NCBI RefSeq assembly: GCF_000142905.1
Contig: NW_013657624.1
Span: forward strand, 1-64,000
Source: Thecamonas trahens ATCC 50062
Taxonomy: Eukaryota > Protista > Apusomonadida
Length of the DNA stretch: 64,000 nucleotides
Direction: 5' to 3'
The stretch's first letter is position 1. Every line of letters begins with the position of its first letter. Shown piece by piece: positions 1 to 64,000 of the stretch. Both the position numbers and the translations under genes were made by a program. Below the pieces are notes generated by a model. That model was not told the DNA's origin and did not search any database. It saw only the letters and a program-made list of their open reading frames with translations.

Positions 1-63
1 CCCCCTCCCCCCGCACCCACTCCACTCCACCCCCAGCCCCCACCCCCCACCCACCACCACCCC

Positions 64-1692
64 ATGCCCAACCGCTGCATGCTCTCGGGCCAGATGATTG
101 TGGTTGTGGTCCTCGTCTGTGTCTCGCTCGCCTCGGTCATCACCTACACCCTCACCTCGTCCTCGGCCGTCGGCTACCTGAGTCAGAGCAGCAGCCCGTT
201 CCACAGCCCGTCGCTGCAGCAGAGACAAGGCGGCGGCGAGCTCGGTGGGGCGCTTGTGGCGGCAACAGAGGCGGCAGCAGCAGCAGCAGCATCAGCGAGA
301 CACTGTACCCCGCCGGCCTCCTCAGTGGCAGCGCCTCCGGCCTTTGACGCCCTTTATCCGCCGGTCAACGTGTCGGCAGTGACGAGCGTGGTGGCCGATT
401 TGGCCCGATGGGCGTCGTCACTGGCCAAGCCCGACTGGCGGACTGATGACGTCCTCATTGTCCTTCCCGACCCGAGTGAGCCGACCGACTGGTCGATTGT
501 CGACTCGTTGCCGGTCCCGTCTGGGCGTCCGCCGTTTGCCTCACTCGCCGAGTTTGACGAGTGGAAGATGAAGGCGTCCGGGAGCGTGACCGAGGACATG
601 CTCACGCCGCTGCCGACGGTCCGCTCGCAGTGGGGCCGCCAGCTCGGCAATGAGTACATGGGCAATACCAAGATGGGCATGGCCTCGTTCGTGGTCGACG
701 GCATCACCATCATCATCAAGCGCAGCGACCGGCCTCAGCCTGTTCTCCACACCGACAAGATCGAGCCCATCATGCGGCTTGTCAACGAGTGTGGCTTCCA
801 CAAGATTGTTGCCCAGCACTGGGTCGACAAGTGGCAGGGCGTACCGACCATGTTTGCCGTCGTCTCGCCGGGCGTCACTGTTGAGCTCGGCCGCGGCCGG
901 CCGGCCAAAGTCTACCCGCCACACACTCGCACCATGTTTGCGAACATCCCCTCATGGCAGGTCCGCCTCATGGCTCTCTATGACATGCTCTTCAGCTATA
1001 CCGACCGCCACTACGGCAACATCCTTGTCGACGAACAGTTCAACATCTATTCCATCGACGCGTTCCAGAACACCCTCGGCGACAACCCGCTCGCCGTCAA
1101 CTCGATCCTCCTCCCGTTCACCTCCAAGTACGGCATCCACCGCCTCTCCTTTGAGTTTCTCTTCAAGAACATGCCCATGCCGACCTACGACGACCCGACC
1201 GTCACCCTCGACTACCGCTGCCACACTCCGGGCGGCCGTATTGGTGTCGTCTTTCCTCCGCCTCTCCGCTCGTGCATGGCCGACCTCGCGTCGGCCGATC
1301 CGCCCGACCTCGTCGCTCGCTACGGCTTTCCCAAGCTCGCCGCCGCTGAGACACTTGTTGACAACGCGCGCTCGCTCCTCATCCACGGATTTGAGGCTAC
1401 GGCTTTTGCTGCTGCCAACCGCTCGCTCCACTCGAACCCCAAAGAGGCTTTGCAGCCGTGGCTCTCGCCGTCGCAACCGTGCTGCCTTCTCATCGGCAAC
1501 GTGTGCCAGGCAGTCGACTCGCGGCCCCCGGCGAGTGGTCGACGGTTGGCCGACGCTGAGCGCCGCCACAACCGCAGTTGTCACTTGCACGCTGCCTTGT
1601 TTACGGCCCGGCGTCGTCGACCCACTGCTGGCCAATCCAGTAGTCGCCGTCAAAGACGTCGAGGAAGGCGTCGACAACGGCGGCGTCGGTGA
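64..1692 (+). CDS. Type II membrane protein with an atypical (PI3/PI4-kinase-like or FAM20-like) kinase domain
   Basis: N-terminal hydrophobic anchor (MIVVVVLVCVSLASVITY), Ala/Pro stalk, then YDMLFSYTDRHYGNILV...YSIDA, matching the DRH-x-x-N catalytic loop and downstream Asp. The true 3' end may be about 1559 (see findings). Confidence 0.65.
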   Translation: MPNRCMLSGQMIVVVVLVCVSLASVITYTLTSSSAVGYLSQSSSPFHSPSLQQRQGGGELGGALVAATEAAAAAAASARHCTPPASSVAAPPAFDALYPPVNVSAVTSVVADLARWASSLAKPDWRTDDVLIVLPDPSEPTDWSIVDSLPVPSGRPPFASLAEFDEWKMKASGSVTEDMLTPLPTVRSQWGRQLGNEYMGNTKMGMASFVVDGITIIIKRSDRPQPVLHTDKIEPIMRLVNECGFHKIVAQHWVDKWQGVPTMFAVVSPGVTVELGRGRPAKVYPPHTRTMFANIPSWQVRLMALYDMLFSYTDRHYGNILVDEQFNIYSIDAFQNTLGDNPLAVNSILLPFTSKYGIHRLSFEFLFKNMPMPTYDDPTVTLDYRCHTPGGRIGVVFPPPLRSCMADLASADPPDLVARYGFPKLAAAETLVDNARSLLIHGFEATAFAAANRSLHSNPKEALQPWLSPSQPCCLLIGNVCQAVDSRPPASGRRLADAERRHNRSCHLHAALFTARRRRPTAGQSSSRRQRRRGRRRQRRRR

Positions 1693-2953
1693 TGCCGAGC
1701 GTAAAGTCGCGGTTGGCCTGAATCCACGTTCCGTGGCTCGAGTTGTACGGCACGAGCGTCTCGCCCGAGTACTGTGGCCAGTCGGACGGTGACCAGTTGC
1801 CCGACGACATCCACGCCGTGGTATTGTCAACGACCCAGTACTTTTGGTGCGAGAACGAGTACAGATGCCGGCGGGTGGTCTGCACTCGGGCCCCGCGCTT
1901 GGTGAGGAAGCGGTAGCACCCGCGCGCAAGCTCGTAGTCGTCGTACGCAAAGATGGCGTCAGAGACAAGCAGATACAGCTCGGTCTCGTCGCGCTCGACA
2001 AAGTCGCCAAGCCACTCGCACAGGTCGTAGTCGGTCACCTGGTAGATGTAGAGCACAAAGGTGTTGCGAGCGGCATCCAGTGCGGCCTTGAGCGTCTCGT
2101 ACGTGTAGTCGGGCGACATGACAAGCTCGACGCGCGCCTCGTCGAGCGCCACTGTCTTAGTTGTCGCCACATACGAGCCGGGGAACGGCTCGGGCGGCGG
2201 GACAACGACTCGAAGCGCCGCTTTGGACCGGATGACCGCCAGCTCAGCCGGCGTGTACTCGTGGGCCGGCGAGAACTGAAGTGCGACATCCCAGTCGGCG
2301 TCAAATACATCGGCGGCAACATCAAGCACCTCGCGAACGCCCTCGCCCGAGAGCCGGATCCCGGCCTCGCGGTTCTTGCGGAACGAGGTCTCGGAAAAGT
2401 TGATTGAGGAGAACGCGGTTGCGGCGTCGGGTGTCCGGGCATCGACCGAGATGTACTTTGCATGCCAGAACGTAGTCGATGTGTAGTAACGGATCTCTGC
2501 GCCAGCGAGGTAGAGGAAGGTCAGCGGGTCGATGCGACCTGCGGCCGGCGGCGTGGCGCCAAAGTCGTTGGTGAGGATGCGGACCGACTTGCCAGCCGAG
2601 AGCGCGTTGACGAGTGCCGCAAAGATGGGGAACGTCTCGTTCATCCGTTGCTCCTCCACCGTGCATCCGCCGCCATATGTGCATCCAATCCACGAGGAGA
2701 AGCCCGGCGTGCCGACGTCAATGCTCTTGTCCGCGCTCTCCACCAGCTCGGTGAGGAACGAGGTCGAGTTGTCCGGCGAGAAGAAGACGGCGGCCTCGCC
2801 CGAGCCACGCTCCACAACTGCCGGCCGGAACTGAACATGGTACGACTTCTCCTGATGGTCCCACGCAGGGTCACTACTCTGCTTCATGCTCATTGCCATT
2901 GCCACGGCCGTGGCAAGGACCACAGCCGTCGCCAGCCAGCCTGCACGCTTCAT
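1601..2953 (-). CDS. Secreted/lumenal phospholipase D-family protein
   Basis: Signal peptide and two HxKxxxxD motifs (HAKYISVD, HQKYWVVD), each followed by an S-x-N-F/W-S and N-R-E/D segment. Confidence 0.85.
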   Translation of the reverse strand: MKRAGWLATAVVLATAVAMAMSMKQSSDPAWDHQEKSYHVQFRPAVVERGSGEAAVFFSPDNSTSFLTELVESADKSIDVGTPGFSSWIGCTYGGGCTVEEQRMNETFPIFAALVNALSAGKSVRILTNDFGATPPAAGRIDPLTFLYLAGAEIRYYTSTTFWHAKYISVDARTPDAATAFSSINFSETSFRKNREAGIRLSGEGVREVLDVAADVFDADWDVALQFSPAHEYTPAELAVIRSKAALRVVVPPPEPFPGSYVATTKTVALDEARVELVMSPDYTYETLKAALDAARNTFVLYIYQVTDYDLCEWLGDFVERDETELYLLVSDAIFAYDDYELARGCYRFLTKRGARVQTTRRHLYSFSHQKYWVVDNTTAWMSSGNWSPSDWPQYSGETLVPYNSSHGTWIQANRDFTLGITDAAVVDAFLDVFDGDYWIGQQWVDDAGP

Positions 2954-3689
2954 ATTTGCGAGTCACGTGTTAACAAGAGTATGCAAATGGTGGTGAATGG
3001 CGGCGAATGGCGACGAATGGCGAGCGCGGGCGGTTGCAAGGAATGGTGTTTGTTTATTGCTGCATCAATCGACGGCGCAGGAGGAGATACAGTGTGTGTG
3101 TGTGTGTGTATACATATCTGTGTGTCTGTGGCTAGTGCCTCAGACTGATCAATGGCGGGGTGCGTGAGTGGTGTGACGCAGTGTGTGGTTTGCGGTTGGT
3201 GACATCAATGAGCGCGGCTCATGCTGTGGTGTGTGGTGAGTGCGGATCTGGTGGTGGTGTGTTGGCAGTTTGCCAATCGTTTGTGGAGCGGGATTTTATA
3301 CATCCAGGATCTCAACGCACCGTTGCCACTGCCTATCCCACGGCGGTGGCACTATGTTCTCAGTCCAGCCCCTGGTGCTGCGCGGGAGAACAGACGCGGG
3401 AGGGGGCTACCTAGACTTCCTTCGCGCGGTGCTGCGGCGCCAAGTGTGGGGGGGCTCCGTTTGCAGAAATGGCCGCACTCAGCCCAGGTTTGACCCAATC
3501 CGTTCGTATGTGGATCCACCGTGAGTAGGTCGCACTTCACGACATGGTATTGTTCCGTAATGGGCCAATTTAGAACACCCCAACCCCAGCCACGCTATTT
3601 TCTATGCCAATCAGCACAATGAAGCCTTCAAACGAACACCCCGACGCTGGCTACCATCGTGGCAGTCACTTGACTTGCCACATAACACC

Positions 3690-6346
3690 ATGCACCTAGT
3701 CACCCTCCTTTGCCTGATATTTGCATGTGTTGTGGCAGTCGACACGACGGTCATTCGCTCCGCACTGGCTGTTGTTGACCAGACCATGCATCCTACCGGC
3801 GACAATGTGGTCGACCTTGCCACCGACTCGCTCTTCGTTCCAACCGTCTTGGTGGGAAACCTCGCCTCGTCCACCGGGCTCGTCCACATCATCCCCACAA
3901 GCCGCCTCATTATCCCAGGCCTCGTTCTCGCTTCGCCGGCCAATGTTTCCGGTGCAGACCTTGAGCTCTGCATCGTCCCACCCGCATCCGTGGCGCATCT
4001 TGGCGAAGTTCCGAGCGGGCCAAGGCCATCGTGTCGCCATCGTGACCAGATGGCCTGTCAAACGCTTTTTTGGACCCGGTCTCGAGAACCACCGTGACAG
4101 GTCTCGACTCCATGCTGTCCAGCCTCGCCTCCTTGCTTGTCACATCCCATCCACCGCCCATCGCACTCTGTCTCAGGAGTGAAATGAGTGGTGTAACCTT
4201 TGAGGCCCCATCTCCTTCTCCAACTGTACTCATCGACTACTATGAGGTCTGCCCACAGCTGCTGGTCAAGAACGCGCACGTTGCCAACTCGCCACTGACG
4301 GGAACGACCGCCGCGCCGGTCGATGCTACGCTCATCGTCACATGCGAGTCGGGCCGCATCCTCTCAACGTCCCATGCCGCCAGTGGAACCGTCACCTGCC
4401 AGATATCAGGGGCATACTCGCCCACGGTCGTGTGTATCGATGCGGCTGCACTACCCTCGACGGATCCCTGCCCGCCGCGCTCGTTCCGCGACACCTGCGG
4501 AGTCTGCTCCGGGCTGGGCACGGGCCACGTTGCCAACGCCGATCTTGACGCATGCGGTGTGTGTTTTGGCGAAAATGCCGCGCTGGACGATTGTGGCGTG
4601 TGCTTTGGCAACAACGCCGCGATGGACGAGTGCGGCGTGTGCTTTGGCGACGGGTCGCAGTGCGCCGGCTGCGACGGGGTGCCCAACTCGGGTGCACGTC
4701 CGGATGTTTGCGGACAATGCATGGGCAATGGGTCGTCATGCTTGGGATGTGATGGCATTGTCATCCCATCCGGGGGCGCCACCTTTGACAGCTGTGGCGT
4801 ATGTGGTGGTTCCGCAGGCAGCACTGACTGCGCGACGCCGTGCGATGGTGACGCTGCCATCTACGACTGCGCAGGCACATGCGGAGGCGATGCCGTCATG
4901 AACGCATGTGGCGCATGTGTTGGCGGTGTCACTGGTCGCCCCGTTGACTATGGCCGCGACGACTGCGGCGTCTGTTGGGGCGGAAACCTCGCGAAGGACC
5001 GATGCGGCGTGTGTTGGGGCCGGGACACAGGCATCGATGCATGTGGCCAGTGTCACGGCGGTGGAGCCGGGCGCGATGCATGCGGCGTGTGCCACGGCGG
5101 TAACGCCACAATGGATGCGTGCGGGGTATGCGGTGGCGATGGTCTCTCGTGTATCGGCTGTGACCTTGTCCACTTTTCCGGCAAGGAAGTCGACGAGTGC
5201 GGCGTGTGCGACGGCGAGTCCGAATGCTCCGTTGCTTCGATGGTGGCTACCACATCGCACTCACGCAAACGTACCCTCCGCATTGTTGCTGTAGCAATTG
5301 GCAGCACCATGCTCTTGGCAATGGTCATAGTCATCGGCATCGCCGCATGCCTGCCTTCCATCAAGAGGCGCGGCCGGTCGTCCCGTGTTGACGTTGCAAG
5401 CCCGCACACGCTCGCAGATGCCGAGGCCGTCACATCAAGCCAGTCTGCTACATCATCAAGGCACGTCACAGAAGTCGTCGTTGGGAAAGAGACTACTATC
5501 GGGCTAGCTGTCGTCATGGTGGCCACGGTTGCCGACGATGAGCAAATGCGGGTGTCTCATTCCGCCGCAATGCGCGATGCCACCATACTCCACAACGTCG
5601 CTTTTCGCCATGTCCTGGCACAAACATCTGGGTGCGAGCTTGCTGCTGCGCAAACTACCTTTACCGCTGTATTTCCTCACAACGCCGTCGACGAGGCCAT
5701 CGCCACCGCCGACAAGCTTCACACGACCATGCTCAAAGTTCCTTGGCCGCGGGAGATCAGCCACTTTGTCGGCCGCAGCAACGACTCGCTTGCTGTGGAC
5801 TTTCCAGGTAGGTCAACCTTGGGCGCATCAGATCAGAGCACATCGCTTCCTCACGACGCGGCCCCAGCTCTTTGGAATGGCTTTCGACTGTGCATCGGGC
5901 TGCACATCGGGCACATCGACGCCATGCCCACTGCATACGACGGCGATCCCTCCTTCCCGGGCCCTGCCGCCGAATCTACTGCGACCATCGCCGCCCTTGC
6001 GCCACCAGGCACCACTGCTGCCTCGGAGTGCCTCTTGGCAGCTTCTACGTCCCACGACATCGTGGCAGTGCGCATCGCCAATGTCGATGACATAGAGAGG
6101 GCCTCATCGTCTACCTCGGTCTACAGTGTCGGCCACTGCGACTCACTCGCCGTCAACCGGCTTGTTGCAGCCGGTCTTGTGCCCCCATCTCCATCACCTG
6201 GCCGCTTGATCTTGTCGGCAGATCTGGAGTCACAGTTGTCGACCCCGAATGAGTTGTCGGAAACGACCACCATGTCGTTTGGCCCAATGGTCCCTACTGG
6301 GCCATCTGGGTCTCCGATGGCCGCACAGAAAATGCGCATCCCTTAA
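3690..6346 (+). CDS. Cys-rich single-pass receptor with degenerate class III cyclase domain (paralog A); frameshift near 4046
   Basis: Signal peptide MHLVTLLCLIFACVVA from ATG 3690. Reading continues in the 4070 frame after a -1 shift. YYEVC sushi-like module, CGVC repeats, TM (IVAVAIG...IAACL) and WNGFRLCIGLHIG cyclase strand. Confidence 0.75.
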
Positions 6347-6925
6347 CTCACCTGCGTGGGTTGCATGGCATCTCTCCTCTTGCTGGGCCTGGTACACAGT
6401 TCGCGCTGCATGCGTACCGCTCCATCGGCGAGCGTGGCACAATTGCATGCATCTTTCCATCCGGCCATTTTGATCGCAACGCCACGCTCACCGCTGCCCG
6501 CCGCCGCACAGCAATCCTGCCCCCTTACTTCCGATTCCCGCTACGGGCTCCGATGGCGTCGACAGAGTCGGCTCTTGAAGAGTGCTGGCCCAACGGCCTG
6601 ACCCTCTGTGCCACCACATCTTGCCGATTGGCTCGGTGACTCGCGCGCACATGGGCAATCGTCACAAGCTCGCGTTCGAAAAATTAAAGCAAGACTTGGG
6701 CGGCCAGAAGATGCCTGTCGTCGTTGTCGAACATCGTCATCAACTGGTGGGTGGTGGGTTCACAGAGCGATCGCTCGGCCAGCAACCGAAGCTGGTGTTG
6801 CATTTGTTCGTTGGCTCGCGAGTGCGGATGCGGATGCGGCCCGACACTGACTCAACTCAGACACCCGCCGCTCAGGCACGCCACCCGCCCCGGGCCAACC
6901 GCATCAGACAACAACTCCACTGCAG

Positions 6926-9900
6926 ATGGTGGTATCAATACCAACCGCCCTACTCACGCTATGGCTGCTCGTGCTGGTCCCTGCCGCGAGTCCAGCCACT
7001 CTCCGCGTCGCCGTCGCCACCTTGCCATCGGCCGACTTCGCCGCCGCCTGGACAGCTTCCCCACCCACACTTGTTCCTCGCGCATCGGAAGCCACCCTCA
7101 CCAGCAATGCCTCGCTAATCCTCAACATCCGCTTTCCCCTCGCCATCCACTCGACAACAGGCCACATTGCTGCTGCTGCGTCTTCGTCGATCGTCTTGAA
7201 CGGCATCGCCTTTCATGCCCCTCCTCCATGGCTGCTATCGCTCGTTCCGCTTCCGCTCCCCGCGCATCCGTCACTCTCGCTCCATCACTCGCAATGGCTT
7301 GCGCTGGCGACAGCTTCGCCAGCAAATGCCCCTTTTGCGCAAATGTTGGTCTCGGTTGCCAACAACACGCACGTAGCTGGTCAGCTCTCCGGCGAGGCGC
7401 TCGCTCACTGGATCGACGCCGCCTGGTCGACTGGCGTTCTTGGCGGAGAGTACCTGCCGATCCGCCTCAGCCTCCCAGACAACGCCACTGCAGACGACTA
7501 TGCCATCGTCGACCTCTCCACTGGCGCATTGCTCATGATCCACTACTACGAAGTCTGCGAGCCCTTGTTCCTACCCAACGGCTTGCCACTCGCGTCTCCC
7601 GTCCCGGTCGGTGACGATGTGGCACTCGTATGCAACAATGGCTACGAGCTTGTCGGTGCCGGTAGTGACGGATTAGTGACGTGCACCGCCGACGGGACGT
7701 ACCAGCCGCAAACGCCAGCATGTCGTCCTGTGCCTGATCCCCCTGACGCCGGGCCATGTCCTGGCCTGGCGATCCGTGACACCTGCGGCGTCTGCTCCGG
7801 TCCGGGCACCGCTCACATCGCCGACTCGGATCTCGACGCGTGCGGTGTGTGCTTTGGTGCTAATGCCGCGCTCGATGACTGTGGCGTGTGCTTTGGCAAC
7901 AACGCTGCCAAGGACGCATGTGGTGTGTGCTTCGGCGACGGATCGCGATGTGCCGGCTGCGACGGGGTGCCACACTCGGGATTGCTCCCGGACGTGTGCG
8001 GGCTATGCGGTGGCGATGGGACGTCATGCCTTGGATGCAATGGCATCCCCATTCCATCTGGCGATGCTGTCTTTGACGGCTGTGGCGTGTGCGGTGGCCC
8101 AGGGACTGTCGGCTCTTGCGGCGCGACGTGCAACGCGTCGGCACCTCTCCACGTCAGCTACGACTGCGCAGGGGTCTGCGGTGGCTCGGCGTACATCGAC
8201 TCGTGCGGCGCATGCGTGGGTGGGATTACTGGAAAACGTCCCGAGTACGCACGCGATGGCTGTGGTGTGTGCTGGGGCGGCAACTCGAGTCGCGATGCGT
8301 GCGGAGTATGTGGCGGTGGCGGCACGGACATCGACGACTGCGGCGTGTGCTTTGGCAACAACAGTGAGAAAGACGAGTGCGGCCGATGTTGGGGAAACAA
8401 TGCGTTTCATGATCTGTGCGGCGTGTGCAACGGGAGCGCAACCACCTGCGCCGGCTGCGACTTTGTCATTGGCTCCAAGCTCCGCATCGACGACTGTGGT
8501 GTGTGCGGTGGGCAGGGTGATTGCCACTCTACCCGCATTCTCGGCATGCCCTCGATGGCGGTGGCGTTGACTACAGCTGTGATGCTCTTCTGTGTTTTGG
8601 CAATCATCGGCCTTGGCACCGCAGTCTTGCTTCTGGCGCGTCGGCGGCGTCGGGCAAAGGTAGCCGCAACGGCGGCGATCCGAAAAGCAGCCCTGGCCGA
8701 GGCTCCACACGGCGAGCTGATCTTGATGGTCACCCACGTTGTGTCTGCCTCGGATATCTGGGCCGCCATGCCGGCTGCCATGTACGAGGCCATGCTCCAG
8801 CACGACATCTGTCTCCGGCAGGTCATCTCCGAGTATGACGGGTACGAGATTGCGTCTGAGCATGACTCGTTTGTCGTCGCCTTTCCGGCATCCGAAGCCA
8901 TTTCAGCCGTCCACGCCGCCATCGCCATCCACGATCGCATGGTCACCCTCGCATGGCCACGGGTTCTTCTCACCTCCGACCTCTGTCCAACCGTTGTGGC
9001 CCACACAGGCCTCAACGTCTCCCACGATGGCAGTTTATGCCACACCTGGCGCGGTCTTCGGCTCCGTATCGGCATCCACGCCTGCCTCCTCACTCGATCG
9101 TACTCGCCGGCGAGCCAGGGCATTGAGTACGCCGGTCCCGGTCTCGCACACACATCTGTCATCTCCCAGGCCGCGCCCGATGGCGCTGTCGTGGTCACCC
9201 GCGAGGTCCTCGCCTGCCTTCCGTCGACACTGCCGGCGCATCTCTCAATCGAGTGCGTCGACCGCGTCGTCTCGGCCAACGGCGACGTCTCCTTTGACAT
9301 CTTTGCCGTTTCCGCCCAGGGCTCTGTCACTACGGCCCGCAAAACGACTGGCCCAGTCGCATCGAGTCATGCTCTTGCTCATAGCGAGAGTGGACAAGTA
9401 GGCGGGGTCTCGTCAGCGACGCCTGTCCATGTCTCGACCACGAGCCGGTCTAGACACCTTGTCCTGAACACCCGGCTCACCAGCACGAGTCAGAAGCAGA
9501 GCGCAGGCTCGGCCCCGCACGAAGCCTCGTCGACGTCGTTCCGCTCGGCATCGTCGGACGATACCGAGACCACTGTTCGCTCGCGATCGCGTCGGTCCTT
9601 AACTCCAGCCATGAGCAATCGGAGCCAACGCTCGACCCAGGCTCGCAAAGTCCGAAATGTAAGACCGAAGCGCTTGCCCCGATCGTCTTCGGCAGCTGGC
9701 TCGCTTGAGATGCATGTCACGGGGCCCTGCAAGGCACCTGGTGCTGGCTCTATCGAAATGCCATCTCCCAACGCCATGATCAACGAGCTACTAGCCGCAA
9801 CGTTGGCCAACATGGCGCCCGAGTCCAGCAAGCATACCGCGCCGAAAGGCCCAAGAACGATTCTAAGTCGACGGAACGGGCATCCCTCTACGTCACAATC

Positions 9901-10171
9901 GCCGTCGCGGTCGCAGTCGCGGTCGCAGTCGCGGTCGCTGTCGGTCTCACTGGCGTCACGCGCATTAGAACAGCCGGCCTGGGTCAATTCTCGCCGACGC
10001 ATCCGGTCGCTTTCGGTTTCCGAGACGCCACAGACACCTCACACACGCATGCTCTCGGCCTCGTGCAACGGCACATCCATCATCGTCGAAGACGCTCACG
10101 CGACAGCCTCCCAAGCCCGTGCCGGAGCAGCGCCTGTGGCCTTGGACGGCGACGCGAACCGGGCACGGTAG
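6926..10171 (+). CDS. Cys-rich single-pass receptor with degenerate class III cyclase domain (paralog B)
   Basis: Intact 1081-aa ORF: signal peptide, YYEVC sushi-like module, many CxxC repeats, TM + RRRRR, GYEIASEHDSFVVAF, WRGLRLRIGIHA, Ser/Arg tail. Confidence 0.85.
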   Translation: MVVSIPTALLTLWLLVLVPAASPATLRVAVATLPSADFAAAWTASPPTLVPRASEATLTSNASLILNIRFPLAIHSTTGHIAAAASSSIVLNGIAFHAPPPWLLSLVPLPLPAHPSLSLHHSQWLALATASPANAPFAQMLVSVANNTHVAGQLSGEALAHWIDAAWSTGVLGGEYLPIRLSLPDNATADDYAIVDLSTGALLMIHYYEVCEPLFLPNGLPLASPVPVGDDVALVCNNGYELVGAGSDGLVTCTADGTYQPQTPACRPVPDPPDAGPCPGLAIRDTCGVCSGPGTAHIADSDLDACGVCFGANAALDDCGVCFGNNAAKDACGVCFGDGSRCAGCDGVPHSGLLPDVCGLCGGDGTSCLGCNGIPIPSGDAVFDGCGVCGGPGTVGSCGATCNASAPLHVSYDCAGVCGGSAYIDSCGACVGGITGKRPEYARDGCGVCWGGNSSRDACGVCGGGGTDIDDCGVCFGNNSEKDECGRCWGNNAFHDLCGVCNGSATTCAGCDFVIGSKLRIDDCGVCGGQGDCHSTRILGMPSMAVALTTAVMLFCVLAIIGLGTAVLLLARRRRRAKVAATAAIRKAALAEAPHGELILMVTHVVSASDIWAAMPAAMYEAMLQHDICLRQVISEYDGYEIASEHDSFVVAFPASEAISAVHAAIAIHDRMVTLAWPRVLLTSDLCPTVVAHTGLNVSHDGSLCHTWRGLRLRIGIHACLLTRSYSPASQGIEYAGPGLAHTSVISQAAPDGAVVVTREVLACLPSTLPAHLSIECVDRVVSANGDVSFDIFAVSAQGSVTTARKTTGPVASSHALAHSESGQVGGVSSATPVHVSTTSRSRHLVLNTRLTSTSQKQSAGSAPHEASSTSFRSASSDDTETTVRSRSRRSLTPAMSNRSQRSTQARKVRNVRPKRLPRSSSAAGSLEMHVTGPCKAPGAGSIEMPSPNAMINELLAATLANMAPESSKHTAPKGPRTILSRRNGHPSTSQSPSRSQSRSQSRSLSVSLASRALEQPAWVNSRRRIRSLSVSETPQTPHTRMLSASCNGTSIIVEDAHATASQARAGAAPVALDGDANRAR

Positions 10172-11499
10172 TGGCGGACATGATCGGCAAAGGGAATCCA
10201 CGCTGCGCCGACTCGGAGCAGCGCCTTGTCGTTGATGACGCGGACATGATGAGCCTCGCCAAAGACAACATACTGGCCAGCACCACGCTTGAGCACATCA
10301 AGCGGGGGGCCGACGTCAGCCATGGCGCGATAAACCGCAACGTCAATCGGATTGCTCGCGCTGTATCCCCGGAACGGCAGGCCCGGCGGGAGCGGGTGGA
10401 CCTTGCGCGGCCGGATCTCGCTTTGTTTGGCCGCTTCGGGCCTCGCCGCGGCCTGGCCCACAGTATAGTCTGCTGCAGGATCGGCCTCGGCCTCGCGCGG
10501 AATCTCGAGCTCTGATCTGGTGCTGGACGAGGCCACGTCCGGACTTGAGCTCGGGTCGGTACCCAAGGGCAGATCGGAGCTCGACGACGAAGCCGTGGCG
10601 TTCTCGCCATCACTGGCGCGAGCAGCAAGCCGGTGTGCCTCGGAGCGCGAGATACGAATTTTCTTGCGCATCCGCCGCCGCTTTCGCTTGCCGCCCCTGC
10701 TCCCTGCCTCGCCGGTGTCTCCTGCAATCAGCTGCGCAGGTTGAGGATCAGGAAAGGTGCTGGCAGCTTCTGCGACAGCACACGAGTCCAGGGACGATGA
10801 CGACGGGTCTGCATGTGGGAGCGGGGTAGGAGGCTTCTCGGGCTGGAGGTGGATGCGTGAGATGTCCGGCTCGGATCGGGAGTGCGACCGTGACCGAGAC
10901 CGAGACCGAGACCGAGAGTGTGACGATGAGCGAGAGCGCGAAGATCGCGATGAGCGAGTTGATCGCGAGTGCGACCGCGACGACGACGACCTGTGTTGTG
11001 CGCGCCATCGCCTTCTTGCCGCAGCATACCGCTCCTCCCTGGACAGCGGGCGCTCGTCCAGAACAGACATCGGCGTCAAGGCGCCTGGTCTAGGCCGATC
11101 TTGATTCGCGTCAGCACCAGTCTCCGAGTGAGGTGAGCTGCCGTTGGCGGGGGCAAGGCGGTGCTGATGCGGATGCCGATGATGATGCTCACTGCCACCA
11201 GGATCGCTGGCATGCGCTTGATGATGATCAACATCATGCGGACTGCGATCATGGGTAGGCAGGCCATAACAACCATGGCCTCTTGCATCAGCACCCGTGC
11301 TAGCATTGACAGCATCACTTCCATGGGCATGTCGGTGCTTCTGCCGCATACGCAAACGGGCAAGGGTCGAGCCGGCGCGGACGGACCAGTTGTGCTGGTG
11401 GCGCGAGCTGGCAAAGAAGCAATGGATGAGGGCTGTGACAAGCAGTGTCAGCGCCACCAGTCCACATCCCAGGAGTATCAGTTCTGTCGTGTCCGTCAT
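10096..11499 (-). CDS. N-terminally membrane-anchored protein with C-terminal GAR (Gas2-related) domain
   Basis: First in-frame ATG 11499 precedes TM LILLGCGLVALTLLVTALIHCFF. Long disordered linker. C-terminal GQYVVFG...VRVINDKALLRVGAAWIPF resembles the GAR signature (VRI...VMVRVGGGW). Confidence 0.65.
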   Translation of the reverse strand: MTDTTELILLGCGLVALTLLVTALIHCFFASSRHQHNWSVRAGSTLARLRMRQKHRHAHGSDAVNASTGADARGHGCYGLPTHDRSPHDVDHHQAHASDPGGSEHHHRHPHQHRLAPANGSSPHSETGADANQDRPRPGALTPMSVLDERPLSREERYAAARRRWRAQHRSSSSRSHSRSTRSSRSSRSRSSSHSRSRSRSRSRSHSRSEPDISRIHLQPEKPPTPLPHADPSSSSLDSCAVAEAASTFPDPQPAQLIAGDTGEAGSRGGKRKRRRMRKKIRISRSEAHRLAARASDGENATASSSSSDLPLGTDPSSSPDVASSSTRSELEIPREAEADPAADYTVGQAAARPEAAKQSEIRPRKVHPLPPGLPFRGYSASNPIDVAVYRAMADVGPPLDVLKRGAGQYVVFGEAHHVRVINDKALLRVGAAWIPFADHVRHYRARFASPSKATGAAPARAWEAVA

Positions 11500-11985
11500 G
11501 GAGGCCTCGCCACCGAGAGGAGTGACAAGCTGGTACGTGAGGCCGCTGCTGCGAGTGGCGGGTGAGGGAGCGAGAGGTGCGGGAACGGACAACGGGCAAA
11601 TTGGTGACTCCACGCCAACATGTTGTGTGACCGCATCGTCAGCACAGCGTCATTGTGGGGTGGGGATGAGTAAAGAGAGGTGATGGATGGACAAAGTACT
11701 CTGTTGTGATGCTCGCTACGCGGTGGCGGTGGCGGTGGCTGTTCTCCGGCAGATACTGCGTGGCCGTACACAGCGTGACAGGGAGGCCGACCTGCCGATC
11801 GCTGTGTCAGCCACAGCCAGCCGACCCACTGTCGTGGCATCGCCTCGTTGCCCACATGTGCTGCGATCGAATGTCAATGCGGGTGATGCGGTCGTGCGCG
11901 CGGCTGCGAGTCAGAGAGACAGGGGCGGTGGGCACTGCCACCCCACGCAACTACCATACACCACATGTCGGGCCAAGGGACAGCC

Positions 11986-12687
11986 ATGCTTGCGGTGGCA
12001 CAGGCGGTGCCATGGGAGACTGCGCTGATGACAACGGCTGTCTGTGGAGCGCTGTTGGTTCTCGGCGAGCGCGTCGACTCGCAGCTTGCCAGGTGGGCTT
12101 TCAAGCCGGTCGCCTCGCTTGGCTTTATCGCTGCCGCACTCGCTGCCCACACCTCTGTCTTTGGTGCATATCATGATTTATGGGATGTGTTCGAGGCTGA
12201 TGATCCTGCTTCGGCCATTGTCATTGGTCTGCTTCTCTCCTGGTGGGGCGATGTCTTGCTCATTCCCTCCTCAGAGATTGTCTTCAAGTCGGGCATCCTC
12301 GCCTTTCTCCTCGGCCACCTCGCCTACTCGGTCGCTTTTCTTCGCATGGGTGTTGATGCCCGTGGCTGCGGCTTTGCCGTCCTGCCTGTCATTCCCTTTG
12401 CTTACATCGTTCTTTGCTGGTTGATGCCTGATGTACCGTCAGACATGGTTGCCCCGGTCATCGCCTACATCCTGGTCATCTGCTCCATGGTCGTCCTCTC
12501 GGTCGGCGCCTACGCTGCTGGTGCCGACGAGCTCTTCCCCATCGGTGCCATCGCATTTCTTTTCTCGGACCTCTTTGTCGCCCGCGAGCGCTTTGTCGCC
12601 CCAGGCTTTGTCAATCGTGCCATCGGCCTCCCGCTCTACTACGGCTCGCAGCTCATCCTAGCCGCCGCCATCTACCGCCTTGTCTAA
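11986..12687 (+). CDS. YhhN/TMEM86 lysoplasmalogenase-family membrane protein
   Basis: Multi-TM protein with FKP, GDVLL, FLLGHLAYS, FLFSD..A..RF and LYYGSQ motifs typical of YhhN. Confidence 0.85.
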   Translation: MLAVAQAVPWETALMTTAVCGALLVLGERVDSQLARWAFKPVASLGFIAAALAAHTSVFGAYHDLWDVFEADDPASAIVIGLLLSWWGDVLLIPSSEIVFKSGILAFLLGHLAYSVAFLRMGVDARGCGFAVLPVIPFAYIVLCWLMPDVPSDMVAPVIAYILVICSMVVLSVGAYAAGADELFPIGAIAFLFSDLFVARERFVAPGFVNRAIGLPLYYGSQLILAAAIYRLV

Positions 12688-12955
12688 CAACTTGCCCAAA
12701 GCTCGATCCAGCACAGCCCGGCCCTACCCGGCCCAACTCGCCCCAGCACAGCACGATGTAGTCCACCCCCCTCCCTCCATCCCCCGTCCCCCTTTCCCCT
12801 CCCTTTCCCCTCCTCCCGATCAATCCCCCATCGCAAATGGTCATCCTTGTCGCCAAACCAGCGGCAAAGGCCAACCAAGTGCGACTCGGACGACGACCAA
12901 CCACCGCCACGACAGCACTTGACCCACCCCACCCCACCCCACCCCACCCCTACCC

Positions 12956-13385
12956 ATGGCCACCTTTGCACGAGACGGGACCGAGTACCCCATAGTCCTC
13001 GGCGAGACGTTCACCAAAGGCACCGACAAGGCGTCGGTCATCAAGTGTATGCCCCCTCCGCCCCTTCCCACCAGGACAGCGTGGCGCAGTAGACTCACTC
13101 CCTCCCCTCCCCACGCTTCCATACTCATGATGAATGGCTGTGATGACAGATGGTTTTGTTCCGCAATCGCTCGATCGCACGCGTCCGGCAGAATTGAGTG
13201 TGGATGGCAAGGCGGCTCGTCTAGTGGCGAAGAAGAAGGACTCGGAGGAGGAGGAGTACTCGTTTGTCGGGCCTGTCACCTCGTCGACATCGGCGGCAGA
13301 CGTCGTCTTTTGGTTTGATGCAGACAATGAGAGATTCGTGGCCGAGCTCGTCGGCTCGTACATGCCCATGAAGCTCAAATCGTAA
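12956..13385 (+). CDS. EAF: ELL-associated factor (EAF domain) protein, 2 exons (intron 13047-13149)
   Basis: Removing the GTATGC...CAG intron gives YPIVLGETF...VIKYGFVPQSLD...YSFVG...DVVFWFD...FVAE, matching the EAF pattern (LGESF...IRYDFKPASID...FKG...DCVLI...YVLE). Confidence 0.75.
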
Positions 13386-13459
13386 TTGGCCTGCCATCCC
13401 CTCTCTCGTCATGCGTGTGGCGGTGCCCATCAGCCGCCCGCGAGCTTATCGCGGCTGGA

Positions 13460-14380
13460 TCAACGCCGCCGAGGCGTAGTGCGGCGATTGGCTCCTCGTG
13501 GACTCGGCCCTATGATGGCATCGAGGCGGGCAGCAAGCGGGGCGGTCTCAGCGGCATAGTTGCGCGGACGGGAGTCAAGGGCACGGACCTGCTCCTGTGC
13601 AAACGCGAGGAGTGACGACGAGCCACGCCGCGTCGATGACGGCGACGGCATCCCCGACGTGCCGAGCGAGATGGAGCGGCTGCTGCTAGAGACTCCTCCC
13701 GCAGACGCCGAGGTGAGCGGGCGCGAGCTGGTCGACCGCGGTGTCGACGCCGCCGACGACGAGCCTGGCGACGGTGAGGCGCGGTGGACGGCGAGCGATG
13801 CCCGCCGGTCGGTAATGTCTAGCGAGACCATCGACCGCGAGCCGCCGAGCGACCGTCGCCGCGGCTCGCTATGCAGCGAGCGGCTCGAGATAAGCGAGTC
13901 TGTCGAGTCGCGCCTCGCCAACGGGCGCGGCTGGACACTTGCGGCGCGAGCTGTCGAGCGCGACCGCGACCGCGACGATGATCTGGACCGCGACCTCGAG
14001 TGCGACGAGTGATAGCCCGAGGCCGAGGCATGGCCATCGCTGGTCTCGCCGTCGGCGCCATAGTACGAGCGCGACTTGACGTTGATCGTCGCATCCGATG
14101 GTGGGAGCACCAAACACGCAAACTGAGCTGGCGACATGACAGCGGTAGATGATGATCTGGGCATGGCTCGGCCCGAACCACCCCTCGCTCTTGCTCCCGG
14201 GCGAGGTGAGAGGAGAGCAGCGACCGAGTCGGCCACCCGAGTCTCTGTGATGGAATCCAGCGATTCCGGCGGAGGTGATGGTGATCTCCTTGCTGAGAGA
14301 GATCTTGCCGCCGACGGCGACCGTGATCTCGAGCGAAGGCTCAATCGGCCTACGCCAAACGATGTATCTCCCCACTCCAT
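13460..14380 (-). CDS. Hypothetical Ser/Arg-rich disordered protein
   Basis: 306-aa ATG-initiated ORF convergent with EAF; no recognisable domain. Confidence 0.45.
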   Translation of the reverse strand: MEWGDTSFGVGRLSLRSRSRSPSAARSLSARRSPSPPPESLDSITETRVADSVAALLSPRPGARARGGSGRAMPRSSSTAVMSPAQFACLVLPPSDATINVKSRSYYGADGETSDGHASASGYHSSHSRSRSRSSSRSRSRSTARAASVQPRPLARRDSTDSLISSRSLHSEPRRRSLGGSRSMVSLDITDRRASLAVHRASPSPGSSSAASTPRSTSSRPLTSASAGGVSSSSRSISLGTSGMPSPSSTRRGSSSLLAFAQEQVRALDSRPRNYAAETAPLAARLDAIIGPSPRGANRRTTPRRR

Positions 14381-14791
14381 CCTGATGCGCTCGCGGTAGC
14401 CAACGAGCCAACCGAGCAGCTGACCAAGTAACCGACCGAATCACCAACCAAGCAACCAGCCGACCGACACGAGCCAGCGATCCGGGTCGACGAGGTAGCC
14501 CACCCACCGCTCAACCGATCTGGTGATCGATACAAAGGAGTTAAAGATAGACGGGGAGGGGGATAGCCCTCACGAGAGAAAGAAGGAGGGGCGAGAGAGA
14601 GAGAGATAGATAGAGAAAGAGGGAGGGAGAGCTCGCGTTTGTGCGCAAGTCGTCTGAGAAACCGACAAAGACTTGCGGGTGAGCGAGCGGGTGGGGTGGG
14701 CGGGCCGGGCCGGCGGGCGGGCCGACGCAGACCGAGACCAAACCAACAACCGACAAACAGGTTCGGCCACACACACACGCCAACGCAGCCA

Positions 14792-14854
<63 letters not shown>
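14792..14854. repeat. (CAGACG)n hexamer microsatellite, about 10 copies
   Basis: Directly visible tandem repeat. Confidence 0.9.
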
Positions 14855-15054
14855 CTACTCCGAGTGAGAACGAGGCGGGAAGGGGGGGGGAGGGAACTTT
14901 GGGGGAGGGGAGGGGGGGGGAGGGGGGAGGGGAGGGGGGGAGGTGGGGTGCTCGCTCACCCGTTTGCCTGCCTCGGCCCGTGGCAGGTGACCGACGGCCG
15001 CCGATGACTGGTGGCTGGCGGATCACGCCGCTCGGGTAAGCCATTCATGCCATT

Positions 15055-16568
15055 TTACCGCATGTGCTCGGGGAGATAGACGTCGAGTGCCTTGTTGACC
15101 GTCTCGTACGCCCAAAAGGCAATGGCTGATCCGAGCGGCGACTTGATGAGGTTGGCCTTGAGGCCGGAGAAGAGCGAGAGAACGCCGCGCCGTTTGCTGA
15201 CCTTGACCAGGACGTCGGTAAGGCCTGTGTATTGCACGGGGCGGCCGCCGGTGCCCTGCATCTGGAGCTTACGGCGGGCAAGCTCGAGCGGAAAGGCGGC
15301 AGTGGTCGAGGCGATGCCTGCCACAGCGCCGATGCCGAGGCCAACCATGGGCCCGGCCTTGGACGCTTCGTCCGTCGCCACGTGCTCGTTGTAGGCGGCC
15401 TTGAGCGTGTCAAAGGTCCAGAACGAGGTGGCATAGTAGACCGTCGCCCACACGTTGGCCGGGCCGATGCCCTTGTATAGCGCCGCCACGCCTCGGCCCG
15501 CCCGATCTTGGTGAGCGCGTCAAACATGCCGTTGTAGAGGCCCGGCGTGGTGGTGATGCGACCGCGGGCCAAGTCCAGCGGGTAGATGGCCGACATGCAT
15601 GTCGCGCCTGCCGCCATCGACGCGAGCGCGAGCTGCAGCGAGTTGGGTGACGAGCCGCCAAAGAGCTCCTTAAAAAAGTCCTTGGCCACAAAGGCGACTG
15701 CGCCTTGCGGCACAATGCGGATCATGTTCACCGTGTTGCCGCGCCAGTAGCCGGCAAGACCCTCGGCTCGGTAGATGGAGCGGAAGCAGTCCCACGTGCC
15801 CTTGTACTTTGTCGAGTCGACAATCATCTGCATCCGCAGCCGCTCCAGCGGCGCCACACAGAACCGTGAGAAGCCGAGCGCAAAGCCACCGTTGATCGCC
15901 GTGTACGCCTTGTTGCGCGACGCCGGGCCGGTCGCCGCGGCGCTCCGCCCGGAGCCCATCCCGGCAAACTCCTCGTGCGAGACCGTGAGCCACTGATCGG
16001 CGAGTGGCGTAAAGTCGAGGAAGCGGCCCGTCGGCGAGACAAGGACCATAAAGTCGCGAAACTCGTGCCACTCGATCTTGCCGTTGGGTGGGACCTTGGC
16101 GCCGACGCCCGACGGCTTGTCGATCTTGGCAATCATGGCCCGCACATCGTCCTCGGTCGGCTCGAGCCGGAGCACCTTGAGCGCCGCCCGCAGCTCATGC
16201 CGGTTGATCGAGCCCGAGCCCGACGCGTCCATGTCCTCAAACAAGTGCCTCATGTATCTCAGCCGGGCCATGGCATACGCCACAAACTCGTCCTCGGTCA
16301 GATACGCTCCAGCCTTTGGTCTCGCCGCGCGAAACACGTCATCCGCCCGATGTTCCGGAAGTCCCCATTCCTCAAGCTTCCGCCTCAGATCGCTGTTGCT
16401 CACTCGCCCCTCGCTTCCGGCGAGCTCTGCAAAGAGCGCTCGGACGCCAGTCTCATCGCCTGCCGTGCACTTTGTGCACGGATGCCCGCTCTGTCCGCAG
16501 AGCCAGCACGCATGCGGGCAGCTGACTGCCTTGTGCCTCTCTCCGCAGTTGTAGCAGCTCAGGGGCAT
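15055..16568 (-). CDS. Calcium-binding mitochondrial carrier (SCaMC/SLC25A23-25-like) with N-terminal CCHC zinc knuckles; frameshift at about 15490
   Basis: EF-hands (DASGSGSINRHE etc.) and three PxD/ExxR carrier signatures (PLERLR, PLDLAR, PLELAR). Adding one G restores AEGVAALYKG and joins ORF 15055-15489. Confidence 0.85.
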
Positions 16569-16780
16569 GTCTCTTATGCCAGTGTCAGAGGAGTGTCCCA
16601 CCGGCTTCCCGTCTCGTCGCCCTCTCCTCGCAGCCAATCGAGTTGGCCTCGGCTGGCCACGGCGGGTGCGGCGAGCGACCCACCGTGACGTCACCCCTGC
16701 CTCACAACTACAATATTTTGGTCGTCGTCACCTCCCACCCCCCACCCCCCCCCCCCCTTACTCCCCAATCAGCTGCCGGG

Positions 16781-17886
16781 TCACGGTCCATGTTTCTCGG
16801 CATGACGCGCGCGAGCGTAGACGGTGGCGCGCGAAGCAAAGACAATGTAGCAGGCGAGAGCGCCGAGATGAGCCAAGGCGCAGATCCAAAAGACGGTGGT
16901 GACTGGCATGTGCTTGACCTTGATGAGCACGATGAGGACAAAGGCGTTGAGCGGAATGCGGAAGAGGTTCATCATGGTCGACCGGGTTGCTTCTGGAATG
17001 TGCGCCGAGCGCAGCGTACCATACGTGGGAAAGAACATGCCGCACGCCACCTCAAAGCCACAAAACGCGAGGTAGACCAGCGGCTTGGCGTCAAAGAATG
17101 CAGGGACGGAGAGCATGCTCCCAATGGCGGCGCCATGCAGGAGAAGCGGGAGCGGGAGCGTCGATGCGTCAACCACGTTGAACAGCGCCGAGCCAATCAT
17201 GATGCACACCATGTAAACGGCAAAGATGACCCCGTACGGCAGAACGTCGCGGGTCTCTTCGGTGGCCAGCGCCGGCGACCACATGAACACAAAGGTGTAC
17301 ATGCCGCCCTCAAAGAGGGCCTGGGCGAGGCCGAGACACACCAGATGTGGCGCGGCAGCGAGGACGCCCACCGCCCGCCGCAGCGACTCGCTCACCTCGA
17401 TGGTAGCGTCGCCGTAGTTCTCGTTCCACGTCCGGCTCACAATGCCGGCAAGCACCGCCAGCGGAACGAGCGCGAGCACAAACGGCGCCACGTAGCCAAA
17501 GGTCGATGCGGCCGCCATTGCCACCAGTCCGGCGGCGACCGCCACAAGCCCATTGCCTGTGGTGGCTCGCGAAAAGGTCTGGCTCAGCAGTGCCGGAGGA
17601 TATCCGCGCGCGTTGTGCTCGCACACCATCCAAGCCTCAAAGACCGAGAACAGCAGCGATGTGGCCACGCCCGACAGGATGCGGCCGATCATAAGAACCG
17701 AGAACGACGCCGAGACCTTGGTCAGACCGGCGACTGCGTAGCACGCTGCAAACACCAGTGCCATCTTCTTCCTCCCTAGCGAGTCTGCCAGGGCCCCCGC
17801 CACCGTTCCTGCCACCATCGACGCCCCGAACCCTCCGATGAACAGCAGCGCAATGTCACCTGTCAGCGGCCATCACCATAAGTCCT

Positions 17887-17932
<46 letters not shown>

Positions 17933-18414
17933 TGCACATGCACACGCATGTGCGCGCAAGCCCAGCCCAACCCCAACCCCAACCCCAACCCCAACCCCAA
18001 CCCCAACCCCAACCCCAACCCCAACCCCAACCCCAACCACCACCACCACCGCCATCACGACCCCCATCCCCACCCACGTGACCTACCCTTGGAGAAGCCA
18101 TACGACTCGTACAGGACATACACATACGGACCCTTGAGCCAATCCACAAACATGGCCAACAGATATACAACAAGATAGTTGCGCTGAAAGGCAGCAAAGC
18201 CAGCAGGCACCTCGACCTCAGCCATGCCATTCCCCTTGTCCTTGCCCATCCCTATCCCCGTCGCCATCCCCGTCCCAGTCCCCGTCCCCGTCCCGGTCTC
18301 CTCTGCCTCGTCCGCTATGCTGCTGCCCGTGACTCCCTCCTTCCGCCCAGACCACTGCAGCCCGCCCCACACACCGCTGGCAACCACAAACGAGCCCCAA
18401 TATAGCCCACCCAT
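16781..18414 (-). CDS. MFSD5: MFSD5 / molybdate-anion transporter family (MFS), 2 exons (intron 17860-18086)
   Basis: FQRNYLVVYLLAMFVDWLKGPYVY.LY, then GRILSGVATSLLFSVFEAWMV and FEGGMYTFVFMW. A GT...AG intron joins GFSKG|DIALLF in frame. Confidence 0.85.
17971..18036. repeat. (CCCCAA)11 hexamer tract next to a (CA)n microsatellite, inside the MFSD5 intron
   Basis: Directly visible; the (CA)n run is at about 17889-17927. Confidence 0.9.
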
Positions 18415-18808
18415 GAAGTAGCCCCTCGCCCACACGCTGCGACGAGTGCTGTTCACTGGCAGGCTCACGCCTGTGACACGGCCGCCAACGAGCTGGCCTT
18501 GTCACTGCGAACAGGCCACCCAAGCACATCACCCCACCTCACCTTGCTTTCTATGCAGCGCATGACGCATCGCCAGCTACGTTTGTTTCAACGTTCAACA
18601 GCAGGCAACAACTTGGCAGGATCCACATATTCGCCGTGATTGGCTACAAATTGGCCGTCGTTGACATGTAGGGACGTAAAAAACGTCGGATGAGTGCTGG
18701 ACACTCCTCCGGGACCCCAACCGGGCACCGTCTCACTCACCTAACTCCCAACCAGCACATCGGCACCGCCAGCACACCACCTCCCCCAACATCTACGGTC
18801 GCCGCGCT

Positions 18809-21800
18809 ATGCTTCTTGATGCCCTTCCTCCGCCAAACTACCGCTCTGTCCGCCGTGTGCCGCGCCATCGGCATCTGCGGGACCGCCACCACCGTTTTGT
18901 TCCTCCGGTCGCCGTCACCTCTTTGGCCGAGCTCCTCGTCGTGATCACCTTTTTCGTCACAGCCTTGCCACGCCGCACCACAGCCGCCACGCCCACCACT
19001 ATCACCGGCAGCATCACAAGCGATGCCTTTGTCGCTCAACAGAATGCTGCAACAGGCGCCATGGGCCACTCGCCCAATCACATCAACCTTTATGCTTCTG
19101 GCGAGGAAGTTGCCGCACTCAATTTTCTCCTCTCTGCACCCGTCACCTCCTCGACCGGCGCCATCCACATCACCCACGCCGACCTGGCATTCAACGAGCT
19201 CGAGGGATCGTCTGCAATCTCCATTGCACTCGCCTACTATACCCTCTCGACATCGATCAAACCTTTTGACTTTTCTGTCGCCTATTGGCAGGCCAACTAC
19301 CGCCTCGACTCGACCCCGCATTCGACCCCATACATCGTCTCGTCCGTAAGCCCTGCCCCGGTCGCTCCGCTCACCATCGCCTCATCGGCCATCGTAGACT
19401 TGCTTCACTCGGCCTGGACAGACAACGCCTTTTCTGTAGGTCGTCTTCTCCTTCGGCTCGCTGCTGTCGACACCTCCCAGTGCTCTGGCAACAGCTGCCG
19501 CCTGGACATGCGCGATCCCGATCCATCGCTCTCCTTCATCTACTACGAGGTATGCCCCTCGTTTACCCTTTTCAATGGTTCTGTCGCCCCCCATCACCTG
19601 ACAGGCGGTTCCTTTGCCCCGGTTGGTGGTCATCTCGCCCTCTCCTGCCCGCCTCACCTCACCCTCTACGCTGCAAACACGGCCGGCAACATCACCTGCT
19701 CCTCGGACGGATCCTACTCTCCGCCCAACCCGTACTGCGGCCCGCCGCCAAGCCCTCCGCCTCCTCCATTTCCGCCACCGTCGTTCCCACCGCCGCCTTT
19801 CACACAGCCGCCATCGCCGCCATCGCCGCCACCGCCATTCCCGCCGCCGCCGCCCTGCGCCCCGCCGGCCTCTCTCGACTCATGCGGCGTTTGCTCCGGC
19901 CCGGGCACCGGCCACGTCGCCGACTCGGATCGCGATGTTTGCGGTATTTGCTTCGGCGACAACGCCGCGCTCGATGATTGTGGCGTTTGCTTTGGCGGCG
20001 ATGCTGCCAAAGACGGCTGTGGCATGTGCTACGGGAACAACGCGAGCTGTGCCGGATGTGATGGCATCCCGTACTCGGGCACGACCCCAGACATCTGCGG
20101 AGTGTGCGGCGGCGATGGCTTGGCCTGCTCTGGCTGCAACTTTATTCCAATCCCGCTGGGCGGCGTTTGGTTCGACGGATGCGGCGTGTGTGGCGGGCCG
20201 TCAGGCATCTCGGCGTGCGCGACGTCATGCCTGGCCAACGGGACTGCCGTCTACGACTGCTTTGGCGTTTGCAACGGCACCGCATACATCGACGACTGTG
20301 GCATGTGCGTCGAGGGCTCGACGCCGAACATGCCGAATGCGTTCAAGGACAGCTGTGGCGATTGCTTTGGCGGCGATCGTGCTCGCGACGTGTGCGGCGA
20401 GTGTCACGGCAACAACGCGCGTCGTGACGCCTGCGGCATCTGTGACGGCGGCGATGTGCATGTCGACAGCTGCGGTGTGTGCTTTGGAAGCAACCGCGAC
20501 AGTGATCTATGCGGCGTGTGCGGAGGCAACGGCACCAGCTGCGTGGGATGTGACTCTGTCGCCAACTCGAACAAGGTATTCGACGCGTGCGGCGTGTGCG
20601 GCGGGTCCGATGACTGCGCAGCTCACGCCTCCTCAAACGGCACGCCCATGCTCTTCCTCATCCTCGCTGGTCTCGGCTCGCTTCTCCTCCTTGCAAGCCT
20701 CGTCCTAGGTCTCGTCCTTTTGCCTACTGCCGCCGCCGCTCTCGCCGCATCGGCATTCTCACCTCAAAGCAGGACGCCGCGCTCGCCGCCGCGCCGGCCG
20801 GAACCGTCGTCATCCTCATCACCGACGTCGGCAGCTCGACCCGGCTATGGGAGGATCTCCACGACGTGATGGAAGGCGTCATGCTCATCCACGACGCCAT
20901 CATTCGCCCACTGCTCGATGATGCCGGTGGCTATATTGTGCGGACCGAGGGCGACTCGTTTGTTGTCGCCTTTGCTGCCGTCGACGCAAGCCGCGCGCTC
21001 CGCGCCGCCGTCGCCATCCAGGACCGACTCACCCGCGCCGACTGGCCCAAAGCGCTGCTCAAGCACCCAGCGTGTCCCACCCAAGCTGCGCCTCCGTCTC
21101 CAGACTCATTAGAATCTAATGCTCATGTCTGGCGCGGCCTCCGCGTTCGCATCGGCATCCATGCATGTGCCCCCCGTCGCGCCTTTGATGATCGTACCCA
21201 CCGCATCGCCTACACCGGTGCGTGCATGGCCCACGCCGATACCATCACCTGTGCCGCCAGTGCCGGCCAGATCGTTGTCTCACATGCCGCCATCGCTCTT
21301 CTTCCGACTCGTGTTCTTCGCGGCATTGTCTTTACTCCCTTTGGCGCTGTGTCTGTCGCCGATGACTCGGCCGTCTTTGACATCTGCAACGTCTCGTCGC
21401 CGTCGTCGGTCACCTACCTTCGGACATTCACCCGCCCAATCCAGTCGACGGCACCACCCCACACGGCACCGGCATGACGCGATCGTCATCGATCGGTGAT
21501 TTTTCCACGCCGGGTACAGACTATGCTGCTGTCCCCTTGCTCTCGCTGCAGTGTGTCATTTCACAAACGAGAACGCCATCGGTCTCATCCGCCTCGTCGT
21601 CATCCTCTTCAGCTTCACACTCGCCGCGCAATCGGTTCGTCCCCACGCCGGAAGAGCTGTCGTCAATGCGCGATCTCTCGCTCTCAGCCGCTCTCTCCTG
21701 CTCCAACATCCACTCGCACTCGTCGTTCTCAGACGCGGATGACGCCGACGTAACCCTTGCGCCCGCAGCGTCGCTGGCCAGCCTTGGCCCACCGGTCCCG

Positions 21801-22568
21801 CGCCGACATCGTCGCCGCTCGCAGCGGGCAAAGTCGGTGACAGACCACAACGAGTCCCCATCAGCAGCAGCTGGTCTGCCGGACAGCAACTCTGACCTCT
21901 CAGCCGCAGACTTGGTCAAGATGTTGCCGCCCGGCCGGGTGTCGCCGCCCAAGCCCGGCGCCAAGCCCGATCCGCCGCGCCGAAAGCGCGCTATCACCTT
22001 GGGCGACTCTTACCCCGCCCGCCCACGCCTCGCCTGCCACCTTGGCTACTCGACCGAAGCACTGACATCTATCCTCTGCTCGGTGTCGAGCTCCGACTCG
22101 CCAGATCTGAGCGGAGATGACCGCTCGCCGCCGCGCGCCGCTGTCAGGCGCTCGTCGCGCATCATGCACGCCCTCAAAGCCGCGTCGGGTTCGTCGACGC
22201 CAGGGCCACTGCCCTCGGGCCAGTCGACATCGTCACGGAACTTGAAAGCCCGTGCCCGCCGTCGACTCCGTGTCCGCCGCGTTCTCAAGCACTCGGCATC
22301 GACCATGCTTCACCCGCTCGACATCATAGTCGAGCGCGACGACAGCGATAGTGGATGCAGCCCGGCCGTGGCTACCCGCCACTCGCCGGGCCGCCGCATC
22401 CGCACCCTCAAGCGATTCCGCTCCGAAGACATCACCCCTCGTCGGATGCCGGCCCAGCAGCGTTCGCGCCGCGTGCGTCGGCTCGAGTCGACACTCAACA
22501 CCTCGCACTCGGACTCACTCACACAGGTATCGCTTTCGCCGACCTCGCCCACCGTCCCAGAAAGGTAA
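18809..22568 (+). CDS. Cys-rich single-pass receptor with class III cyclase domain (paralog C); frameshifts at about 20718 and 21435
   Basis: Three consecutive ORFs joined by -1 shifts. The repaired text FAYCRRRSRRIGIL...ILITDVGSSTRLWED...RTEGDSFVVAF...WRGLRVRIGIHA is collinear with paralog D. Confidence 0.8.
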
Positions 22569-24973
22569 AGGTAGCGTTCATTTGGGGGGCGTGAGGTGGA
22601 CCGAGGTGTCGTCGCTCGAAGACCAGGAGAGCTCGTCGACAACCACCTGCCCGGTGAGGCACCGATACTTGGAGGCCAACCCCCGCTTGGAGTGCGCCAC
22701 GCTCGCCGACTGCCGCGCGACCATGACCCGTGATCGCCCGGTCTCCAGCCGCCTAGCCCGGGCCGCAATACTCCGTGGCCCTGACGTGGCTGGGGATTCC
22801 AGCGCTGTCGTTGACTGCAGCATCCGCGGACCCGGCTCGGGCGACTTGCTGCTCGCCGCCGACCGCGATGCGCCATTGGAGTGACAGATCGGGGTCAAAT
22901 CGGTCGACGCAGACGGCTGCAGCCGTCGGACCTTGCGCACCGACGACGTCGCCGAGCTTTCAAACTCAACCGACGAAAATCGCGACATGGCCCGATTCCG
23001 TTTCGACGATGCTCTTCGTGCCGGTTGCTCCGAGTTCCGCCGTGGCCCGTGAAGGTGTGCCAAGCTCTTGATGCGGCTCTTGACCAGTGACGCAGCGCTC
23101 GGTGTCGATCGCGAGCGTGTCCGCACATGAGTTCCAGTCTTGGTCACAAGTTAACCTTGCCATGGTTGCTGTGGTCGCTGCAATCGCTGCTGCCTCCTGC
23201 GCTGCTGCTTCCAGGTGCAGGCGCGCCAAAGCCACTCCGGCCCGAGGTCGGCGTCTGGCTCCTCGGCGACAGCAGCGTTGCAGATGCGCGCGACGGCGAG
23301 CACGAGAGGAGATTGCGTCGCGAGCCAGCTCTCGAGCCCGATGGCGACCGTGATTGCGGTCTTGATCCGAGGCCCCGTGGTGTCTGTCTCCGAGGAGACG
23401 CCATTGCCGACGCTGGAACCGACACCGACGCCGAGCATGAGCCAGACGGCGATGCAAACCGATGCTCGGGTGTCGGCGAGAGTGAGGTCTGCGGCCGCTT
23501 CCGAACCCGCGTGCGAGTCCTAGGTCGCCGCAGCGAGGCAGTTGATGCATCGTGCGAGAGTGAGGCCGGCGTCGACGTCAGCGTCGCCGCCGCATTCCGC
23601 TCGCCAGCAGTGAGGACAATCGTCGCAGCGTCTTTGCCGCTCTTCGCCTCGTCCTCGAGAGGCGGTAGCCGTGCAAAGACCCGCTCGGCAAGGACAGACC
23701 CTTCCGCCGTGACGGTGTGGATGTCAAAAACTGTGCTACACGACGACGCAATCCGGCCCACATGGTGGATCATGACACTCTTGGGCACGCTGGAGCCCAG
23801 AAGCGACAGCATCTCGGACGAGAGCACAACTTGCCCAGCCTCGCCGGCCGACGTCACCGCGTCCGCGTGCGACATGCTCGCGCCACCATACGCCGCGCGC
23901 AGCGACCGCTCGTCAAACGTTCGCATCGGCGTACATGCGTGGAGTCCGACTCGCACGCGGAGCCCGCGCCAAACGTATTGCAGGCCTCCGGTGACTGCCG
24001 AGTGGCTCCGGAGTACCGATCCACACAGCTGGTGGTTGAGCAACTCGCGAGGCCAGTCCAGCTGGACGAGTCGGTCCTGGATGGCAACTGCAGCCTCGAG
24101 CGCTACGCACGCGGCCGACGCCGGAAAGACAACGACAAATGAGTCGCCTTCTGTTCGCACAAAGTACGCTCCGGCGTCCATGAGAATCTGGCGGACTGCC
24201 GCGTCATGGACGTCGGTCGCTGCCTCCATTGCATCCGGCACGTCCTCCCACAGCCTGGTCGAGTTCCCCACATCCGTGATGAGCACAACCACGAGGCCGC
24301 CAGGTGCCGCTGCCAGCGCAGCGTCGCGCTTCTCGACAAGGATGCCGACCCTCCGCCGCCGCCGCCGTCGCCAAGAGATGATGGCAATGGCCAGGGCCAG
24401 AAAGACCGAGAGTAGGCACGTCGTGCCGCCGAGCACCACAAGGCTCGAGATCGAGCCGGTCCCGCCCGACTCGCGTACGGCGCAGTCGCCGAACCCGCCG
24501 CACACGCCACACGCGTCGAATACCTTGTTCGAGTTGGCGACAGAGTCACATCCCACGCAGCTGGTGCCGTTGCCGCTGCACACGCCGCATACATCCTTGC
24601 TGCGGTCAGAACCAAAGCACACACCGCAGCTGTCGACATGCACATCGCCGCCGTCACAGATGCCGCAGGCGTCACGACGCGCGTTGTTGCCGTGACACTC
24701 GCCGCACACGTCGCGAGCACGATCGCCGCCAAAGCAATCGCCACAGCTGTCCTTGAACGCATTCGGCATGTTTGGCGTCGAGCCCTCGACGCACATGCCA
24801 CAGTCGTCGATGTATGCGGTGCCGTTGCAAACGCCAAAGCAGTCGTAGACGGCAGTCCCGTTGGCCAGGCACGACGTCGCGCACGCCGAGATGCCTGACG
24901 GCCCGCCACACACGCCGCATCCGTCGAACCAAACGCCGCCCAGCGGGATTGGAATAAAGTTGCAGCCAGAGCA
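20126..24973. repeat. Long inverted repeat pair (about 20126-20487 and 24612-24973) inside paralogs C and D
   Basis: Manual comparison finds about 360 bp with 2 mismatches. Flanking parts of the Cys-rich region are also highly similar. Confidence 0.85.
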
Positions 24974-26389
24974 CCCGGACGCGTCGCCGCCGCACTCGCC
25001 GCACACATCGGGCACTTTGCCCGAGTTGGGTACGCCGTCACAGCCTGCGCAGCTCGCGTTGTTGCCGTAGCACACCCCGCAAGCATCCATAGCGGCGTTG
25101 CTGCCAAAGCAAACGCCACAATCATCGAGCGCGGCATTGGCACCGAAGCAAATACCGCAGACATCGCGATCCGAGTCAGCGACGTGGCCGGTGCCCGGGC
25201 CGGAGCAAACGCCGCAAGAGTCGAGAGAGGCCGGCGGGGCGCAGGGCGGCGGCGGTGGCGGGGATGGCGGTGGTGGCGGGGATGGCGGCGGCGGCGAGAA
25301 AGGCGGCGGCGGTGACGGCGGCGGTGGCGGCGGGCTCGGCGGTGGTGGCGGGCTCGGCGGTGGCGGCGGGCTCGGCGGTGGCGGCGGGCTCGGCGGTGGC
25401 GGCGGGCTCGGCGGTGGCGGTGGGCTCGGCGGTGGTGGCGGGCTCGGCGGTGGCGGCGGGCTCGGCGGTGGCGGCGGGCTCGGCGGTGGCGGTGGGCTCG
25501 GCGGTGGTGGCGGTGGCGGACTTGGTGGCGGAGCGCAATAGGGTGAGGCCGGCGAGTACGCGCCAGTCGAGGTACACACAACATCATTGGATGCCGACGC
25601 GCCGTAGAGGGTTAGTCCTGAGCCACACGACAGCGCAAGCGCGTCCCCGATGGGCGCAAACGGCCCGCCAGTGGTGGAGTCGTCTGTCACCGTCCCGCTC
25701 GGCAGCGAGAGGATGCCACAGACACGATAATACTTGACCGTCAACGTTGGGGACGGGCTCCGCAGCTCGATTCTACAGTCTCCTGATGTGCATCCGCTTG
25801 TCCGTGAGGCACGGATGACCAGCGAGTCATCGACATAGCCGCCGTTGTCGAACGCGTCCTGTAGCAGGGCGCTGACCGCAGCACCCGTCAGCGGAAAGGA
25901 TGTACCACCAGTATCGCCGACATAAAAGGTATGAACCGTTGTCGAGTCTGTCATGGTGTCGAAAGAGTCATCTGCAGCCCATGGCAGCTCATCGTAGCGT
26001 GCGGCTCTCTCTGCCGGAGAGAGCGGAGCAAAGTATGTGACACCGATGGAGAAGGTATTGCTTGCGATGACCTCTTTGACGAGAAAAGATGAAGAGGCAT
26101 CAATCCATACAGATCCTGTTGAAGAGGTAATAGGTGAAGAAGAGAAATCAAAGTTAATCGAGAGCACTCGCTCTGCACCCGTATCAAAGCGGACATGAGA
26201 AGGTGCTGCCGCCACAGTGCCATCAACTTTCATTGTGCCAACAAATTGGTCATCCTGCGGTACTCCCGTTGCCGTGAAAACTGTTCCGCCCTTCACCCCA
26301 CCGACCATCACGCCCACCATGAGGTACCAAAGCCCTATCCATGTCAATTGTATCAATGTCTTCTTGCGCAACAACATGCTACACGACAT
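22578..26389 (-). CDS. Cys-rich single-pass receptor with class III cyclase domain and long (SPPPPP)n stalk (paralog D); frameshift at about 23150
   Basis: Signal peptide from ATG 26389 or 26377, YYRVC sushi-like module, SP5 repeats, CGVC repeats, TM + RRRRRRR, LITDVGNST, RTEGDSF, WRGLRVRVGLHA. The tail probably continues into ORF 22578-23147. Confidence 0.8.
25250..25530 (-). repeat. 18-bp coding tandem repeat encoding Ser-Pro5
   Basis: GGGCTCGGCGGTGGCGGC-type units repeated about 10 times on the + strand. Confidence 0.85.
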
Positions 26390-27014
26390 GCCTCTTTCCT
26401 GCTTGTACTGCTTCCCTCCCCTACCTTGCTCCTTGCTCTGTTCGCTCCAGACAAGGGAAGGAAAGTGGTGCAACGCAGCAAGCCGTGGTGTGATGACTTG
26501 ACCGCCCATTGTTTTTGGCCCGTTCCGTACCCGTTCCACTTGGCCGCTCGTTTTCCGGCTCCTTGACCCGTGTGCAAAAGAAGGAGGAAGGGGGAGGGGG
26601 GGAGGGAGGGGGAGGAGGGAGGGGGGGGGGGGGGGGGGGGTGATGTGCATATGTGCATGGACACGCTTGGGTAGGGTCTTGATAGAGTGTGTGATGATGT
26701 GTTGATCTGGGTGATAGGATGTGGTCGCCCGGCGGCGTGCGGAGTGCGGAAGGGTGCGGGTCGCAGGCACGGACAACCAGCAACGATTCGTGCAAACGAT
26801 GGGCGCCGATGAGTGGCGACGATTAAACCCCGATGAGTGACAACGATTAAACCCAACAACAGTCACCCACAATTATCGTCAACCTTCAACGGCAACGACA
26901 AACCAACGATAAACCCAACGATAAACGAACGTTCTCCTTCATGGTTCACTCCTCCCCCCCCCCCCCCCCCTCCCCCAACACCACACACATACACATACGC
27001 ATACAGAAAATCCC

Positions 27015-29240
27015 ATGGAACACATACCAGCCACAGTCCTCGGCTCGCTGGCGGTCAACCAACGCGTGGCTCAGGTGCTGACCTCGACGCGGGAGTCTGT
27101 CACGGCTGCCTACGAGCAGAACCTTGCGGCTGCTGATGCTCTCCTGAGCGAGGGCATAGCCATGCTCCACTCGGCCCACGAGGCGACGCGTGCACGCCTC
27201 AATGCGACAAGATTCTCGCTTGATGCGCCGCTGGCTGGAGAGCTGGAGAAGGTGACGGCCGTCATCACCGCCCAGTCACGTCTCGCCGCACATCTCCGCG
27301 GCCTCCATCACCGCTCTGGTGCCCTCCGTGACGGAAACGGACTCGCTCAAGACGATAATGCGCTTGCCTCCATCCGCTTTGGCCTGCCTCGTCACCACCT
27401 TCGGTCCTCGGGCAAGCGCCATCGCCGTCGTGAGCGAAAGCCGCGCAAGGAATCGGGGCGATGGCGGGACGAGCGATCGCGGCGATGGAGCGATGACTCG
27501 GGCTACTCGTCCGACTCGGACGGCTCGGATGGCTCGAACAGGTCATTCACCAAAGGCTTGGAAGCGCGCCCGACGCAATCCACCGCAGGAGTTGAGACAG
27601 CAGAGTCCATGGCGGCATTCCTCGCCCGCTATGCCTCACTCTCAAAGACCATGGCCGCCGCTGCTGACGGCCACGGCCTGGACAAGCTGGTCAAGGCGCT
27701 GCGCCGGGCCGTGGTGAGCACTGTTGTGGACAATCCGCCCCAGGTGCCAAACTCCGACCGCGGTGATGGCTGGCGAAAGCCGCCACAGCGCTTTGGCTCG
27801 CGCATCTCCTCGCAGTCGCTTGCCGGTCTGCTCGGCCTCTCGGGCGCCGACCTGCAGCGGGCCATCTCGTTTACCCTTGACGCCGACGACGCTGGCGACA
27901 AGAATGGCGGCGACAACAGCGACAACGCCTCCGATGGCGCTGATGCTGTCGGTGACCTCGATCCGCCCCCAATGAGGTACCCAACCAAGCTCGCCCGGCT
28001 CTCCATCACCTCCGCTGATGGTACGCTATCCCCGCCACCGCCCACCCGCTCACCCATCCATGTCGACAAGGCCCGCCGCCTTGCGCGCATAAGCTCGTCC
28101 GGTGGTGGTGGCATAGTCGAGTCAGCATCCATCCAAGACCTAGCTGACACACTCCCGCTTCCGCCTGCACTCGCAGCCACGCTCCAGTCCGGCATGATGG
28201 TTGTGTCGCAAGACTTGGCACCGCTCCGCCCCTCAACCTCAGACGGCAAGTTTGACCTCTCCCACGGCGGCCCGAGCCCCGAGTATGCCGGTCCAGTGGC
28301 AGTCTCGCTCCCATCGTCACCGACTCGCTCCTCCATCCCGGTCTCGCACGCATCCGCCACCCCACGGTCGGTGCTCTCCAGTGCGCTGAGCTCCGGCGCA
28401 CCAACCCGGGCTACCTCGCGCGATGCTACCCGTCCGAGTGCCGCCCGTTCGTCGCGTCTGACCCGGCCGGCGCAGAGTCCAAACCCCGACAACACGCAAG
28501 ACACCCGCACGGTGCTCCTCTCGCGCATGCGTGATCCGCGCTCGTCGTCTGTTGACGCCATCCGTGCCCGCCACGCAGACTCGGACCCGCTTCAGCGCTA
28601 CGCCCAGTGGGCCGATGGCATCGAGCGCGGACGAACCCAAAAGCAGATGGAGAAGACCAAGCAGCTTCTCGCCAAGCTCGCCGGCTCCGATCGTGCGCTC
28701 GTCTCCGGCCCCTCAGACCCCGAGCCTTCTGACCCGGTTCCGCGCCCGCGCTCCACCTCGGCCGCACTCACGGCTGCCCCGCGCGCGTGTGCCGGCCTCG
28801 CCAGTCTACCCGAGGACCCCGAGGTTGAGGGCCAGCTTGCCTCGCTCGAGCGCCTTGCGCTACGCTACATCCGCCTCGAGAAACGATACAAGGAGACATT
28901 GTTTGCCAACGAAGTCCTCCGCGCGCAAAAGGAGCATCCACCGTCGCTCTTTGCTGCATCGGGCCAGGCCTCGCCGTTTGCTGAGCTCGCCGCAGCTGTC
29001 GCCCAGTCGCGCGCCGCCAGCGGCCCGGCCTTTGCCTCGCACGGATCGGGCTCGGCGGCGGCAGACTCGATCACGAGTGACGGTAGTGGCGCCCGCGGCA
29101 GCGACAACACCTCGGCCGCACCCAACGAGTGCACCTCACTCGGCTCGCACACCTCGCCCCGCTCCATCCATGGCCCGCCATCCGCCTCCGAATCGCCGAT
29201 CTCAGTCACCTCGGACGAGACCGACCACCAGTCAAAGTGA
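27015..29240 (+). CDS. Hypothetical largely disordered protein with short coiled-coil segments
   Basis: 741-aa ATG-initiated ORF with helical termini (LASLERLALRYIRLEKRYKE); no recognisable domain. Confidence 0.6.
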   Translation: MEHIPATVLGSLAVNQRVAQVLTSTRESVTAAYEQNLAAADALLSEGIAMLHSAHEATRARLNATRFSLDAPLAGELEKVTAVITAQSRLAAHLRGLHHRSGALRDGNGLAQDDNALASIRFGLPRHHLRSSGKRHRRRERKPRKESGRWRDERSRRWSDDSGYSSDSDGSDGSNRSFTKGLEARPTQSTAGVETAESMAAFLARYASLSKTMAAAADGHGLDKLVKALRRAVVSTVVDNPPQVPNSDRGDGWRKPPQRFGSRISSQSLAGLLGLSGADLQRAISFTLDADDAGDKNGGDNSDNASDGADAVGDLDPPPMRYPTKLARLSITSADGTLSPPPPTRSPIHVDKARRLARISSSGGGGIVESASIQDLADTLPLPPALAATLQSGMMVVSQDLAPLRPSTSDGKFDLSHGGPSPEYAGPVAVSLPSSPTRSSIPVSHASATPRSVLSSALSSGAPTRATSRDATRPSAARSSRLTRPAQSPNPDNTQDTRTVLLSRMRDPRSSSVDAIRARHADSDPLQRYAQWADGIERGRTQKQMEKTKQLLAKLAGSDRALVSGPSDPEPSDPVPRPRSTSAALTAAPRACAGLASLPEDPEVEGQLASLERLALRYIRLEKRYKETLFANEVLRAQKEHPPSLFAASGQASPFAELAAAVAQSRAASGPAFASHGSGSAAADSITSDGSGARGSDNTSAAPNECTSLGSHTSPRSIHGPPSASESPISVTSDETDHQSK

Positions 29241-29290
29241 GCGTAGCCCGCTCAGCCTCGCGTTCGCTAGCATCATCTTTGCTTGCAAGG

Positions 29291-32224
29291 CTACCACAAA
29301 TCAAACTCACCGTCGGGTCGCAGCGATAAGCTTCGCCGCCGTCCGCTAGACTCGGCAGCCTCGGTTGCAGCCGCCACTGCAGCAATCGCCCGCTGAACGC
29401 CTGGCGACTCGAGCGGCGAGTGCTGCGAAGTCGACAACGATCGCCGTCGACTGTTCGACGAATGCGACTGCCCACTTCTGACTCCAGAGCCCGAGCGAAG
29501 ACGGTTGTACGAGCGGCGGGAACGCGACCGCGACATTGATTGTGACTCGTCCGTTTGCGAATGCGAGCTGGGCGACATAGGGATCGACGGCAGACCGGCC
29601 GATGTACGCTTCGAGGCCGACATCGCTCTCTGTCGCGACTCTGTGTGCCGGCCAGATGGGCGGCCCAGGTCAGATCCCAGCTGCGGCAAATCATGAGAGC
29701 CCAGCGATGACGACCGCCGACGGCGCCGCGTCTGCTTTGCAGCAATGGTGTCGACAACCGACGCAAAGTTGATCACGTCTGGCTCGGCCCGCGTTGATGA
29801 TCTACGGTGTCCCCGCGCTGGGCCTGTCGAGCCCGAGACAAGCGAGATTTCGGCCGGAGTCAACTCGATTGTGTGTCCCGATCGGCTGTTGGCATTCGAC
29901 ACAAACGAGTCACGCACTGACGACCGCGTGATGCCACCAAGAAACTGTGTCGACTGCTCGTCCTCCTTGGACGAGATGCTCATCAATGCAGAGGCACTCG
30001 CATCTCTCTCGCCAAACCGCCGCTCCGAGACCACGTGGCCAAACGCGACCAGCGAGTACGCATCCGGCATTTGTGCGCCGTGCGCTCTCCGCTGACTACG
30101 CACTGACCCAGCCATCGGCGAAATCGCCATGTGGGACGGCATGGGCGAGGGAAACATCTCCAGCGTAGAGATCGAAACACCCACCGAGCCTGCATCGCAC
30201 ATGTGTGCAAGCGTCGAGGCCAACCCAAGTCCAGAGCCCGAGTACATGACTGAGCCATCTGGAAACGTCTCACGCTCGAGGAGGCAGGCATGGAGAGCAA
30301 CGCACACTCGAAGCCCGCGCCAGATGTACATCAGCCGCCCAAATGGTGCGTTCCAGATCGGCCGCCCGATCTTCGACCGACAACGCCGATGCGTCAAAAT
30401 CTCCTTGGGCCACTCGGCCTCGACCAGTCGATCGTGGATCGTCATGGCCGCAGTTGCCGCAGCCACCGCCTGGTCAGCGGGAAACACAGCCGTAATCATC
30501 CCACCTGATGTCGTCACAACGTACCCGCGGTACTCCTTGACAACAGCCCGGACAACCTTGCGGTAGATCTGACAGCTCGTGTTGAGTGCTGCCGGAATCT
30601 CGGCCCGTAGCAGCTCTGCGCCCTTGACCATGGTTGTAAAGACTATAACCACACCGTCGGGCGGTGAGATCGCCTCACCGTCGCTGCCGGTCTCTGCCTG
30701 TTCCGAGTCGATGGGCGACACAGCATGAGAGCCGCGAGTGGTGAAGAAGAACAGCGCAGCAATGAGGCCGATTGCAGAGCAGAGGAAGCAGAGCGCGAGA
30801 GAGACCGTCACCGCAATGGTGGTTCCGAGCGACGACGATGATGAGCCCGACTTGATGCATGAACTCGTTCCGCCACACACGCCACACGAGTCGACCCTCG
30901 CCGACGAGCCGACCACCCAGTCGCAGCCTGCACAGCTCGTCGAGTTGCCGCCGCACACGCCACACACATCCATCGTCTTGTTGCCACCCCAGCAGCGCCC
31001 ACAGCCATCGCGGGCTCTATCGCCTCCGTGGCACACCCCGCACGAGTCCAGTGCTGCGTTGGTGCCAAAGCAGACCCCACACGTGTCCTTGGCCGCGTTC
31101 CCGCCCCAGCACATTTCGCAGTCGTCGCGGGCAAACGATTCGGTCCGACCAGTACTTCCGCCCACGCACGCGCCGCATCCATCCATGTATGCAGATCCGC
31201 CGCACTCGCCGGCACAATCGTACACACCGCTCCCGTCCGGGCTGCACCCTGTCGCGCACTCGCCAATCCCCGAGCTCCCGCCGCACACGCCGCAGCCATC
31301 GTAGTGGGCGCCGCCAAGCGGGATTGGAATTCCGTCACATCCGAGACACGAACTTGCATCACCGCCACACACTCCGCACACATCCGACCGCGTGCCTGAG
31401 CCAGCCACACCGTCACATCCGGTGCACTGCTCTCCGCCGCCAAAGCACACGCCGCACACATCTTTGTCGCGATTCTCGCCAAAGCAAACACCACACTCGT
31501 CGAGATCGTTGTTCTTCCCAAAACACACCCCGCATCCATCCACATCAGCATTCGCCACATGGCCTGTCCCAGGTCCAGAGCAAATGCCGCATGCATCGAG
31601 AAAGGCCGGCGGATCGCACTCAGCGCTCGGCAAGTTCTGCCTGCTCGCTGATTGCCCGCTCCGGATGGCGATCTCGTCTGGCGACGGACTCACGCTCACC
31701 ATCTGCACCTCACTGCGCTGGCTGCACTCGTTAGCAAAGAGTGCAAGCAGCTCATCTCCGGTAACAACTGTTCGCAACATCTGGCCGCCATCGCCAACTC
31801 GCTCGACCACCAGAGGTAGGCGAGCAAAGGTGAGTGGCCTTTGTGAAGGCGGGCGAACATGACTGTCATGACGAGCTAAATTGGCTCCAACTATTGGTCC
31901 GAAGACTACGTTTGCAGTCGCTGACCGCATCAGCAACCTGTCCGGACCAGGCTGCAGCACCTTGTCACGAGGTACGCAGAAGATCGAGAGCTCAACAGAG
32001 CGTGGTGGTGGTGTGTAGCTCGTCATCCACGGCTTCGTCGTGTTCGCATACGTCAGGACAAGGCTATTCATGTCGTTGACAGCTTGCGGGTGAGTTGTAG
32101 TCATTCGGGCCAATGATGCCGCTCTGCTGGTGAACCGACCAGCCGAGGAGGAAGAACAGATGAGGAGGAAGACAAGGACGGCCACGCTTGCTCGATGTAC
32201 CGCCATCCCCAAATCGTGTACCAT
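29291..32224 (-). CDS. Cys-rich single-pass receptor with degenerate class III cyclase domain (paralog E, no sushi-like module)
   Basis: ATG 32224 or 32206 precedes signal VAVLVFLLICSSSSA; CGVC repeats, TM, WRGLRVCVALHA; both metal Asp positions are substituted. Confidence 0.8.
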   Translation of the reverse strand: MVHDLGMAVHRASVAVLVFLLICSSSSAGRFTSRAASLARMTTTHPQAVNDMNSLVLTYANTTKPWMTSYTPPPRSVELSIFCVPRDKVLQPGPDRLLMRSATANVVFGPIVGANLARHDSHVRPPSQRPLTFARLPLVVERVGDGGQMLRTVVTGDELLALFANECSQRSEVQMVSVSPSPDEIAIRSGQSASRQNLPSAECDPPAFLDACGICSGPGTGHVANADVDGCGVCFGKNNDLDECGVCFGENRDKDVCGVCFGGGEQCTGCDGVAGSGTRSDVCGVCGGDASSCLGCDGIPIPLGGAHYDGCGVCGGSSGIGECATGCSPDGSGVYDCAGECGGSAYMDGCGACVGGSTGRTESFARDDCEMCWGGNAAKDTCGVCFGTNAALDSCGVCHGGDRARDGCGRCWGGNKTMDVCGVCGGNSTSCAGCDWVVGSSARVDSCGVCGGTSSCIKSGSSSSSLGTTIAVTVSLALCFLCSAIGLIAALFFFTTRGSHAVSPIDSEQAETGSDGEAISPPDGVVIVFTTMVKGAELLRAEIPAALNTSCQIYRKVVRAVVKEYRGYVVTTSGGMITAVFPADQAVAAATAAMTIHDRLVEAEWPKEILTHRRCRSKIGRPIWNAPFGRLMYIWRGLRVCVALHACLLERETFPDGSVMYSGSGLGLASTLAHMCDAGSVGVSISTLEMFPSPMPSHMAISPMAGSVRSQRRAHGAQMPDAYSLVAFGHVVSERRFGERDASASALMSISSKEDEQSTQFLGGITRSSVRDSFVSNANSRSGHTIELTPAEISLVSGSTGPARGHRRSSTRAEPDVINFASVVDTIAAKQTRRRRRSSSLGSHDLPQLGSDLGRPSGRHTESRQRAMSASKRTSAGLPSIPMSPSSHSQTDESQSMSRSRSRRSYNRLRSGSGVRSGQSHSSNSRRRSLSTSQHSPLESPGVQRAIAAVAAATEAAESSGRRRSLSLRPDGEFDLW

Positions 32225-32436
32225 TGCTCCTTGCGAGCGAACAACGGTGGCAGGCTTGAAACAACGCTTCAGCGCGTTGCCCGTATGCCGCACCCTGGTC
32301 AAGTATTATCCGGTGTGTGGAAGAATCGAGTTGAGCCGCACGCGAGACGAAACTCGTAACAGTCGTTCAGCAGCGCAAGTGGTCAGCGGGGGGGTAGAGT
32401 GGGGGCACGTGCATGGGGAAGAAAAATATTGTTTCA

Positions 32437-34905
32437 TCATCGTGGGTGTAGGCTTGGGTACGGCGACGACAGCTCCGACGCCGAGACCTCGGGATCAGTT
32501 GGGGCGCGTGGTGGTGGCGTGTTGGTGATGGTGGCGCCGACGGACGAGAAAGCGCCAAAGGCGGGTCGGCTAAAACGAGAGTTGGGCCGGCCGAGGCCAA
32601 AGTCGCGGAGGGCGAGGACCGAGCCGTGGGCCGCCACCGAGTACAGCTCGGCTGGCGGTGAGAGCGACGAGTTGAGCGAGCCGTGCGAGCCCATGGATGA
32701 AGCCCGGGTGATGGGCAAGAGCGATGAGATGCAGTCGAGATACAACGGCGACGGCACCGGCGACGGGAGGAGCGAGACCACCTCCGCCGACGCCACGACC
32801 TGGCCTGGTCGGATGGCCTCGGCCGTCGCCTCGGCAACCTCGAGCACCTCGTCAATCGACGGGACGAGCAGCCGCTCGACGTCCAGACGGTCAGGTAGCA
32901 CGTTGGTGTCGACTGCAACCCGAATCCGGAGGCCACGCCAGACATAGCCGACAGCGTCATGCGTCAACCGCGGGTCGCCGCGAGTCATCTCCACCGGAAC
33001 CGCCGCCGCCGCAGTGTGGCCCAACAGCGCCTCGGGCCACGGTAGCGAGATGAGCTCGTTCTGCAGTGCGACGGCGGCGACGACCGCGTCCAGCGCGGCA
33101 TCGCGCGGAAACGCGCCGGCAAACGTGTGTGCCCGCCATTCGACGCCGTAGCCGCGATGGACTTGTACAATGCGCGAGGCTGCTGCCATGAACAGCCGCC
33201 ATGCCGCATCCATCGGCCCAGGGGCGTCGGCCCAGAGGATGTCGGCGTCGTCGACAATGACCAAAAGTACCACAACTGGTCCGCTGGCTGCTGGCGGTAG
33301 CGTCGTCAACTCGGTCTGGGCCCGTCGCGGCGAGTGAAGCGTGTGTTTGGACGACGCTATCCGCCGCAAGCCCGGGCGCCGGCGCTTAAGCATCTTCCGC
33401 GCCAGAACCACGCAGACGGTAACAGCGAGGACGAGAACGACGCAGCCCGAGATAGAGAGCGAGACCGAAAGCGCAACCGCTGTGAAATCTGAAGAGGACG
33501 ACGAGTCCAGCTCTCCCTCACCTGCTGCCTGCGCCGACAAGCACGTTTCGTTCTTCCCGCCGCACACCCCGCACGCGTCGAGATACGTCGGCGGTGTGCA
33601 CGGGGGCGGTGGTGGGGTCGGCGGCGCTGGGGGCAGTGGCGGCGGTGGGGGCAGTGGCGGCGGTGGTGCCGGTGGACTTGGGAATCCTGAAGGTGTGGTT
33701 GATGGCGGCGACGGTGGCGGTGACGGCGGTGGTGGCGGTGGTGGCGGCGAGAGTGGCGGTGGTGATGGCGGCGGCGACGACGGCGGCGGCGGTGGCGGCG
33801 ATGGGGGCGGCGGTGACGGCGGTGGTGGCGATGGGGGCGGCGATGGGGGCGGTGGCGGCGGCGGCGATGGCGGCGGTGAATACTGAGTCTCACAAAACAC
33901 CCCAGAAGGAGAATAGCTGCCATCGGCGTTGCAGCGGACGCGACCGCCAGGCTCGGCCCCGACAATGGCGCTGTTAGGTGCGGTGCATTCGAGCTCGACA
34001 GTCTTGTTGTACGACGCGGACTTGCTGCCAACAATAGTCACGCCGGTCACAGGCGTGTACTTGGGGCATCCGCGATCCAGGTCGAGGACGAGCGTCATTG
34101 GCGAGCTGAGCCCAATGGTGGCATGCTCAGGCGTCGTCATGGCGTCGGATGCCAACTGGTCATCATCATCGTCGTCAAAATGCCACGGGTGGGCGCGACC
34201 GTAGCCCACATTGCAGCCACGGAAAACAAGCATGAGGTAACGCCCGTCGATGGGTGAGCCAGGCGCGTTGCCCTCGGCCCAGGCGGCGTCCATCAGAGCG
34301 CGCCAGCTGTCACCGCCAAGGAGTGTGGGTGAGCTCGAGCCTGGTACGGTGATCACCGCAGACTCGCGCATGACGGCATAGACCGAGCTCGAGTCAGGCC
34401 AGGTGCTGCCAGACGTAAACGCCTTGTTCTTTCGCGATGGGCTGGTAATGGTGAGCGAGACGTTGATGCAGACCTCGGCTGCATCAAAGGGATATACTCT
34501 CTCGATCAGCACGCCCGAGAGCTCGGTAAAATGCGCCGAAAAAGGCGCAGTCAAGCCCTCAGACGAGGCAGGATCAACTTCCTTGGGCAAGTGAAAACTG
34601 GCCACAATGCCCTCGCCGGCACCGATCTCAGCGCCAAAGCGCTCGATAATCGGATCGCCTGGCAGCCGAAGAACGCCGTACCCCGAGCTATCGTGCTGAA
34701 CAGCCTGGTGGATGCGCGCCGACTCTAAGTTGCGGGTAGAGACCAGCCTCTGCGAGTCTGGATCTGGGTCGCCATAGTTGAAGGCCGGCCGTGGACTCGA
34801 TGGCGCGCCAGCGAGAACGACAGCGGCGAGACTCACAGCCAGCACGATGCACACCTGCAAGCTGTGCGAGCGAGAGGAATGAGATAGTTGCATGACCCGA
34901 GGCAT
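32437..34905 (-). CDS. Single-pass receptor with polyproline stalk and degenerate class III cyclase domain (paralog F, one Cys repeat)
   Basis: Signal VCIVLAVSLAAVVLA, sushi-like C...C...CNADGSYSP...C, long Pro stalk, DACGVCGG, TM, WRGLRIRVAV. Start assigned to ATG 34905. Confidence 0.75.
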   Translation of the reverse strand: MPRVMQLSHSSRSHSLQVCIVLAVSLAAVVLAGAPSSPRPAFNYGDPDPDSQRLVSTRNLESARIHQAVQHDSSGYGVLRLPGDPIIERFGAEIGAGEGIVASFHLPKEVDPASSEGLTAPFSAHFTELSGVLIERVYPFDAAEVCINVSLTITSPSRKNKAFTSGSTWPDSSSVYAVMRESAVITVPGSSSPTLLGGDSWRALMDAAWAEGNAPGSPIDGRYLMLVFRGCNVGYGRAHPWHFDDDDDDQLASDAMTTPEHATIGLSSPMTLVLDLDRGCPKYTPVTGVTIVGSKSASYNKTVELECTAPNSAIVGAEPGGRVRCNADGSYSPSGVFCETQYSPPPSPPPPPPPSPPPSPPPPSPPPPSPPPPPPSSPPPSPPPLSPPPPPPPPSPPPSPPSTTPSGFPSPPAPPPPLPPPPPLPPAPPTPPPPPCTPPTYLDACGVCGGKNETCLSAQAAGEGELDSSSSSDFTAVALSVSLSISGCVVLVLAVTVCVVLARKMLKRRRPGLRRIASSKHTLHSPRRAQTELTTLPPAASGPVVVLLVIVDDADILWADAPGPMDAAWRLFMAAASRIVQVHRGYGVEWRAHTFAGAFPRDAALDAVVAAVALQNELISLPWPEALLGHTAAAAVPVEMTRGDPRLTHDAVGYVWRGLRIRVAVDTNVLPDRLDVERLLVPSIDEVLEVAEATAEAIRPGQVVASAEVVSLLPSPVPSPLYLDCISSLLPITRASSMGSHGSLNSSLSPPAELYSVAAHGSVLALRDFGLGRPNSRFSRPAFGAFSSVGATITNTPPPRAPTDPEVSASELSSPYPSLHPR

Positions 34906-35366
34906 GGTGGTCGCCCTGGTAATCGCCTTGGTAATCGCTTTGGGTATCGCCTTGGTGATCGTCCGGGCGTTAATGCGCCCGAGACCAATGCACAGCGGTT
35001 CAAGACCAACTATTCGCTCAGCTTCCGCAACGATTCGAGGTCCCTTGACCACGACAGACGAACGAGCACGGCTTGATCACCACAGAAGCGAAATCGATCG
35101 AGCACCAGAACACGTGTGTGTGTGGGTGTGTAGGAATATATACGAGGAGACGGAGGGGGGGGGGGGGGGGGGGCTTCCCCTCGCGACTATTGCGTCGCCT
35201 TGATCGTACAAGTCGCCCCGGGCTTCTGCGCCGCTGCACGCGTCGTGGCAGTCAAGATTGCAAATTGTTGCAACTGTTCAGCGTATAATTTGTGGCCGCG
35301 TGAATGACCGATGACTCTATCACAATAGCAGGGGAAGGCGGCAGGGGGGGGGGGGGGAATAGGTGA

Positions 35367-35823
35367 AGCGCGCGTGGGTGGGTGGGGATGGAGGGAGAGG
35401 GAAGGCGAGGGAGAGGTAAGAGTGCTGGCCCGTGGTGGTGGAGTGGTGGTGGAGTGGTGGTGAGAGAGATATGCCAAGGCCCGTTTGGCGTTGGAAGGGT
35501 GGCTGAGGGACTTGAGTCTGGTGGTGGAGCAGGGGCTGGCGACGTGCGGGAGATAGCTGCGGATTCCTTCCGGCGAACAACAACCTGCCCCCCACGAGAA
35601 GGAGCGCGCGTGGGTGGGTGGGGATGGAGGGAGAGGGAAGGCGAGGGAGAGGTAAGAGTGCTGGCCCGTGGTGGTGGAGTGGTGGTGGAGTGGTGGTGAG
35701 AGAGATATGCCAAGGCCTGTTTGGCGTTGGAAGGGTGGCTGAGGGACTTGAGTCTCGTGGTGGAGCAGGGGCTGGCGACGTGCGGGAGATGGCGAACAAC
35801 AACCTGCCCCCCCACGAGAAGGA
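35367..35823. repeat. Tandem duplication of an about 236-bp non-coding unit (2 copies)
   Basis: Copy 1 (35367-35602) and copy 2 (35603-35823) are near identical; copy 2 lacks a short internal segment. Confidence 0.85.
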
Positions 35824-36077
35824 ACAAAAAAAAGTTGCACGACACCCTCCTCACCCGCACATCAAGCTGACAACTCGCACATGCGACTTGCTCTTCACCT
35901 GATCGCCTCGGTCCGGCTTGGGCCAAGTCTCTCTCTCTCTCGCTTTGCACTGTGGCTCTTCTCACCATACAGCCAACTCTGGGCGATTCACCCTCGGCCA
36001 CCACGTGCATACCGCATACACACATACACACACACACACACACACGCGCGCACACACAACAGCCACATCTCCATACA

Positions 36078-37580
36078 ATGTCGGCCTTTGTCCGCGCTGC
36101 ATTGCGGACAGCTCGGTCATTGTCTCGCTCACGGTCTCGCTCACGGTCACCCAGTCCGCGGTCATCGCACTCGGCGTCACACTCATCATCACCACCACCG
36201 TCATCATCATCATCGACATCATCATCAGTAGTGTCTTCATCTCCGGGACAAAATCGGGACGAAACGGTACCTGTATCGAGTGCCTCTGCTCATGGGCTGC
36301 CGCAAGACAACCAACGCCGACGTGTTCATCGCCGTCATCAGAGTCGTCGTCGCCATGGACAAAATCATCATCAGAGCCAAGCGCCGCAGACCAGGTGCAG
36401 CAACAATGGCGACGAGTCGGACGATGAGTGGGTCGTCATCGAGTCGGACGGGGCAGAGTCTGGCTCGGGGATGGCGAGGAACGAGCCATCGCTTCTGCCC
36501 GCCACCGATGTCGCAGCGTCAAGGTCATTCGAGCTGATCGAGACCGACGAGGCGGCCACGATGGCATATGGCTTCAGAGTTACGGTCACCTCCGACGATG
36601 AGTACACTGCGGGTGCGCGACGCGAGGCGGCAGCGGCAGCGGCCTGGGACAAGCTTGGATCGGCCGCGCTCCGTCGCTCGCGCGCCGTTGAGGATGTGGT
36701 GCTCGCATGGGGCATTCCGCCGCATGCTCGCCCGACCGCGTGGCCAGTCTTCTCCTCGGCCGAGGCACTGCAATTGGTATACACCGAGGTGTATGCCAAG
36801 CTGGCTAGCGCAGATGGCGATGCCTGGGTCGGCGCCACCGCCGGCTCGGCCGACGTCGCCCGCATCGACGGCGACCGCGCGCAAATTGAGCTCGATCTCC
36901 GCCGCACATTCCCTACCAACGAGTTCTTTGCCTCGCAGGCTGGACTGGACTCGCTGCGGACCATCCTAGTCGCCTTTGCCCGCTGGTCGCCCATCGGCTA
37001 CTGCCAGTCGCTCAACTACGTCGCCGGCCTCCTCCGTGTCGTTCTCGGCTCGGACGAGCTCGCCTTCTGGTCGCTCGTCCACTTTGTCGAGGACGAGCTC
37101 CTTGGCTACTACACCGAGGGCATGTCGCTGTTCAAGGCCGACTCGGCCCTCATTGGCGAGCTCCTGGCTGAGCTCGAGCCGGAAGCCTCTGCCGTCATCG
37201 ACGCTCTCGGCTTTGACCTCTCCATTGTCACTGCGCCCTGGCTCCTCTGTCTCTACGTCAACACCCTCCCGCTCGCCCATGTTCTTCACGTGTGGGACAT
37301 GGTCATGTACAGCGGCGCGTCCTTCCTCATCCGCGTCGCGCTCGCGCTCCTCTCCGCCCATGCTCCACTCATCACCGCCGCCAGTGACGACTTTGAGGCC
37401 GTCTACCTCGCCCTTACCCAGCTCCCGCTCCTCCCGCCGCCGCACGCCCTTGTCGCCGCCGCCGCAACCATCGATCTCGGCCCCGAGTTTTCCACCCGCC
37501 AGCGCGAGAAGCTCGCTCCCGGAGAGCTCCCGCAGCTCTGCAAAGCCATTGCTGCGCACCGCGCTCACTTTGCTCTGTGA
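36078..37580 (+). CDS. TBC-domain Rab GTPase-activating protein
   Basis: GIPPHARPTAW, IELDLRRTF (IxxDxxR arginine finger), GYCQSLNY (YxQ glutamine finger), WLLCLY and HVWD. Confidence 0.9.
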   Translation: MSAFVRAALRTARSLSRSRSRSRSPSPRSSHSASHSSSPPPSSSSSTSSSVVSSSPGQNRDETVPVSSASAHGLPQDNQRRRVHRRHQSRRRHGQNHHQSQAPQTRCSNNGDESDDEWVVIESDGAESGSGMARNEPSLLPATDVAASRSFELIETDEAATMAYGFRVTVTSDDEYTAGARREAAAAAAWDKLGSAALRRSRAVEDVVLAWGIPPHARPTAWPVFSSAEALQLVYTEVYAKLASADGDAWVGATAGSADVARIDGDRAQIELDLRRTFPTNEFFASQAGLDSLRTILVAFARWSPIGYCQSLNYVAGLLRVVLGSDELAFWSLVHFVEDELLGYYTEGMSLFKADSALIGELLAELEPEASAVIDALGFDLSIVTAPWLLCLYVNTLPLAHVLHVWDMVMYSGASFLIRVALALLSAHAPLITAASDDFEAVYLALTQLPLLPPPHALVAAAATIDLGPEFSTRQREKLAPGELPQLCKAIAAHRAHFAL

Positions 37581-37599
37581 CTCCTCTTTGGTTCTCAAT

Positions 37600-40386
37600 T
37601 TACAGCTGCTGCGGCGACTGCATCGACCGCGCAAGCAGGACCAGCGGCTCTGTCGAGACCGCCCGGCTCCGCGGCGCGCGCCGCTTCTCCGGCGACCGCA
37701 GGTTGGCCGTCGCCGAGCACAGCGCCGCCGTCATCGCGTTCAGCTGCCGCAGCTGCGCCGAAAGGTTTTCGGCTCCTCCCGGACTTCCCGCCGTCGCCTT
37801 GCCTGCCACATGGGCCATCGCCACTGGCGACGGCGACGGCGATGGCGACGGCGACGGCGACGGCGACGGCACCGCGTTCTCGTCACCCGACTGACTCGGC
37901 GACTCGGCGCCCTCGATCTGCTCCGCCAGCACTCGCGTCCGCTCCGCCAGCAGCTGCAGCGTCTGTGAGAGAGACGAGTTTGGCGAGGTAAACTCGTGCG
38001 ACTCGTTGTGGACCGGCGTGCCAGCCGAAGCCGGAGTCGCAGGTGTCGCAGGTGTCGAAGCACGCGACTCGGCCTTGGCCGCCGCCGGCGGTGTCGACGA
38101 CGCCATCGCCGTCAACGACATCAGGTTCTGCAGCTGGAGCGCAAGCAGCGACTCATTGACATCGTCCTCGCCGTCGTCGCCGTCGTCGTCCGCGGCAGCA
38201 GCAGTGAGCTCAACCTCGGGCTGCGCCTCGGGCTGCGGCTCAGGCTGTTGTTCGGGCGCCACCGCCTTGTGCACCTTCTCCATCTCGCGGACAAGGCCGG
38301 GATGGTCCGGAGCGAGCGAGAGGCCACGGCCAAGAACGGCGGCGGCAGCGTCAAAATCGCCGGCCGAAACATGCAGCTTGCCGAGCGCAAGGTATGCCTT
38401 GACATACTCGGGGTTGATGTCAAGCGCCTTGCGCAGGTCCGCTGCCGCCAGCTCAGCGTCGCCCATGTGCATGTAGCACGCACCACGGTTGGCGTACAGC
38501 GCGTGGTCGAGCGGGAACCCGTTTCCGGCCGCCAGCGCCGCCACCAGGCGCAGCGCCGAGTTGTACACCGACATGGCGTCGACGTACGCGCCCTCGGCAA
38601 AGAGCGACGAGCCATCGGCCTTCAGCTCGTCCTTCTCCTCCACAAACTTGGCGAGGAGCTCGTCAAAGGCATCCGATGCCCGCGGGAGCGCAAACAGCGC
38701 TGCCGCCGCAGCCTCGTACCGCGCCGTCTCCAGTAGGATCTCGGCCTTGGACGCCGTGCACACCTGCGCAGCCTGTGCCACTTCGGGCTGGCAAGCCTCA
38801 CCGGCCTCGCCCGCGAGAGCCAACGCCGCGTCGAACGCGCTGAGCGCCGCGTCGTGGGCCCCTAGGATCGAATGCACCGTCCCGAGCTTGGTCTGCAGCC
38901 GGACACGGGTGGCAATCGGCGTGTCGGCCGCCGCCTCGGCCGCCGCTGCGTACGCCGCAGCAGCTGCCTCAAACTGCGAGTCGCGGATAGCGGCATTGCC
39001 GGCCTCCTCGGCCTCGGCCGTCGGCGAGATAGTCGGCGCCACCGGAGCCGCCGACGCCGTCGACGCCAGTGAGTCGTTGTGGAAGAGCGACGAGGCGTCG
39101 GCCGAGGCATCGACCGACGCATCGATATCCGCGCCGGCGCGGACCACCACGCTCAGCTTAATGGTCCGCCACCCGAGCTCCTCGGCAAGCTGGACTGCGT
39201 CGCGGAGTTCCGAGTCTGATCCGAGCTCAATGTCGTCGTCCTCGTCGTCCTTGTACGCCAGCTCGATGCCAGCGCCGCGCGGAGCCTTGATCCGGGTCCG
39301 CACCGACTCGATGAGTTCGATGTACGACTCGCCCGACGCCGAAGCCCGGAACGTCGAGCCGCCGTGCTTAAACTTGAAAAAGTATGTCGTCGAGACCTCG
39401 GCCGAAATGGCCGAGACACCGAGCTCAAAAGGAGCCGGTGGCGAGGTCGGAAGCGCCGCTCCAGAGGTGGAAGCGCCCGGCGCCGGCGTGCCCGGGCCAG
39501 CAGGCGGTGCAAACTCGCGGGCAGGCGTCTGCGGTGCAAGTGACGCCTCCGATGTCAGCTGCAGCATGTCAAGCATGCCGTACGGCCGCTTACCACGCAC
39601 AACTGGGAGGTGGCGGTACTTGCCCTCGAGCATCATTTCCAGCGCCTCCATGGGCGCGGTCGTCGGCGTGACCGTCGTCGGAGATGCGGTCATAACCTCG
39701 GCCAGGGTCGTCGTCGCCAGGTCCTTGCCCGCAACAAGGACTCGAGCGAGCAAGTCGCGCTCGGTAAAGATGCCGACCAACGACGAGGTACCCGGCGCTA
39801 CGACCAGAAGCGCCGACAGCCGGCGGATATCCATGTGGGCGACTGCGCGTGCGACGGGCGCGTCCGACGGGAACAGCAGCGACTTGGCCGCCGCGCCACA
39901 CGCCGCGCCTGCCGTTGCCGTGGATCCAAAGAGCGACGAGGCCCTCGCGGTCTTGTCATAGACCTTGAGCGCGTGCGAGACGCGCCACTTCATGGCCCTT
40001 GCCGACTCTGCCGTCGCGTACGATCCCAGAACAAGATCGTACGTCACCTCGAGCACGTCATGGAGACCAAGCGGAGCGCCAGCGTCATCTACGACCGGAA
40101 GATGGCGATAATGGCCACGATGCATGGCAGCGAGGACTTCATCAAGCGGCGTCTCGGGCGCCACGCTGTCGGGCTCGGGTGTCATGACCGACTCGAGGGT
40201 GGTGCTGTGGAGCTCTGCGCCACGAGCAGCGATGCGGGTAAGGATATCCCGTTCGGTAAGAATTCCCCGCAGTCGTCCGTCCTCACCCACAATGACCACA
40301 GCCGTCGCTCGGCTCTTGGCCATGTATCGTGCCGCGCTTTCCACACGTGTCGTTCCAGAGAACGCCATCGGCTGCGTCACGGGCAT
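37600..40386 (-). CDS. CBS(x4)-PB1-TPR protein
   Basis: Two CBS pairs (GILTERD..YRHLPVV; GIFTERD..YRHLPVV), PB1 (FKFK...YKDDEDDDIELGSDSELRDAV) and TPRs (LKADGSSLF...YANRGACY...LDINPEYVKAY). Confidence 0.85.
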   Translation of the reverse strand: MPVTQPMAFSGTTRVESAARYMAKSRATAVVIVGEDGRLRGILTERDILTRIAARGAELHSTTLESVMTPEPDSVAPETPLDEVLAAMHRGHYRHLPVVDDAGAPLGLHDVLEVTYDLVLGSYATAESARAMKWRVSHALKVYDKTARASSLFGSTATAGAACGAAAKSLLFPSDAPVARAVAHMDIRRLSALLVVAPGTSSLVGIFTERDLLARVLVAGKDLATTTLAEVMTASPTTVTPTTAPMEALEMMLEGKYRHLPVVRGKRPYGMLDMLQLTSEASLAPQTPAREFAPPAGPGTPAPGASTSGAALPTSPPAPFELGVSAISAEVSTTYFFKFKHGGSTFRASASGESYIELIESVRTRIKAPRGAGIELAYKDDEDDDIELGSDSELRDAVQLAEELGWRTIKLSVVVRAGADIDASVDASADASSLFHNDSLASTASAAPVAPTISPTAEAEEAGNAAIRDSQFEAAAAAYAAAAEAAADTPIATRVRLQTKLGTVHSILGAHDAALSAFDAALALAGEAGEACQPEVAQAAQVCTASKAEILLETARYEAAAAALFALPRASDAFDELLAKFVEEKDELKADGSSLFAEGAYVDAMSVYNSALRLVAALAAGNGFPLDHALYANRGACYMHMGDAELAAADLRKALDINPEYVKAYLALGKLHVSAGDFDAAAAVLGRGLSLAPDHPGLVREMEKVHKAVAPEQQPEPQPEAQPEVELTAAAADDDGDDGEDDVNESLLALQLQNLMSLTAMASSTPPAAAKAESRASTPATPATPASAGTPVHNESHEFTSPNSSLSQTLQLLAERTRVLAEQIEGAESPSQSGDENAVPSPSPSPSPSPSPSPVAMAHVAGKATAGSPGGAENLSAQLRQLNAMTAALCSATANLRSPEKRRAPRSRAVSTEPLVLLARSMQSPQQL

Positions 40387-40936
40387 GACGGGTGGTAGCA
40401 GTCAGAGTGTATGAGGGAGGATGAAGATAGCCTTGGCCGTGGAAGGAGAAGGCGTGACGTCGGTGTTGCTGAGGGTATTCGGGTGGGGCAGAGTGCGGTG
40501 TGGCGCGGGGAAGGGGTGGCGGGGCGGGGCGGGGCGGGGGCGGGGTGAGGGGGGGGGGAAGAGGGCTGTTTTGGCGCCATTTTGTTCAAATTATTCAAAA
40601 GTTAATAACGCATGGCTGGTCGGCGGCGGTCGGGTCGACTCACTCACTCGCCGCCGTGCCAGCACGCCAATTGAAGCCAGCAATTCTCTGCTTGGCTGTG
40701 GAATCTTCCTCACACTCTATACCATGACCATACATATAAACCCATCTTCGACATCTCTCATCGCGCGCCAGAGATCGTCATCAAGTGGGTATGTGTGGGC
40801 TACTGCTCCTCCGGAGCCGACGGTGTCGACCCCATCGGAGCTCTAAGCTTTGCATCGCTGAGCCGGCCGCATGTACTAGCGATCCTTTGGCATCCGCCAA
40901 TGGTAGGTAGCTGACTGGTCAGCAAGCACGTGGCGG

Positions 40937-43900
40937 TCAAATGTAGGCCACGTTGGAGGCCATGATCATGGCGCGGGCGCGGGCCATGGCATCCTCGACG
41001 CCCGGGAAGCTGTACATGAGCCCGCGTTGCTCGCGCTGACAGAGGACGCGAAGAATCCACTCGGCGTCCTTGTTGATGTACATGTCGTTGGGAAAGGTAT
41101 TGATGGCGTCGACAAGGATCTTCGACTCGCCCTTGGTGCGAAAGAGCGGACGGACGTCAGCGAGTCCACAGAGCCTGCGAATGAGCTGGATGAGCTGTGC
41201 CATGACGGCTGCGTTCTTCCCGTGCTTGTTGACGACCGAGTGGATCATGTCGATGCCACCGGCTGTGAAGAAAACTTGAGGTTGAGTTCGACGTTGAGGA
41301 CAACCTGGCCCATGGCGGCCAACGCGTACTCTGCGATGCGCGCGTCGTCAAGGTGGTCGTTGACAGCCTCGATCAGGCCGCGGAGCCCGTCGCCGCCACA
41401 CCGCTCGCGGACAGACTCGCGGTCGCACACCAGATACAGGTACTTGAACGCGGCCTTGAGGATGGTCCGCTCGTTGGAAAATGTGTTCAGCGCACGGATG
41501 GCAATCGTATCGCTGGAGGCGTCAGCAAACATGGTCCGGAACCGCATGTCGTACGCCAGCCACGACATGAGGACGAGAACCACCTCGTTGAGCGCCGCAG
41601 ATGTCGGTGCCCGTTCTGCGTGCTCGATGATGCTGGGAATGAGCGGCGACTGGGAGAGCGGGATGAGGATCTCGGAGGAGAAATCGGTCCGAACCGATCT
41701 CGCCAGTGGAATGTACACCTGCGCAAGGTTGACGATAAGGTCCTGTGGCTTGGACACCTCAAGCTCCATGACTGCTGTGAGGAGGTCGACTGTTGTTGGC
41801 GACGCCATGATCGCCAGCACCCGCACCGCGCGCAGCGACGCCATCAGGGCCAGCAGCTCTACAAAGACCTCGATCGGCCCGAGTGCGGGAAGCGCCCGTG
41901 GTCCGCCCGACGCCAGATGCATGTCGAGGAGGGCGACAACTCCAAAGACCGCCTCGTACTTGGCCTTGGTATGCTCCTGTGCTCGCCGCAGCGTCCGCAT
42001 CGTCAGCTGCTGCGGTGGCATCAGCCGCTCGTCGCGCGCATAGTGGCCCACAATCCGGGTCAGCCCACTCGTCAGCCGCCGTCGCTGACTCCCGCTCGTG
42101 CTGCCCGCGCCGCCTCCGCCCATTTCGGTGGCCCCGGGGTCAATCTTGGCTGGCGCCAGGTCACGCTGCGGCGGCATAGCCATCACTGGTGGTGGTGGCT
42201 TGGCTGGTGGCACCCGTGACTTGGCCGGCGGTTCGGGCGTGGGCTCGCCAAGCGCCACCACCGAGTCGCACGATCCCGAGTCCGAGTCGGAGAACGAGCT
42301 TTCACACTCTCCCGATACCTCGTCGCCGCTGACATTCAGCTTGGCCGAGCTCTCGCCAGTGAGCGAGACATCGACGCCCAGCGCTGTCTGCAGGCTGCTC
42401 GGCGATGCGGCCGGCACCGCCGTGTCTGCCATCACCGATGCATCGAGGAAGATCTCATCCGACGACGAGTAAGAGTCCGACGACGAGGAGAACGAGAACG
42501 AGTCGTCGAGAGTGAGCATTGTCGAGAGCTGGCGGTCGATCGCCGTCGCGTGCGAGAACTCATCCGAGTCGAGCTCGTCGTCGTCGAGGTGTGACGGCTT
42601 GGCCGACCCGATGGTCTGCTTGGTCTTTTTCTTGCTAGTCTTGCGCTTGACCTTGCCCTTGCCCTCACCACCAAAGGAGCTCTTGAGGATCGAGCTGTAC
42701 GGCGACGACGGTGATGACTCAATCGCCTTTCCACTCGCCGCCGCCAGCACCGACTTGCCGACACTTGGGCTCGACGACGTCGTCGACGAGCCCGTCGACG
42801 ACGCCTGTCGCCGCGTTGGCTTGCCCGCCGATGGCCCGTTGCCCTCGAGCGTTCCCAGAATTGCCTCCATCTGCGCCTTGATGCCGTCGAGCGAGCTGAG
42901 CATGGTCGACGTGGTGAACGAGATCTCGCCGTTGTCGGGCAGGTTGACCTTGAGCGTCTCAAACAGTGCCCTCATCTCGGTCACCTGCTTGGCCAGCCCG
43001 CGCTTGTCCTCCTCGGTCGCCGGCCGCGCCGCTTCGGCCTGCTTCTTCGCACCATTTTGGCTCTCCGGAGCCTTCTTCAACTTGGCGTCGACCTCGTCGG
43101 CGTTATAGAAGAGCGTGACCGACCGCCGCCACGACTTGCTACTGTCGTCAGCACCCACCCCGCCCCATCTCGAGCCGGCCACCACCGGCCCGTACCCGTT
43201 CGACGCTGCCGTCTCCAGAATGGCTCCGCGCATCGTCTGCGACAGTGCCTTGAACTCGTAGGTGTAGATGAGCTTGACACGGACAGCGTGTCCGTCGTTC
43301 GGGCTCGGCTCGATGCACAGCACGTCCTTTGCCGGCACGAACCATTGATCCTTGCCGCCAGGCGCCGCATTGGACACCCCCTCTGCACTCAGCACCAGTT
43401 CTCTGCACAATGACGAACGCAATGAACACGATCGAGCACGAGCGCGACGAACACGATCGAGCACGAATGCGATGAACACGATCGAGCACGAGCGCGACGA
43501 ACACGATCGAGCACGAATGCGATGAACACGATCGAGCACGAGCGCGACGAACACGATCGAGCACGACCACAACCACGACCACGACCAACACACACAACCA
43601 CAGCCACATAAGTCGCTCTCCCCCCCTCCCCCCCTTCCTCTCACTCTGGCGCCCAAAAAAGGACGCCATGTCCGTGACCTCAACAACAGCAAAAAAAAAC
43701 GACATGTGCTAGACCGGTCCGAGGGCGGGCGCGGGGGGGCAGCGGGACTTTCCCAGAAACTCACTCAATCAGGGGATCGGCAAAAATTCGGTGGACTCGT
43801 TCAGTTGGCGTTCAGTTGTGTGAGTGAACGCATACACATTGAGCGTGCGTTCAGTTTCTGTTCAGGCTGAGCCCCAACTGAACGAATTTTGAAGGCACAC

Positions 43901-46900
43901 AAGCTCAGCTACGCAGCAGTGACGTGAGTTGGAGCACCACACTCGACTTACCCTTACGCAAGGTAGGGCACAGTTTCGGCGATATGGCAGCGACATGATG
44001 GGGGAGAGACACTTCAGTACGGTATTGCTGGCGTAGGGGGGGGGGGGTTAGGGGAGTTATACACTCACGTTGGTGTCCTTGTCACCACGCAGACAGCCGG
44101 TAGATTCTACCACCACTGCCGCAATGGATCAGGACCTCGTGATGCCACAGAGCGACGAAATGCAGCATGCTTCAGCTTCAGAAGCGTCTCATGATACCGC
44201 CGAAGAGGTGAATCCCCCTACTGCTGGTTCCGAGGGCAAACAGCAGGCCTTGCCTGACAACACCAGCAACGTCGAGACGGCAGTCTTGTCCCCACCCGCT
44301 GCGCCATGCAGCCAAGAAGTGGACACTACTGAAGCACGAAGCTCACCTCGCAAGGCAAAGACCACATCGTCACGCTATCGCAAAAAGCGCGTTTGTGTCC
44401 GCTGGGGAGAGCCCGGAAGAATGCAGGATCTAGCCCAGGCGTACTACGACGTGGTGACGAAGTACGACTCCTCCAGCTCCACTGCCGGCAGAATGCACAG
44501 GTCCATTGCCAAGATCTTGAACGAGAAGTGGGGCAATACTGATGACGGTGGGCAAGTGTCTACCCAGACTGTGTCCAAGCAACTCAACCGCCTCCTGTCA
44601 AGGGTGCGCGAGCAGGAGGTGTTCTTGACCCAGTCCGGGAAGCGGGCCGACGAAGGGCCGCTGCCGCCCAGGAACCCACATCTGCATCAGGTGTACATGA
44701 CTATCACCCAGGCTTGGCAATCATCCGGCCGGCGCAAGCCTCTCATCAAGCCCATTGACACTTCAGACGACACAAGTGTCCAGTTCGATGTGCTCGAGTC
44801 CATGTCCCAGGAGCAGTCGACAAGGCGGAATCGGACCTCCGTGCACGTCCCTGAACGAGCCGTCGGCAACACTTCGTCGAGGACGACGTCATCTTGCGAT
44901 TCAGATCCGGGCACGCCATCTGCTGAAACGCCTCGCAAGCGGCGTCGTTCTGGCGACAGCAGCGGATGTCCGTCCTCGGCGAAGAAGCGCAAGGTCCACT
45001 CCGTGGCCGATTCTCAGAAGCTCGTCGATCTGACCGAGAAACACATCATGCTGTTTGAGGCCAGTGCCACTGCCGACCAGAAGCACAAGGATGCCATTCT
45101 CAGCGTGGCAACTAGTACTCTTGATGTACTGAAGCACCTGACCGTGACTTTTGACAAGATTGCAGCTTCACTGTAGTCTACGGCGACGTGGGACAAGATC
45201 ACGTTCAACAGCATCGGCGACCTGTCAGAGAGTCAGGTCGACGATGTTGATAGTGACGAGTTCGTTCAAGCGTTCCTGGTTCGATTGCTTCAACAAAGGC
45301 AGCAAATACATCATCTGAGCTTACATCGATGGTGGCGCTGAAGTCCGTTGCGTCATCGGCATGAACCCCGGCCATCAAGTAGTTGTGGAGGCGGAATGCA
45401 GCGCTGATCATCGAGTTGTTGAGCTGATCTAGTTCTGTGGTCATACGAAGTAGGTACTGAAAGCGGCTCTTGAGCACTCCAAAGGCACGCTCGATGCAGT
45501 TCCTTGCTCTGCACTGTGGATCCCTTCTCTCAGACACTCCCGAACGCGGGGTGACAATGTAGGGGAACACCGTACCACGGAATATGGCATCCCCGAGAAT
45601 GGTGAACCCGGCACCGGTTGGATTGATACCGAAACGACGCGGATTAGCGTAGAGGTTGCTCAATTTCAACATGTTGACATCGTTCGTCGAAGCTGGAAAC
45701 CCCACGACGCAGTTGATGAACTGCACCGTGTCGATTGCAACCGTGCATAGAGCACTAATGCGAGGGCCGGACCTTCGCCCGTGAAGCGCAATCTGATCGT
45801 CGCCATGTGGATTCTGAGCCAGGCAGAAGTCAGTTCCATCCACACAAGCAAACGCGCGTCGCAGCTTTGCCTCTTCACTAGCCTCAAAAGGCTGACCGCC
45901 GCGCGAGATCGAGTCCGCGATGTCCATATCCCACTTTCCTTGGCGAGAACGCACAATGGCTGTGATCTCTGCAACATCCGGCCACTGTAATGGCATCATT
46001 TTCATCACGCGCCGCGACACTCGCTCGAGGATGTTCTTCAGGGACGAGGCGCTTACGTTGAGGAGAAGGGCAGCAGACCGGAGTCGCATTGCACCGTGAC
46101 CAAGAACAAAGAGGAACACGGCCAACGCCTTCTTGGGGTGGATAGGGGGCCTCCCAACTCGACCAGCGCGTAGGACAACCTGCATTCGCCCGCGGGTATG
46201 GTTGGAAGTGAGATCAATCATCCAATCGTCACCGAATAGGAGCTGCCCGAGTTGATCGAACGACGACTGCGGCATGCGCAATAGAAAGCGAAACGCCTGA
46301 TCACTTCCCCCAAGCAGCAGCATCAACAGCGGATCACCAAGGAACGGTCTTGGCGTCAATCTACGAGCAGTAGCAGCAGCTTCCGCCGCCATAGCCATCT
46401 CGTCCCTGGCCGTGGCGATGGTAGAGACACACGCACTGGCGCGGCGGACGGGCCCGCCTTCACCGACCTCCCACATGAATATCTGTGTGACCAAGTTGAC
46501 AACCAGGTATGCACAAAGCATCCCAAACATCGCCGCAGCTTTGAGAAGTGACACGCGCTGAGATCGGAGAGCATGACGTGAGGGCACAGCTTCATCTGGC
46601 TCGACGCCGTCGTCGATGTCTACATCGGTGTCGTCGACCCACCGGGGCTCTCCGCTGCTCTGGCGCTCATTAGTGCATTTCCTTGACTCCATCCACACAC
46701 AAGAACGTTTCCTACAATGCTTCTGCCACAGTGAACTTGGGAGCAGTGTGTAGGGTCAATGCCGAGAGTGTGACGACCGCAGGCGGACTGCGTCCCGCCG
46801 TCCCTTGGCCAACCGGTAGAATTGACCACATCGCACTGACTGAACATTTTTCTCGAACATGTTGAGTAGGTGAACGTGCCGAAGTTGAAACGACAGCTGA

Positions 46901-47107
46901 GCGTGTTGAGTTACATCGAGTTTTTGCCGAACCCCTCACTCATGGACCTGTGCGCCATCCGTACCTGCTCTGCTCCTTGCCCTTTGCGTTTGTTTTGGTC
47001 ACTGGGTACCTCTGTATCTTTCCTTTCTTGCCTTTTCCCTTGCCCTTGCGTGGTGGGTGTTCCTTTCGCGTCTTTGGCTTCCACGTACTGGCCTCCTTTG
47101 CCGACAT
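40937..47107 (-). CDS. PH-like + armadillo-repeat protein; exon 1 47107-46965, intron 46964-43403, exon 2 43402-40937 with frameshift at about 41271
   Basis: Exon 1 (not in the ORF track) reads MSAKEASTW...RYPVTKTNAKGKEQS-R, 143 nt. A phase-2 GTACGG...TGCAG splice joins it to ELVLSAEGVSN. The C-terminal part is helical and ARM-like; adding one T gives KFFFTAGGIDMIHS. Confidence 0.65.
43424..43566. repeat. 25-bp minisatellite with alternating A/B variants (50-bp higher-order repeat)
   Basis: Core GAACACGATCGAGCACGA x6, followed alternately by GCGCGAC and ATGCGAT. Confidence 0.9.
44124..45176 (+). CDS. Harbinger ORF1, Myb/SANT-like DNA-binding accessory protein
   Basis: Lies within the TIRs; RW...IAKILNEKW...VSKQLNRL trihelix-like segment and basic NLS-like clusters (PRKRRR, KKRK). 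Confidence 0.7.
   Translation: MDQDLVMPQSDEMQHASASEASHDTAEEVNPPTAGSEGKQQALPDNTSNVETAVLSPPAAPCSQEVDTTEARSSPRKAKTTSSRYRKKRVCVRWGEPGRMQDLAQAYYDVVTKYDSSSSTAGRMHRSIAKILNEKWGNTDDGGQVSTQTVSKQLNRLLSRVREQEVFLTQSGKRADEGPLPPRNPHLHQVYMTITQAWQSSGRRKPLIKPIDTSDDTSVQFDVLESMSQEQSTRRNRTSVHVPERAVGNTSSRTTSSCDSDPGTPSAETPRKRRRSGDSSGCPSSAKKRKVHSVADSQKLVDLTEKHIMLFEASATADQKHKDAILSVATSTLDVLKHLTVTFDKIAASL
45205..46692 (-). CDS. Harbinger/PIF DDE transposase (DDE_Tnp_4, HARBI1-like)
   Basis: HTH-like LAVFLFVLGHG...LLNVSASS segment and catalytic CVDGT, LGDAIF and RNCIERAFGVLKSRFQYL. Start codon uncertain. Confidence 0.9.
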   Translation of the reverse strand: MESRKCTNERQSSGEPRWVDDTDVDIDDGVEPDEAVPSRHALRSQRVSLLKAAAMFGMLCAYLVVNLVTQIFMWEVGEGGPVRRASACVSTIATARDEMAMAAEAAATARRLTPRPFLGDPLLMLLLGGSDQAFRFLLRMPQSSFDQLGQLLFGDDWMIDLTSNHTRGRMQVVLRAGRVGRPPIHPKKALAVFLFVLGHGAMRLRSAALLLNVSASSLKNILERVSRRVMKMMPLQWPDVAEITAIVRSRQGKWDMDIADSISRGGQPFEASEEAKLRRAFACVDGTDFCLAQNPHGDDQIALHGRRSGPRISALCTVAIDTVQFINCVVGFPASTNDVNMLKLSNLYANPRRFGINPTGAGFTILGDAIFRGTVFPYIVTPRSGVSERRDPQCRARNCIERAFGVLKSRFQYLLRMTTELDQLNNSMISAAFRLHNYLMAGVHADDATDFSATIDVSSDDVFAAFVEAIEPGTLERTRHYQHRRPDSLTGRRCC

Positions 47108-47452
47108 GTCGAGAGGTTGGTACCGTGGTGGCGCTCTTGTTCGAGTTGAGTGCTACAGCGGCGGCTGGGCCGACCCGGTAGTCCCGCACGCGTTTTTTGC
47201 TTCGTCATGGTTGCAAATTTGTTTTTTTCGGCAACACCATACTATCGCAGCTCTGCACAGATGCTCCACCACCGCGGTAAGCGTACCCAATACGCCATCC
47301 AGCCGTCCAGCCAGTCGTCGTCCCCTCACACACTCACACACACACATACGCCTGACCGCGTGAGCTGCTGCTCCACCGCGTGCCATAAGTCGCGTGTCAC
47401 ATGTTGTGGCAGGGAAGCTCCCCTCCAATTCGGCGAACCGCACACATGCTGT

Positions 47453-48863
47453 TCAGCAGCAGAAACAGCACTTGATGAAGACCCAGCAGATGATGGCGAG
47501 GGCCAAGCCGAGGGCGACCACAAAGTAGACACCCGAGATAGCGGCAAGAGTGAGTGCCGGCGAGTCGAGCTCCTTGGCGCCAATCGACGAGATAAAGGCC
47601 TTTCCAAAGTACTTGACGTTGAGCTCGCGGAGGAGGCCTTCGCGCGTTAGATCAAGCACAATGCTATTGATCCGGTCAAGGTATGGCGAGCTGTTGGCCA
47701 GCAGCATGGCGTAGTCGGCCGAGGAGAGGAGCGAGCCGAGCAGCCGGATCGAGGCCGTCGAGCTGTCTGCCAGATACTCCAGCGTCGTCGCGTCGGCCAT
47801 GCACGCCGAAACAGCGCCGCGCTCGAGCGCCCCGAACGCGTCGGTCACGTTGGCATATCCGTACATGGCCACAGACGGCAGGTGGTCGCGCACAAACCGC
47901 TCGCCGTCAGAGCCAAGCACCACCGCCATCGACGAGCCGCCCAGATCGCGGAGGCCCGCCACGTCCGACCGCAGATTCGCCGAGTTGAGAATGGTCGTCA
48001 GCTGCGCTGTGTACGCCGCCACCAGCGTCACCGTAAACGTCGTCCATCCGATCGAGTACAGCCGCGCCGGAAAGCCCACCAGATCGTTCTCGCCAGTCTC
48101 GGAGAGCACGCCCCAGCAGTACCACACGCCCTCGTTGACACCACGGAGGTACGAGAGTGGGAAGAGCTCGGGCTGGTACGGATGCTCCAGCGCCCAGATG
48201 ATGTGGCCCGAGAGGTAGAGCGCCACCACTCCAGTGATCCACACCGTTACTGTAAACGGCGAAAAGAACAGCAGCGGATCTGTTGTCGGCTCCGGCACCG
48301 AAATCGCCGCGTCGAGCCCTGTGTGAAAGTACGAGTACGTAAACTCGCCCGCTGTGTTTCCGTCAAGAGTGATTGCCATCCCGCCGAGCGCCACTGCCAG
48401 CGGATCAGCCCTGACCGCCTCGTGCGCCTCGTCAACCGATACCACGCGCATCTGTACATCAACCCCACGCACTTGCTGCATCCGCTGCACAACCAAGTGC
48501 CACAGCTCTAGATCATACCCGCTCACCTTGCCGTCCTTCTACACACCCCCGCCTCACCATCCGACGCCCCGCACCTCACCTGTGAGCCTCACATTGCGCT
48601 CGTCGCCCACAAACATCGCCCGCCCGCCCGCCGACATGGCGTACACTGTCAACCATCACAAATGGCGGTTGTGGCACAAGATACACGTTGATTCTGTCAA
48701 AGGCATGTCCGTCGTTGCCAGCTGCCCGCGCGCCAGTGCTCGCGTACGCCAGCCAAAGGCCAAGCACCGCGAGCAGGAGCCCAGCGCACCGCGGCCGGCG
48801 TCGTCCACGTCGCCACAAACGCTGTACACCTGCCGGGCGCCCTTTGCTCCGCTTCTCGCCCAT
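47453..48863 (-). CDS. Ionotropic glutamate receptor-like channel without ATD (copy 1), intron 48644-48539
   Basis: The splice gives QPPFVMVDS|KDGKVSGYDLELW (S1). Then PFT..VW (M1), W.LE, pore segment, AAYTAQLTT (SYTANLAAF equivalent), S2, and final TM LAAISGVYFVV. Confidence 0.85.
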
Positions 48864-49141
48864 GACAAGTGATAGCCGCGCCATACCGCTAGACCCTCCC
48901 ACACACACACACACACCTTGTCGGCGTCCACCAGCGCAGCGCTGCCAGTCAATCGGTATGCGCCAGAAAATTCCGAAAGGCTCATTTTTCGCACAACAGG
49001 CCGCCAGCCCACGGCCAACCTCCTGCCACCAAACAGCCATAGCCACACGATGATCACGCGTCCCACGCCCATTGCGCTTTATCTGCCTCCCACTTGCGTC
49101 AGCTATCGAGAAAACGGGTGGTTGGACGTGCTCACTTGGCC

Positions 49142-50428
49142 TCAACGCTTGAAGAGACCGGGATTGAAGCGGATGACAACGTACGAGACGATGGCGGCGA
49201 CAACGGCGAGGCCCATGGGAACATACAGGCCCGAGACGCTAATGAACGACATCTCCTCCACACCTGACGGGAGGAGCGACTTGAACCGCTGGCCGAACCA
49301 CACTTTGCGCAAATCTTCCAAAAAGCCGTCCTCAAAGGTCGAGATGATGGCGCCGTTGATGGTATCCACCAAGCTCGAGTTCGACTTGAGCACCATGGCA
49401 AAGCGATCGGAAGAGAGCCGCTCGCCGAGAATGTCGTATCGGTCGTCAAAGTCGCGGGTGTTCTTCAGATACCACAGCGTCGGCGAGTCGAAGAACAGCG
49501 CGCCGACAACGTCCGAAGTGAGGGCGGTGAAGCCGGCCACCACCGATGGGAAGACCACAGTAGTTGCCGCCGGCAGGTTCTGCCCTACCCAGCCCACGCC
49601 GTCGGTCCCGTTGACCACGCCGATGATCTCGCCGTTGAGCTGCGACGCGTCGTTAATGTCGGACCGCAGCTGCTCGACAATGAGGATCGATGCCAAGTTC
49701 GCCGTGTACGCCGCCACAAACACAATGGTGAGGTACGACCAAGCCACAGAGTACATGCGCGTGGGAAAGCCGCGAAGATCGCGGGTCTGTGCTTTGACCA
49801 AGACCGAGAAGCAGTACCACACGCCCTCGTTGACGCCGGACAGCAGCGATCGCGGGAAGAGCCGCGGCTGATACTCACGCTCAAAGAACCAGATGACAAA
49901 GCCTGAGAAGAAGAGAAGCACAGAGGCAGATGCCCAGAGCCAGAACGTGAACGGGGCCGTGAAGAGAAAGATGTTGACCTGAGTATTCCTCCGCAGCACA
50001 ATGGCATCGAGACCCGAGTGAAAGTAGACGTGCGAGAACTTGACCCTGGAGAGCAAGGCCGGATCAATGGCCACCGACGCCACGCCAACCGCCTCGGCCA
50101 CCGCCGCAGACTCGACCGCCTCTACCACATCGCTCTTGTCGATCAGCTGGTACTCAAACGACTCGGCGTCGCCGCTCAGCTGCAGCCTCGTGAAAACCCG
50201 ATTCCAGAGATCGATGTCAAAGCCCTCGTAACGGACGCTCCCACTGCTGTCCACAACCTGGTACACAAACGGCGGCTGCTCAGCAATGTACACCACAAGA
50301 TGTGTCCCGTTGTTGCTGCTGCCGTTGCTGTTGGAGCTCGCGCCCTCCGCCGGCGTCACTTGGCTGCACAAAGCGAGCATCGCCACTGCCACCGCCGCCA
50401 CAACCTCAAGTCGCATGCGGAGCGCCAT
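49142..50428 (-). CDS. Ionotropic glutamate receptor-like channel without ATD (copy 2)
   Basis: Signal peptide from ATG 50428; QPPFV...YEGFDIDLW, PFTFWLW, WFFER, AAYTANLASIL, S2 with LRKVWF, and final TM. Confidence 0.88.
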   Translation of the reverse strand: MALRMRLEVVAAVAVAMLALCSQVTPAEGASSNSNGSSNNGTHLVVYIAEQPPFVYQVVDSSGSVRYEGFDIDLWNRVFTRLQLSGDAESFEYQLIDKSDVVEAVESAAVAEAVGVASVAIDPALLSRVKFSHVYFHSGLDAIVLRRNTQVNIFLFTAPFTFWLWASASVLLFFSGFVIWFFEREYQPRLFPRSLLSGVNEGVWYCFSVLVKAQTRDLRGFPTRMYSVAWSYLTIVFVAAYTANLASILIVEQLRSDINDASQLNGEIIGVVNGTDGVGWVGQNLPAATTVVFPSVVAGFTALTSDVVGALFFDSPTLWYLKNTRDFDDRYDILGERLSSDRFAMVLKSNSSLVDTINGAIISTFEDGFLEDLRKVWFGQRFKSLLPSGVEEMSFISVSGLYVPMGLAVVAAIVSYVVIRFNPGLFKR

Positions 50429-50693
50429 ACTGACTGCAGCACGGGAGGGGAGCGAGGAGAGGAGGACGACAAGTGCACGTGGATGCCCACGGAGAAGGGA
50501 AGGGCAGGAGGAAGATGGTGAGGTGAAGTACCGGGTGGCTTGGGGGGGAGGGAGGGGGGGCGGCGAGAGAGGCGCGCAATGAAAAATGAGCGTTTCGACA
50601 ATTAGGCCACAGCCAGCCGTCATCTCGCGCGAGAGCAATGGAGGACGGGGGCGGGGGTAGGGGTGGGGTAGAGGGGCAAGGCGGCCGCGACAC

Positions 50694-52040
50694 TTAGATA
50701 GCCTCCATACCGCAAGTATCGACGTTGACCGGCGCCCAACCGATGCGGTGGTTGGCGCGGTCAAAGACAATGGTATAGCGGACAAGGAGGGTGTCGCCGA
50801 CAATGACAAGGCCGTTGGGCCCGGTCGGCGAGACGGCGAGGCAGGTCTGGCCGGGCTTGCCGATGGAGCCAAAGTTGGCGAGCAAGTACTGCGGCGGCGA
50901 GATGACGAGCGAGATGCCCGGGACCTCGAGGACAAAGTCTGGGTAGGCGGCGACGTCGGCAGGCGAGAGATCGAAGCACTTGCCATCAAACAGGGTCTGG
51001 CCCTCCGGCACGTTGCACATACCGGTCAGGTTCGTGGTCGCACACATGTCGAGCAGGCTTTGCTTAAACGAGGCAAAGGCCTTGTCGTTGAGCAGCAGGT
51101 CGTTGGTGCCGGTGTCGATGATGACCGTAGGGAGGACGCCGGTGAGCGGCTTGCCGCCGACCGTCATGGCGTCGACGGCCATGACGTAGAACGGGGCGTA
51201 CGGACCGGACGCCGCGTTGGGCGTCCACTGCAGCTCGCCGTGGAAGAGGTCGTCGTCGACGCCGCCAAACACAATCGTTCCGTTGGAGCGGCCGCCGTTT
51301 GGGCGGAGGCAGAGCGACCAGACGTCGGCCGGAAGGGCGCCGGCGTTGACAAGCTGCGAGAAGACCGAGGTCTCTGCCGGCGGGCCGGCCATGCCCATCA
51401 CGCCGTCGACGGTCTCAAACTGGTAGAAGCCCTCGGTCTGGTAGTCAATGGCCCCAACAAGCACCGTGGTTGCTGCCGAGCCGGCCAGCGCCACCTTGTC
51501 CGAGTACCACGGGCCCTTGATGGTGCACGGGGCGGTGGGATCGGTCGGCTTGCACGTCTCGTACGTGTTGGAAAAGCTGCACACATCGCCTGCGCTGGTG
51601 TGAGCACACGACGATGACATAATGCCATCACAGGTGTGCGAGGGGCAGGCAAGCGGAGCCGATGACGACGACGCCGAAGGATCATACGCCTTGTTCGGCG
51701 GCTTGGTGATGCAGCCATGGCAGCCAGCGAGCGGCACGTTGAGGGTAAACGAGCCGGAATCGATGGCGACGGGGAAAAAGACGGGCGGCGAGCCAATTTC
51801 CACATTTGTCCAGAAAATGGAAACAGGCCAGATGGAGCCACCCACGCCCTGCTCCAGCGCCTTGCCGTGGCTGGCGAGCAGTGCCCGATGGCCTGGGAGC
51901 AGGTCCTTCGCCTCGGTGCTCCTCTTGCTCTTGTGGACATGGTGCTTGACGACTCCGCCAGCAGACGCAATGCTCGCAAACGCCATGCACATCACCAAGC
52001 CCAGCACAATGGCCCCGAGTGTTTGCTTTGGAATGCCCAT
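50694..52040 (-). CDS. Secreted pepsin-family (A1) aspartic protease
   Basis: Signal peptide, catalytic IDSGS and IIDTGT, DGVMG, and IVGD...Y.IVFDRANHRIGWA. Confidence 0.92.
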   Translation of the reverse strand: MGIPKQTLGAIVLGLVMCMAFASIASAGGVVKHHVHKSKRSTEAKDLLPGHRALLASHGKALEQGVGGSIWPVSIFWTNVEIGSPPVFFPVAIDSGSFTLNVPLAGCHGCITKPPNKAYDPSASSSSAPLACPSHTCDGIMSSSCAHTSAGDVCSFSNTYETCKPTDPTAPCTIKGPWYSDKVALAGSAATTVLVGAIDYQTEGFYQFETVDGVMGMAGPPAETSVFSQLVNAGALPADVWSLCLRPNGGRSNGTIVFGGVDDDLFHGELQWTPNAASGPYAPFYVMAVDAMTVGGKPLTGVLPTVIIDTGTNDLLLNDKAFASFKQSLLDMCATTNLTGMCNVPEGQTLFDGKCFDLSPADVAAYPDFVLEVPGISLVISPPQYLLANFGSIGKPGQTCLAVSPTGPNGLVIVGDTLLVRYTIVFDRANHRIGWAPVNVDTCGMEAI

Positions 52041-52206
52041 GGTCGTACCAGAGTCACGTGTGGCGTCCGGCTGGTGTGGCGACCGGCCGCAATCAAGGCC
52101 GGCGACCGGTTGGTGGCCGGCGACCGGTTGGTGGCCGGCGACCGGCCGGCGACACACGCGAGCAAACTAGGGGGGGGGTCAGTGGAGGCGACACTGTCTC
52201 TGCTGT

Positions 52207-55200
52207 TTACTTGCGACGGACCTTAGTAAAGCCGTCAGCATCGGTCTCGGGCTCGTTGGAGCGACGGGACGATGAGGCGCCGCCCTGGCGGGTCCGGCCC
52301 CAGTCGCGGTCGTCACGGCCGCTATCGCGCGACGAGTAACCGCCACGCCCGCTGCCGTACCGGTCGCCACCACGGCCACCGCCGTAGCCACGGTCGCCGC
52401 CGCGGTCGCCGCCGCGGTCGCCGCCGCGGTCGCCGCCGTACCGGTCACCGCCACGCCCGCCGCCAAAGCCGCGGTCGCCGCCGCGGTCGCCATCGCGCCC
52501 GCCGTTGTACCGGTCGCCGCCACGGCCACCAAAACCGCGGTCGCCGCCACGGTCACCGCCGCGGTCACCACCGTACCGGTCGCCGCCACGGCCACCGCCA
52601 AAGCCACGGTCGCCGCCGTACCGGTCGCCGCCACGGCCGCCATCGCGCCCGCCATCGCGCCCGCCGTCGCGCCCACCGTCGCCACGACCCCAGGCACGGC
52701 CGCCGCCGCGTCCGCCGTCGCGGTCGCCATCGCCACGGCCCCAGGCCGAGCGCGAGGGTGGCTCGCGGTCGCCACGGTCGCCGCGGGTCGCCGAACCGGT
52801 CGCCGCTGCGGGCCGGGGCCGCAGCCGCAGCCGGGGCCGGGGCGTCCCTCGTCCGCACCGCTCGAGCGGGCGGGCTCGTGACGCGAGCGGCCGCGCCAGG
52901 CGCCCGGACTCCTGCTCGTGGTTGAGGGTCTCCATTGCCTCGAGGATGCTCGCGGTCTGCATGACGCTGACACGCTCCTCCTCGGCCTCATCAGCCTTCT
53001 TCTCCGCCATCTCGGCATCGTAGCGGTCGTGGCGCTCGGCGTTGCTCAGCGCTCAGCGCGGCGCTTGGCGCGGGCCTTGGCCTCGCGCTCGCGCTTGCGG
53101 GTCTCGCCAGCAATAAAGGCCTCGACGCGGTCGTACTCGTCGGCGTGGGCCTCACGACGCTTCGCGAGGACCCGGGTGTAAAAGGCGTCGGTGAGCTTGA
53201 CAACCATGGGGTCAGTGCGGAGAGCCTTGAGCTCGAGCATCGAGTCGTGCTCGGCCCGGTGCTTGGCCTTGTACTCGTCCTTGGCGGCGTTGTACAGCGA
53301 GGCGTTGGTCACCGACTGCTTCTCAAAGGCGTCCTGGATGAGCGGCCCCTCGACCTCGCGGCGGTACCGCTCGAGGTGGTCCATGCGGCGGAAGAGCGAC
53401 TCGGTCCGCTCGGCCATGGTATTCTTCTCCTTGGAAATCTGCGTCACGTACTTGTCGAGCAGCGTCTTCCGATCGATGACCTCGCCGTCGTCGTCGATCT
53501 CGACGCCCTTGGCCTCCATCTCCGCCTTGAGCTCCTCCAGCCGCTTGCGCTCGCGCTCGGCCTTGACCTTCTCCTCCTTCTTGCGCTCGCGCTCGAGCTT
53601 GTCGGCCTCGAGCCGCTCCGCGGTCTCGCGCGCAATGCGCTCCTTCTCCTCGGCGGCGGCACGCTCGCGCGCCTCGCGCGCGGCCTTGCGCTCGGCCTCC
53701 TCCTTCTCCTGTCGCGCCTGGATCTCGGCCTTGCGCTTGAGCAGCATGCGGTGCTCGTTGCGGACCGACGCCGCCGCCACGGTGGCAACCCGCTGTGCGA
53801 GCTCGGCACGCTCCTGCTCCCGAGGCGCAATCATCTTGGACGCCTTGGAGAGCGACGACGCGAGGTCAACAAGATGCGACGCGAGTGTCGTGTCGTGCAT
53901 AAAGCCCGACTTGAAGGTCAGAGTCTGCTCCACGTGGTTGATGGTGAGCGAGACCCGCCCGAGCCGCACAGACTCGCACGCGAGATCCTCCAGCCGCGCT
54001 GCGTCAAGCGTGATGGCGAGCTTGGTCAGCGTCGAGAGCTGCACCACAGAGTACACCTGCGCGAGCTCCTCAAGCAGGAGCATAAATGCCACCTCCTCGA
54101 GGCCGACCGCGTAGTTGGCAAGGTGCGGCTGGGCGCGGACGTAAGCCAGAATCGGCTCGAGCCGCTCAAACTTGGAGAGCGGCTCAAAGTCGGCCACAAG
54201 CGCCGGGTAGAGCTCAGCAAGCTCCGGCGCCGCGAGCTCGACAATGCCGCGCTCGATGATCTCCGCCACGAGCTGGTCGCGCGTCGGAAGCGACGAGGTG
54301 TGCAGCAGCTGGCCGAGACGCACAGACTTGTCCGACGAGCCCTCAAGCGTCGTCACAATCGCCTGCGTCCGCGAGTTCTCCGAGAGCGGGATAGAGAGCG
54401 CGCCCACAAGCAGCGACGACGCCATCCGAGCCACCGTCTCCTGCGTCATCGACCGGTTGTGCTTCTGGTAGAGCGTAAAGACCTTGAGCGCCGCGTACGT
54501 GTGCATGACCTTGTAGTCAGCGTGCCAGCAGAGGAGTGCAACCCGCTCGTAGTACGCCGCCATCATCTGCGGCGCAATCGGCCGCGGCGACATCTCCATC
54601 AGCCGGTACAGCTCCTCCACAGTCTCAAACGCCTTCTGCCACGAGCCGAGCTCCATCGCCGTCGAGAGCTGCACAAACCGCGTCTCCATGTGCAGACGCA
54701 GCGACTCGCCGTCCTCGGCGTTGAGCTTCACCGCGTTTGGCGAGTTCTTGTTGTCCTCCTGGTACTGCACAATCGACTTGAGGTGCGAGTGCAGCGTGTC
54801 GCAGAACCGCCGAAAGTCCGACTTGAGCTCGTACCGCTTGCAAAAGTCAAACGCCATCCGCGCCAGGTTGTGGTACATCACTTCCATCGTGATCTTGTTC
54901 CGCAGGATGTCGAGAATCGCCCGGTACGCGTCGTACTCAAACCGCAGCCACGGCTTGACAATAACGCGCTCCAGCCGCTTGCTCAGCGAGTCGCCCGACG
55001 AAATCACAAGCTGCTTCTCGAGCGGGTCCTCCGGGAGGAACTCGCCCGAGTCCGACGTCAGCGCCTCGGCGAGCTTCGCCTGCGCCTCCACCACCTTCTC
55101 CTCCGTGTACGACAGCAGGTACTTCATCACACGGTCGAGCGACGCAAGCTTGACGTACTGCGTCAGCGTCTTGTACTGGTGCAGGCCATCCTTCATCTCG

Positions 55201-55387
55201 GCAGCGCGCCGCTGCTCCACGCACAGCTTGATGAACAGCATCATCGTCTCCTCATGCGCAGGCGTGAACTCGTCGCGCCGCGACTTGTTGAGGAACTCGT
55301 GAAGCGAGTTGAGCGCCTCTGCATTCTCGCCCACAGCGAGGAGCTCAGACGCCCGCTTGGCCGCCGTTTCAGGCTTGGTGATACGGA
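52207..55387 (-). CDS. EIF3A: Eukaryotic translation initiation factor 3 subunit A (5' exon not identified; frameshift at about 53049)
   Basis: KPETAAKRASELLAVG, KDGLHQYK, PWLRFEY..YR..LD.LRN, FRRFCDTL..HL, LGSWQKAF, DHLER, coiled coil and C-terminal DRGG repeats. Splice acceptor CAG at 55390-55388. Confidence 0.92.
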
Positions 55388-55639
55388 CTGCGCGCGATCA
55401 AAGGTCATCAATCAGCAACCACGAGATAGGTCCGGGTGTGGGTGCGGTACGAGTACGAGTGTGAGTAGAGGCACAACATTGGACGAAATGATTGCGCCCA
55501 CGAGTCGGTAATGGCGTGATCACAGACATTGCAGAATGACAAGCCAAGGGTCAAAGCCACACAAGTGCAGCAGGGTCAAGCAGACCACGACCATGACGAC
55601 CACGACCACAACGACGACGACACGACGACGACATGACAG

Positions 55640-55860
55640 CAGCCAAGCCAGCCAACCAGCCAACAACCAACAACCAGCCAAGCCAGCCAACCAGCCAACA
55701 ACCAACCACCAGCCAAGCCAGCCAAGCCAGCCAAGCCAGCCAACCAGCCAACAACCAACCACCAGCCAAGCCAGCCAAGCCAGCCAACCAGCCAACCAGC
55801 CAACCAACCAACCAGACCAAGTCACACACACACACACACACACACATAAACACACACACA
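55640..55860. repeat. Low-complexity AGCCA/ACCA repeat and (CA)n tract
   Basis: Directly visible next to the assembly gap. Confidence 0.8.
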
Positions 55861-55953
55861 CGTGCATACAATTACATGATGGAGACCAGAGTGAGTCACA
55901 GTCCACTGTTTGTGTATGTGTTCCATCCATAGTTGATGATGTGGAGGAGGGGG

Positions 55954-56336
55954 NNNNNNNNNNNNNNNNNNNNNNNNNNNNNNNNNNNNNNNNNNNNNNN
56001 NNNNNNNNNNNNNNNNNNNNNNNNNNNNNNNNNNNNNNNNNNNNNNNNNNNNNNNNNNNNNNNNNNNNNNNNNNNNNNNNNNNNNNNNNNNNNNNNNNNN
56101 NNNNNNNNNNNNNNNNNNNNNNNNNNNNNNNNNNNNNNNNNNNNNNNNNNNNNNNNNNNNNNNNNNNNNNNNNNNNNNNNNNNNNNNNNNNNNNNNNNNN
56201 NNNNNNNNNNNNNNNNNNNNNNNNNNNNNNNNNNNNNNNNNNNNNNNNNNNNNNNNNNNNNNNNNNNNNNNNNNNNNNNNNNNNNNNNNNNNNNNNNNNN
56301 NNNNNNNNNNNNNNNNNNNNNNNNNNNNNNNNNNNN
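55954..56336. other. Assembly gap (N run)
   Basis: 383 N bases. Confidence 1.
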
Positions 56337-56629
56337 CATATAATCGTTTGTCCCTTCGCCACGCCCCCCCCCCCCCCACACACACACATCTTATCATCAC
56401 CATCACCATCACCATCACATCCCTATTCCCCGATCCCTTCCCGATTCCCAGCCTCCCCCCCTCCCCCACTCCCCTCATAATCAATCACCAACGTTCAAGT
56501 AATCGTTGGCCACCTCCTCCCGCCCCACACCCGCACCACCTCACTTCCACGCCCTCTCTCCATATCCACCTCTGGCCGACTGCACTGTCGCAGCAGCCTT
56601 TCTCCCTTTTACGTATACACGTGGAAGCC

Positions 56630-58410
56630 ATGAGCCTACCACGCCCCCACACACAACCGGCTCAACCACCACATCCACCCAGCCAGTACGGCAAGGCGTC
56701 CACCTACTCGTACTCGTACTCGTACTCCCACTCGGACGACTCATCACATCTCTCGTCATCATCATCATCATCGTCGTCGTCGTCATCATTACCGTCGCCG
56801 CCATCGTCACCGCCACTATCATCCCTCTCCGCACACCGCCATCGCCTCATCCGCCCGCTGACTCCGCCGTCCACCTCGGCTCCATCTGCGCCTCTATCAT
56901 CAACAAGATATGATGAGTTCGATAGTCCGCTGCGGATGGGAAAGGCTCGCCTCAAGCTCCGCCTTCCGCCTACCACACCCGCGTTGCCCCCTCCTCCATC
57001 TTCTTCCTCAAGCGCAATCCCCCGCGCCCATCGGAGGCCGCCAGCATCGCTCGTCTCGCCACGCATCGGCCGAACCGCCATCACTCTTCCGCCACTGCCA
57101 GAATCGAATCTTGCCCGCCGTGCATCGCTCCCGCTGCCGCCTGTCGTCGTCTCTCCGCGTGCGGCCCCAGCGAGCCGATCCCGCCCATCCTCACGAAATC
57201 GGTCCCGACGAAAGCCCAAAGTGGCGATCCCCAGTGAGACCGGCCACGCCGCAGGCTACACCATGCTCGACAAGCCGCGTCGCGCCCAGATGACAGAGGC
57301 CTGCACTGGGACCCTCTACGGCGACCGCGCAGCCGCCACTGTCCGCATCGCCGCCCTCGCCTACGTCTCGCTTGTCTCGCGGACCAAGGACCGGACGGTT
57401 CTCGTCGACCTCGCCTCGCCCAGCTCGCCGGCAGCCTGCGTCGTCGCAGTCCCATCCAAGCTTGTCCGCCGTCTCACCCGCAAGTACGCTCGCCCGTCGT
57501 ATGCGACCCCGTTCTGCATCTCACTCGTCAAGCTCACTCCGACCATGCGCAAGCTGCCCGGCATGATGGCCTACGAGCTAGCTCTCCGCGCAGAGCTCCT
57601 CGAGCGCAACGCCTACCGCAAGTTCTCCCGCGTTCCGCACACGACCGACGCCACCCTCTTCTCGCTTCGCTACGGCTCGCTCTTCACCACCCGCCACCGC
57701 CTCCGCTTCTTCACCCGCGCGTCATCAAGCTCCAGCTCGCCCTCAGTGACCACATCAACCCACTCACACGCCTCCTCACTGGCGCCAAGCAAGCTCTCGT
57801 CATTGCAGGCTTCCTCGGCGTCTACCTCGCCGCGTTTGTCGACGACGCCCCAGTCCACGAGCCCGCCCAAGACCACCCGCTCCACCTCGCACCGTCGTCG
57901 CTCAACGTCCTCCGCCGCACTCTCTCCGATGTCGAGCCAGGTGCCACTCCGCGCTCTATCGATACCTCGCGGCTCATTGAGCTCCCTATCTCGCGCCAAG
58001 ATCGCCTCGGTGAGCTCGGCTACGAGGCGCTCTGCGTCTGGGAGCCTGACATCGATCTCAAGCTCCTCCGTGCCCCGACACTCAGCGCCGGTTCCGAGAC
58101 AGCATCGGGCCCTGCCGGGCCCATCCGCATCATGCTCATTGTCGACGTCAACCTCTACCCGCTCGCCACCCCAATCCGCTTCATCAAGCCGCTCGCCATC
58201 GACGTCGACGAGCACCGCGCGCCCCTCGGCCCACCCTCGCGCGCCGCCATTCCCATCGGCTTTGATACCCTGCACGATCGCCTCATCCATGCCTCGCCAC
58301 CGATCAACGTCATCAATGCCGACCTCGCTGTCTCGGCCACAAAATCCGCCGGCAAACTCGCAGTCTCCCACCTCCACCGCCGCCTCTGTGCCACCGACCA
58401 CCACCTCTGA
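56630..58410 (+). CDS. Hypothetical protein; frameshift at about 57715
   Basis: After RLRFFT the annotated frame turns into Ser-rich shadow text. The -1 frame reads PRVIKLQLALSDHINPL... without a stop into ORF 58132-58410. Confidence 0.6.
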
Positions 58411-58481
58411 CGGCTGCCGCTCTTGGCCATCACTCCCACTCAACTGTGCGCCCCCCCCCCCCCACCTTACCACTCATCAAC

Positions 58482-60072
58482 ATGGCCATCATCCCGCACG
58501 CTGCCGCAAACGCCCTCGATACCGCCCAGACTGCCCTCGACGCCCTCGCTGCTGATGTCGACCTCCTCTGTGAGCCGATCCTCGCCGCCGCAGGCGACGA
58601 CGCGCCGCACGCCGCTGACGAGCTTGCCGCCGCTCGCACAGACCTCCAAGCTGCGCTCGTCGGTACCCAGCGTACGCACCTTCCTTACACACAGACACAC
58701 CCTCTCTCACTCTCCCTTACCCGTACCCATCGGGTGCCATTTCCTTCATCTGTGTTCTCTGTACCCTGTTGGCCACCTCACTTTGGCGTGTCGCTCTTTT
58801 TGACGCCCTTTTCCGGAGATCGGTGTTTCTCGCTCATGATCACGCGTGATCAGAGCTCCTCACACAACATGCCCATGTTCTTCTGCGACCTTTTCCCGCT
58901 CCTCACTGCCCCCCTCCTTCCCCTATCCGCATCTAGAGCTCATTCAGCTGACCATCTCTGAGGCCGAGGACTTGCGGATGCACCAGCTGACCACCATCGA
59001 CAGCCTCCGTGCCCAGCTCGCCTCAAACTCAGCCGAGCTGGCTGCCGCCTCGGCTGCCGCCGCCTCCGTTCGCTCAAGCCTCACCGCCGCAAATGCTCGC
59101 TGCGACGATCTCCGCCGTCAGCTGCAATCCGCCCGTGCTGCTGCTGCCGCCGCCACCGCTGCTCCTCCTCCTCCCCGGCCGCATCCGGCTGTCACTGTCG
59201 TTACCGCTCTCAGCCTCCCCCTGGCGGCTTTGGTGTGGTCAGCGACTCATGCAAGCGATCTCGATCTGAGCCAGGCGCCCGCCGACGCCTCTGGCTCGCT
59301 CCTCGCCACCCTTCCGGCCCTGCTGCACGCAATGGCACCCGCTGAGCACGACACCCTACCTGGGGCGGCCTTGGCAAGCCTGATCACAGCGGCAGCGGCA
59401 GCCGAGTCCGGCGCAGCCCCGGCCCGCGCCCGCCCGGCAGCCATGACCACCATGCCTGGCTGCACGGCTCTGACCGCCGGCCGTTCTTGCCGAGACCCAG
59501 GCCGTGAATCCGGCGTTGACGCACTGCGGATGGTCCTGGTCGCCGAGGCCGTTCTCGGTGCGCTCGGCAACTCGGCATCGCGGCCAACCGGGCGGCTGGC
59601 CATCCTCGAGTCCGACGGCGTCGTTGACGCCCTCACTGCCATGCTCCTCGCGCTCGTTGACGCCACCGAGGCAATGCTCACCGCCTCACCGGGCCCATCG
59701 TCGTCGACCGGCCTTCATCTCTCTGCTCAAATTGAGCTCGCTTCGCGCCTTGTCACGCTTGTCCTCATCGCCATGTTCAACATCTCGCTCGGCCAACGCG
59801 GCGCACGTGAGCTCGTCGCCCGCGAGCCCGACACCCGGTCGGCCCTCTGCTGGATCGCCCGTTCCTGGCCCTCGGACGACATCCGTGTCAAGGCAGTTCA
59901 CCTCCTCTACTCTTTCCTCGAGTTCAAGGCCTTTACCCTCGCCTCTGAGCCCGAGCACGCTTCAGCTCGCGCCTTTTTTGCCGGTCTCGCCGCCGACGAC
60001 AACGACACCATCCGCAACACCGCACACGCCATTCTCTCCCACCTCCACGCCAAACCGGCGCCGTCCAAGTAA
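58482..60072 (+). CDS. Coiled-coil + armadillo protein, HSF2BP/MEILB2-like; intron 58672-58936
   Basis: A GTACGC...TAG intron joins LVGTQ|QLIQLT in frame. Coiled coil is followed by ARM segments resembling HSF2BP as recalled. Confidence 0.6.
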
Positions 60073-60091
60073 AAAGGCCTCATGCTACGCC

Positions 60092-63000
60092 TCATGATGA
60101 TGATGACGACGACGAGTAGGACGACTCGACAGATGCCTTCGCCGCCACTTCTCCCGCCAGTGCCTTGGGTCGTGGAGGAGGCACCGGCTTGGGCGGCTTG
60201 ACAAGCTCCACCGGCGCGGGCTGCGACGGCGCCTCGCCCGCTAGCAGCACATCCATCTCATCCAGCTCGAGCGAGTCAAAAGTGCCCATCGTTGCCGCGT
60301 CATTCGCGCCTCGCACATGCGCCGGCACCGCCGAGACTATCACCTCGTTCCGCGTGCCACTCTCCACGGCCTTGCCACCCCTGCTGGCCTGCTCTCCAGA
60401 TCCGACCACGCTCGTGAGCACGTCGACCACCTCGGGCATCCGATGCGAGTCGACGTCGCGCGCGTTGCGTGCCAGCCACGCCTGCACCCGCTTAGACTGG
60501 GGATTCGGCGCCGAGAAGCCCGCCGTCCGATGGGCGTAGATCTCGCGGACGTCTATGAAGATGAAGTAGGCCGAGAAGAGGAGGAAGGCGACAACAAGGA
60601 TGACCACAAAGGCCTCGACCACAATCGTCCGCTTGTCCGACGGCTCGAGATTGCCGGCATGCATCATGTTGGCCGCAAGGAGCACACCGAGAATGCACCC
60701 GGTGAGGCACTGCTCCATCTGGTTGTACATCGGGTAAAAGTACGGCTCATAGTAGAAGAATACCGCCATCGAGACCACAAAGGTGAGAATAAGCAGTGAG
60801 ATGAGAATGGTCACCGACCGCGAGAGGAAGAGCGTGAGGATGACAATGAACAGCCGCTTGCCGAGCAGCGGCAGGAGCGCGTAGTAGTACTGCGACCGGT
60901 ACAGCCGGTAGAGCATGCCATACCGCCGCATCGTTCGCATCGAGAACAGCACGTGCCGATGGCGGTACAGCGTGTACGCAATGATCCCAGGAATGCCCAC
61001 AATGTAGCCGAGCACTCCTGCAAGCCCAAACGGAAAGATCGACCACCACGTCTCGTCAAAACACGCCACAGACAGGTCCGCGTCCAGCATCCACCGCCCA
61101 TTGCGGAGCTTGGTGCAGTCGAATAGCAGCAGTGACGACTGCGAGAGCGGAATGTACAGGATCGCCCCGAGTGTGTACGTGAGGAAGAGTGCCACAGGCT
61201 TGAGTGAGATCTGCTGCAGCTCGGCACACGGCCGGATCACAAACGGGAGGACCGAAAAGAACAGGTACATAAAACCGAGCACAAGCGCAAAGAGCACCGC
61301 AGGCAGGAAGAGCGAGACAAGATACGTTGCTGCCCACGACTTGGTCGAGCACTGCGTGGCGAACAGGTTGACGTCGATCGAGAACACGTTGAAAACGTTG
61401 AGCAGCGACCCCGCTGTCGACGTCCACGAAAAGTTGACAGAGCCAAAGAGGCCCAGCATCTGCGCACCCACAACAGCCAGCGAGATCGACGGCGGGAAGA
61501 GCCGTGACCGCCCGCCATTTGGCGTCGCACGCCACCGTGCCTCCTGCTCCGCCGCGCTCAGGTTGCGGTCCTCCATCTCCGCCATCTTTCGCCGCACAAA
61601 CATGACATACAGCACCAGCGCCCCAACCACAGCACCAAGCACCACAAGGATCACAAGGAGCGCGAACAGGCCTCCAGAGCTCTTGGGGCACTTTCGGCAC
61701 GTCTGATCACTCGCAGAGTAGTACCCCTCTGAGCACGCAGAGCAGAGAAAGCCCTCATGCCCCGCCGAACACCGCTGACCAAGGCATGCGCCGCGCCGCG
61801 GGCACGGCGCAAATGTGTCCGCAGACGTCGCCGCGTACCCGGGCACCGCTACAGGCAGCTCTTCGCCGCCCGCACACGTCGCTCCCACAGGGCACGCCTT
61901 ACAAATCGTTCCAGGCCCTTCAAGGCTGTAGTTGTTGACCAGGCACGTGCAGTTGGCCCGCGACTCCGCGCCTTCCAGCCCATGCGTCGACGTCCCTTCG
62001 GGACACTCCTCGCACGTCAGTTGGTTCGGTTCGGCAGAGTACGTGTCGCGCCCACACGGCACGCAGTTGTCTGTCCGCGTCGGCGAAAACGTGCCTACCA
62101 CACAATACGACTCAACCGAGACTACAAACGGCGCACCTGCGATCGGGTCGCCATTAATCGACACAATGAGCGTGTAAAGCCCGGGAGAACTGAGTACGTA
62201 CGTCAGCGTGTACTCGCCGTTCCCGTGGTCTACCAGTGTTGTCGGGAAGCTCTCCCGCAAGTTCTTCAGCACCACAACAGGCCCGTCGCCGCCCAGCAGC
62301 CGGCGGTTCGATCCGGCATCGCGCGCCGTCACTGTCACGTTCGCCATGCGCTCCGCAAACACCGACGATACATCGCCTGATGCCGTCGATGCTGTCGCCA
62401 CCGTCGCCGCCGGTAGCACTTCCACAACCACAGGATTCCCGCCGCCCACCAGACCACCGTTGACACGGACCGTAAAGCTCTTCGGCCCACTCACGTCGCC
62501 CACAACCTCGCCTGGGATGCTCACTTCCCACCACCCGTTCGTCATGTGCGACGCAACAGCGCTCGGCACTCCATCAACGGTGATCACGTCATGGCTCGAA
62601 AGGTCAACAGCGTACCCGCCCGTCGCCATCGTCTGCACCGCAAAAGTCACAGTCTCGTTGATGAGTGTGTATGGCGGATGGACCACCACGCCCTGCGCCA
62701 GGAGCCGCTCCACATCGAGCCTTCCCTGGGTGCTCATCAGCTCCGTCGTCGCCACCACCGACGACGCCGCCGGGTCCGTCATTGCACACTGCGCCGATGC
62801 CGATCCGCTCCAGGTTCCGGACCTCGGGTCGCACTCCCGCACCCCCAGCCCCACAATTGCATAGCCCGACGAGCACGAGAACGTGCACGTCTCACCGCCA
62901 GTCGTTCCCGAGCACGAGACGCCGCCATTGGCCGGTGCCGGTAGCGGCCCGCCGCACGACACTGACGTCTCAAGCGTGCATGCAAGACTCGGCGTCGGCG

Positions 63001-64000
63001 TCCATACCGGTGGACTCGGTCCGTTGGCTACACACTCAAACGAGCGTGGTGCCCCTGCCGCTGAAAAGTAGTTTGGCAAGCACCCAAACGTGACGACCGA
63101 GCCCACAGGCGTGTTTGGCTGCGCCATCACCTGCTGCTGGACTAGCGGTGGTGGAGCAGCATCTGGACACTCGGATGACATGAGCGCGCCACGAATCGTG
63201 GATGAAATCGCGCTCACCACATCGTTGAACGAGTCCGCCCGGGATTAAAGTTGGCCACCGCAAGATCGCGCGCCGTCCCACCACCCAGCAGCAGCAAAGG
63301 TGAGGGGTCAAACGTACCCGGCCCAGTGCCTTGATGGAGACGGACTGAGTTTCCATTCTGCCCGCCCACAATGAGGTCGACCAGGCCATCGCCGTCCAGG
63401 TCAGCGGCATCCATAGAGTTCACGTACCCACCCGAGCCAATATACTCCTGTGGTGCCTCAAAGACTCCGTTCCCAGGATTGCTGAACACCTTGGCCTGAT
63501 TCCCGGTCGCGTAGCACCCAACCAGCAAGTCGAAATCGCCGTCGTTGTCGATGTCGGCGAGCCGGACCACAATCGGACTGCTGTGCGCCGTCGACACCAC
63601 CACCTCGGCGCCAAAGTTGCCAGCGCCATCGTTGGGCGCCCACGCGATGCGGTTGCTGTTCGATCCGCACGCGACAACGTCAATGTGTGCATCGTTGTTG
63701 ATCCGGCCCACCGCCACGTCCCGGATGTCGTTCATGCCCAGAATCGCCGGACTCTGGCTCGCAAACGTCGGGCTAGCCAGCTGCCCGTCGTGCGCGTGCC
63801 AGACCACTACCGAGGGCGCGTTGCGCCGACTCGTCACCATGTCCAAAAACCCGTCGCCGTTCAAATCGGCCAGTCGGACACGTTCCACGTTCGCCACCGC
63901 AAACTGGCCGAGCTGCGAAAACCGAGTGTTGGCGTCGGCGGCATCCGTGTTGACAAAGTAGCGGACGACGTGCGAACTATGCGATGCAACCGCAATGTCG
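60092..64000 (-). CDS. Large cell-surface multi-pass protein: FG-GAP repeats, sushi x2, filamin/Ig-like, Cys-rich repeats, multi-TM C-terminus (5' end outside window; frameshift at about 63240)
   Basis: DLNGDGFLD, DIDNDGDFDL and DLDGDGLVDL repeats; CCP patterns; DHGNGEYTLTY...I.G.PF filamin motif; many TM helices. Adding one G gives ANFNPGADSFNDVV. Confidence 0.8.

What the first reader, a model, noticed from the sequence alone, without database searches (positions are those of the whole stretch)
3690..34905. Cluster of six Cys-rich receptor pseudo-cyclases: candidate undescribed signalling system
Seen: six paralogs (A 3690-6346, B 6926-10171, C 18809-22568, D 22578-26389, E 29291-32224, F 32437-34905). 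All share signal peptide, ectodomain, D-x-CGVC-x-G repeats, TM, cyclase homology domain and Ser/Arg tail. Known: the T-D-x-x-x-S-T-x-L-W, T-x-G-D-S-F and W-x-G-L-R-V-R-x-G-x-H motifs are those of trypanosome ESAG4/GRESAG4 and fungal-type class III cyclases. These enzymes need two Asps plus the N-x-x-x-R pair. In all six the N/R segment is substituted (A GPAAESTATI, B GPGLAHTSVI, C GACMAHADTI, D GASMSHADAV, E GSGLGLASTL, F unalignable), so none should work as a homodimer. Inference: an expanded family of catalytically dead or partner-dependent receptors with diversified ectodomains.
Basis: partly seen in the sequence, partly recalled or inferred. Interest (0 to 1): 0.85.

Follow-up and report, generated by a model that had tools for sequence, protein, structure and literature searches.

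The report
Receptor genes with degenerate cyclase domains
Six intact neighbouring genes of the marine flagellate Thecamonas trahens encode cell-surface receptors whose inner cyclase domain has lost the residues needed to make cAMP or cGMP alone. They belong to a genome-wide family of at least 29 such receptors, only one of which still looks like a complete enzyme.

Summary
Window = Thecamonas trahens ATCC 50062, contig C56:1-64000. A, B and C lie on the + strand; D, E and F on the - strand. All six are intact single-pass receptors.

- **Gene integrity:** A's apparent frameshift is a missing T in a T-run, which other runs restore. C needs two GT-AG introns.
- **Domain identity:** All six inner domains are class III cyclase homology domains of the fungal/trypanosome type. 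Pfam passes only B, C and D; an independent profile hits all six, and F's model folds like GRESAG4.
- **Catalytic residues:** All six lack the substrate Lys/Asp and the transition-state Asn/Arg. C and D keep both metal Asps, as in the C1 half of animal cyclases. B keeps one. A, E and F keep none.
- **Family size:** At least 29 genes, eight on this contig. One is canonical (contig C68) and one is C2-like (contig C9); an environmental relative of the latter shows the same pattern.
- **Selection:** The Cys-repeat ectodomain is under purifying selection. The cyclase domain evolves faster.
- **Ectodomain:** A jelly-roll resembling carbohydrate-binding modules, a Sushi domain and ADAMTS-type Cys repeats. 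F has only one such repeat.

Reading: pseudo-cyclase or partner-dependent receptors. This is a new variant of a known kind. Activity and pairing are untested. The scan noted similar receptors elsewhere in this genome.

The parts
3690..6346 (+). Gene A: signal peptide, N-terminal domain, Sushi, 13 Cys motifs, TM (about 5282-5338), degenerate cyclase domain, short tail. The assembly reads it in two frames (3690-4066 and 4070-6346).
   Evidence: One search shows an extra T behind 4065 in runs X1 and X5, which restores one ORF.
4064..4069 (+). T6 run where the assembly lacks one T relative to two other data sets. This is the cause of A's apparent frameshift.
5513..6085 (+). A cyclase homology domain. 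Catalytic positions D1/K/D2/Dspec/N/R read A/A/T/S/E/T. Very long branch in the tree.
   Evidence: (E 9.7e-9)
6926..10171 (+). Gene B (annotated AMSG_10263), one ORF of 1,081 aa.
6992..7777 (+). B N-terminal jelly-roll domain resembling carbohydrate-binding modules, followed by a Sushi/CCP domain.
   Evidence: PF00084; 8wab_B Z 11.9; 7vbo_A Z 11.6; CCP Z 7.4, rmsd 1.7
7763..8545 (+). B Cys-rich D-x-CGVC-x-G repeat region, an ADAMTS_CR_3-like module.
   Evidence: 702 proteins, many carrying PF19236
8672..9250 (+). B cyclase homology domain. Positions read H/A/D/E/A/V.
   Evidence: (25.5 bits)
18809..22568 (+). Gene C (AMSG_10270). Exons run to 20713, then 20773-21408, then 21552-22568. The introns are 59 and 143 nt, both GT..AG.
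20773..21408 (+). C cyclase homology domain, contained in one exon. Positions read D/R/D/A/A/T, a C1-like half-site.
   Evidence: (E 7.5e-36)
23144..26389 (-). Gene D, 1,081 aa, with a long SPPPPP stalk.
23750..24337 (-). D cyclase homology domain. Positions read D/R/D/A/S/A, a C1-like half-site.
   Evidence: 31.2 bits; 1fx4, E 6e-15
29291..32224 (-). Gene E, 977 aa. It has a different N-terminal domain and no Sushi domain.
30116..30694 (-). E cyclase homology domain. Positions read M/T/G/M/G/T.
   Evidence: (E 5.9e-14)
32437..34905 (-). Gene F, 822 aa: a large N-terminal domain, Sushi, a long proline stalk, a single CGVC motif and a TM helix.
32716..33318 (-). F cyclase homology domain. Positions read I/E/H/P/E/A. 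The fold model matches GRESAG4.
   Evidence: E 9.5e-11; pLDDT 82; 1fx4, E 3.7e-9, TM 0.60

Best explanation
The six genes are intact and probably expressed. They belong to a Thecamonas trahens family of at least 29 type I membrane receptors.

**Architecture.** Outside the cell they carry a variable N-terminal domain, which in A to D is a jelly-roll resembling carbohydrate-binding modules followed by a Sushi domain. Next comes an optional proline-rich stalk and then a conserved array of ADAMTS-type Cys repeats. Inside the cell sits a class III cyclase homology domain of the fungal/trypanosomal type, usually followed by a Ser/Arg-rich disordered tail.

**Shown by sequence.** In the clade that holds all six genes, the domain has lost the substrate-binding Lys/Asp and the transition-state Asn/Arg.

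**Inferred.** None of the six can form a complete active site as a homodimer.
- C and D keep both metal-binding Asps. That makes them equivalent to the C1 half of animal adenylyl cyclases. They could be catalytic only in a heterodimer whose partner supplies Lys/Asp/Asn/Arg. Candidates in this genome are the C2-like receptor on contig C9 and the canonical receptor on contig C68.
- A, E and F, and largely B, have lost the metal ligands as well. They are true pseudo-cyclases. Their inner domain most likely serves as a ligand-controlled dimerisation or scaffold module, or as an inhibitory partner of active receptors.
For: **Genome identity:** P0002 (AMSG_10270) equals gene C, and its contig length of 238,995 equals that of C56.

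**Domain identity:**
- PF00211 passes its cut-off in B, C and D.
- The best solved relatives of D are GRESAG4.3 and GRESAG4.1.
- A profile built from 119 fungal and bacterial domains, with none of the paralogs in it, hits all six at E 1e-8 to 1e-36.
- F's model has pLDDT 82, and its best structural match is 1fx4.

**Residue table:**

**Family and phylogeny:**
- At least 29 genes join Cys repeats to a cyclase domain.
- All six fall in an 11-member clade (SH-aLRT 99), inside a 19-member clade that lacks N/R.
- Both metal Asps survive in 23 of the 27 degenerate members, which argues that they are still used.
- The segment that replaced N/R is itself conserved: M-[AS]-H-A-D in C, D, G and C18 (M-H-H-A-D in C73).

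**Candidate partner:** the C9 gene reads R/K/D/D/N/R. The environmental protein P0150 is 54% identical to it and has the same pattern.

**Not pseudogenes:**
- The open frames are long.
- The Cys region has omega 0.10 to 0.26 where dS could be estimated. For C versus D, dN is 0.053 and dS 0.24.
- Contigs at least 99% identical from three metatranscriptome studies lie on A and B. Run X1 covers only A and its 3' flank.
Against: - No activity, binding or localisation was measured.
- dS is saturated for the cyclase domains, so constraint on them cannot be quantified. A and F have very long branches (4.1 and 3.3 changes per column), which would also fit near-neutral decay of that domain.
- The RNA-library contigs cannot prove transcription, because DNA carry-over is possible.
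- Only one C2-like candidate exists for about 20 C1-like genes. It keeps one metal Asp, and nothing shows that it pairs with C or D.
- F's fold model depends on the family alignment.
- Some class III cyclases tolerate non-canonical residues.
Confidence: 0.7

Rival explanations
1. Combinatorial heterodimeric cyclases. The roughly 20 receptors with a D-R-D pattern, including C and D, are ligand-specific 'alpha' chains. Each is active only when paired with a shared 'beta' chain that supplies Lys/Asp/Asn/Arg (the C9-type receptor, or the canonical C68 type). The pair would form one active site and one dead site, as in animal tmAC C1/C2 or sGC alpha/beta. Under this reading A, B, E and F are decoys.
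For: The patterns are complementary: D/R/D/x/x/x against R/K/D/D/N/R. The Asp pair is kept in 23 of 27 degenerate members. The C9 pattern recurs in a protein 54% identical to it from an environmental assembly. The same ectodomain module occurs in both types. Precedent from my own knowledge, not checked here: complementary point mutants of Rv1625c restore activity as heterodimers (Guo et al. 2001).
Against: Pairing is untested, and the one complex prediction gave no verdict. C9 sits on a long, poorly placed branch. Four of the six genes in the finding cannot take part as catalytic subunits.
Confidence: 0.3
2. Dominant-negative or decoy receptors. The dead domains heterodimerise with active receptor cyclases and silence them, which would tune cAMP output.
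For: A, B, E and F lack every catalytic residue class yet keep the conserved core motifs W-P and W-R-G-L-R, and F keeps a predicted cyclase fold. Only one canonical member exists in the Cys-repeat family. From my own knowledge, not checked here: Sanchez et al. 1995 (J Biol Chem 270:17551) reported that an inactive Leishmania receptor cyclase paralog inhibits an active one. I verified only that this paper exists, through the reference list.
Against: There is no evidence of interaction. A ratio of 27 regulators to one or two active receptors would be unusual. The conserved Asp pair in most members is not explained by pure inhibition.
Confidence: 0.2
3. The domains are still enzymes, using non-canonical residues or a different substrate or reaction. 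An example would be use of the conserved His and Asp of the M-[AS]-H-A-D motif.
For: The replacing motif is conserved within subclades. The metal Asps are kept in C and D.
Against: Four separate residue classes (Lys, Asp, Asn, Arg) are lost at once. A, E and F also lack the metal ligands. I know of no precedent for cyclase activity without both Asn and Arg.
Confidence: 0.07
4. The loci are decaying, untranscribed pseudogenes.
For: A is frameshifted in the assembly. The cyclase domains of A and F have very long branches. Pfam fails to detect the domain in A, E and F.
Against: The frameshift is absent from two other data sets. The open frames run 820 to 1,080 codons at 62% GC. Omega is 0.10 to 0.26 in the Cys region. 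RNA-library contigs lie on A and B. The paralogs are deeply diverged yet all intact.
Confidence: 0.05

Closest known systems
Trypanosomatid receptor adenylate cyclases (ESAG4/GRESAG4, Leishmania RAC)
   Same: Type I single-pass topology with a large ectodomain and one C-terminal class III domain. They are the closest solved sequences (1fx4, 1fx2). Both are large, clustered, lineage-specific gene families (PMC7719234).
   Different: The trypanosomatid ectodomain is of the periplasmic-binding-protein type, whereas here it is a jelly-roll, Sushi and Cys repeats. The GRESAG4 sequences aligned carry Asn and Arg at the transition-state positions; here Lys, Asp, Asn and Arg are all replaced.
Pseudo-heterodimeric cyclases (animal membrane AC C1/C2, soluble guanylyl cyclase alpha/beta)
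   Same: Catalytic residues are split between two homologous domains. C and D match the C1 pattern, with the metal Asps kept and the Asn/Arg/Lys/Asp lost. The C9 gene approaches the C2 pattern.
   Different: Here the two halves would lie on separate single-pass receptors, with many C1-like genes to one C2-like gene. Pairing has not been shown.
Fungal Cyr1-type and bacterial STAND-type class III domains
   Same: These are the nearest active sequence relatives of the domain, sharing the motifs T-D-x-x-x-S-T-x-L-W, T-E-G-D-S-F and R-V-R-M-G-I-H.
   Different: They are soluble LRR/PP2C or ATPase-fused enzymes. The Allomyces and bacterial references aligned here carry the full catalytic set.
Acanthamoeba kinase-cyclase-kinase receptors
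   Same: A large protist-specific family of single-pass receptors with an intracellular cyclase domain: 67 genes (PMC4053784).
   Different: Those have flanking kinase domains and other ectodomains. No kinase domain is present here.
ADAMTS_CR_3-like Cys repeats (PF19236)
   Same: The D-x-CGVC-x-G units match a module found in more than 700 proteins of amoebae, bacteria and others.
   Different: In the hits listed, the fusion of this module to a cyclase domain appears only in T. trahens and a few environmental proteins.

Membership tests
Class III nucleotidyl cyclase homology domain (PF00211) | Sequence match over Pfam's gathering score | tested here: inconclusive
   B scores 25.5 bits, C 25.7 and D 31.2, against a cut-off of 21.9. 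A, E and F give no hit at E<0.1. A subfamily profile hits all six at E 1e-8 to 1e-36.
Class III nucleotidyl cyclase homology domain (PF00211) | Cyclase fold | tested here: met
   F's model (pLDDT 82, pTM 0.82) best matches 1fx4 and 1fx2 at E 3.7e-9 and TM 0.60, followed by many other cyclases. The model depends on the family alignment. Only F was modelled.
Catalytically competent homodimeric class III cyclase | Two metal-binding Asp | tested here: not met
   Both are kept in C and D. B keeps one. A, E and F keep none.
Catalytically competent homodimeric class III cyclase | Transition-state Asn and Arg | tested here: not met
   Replaced in all six. N/R read A: E/T; B: A/V; C: A/T; D: S/A; E: G/T; F: E/A.
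Catalytically competent homodimeric class III cyclase | Substrate-specifying Lys/Asp (or Glu/Cys for GTP) | tested here: not met
   The Lys position reads A, A, R, R, T, E in A to F. The Asp position reads S, E, A, A, M, P.
Catalytically competent homodimeric class III cyclase | Measured cAMP or cGMP synthesis | not testable with these tools
   Needs an enzyme assay or cya- complementation.
Trypanosomatid receptor adenylate cyclases | Signal peptide, one TM helix and a C-terminal cyclase domain | tested here: met
   Hydrophobicity scan and domain order.
Trypanosomatid receptor adenylate cyclases | Ectodomain of periplasmic-binding-protein type | tested here: not met
   B's ectodomain model is a jelly-roll resembling carbohydrate-binding modules plus a CCP domain, followed by Cys repeats.
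C1/C2-type heterodimeric cyclase | One subunit with the metal Asps only, the other with Lys/Asp/Asn/Arg only | tested here: inconclusive
   C and D fit the C1 pattern. One C2-like receptor (C9, R/K/D/D/N/R) exists, and a 54%-identical environmental protein shows the same pattern. A, B, E and F fit neither half.
C1/C2-type heterodimeric cyclase | Physical heterodimer of the two subunits | not testable with these tools
   The single complex prediction returned no verdict. This needs co-purification.

The most novel reading that the evidence does not exclude
T. trahens may run a combinatorial receptor-cyclase system. About twenty glycan- or ligand-specific single-pass 'alpha' receptors would carry only the metal-binding half of the active site. 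They would make cAMP or cGMP only when ligand brings them together with one shared 'beta' receptor that carries the complementary half (the C9 type). Fully dead paralogs such as A, B, E and F would act as decoys. That would be an independent, intermolecular version of the C1/C2 split of animal adenylyl cyclases, in the sister lineage of animals and fungi.
Probability: 0.27. Interest if true: 0.75.

Novelty: new variant of a known kind. Interest (0 to 1): 0.55.

Why it matters
Receptor-type cyclases and split-site cyclases are both known. A large family of single-pass receptors in which nearly every member keeps only the metal-binding half of the site, or nothing, has not turned up in the papers I could search. 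Apusomonads are the sister group of animals plus fungi, so the family bears on how pseudo-heterodimeric cyclases and pseudoenzyme receptors arise. It also gives a directly testable set: about 20 C1-like domains, one C2-like, one canonical and four dead, all from one genome. The carbohydrate-binding-module-like outer domain suggests these are glycan sensors of a bacterivorous flagellate, which is testable by glycan binding. On the practical side, the reference annotation of these loci needs correction: a frameshift in A, a fusion of E with F, and a Sushi domain spliced out of C.

Tried and rejected
- **Complex prediction:** It gave no verdict (score 0.00, no controls folded). It counts neither for nor against pairing.
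- **ESM Atlas search of the Cys-repeat region:** only unnamed clusters at 0.84 to 0.85, which is uninformative.
- **Whole-library phmmer with D's cyclase domain:** the top hits were multi-domain cyclases. Apart from P0120 (44% identity), already known, I recognised no further non-Thecamonas relative of the window's clade. The library carries no names, so provenance could not be confirmed.
- **First own-genome search with full-length D:** the tool failed. I repeated it with B's ectodomain.
- **dN/dS on the cyclase domains:** dS is saturated (pS 0.6 to 0.77), so the ratios are not meaningful. Only the Cys-repeat comparisons of C, D and C18 are usable.
- **A's frame change as an intron:** rejected. 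No GT..AG pair of the right phase and a plausible length exists in 4008-4100, and reads show an extra T instead.
- **C as a frameshifted pseudogene:** rejected. Two GT..AG introns restore the frame and match the database model.
- **tRNA scan of the window:** none found.
- **Literature:** I found no paper on Thecamonas or apusomonad receptor cyclases, and no use of the term 'pseudo-cyclase' for class III domains in the listed hits.
- **Joined model of C:** a script joined C's exons only to confirm that the frame stays open. The joined sequence was not used in any search, fold or statistic. C was handled exon by exon or through the database protein P0002.

Full report
**Source and gene models**

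The window is contig C56:1-64000 of a 28.7 Mb, roughly 62% GC, intron-poor eukaryotic genome. The database protein P0002 (AMSG_10270, Thecamonas trahens ATCC 50062) is identical to paralog C once introns are removed. Its contig length of 238,995 equals that of C56. The organism is therefore the apusomonad T. trahens.

The six genes are real.
- **A:** 3690-6346 on the + strand.
- **B:** 6926-10171 on the + strand.
- **C:** 18809-22568 on the + strand.
- **D:** 23144-26389 on the - strand.
- **E:** 29291-32224 on the - strand.
- **F:** 32437-34905 on the - strand.

They are not a strict tandem array, because unrelated genes separate B from C and D from E. Two more paralogs lie just beyond the window on the same contig: G at about C56:77520-81003 and H at about C56:82000-85003.

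Gene A is read in two frames in the assembly. The switch must fall between 4046 and 4094, where a T6 run sits at 4064-4069. Contigs of a metatranscriptome (X1) and of a run of the organism itself (X5) both carry one extra T there. That insertion is exactly what joins the two frames. A is therefore intact, and the assembly, or this strain's copy, lacks one T.

Gene C changes frame twice. Both changes are bridged by GT..AG introns of 59 and 143 nt, as in the database model. That model also removes 258 in-frame bases that encode the conserved Sushi domain, which looks like an annotation artefact.

The reference annotation fuses F and E into one model, AMSG_12337. E has its own start and signal peptide, and its closest relative G begins in the same way, so I treat E and F as two genes.

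I ran no search or fold on a joined model of C. Its cyclase domain lies in the single exon 20773-21408.

**Architecture**

All six genes have an N-terminal hydrophobic signal and one TM helix between ectodomain and inner domain.

The Cys motif count is 11 to 13 in A to E but only one in F. Ser/Arg-rich tails of 165 to 264 aa follow the domain in B, D and E, and C has a comparably long C-terminal tail. A and F have short tails.

The D-x-CGVC-x-G repeats are not a novelty. More than 700 proteins from amoebozoans, bacteria and other organisms match them. Many of these carry Pfam PF19236 (ADAMTS_CR_3), in combination with integrin-beta, LRR, kinase and other domains.

I modelled the N-terminal region of B from a 13-row family alignment (pLDDT 84, pTM 0.78). 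It has two parts.
- **Residues 2-186:** a beta jelly-roll. Its best structural matches are a chondroitin-sulfate-binding module (8wab_B, Z 11.9, 158 residues aligned) and an alginate-binding module (7vbo_A, Z 11.6). These stand about 3 Z units above the next rows.
- **Residues 188-247:** a Sushi/CCP domain (Z 7.4, rmsd 1.7; PF00084).

A shared fold does not show function, so glycan binding is an inference. E and G carry a different N-terminal domain without Sushi, and F carries a larger one.

**The inner domain is a cyclase homology domain**

- Pfam PF00211 passes its cut-off for B, C and D only.
- D's best solved relatives are T. brucei GRESAG4.3 and GRESAG4.1, at E 6e-15 and 1e-12.
- Its best active sequence relatives are fungal Cyr1-type and bacterial STAND-type cyclases.
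- I built a profile from 119 such domains, with none of the paralogs in it. It hits C at 7.5e-36, D at 1.3e-33, B at 6.4e-21, E at 5.9e-14, F at 9.5e-11 and A at 9.7e-9.
It matches 1fx4 and 1fx2 best (E 3.7e-9, TM 0.60), followed by dozens of other cyclases.

**Catalytic residues**

I read the six canonical positions against Allomyces and bacterial references. They are metal Asp 1, substrate Lys, metal Asp 2, substrate Asp, transition-state Asn and transition-state Arg.

| Gene | Asp 1 | Lys | Asp 2 | Asp (substrate) | Asn | Arg |
|---|---|---|---|---|---|---|
| A | A | A | T | S | E | T |
| B | H | A | D | E | A | V |
| C | D | R | D | A | A | T |
| D | D | R | D | A | S | A |
| E | M | T | G | M | G | T |
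| F | I | E | H | P | E | A |

The HMMER alignment of D to GRESAG4 places Ser and Ala opposite its Asn and Arg.

In a head-to-tail class III dimer, each site takes the Asps from one chain and Lys/Asp/Asn/Arg from the other. This is established knowledge of the family. It follows that no homodimer of these proteins can assemble a complete site. That conclusion is inference, not measurement.

**Genome-wide context**

Six-frame searches found 53 PF00211 matches and about 30 loci with the Cys repeats. Combining them, at least 29 genes join the Cys-repeat ectodomain to a cyclase domain. Their catalytic patterns divide as follows.

| Pattern | Number of genes | Members or note |
|---|---|---|
| Canonical D/K/D/D/N/R | 1 | Contig C68 |
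| R/K/D/D/N/R | 1 | Contig C9; C2-like, lacking one metal Asp but keeping the other half of the site |
| D/K/D with Gln or Leu at the substrate Asp and Leu or Met at the Arg | 6 | One of the six is only partly covered |
| D/S/D/E/H/A | 1 | |
| D/R/D with N/R lost | 15 | Includes C, D, G, H, C18 (AMSG_04505) and C30 |
| D/N/D/H/H/A | 1 | Contig C73 |
| Metal Asp pair no longer intact | 4 | A, B, E and F |

In a tree of 45 domains, all six window genes fall in an 11-member clade (SH-aLRT 99). That clade sits inside a 19-member clade (99) that lacks N/R. A, B, E and F group together (80), with long branches for A (4.1 changes per column) and F (3.3).

Two points argue that most of these domains are still used rather than merely tolerated.
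- Both metal Asps survive in 23 of the 27 degenerate members.
- The segment that replaced N-x-x-x-R is conserved within subclades. It reads M-[AS]-H-A-D in C, D, G and C18 (M-H-H-A-D in C73), and M-x-D-A-Q followed by G-D-C-G in the sister group.

Environmental proteins extend the pattern beyond this species.
- P0150 is 54% identical to the C9 gene and has the same R/K/D/D/N/R pattern.
- P0157 is 60% identical to the C68 gene and is canonical.
- P0120 and P0127 are degenerate.

I recognised no closer non-Thecamonas relative of the window's own clade.

**Selection and expression**

Open frames of 820 to 1,080 codons are not expected by chance at 62% GC.

By the Nei-Gojobori method, the Cys-repeat region is 57 to 65% identical between most paralogs, with omega 0.10 to 0.26 where dS could be estimated. 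For C versus D it is 91% identical, with dN 0.053 and dS 0.24. The cyclase domains are only 20 to 55% identical, with pN 0.30 to 0.55 and saturated dS.

The inner domain therefore evolves faster than the Cys-repeat ectodomain, which is the reverse of what is usual for receptor enzymes. C and D are far more alike in the ectodomain than in the cyclase domain. That fits gene conversion or a partial duplication.

Contigs at least 99% identical from three metatranscriptome studies lie on A and B, with no splice joints. Run X1 covers A from 3698 to 6612 and nothing of B. That pattern fits a transcript better than DNA carry-over, but it does not prove transcription.

**Mechanism**

Shown by sequence:
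- The genes are intact.
- The topology is that of a type I receptor.
- The inner domain is a cyclase homology domain.
- All six lack Lys/Asp/Asn/Arg, and C and D keep the Asp pair.
- One C2-like and one canonical receptor of the same family exist in the genome.

Inferred:
- C and D are C1-type half-site subunits that could be active only with a partner.
- A, E and F, and largely B, are true pseudo-cyclases. They would act through dimerisation, scaffolding or inhibition, possibly with the Ser/Arg-rich tails as the output or regulatory element.

The one complex prediction gave no verdict.

**Comparison with known systems and novelty**

The family works like a receptor cyclase in topology and like the C1 half of animal cyclases in residue pattern. 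It fails the membership test for a competent homodimeric cyclase, and its ectodomain is not that of the trypanosomatid receptor cyclases.

I found no paper on these genes. The Acanthamoeba genome paper describes a different receptor-cyclase expansion, and the trypanosomatid survey reports many cyclase pseudogenes.

Other agents of this scan reported further degenerate and split-site cyclases in this genome, so the theme is genome-wide.

I rate this a new variant of a known kind, of moderate interest. The most novel reading still open is a combinatorial alpha/beta receptor-cyclase system.

Noticed in passing
window 4064-4069: The assembly has T6 where a metatranscriptome contig (X1) and a run of the organism (X5) have T7. 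This creates a false frameshift in gene A.
   Followed up: yes
window 29291-34905 (-): The reference model AMSG_12337 (P0122) joins F and E into one 1,358-aa protein. It does so through a 740-nt 'intron' that removes F's stop and E's signal peptide and N-terminal domain. The model is probably chimeric.
   Followed up: partly
window 19550-19807: The reference model AMSG_10270 removes 258 in-frame, stop-free bases of gene C that encode the Sushi domain conserved in the paralogs. This is likely a false intron.
   Followed up: partly
window 19772-21067 (+) versus 24031-25327 (-): The convergent genes C and D share a 1.3 kb inverted repeat at 80% DNA identity. In the Cys-repeat part dS is 0.24, but in the cyclase domain dS is saturated. 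That points to gene conversion or a partial duplication limited to the ectodomain.
   Followed up: partly
window 17971-18036: An exact (CCCCAA)11 tract (TTGGGG on the other strand) lies about 770 bases upstream of gene C's ATG. It is telomere-like but internal to the contig.
   Followed up: partly
window 25223-25490 (D), 33580-33950 (F); L053 (C18 gene): SPPPPP-type proline stalks of very different length lie between the Sushi domain and the Cys repeats. They are long in D, F and C18, short in C, and absent in A, B and E.
   Followed up: no
L001 521-4003 (-) and L048 1-3003 (-), i.e. C56:77520-85003: Two further paralogs, G (D/R/D/A/S/A) and H (D/R/D/A/A/N), lie 13 to 21 kb beyond the window's end. 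The contig therefore carries eight family members.
   Followed up: partly
L051 1870-4677 (C9) and L052 1566-4325 (C68): These are the only family members with an intact Lys/Asp/Asn/Arg half. C9 reads R/K/D/D/N/R and C68 is fully canonical. Both have environmental relatives at 54 to 60% identity with the same patterns (P0150, P0157).
   Followed up: partly
window 3600-9599, runs X1-X3: Contigs at least 99% identical to T. trahens genes A and B occur in aquatic, seawater and subsurface metatranscriptomes of three studies. The species or a very close strain is therefore present in those samples.
   Followed up: no
L016, L018, L020, L017, L028 (contigs C26, C41, C34, C49): A sister clade of six Cys-repeat receptors keeps both Asps and the Lys, and mostly the Asn. 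It has Gln or Leu at the substrate Asp position and Leu or Met at the Arg position. This is a second, different degenerate pattern.
   Followed up: no
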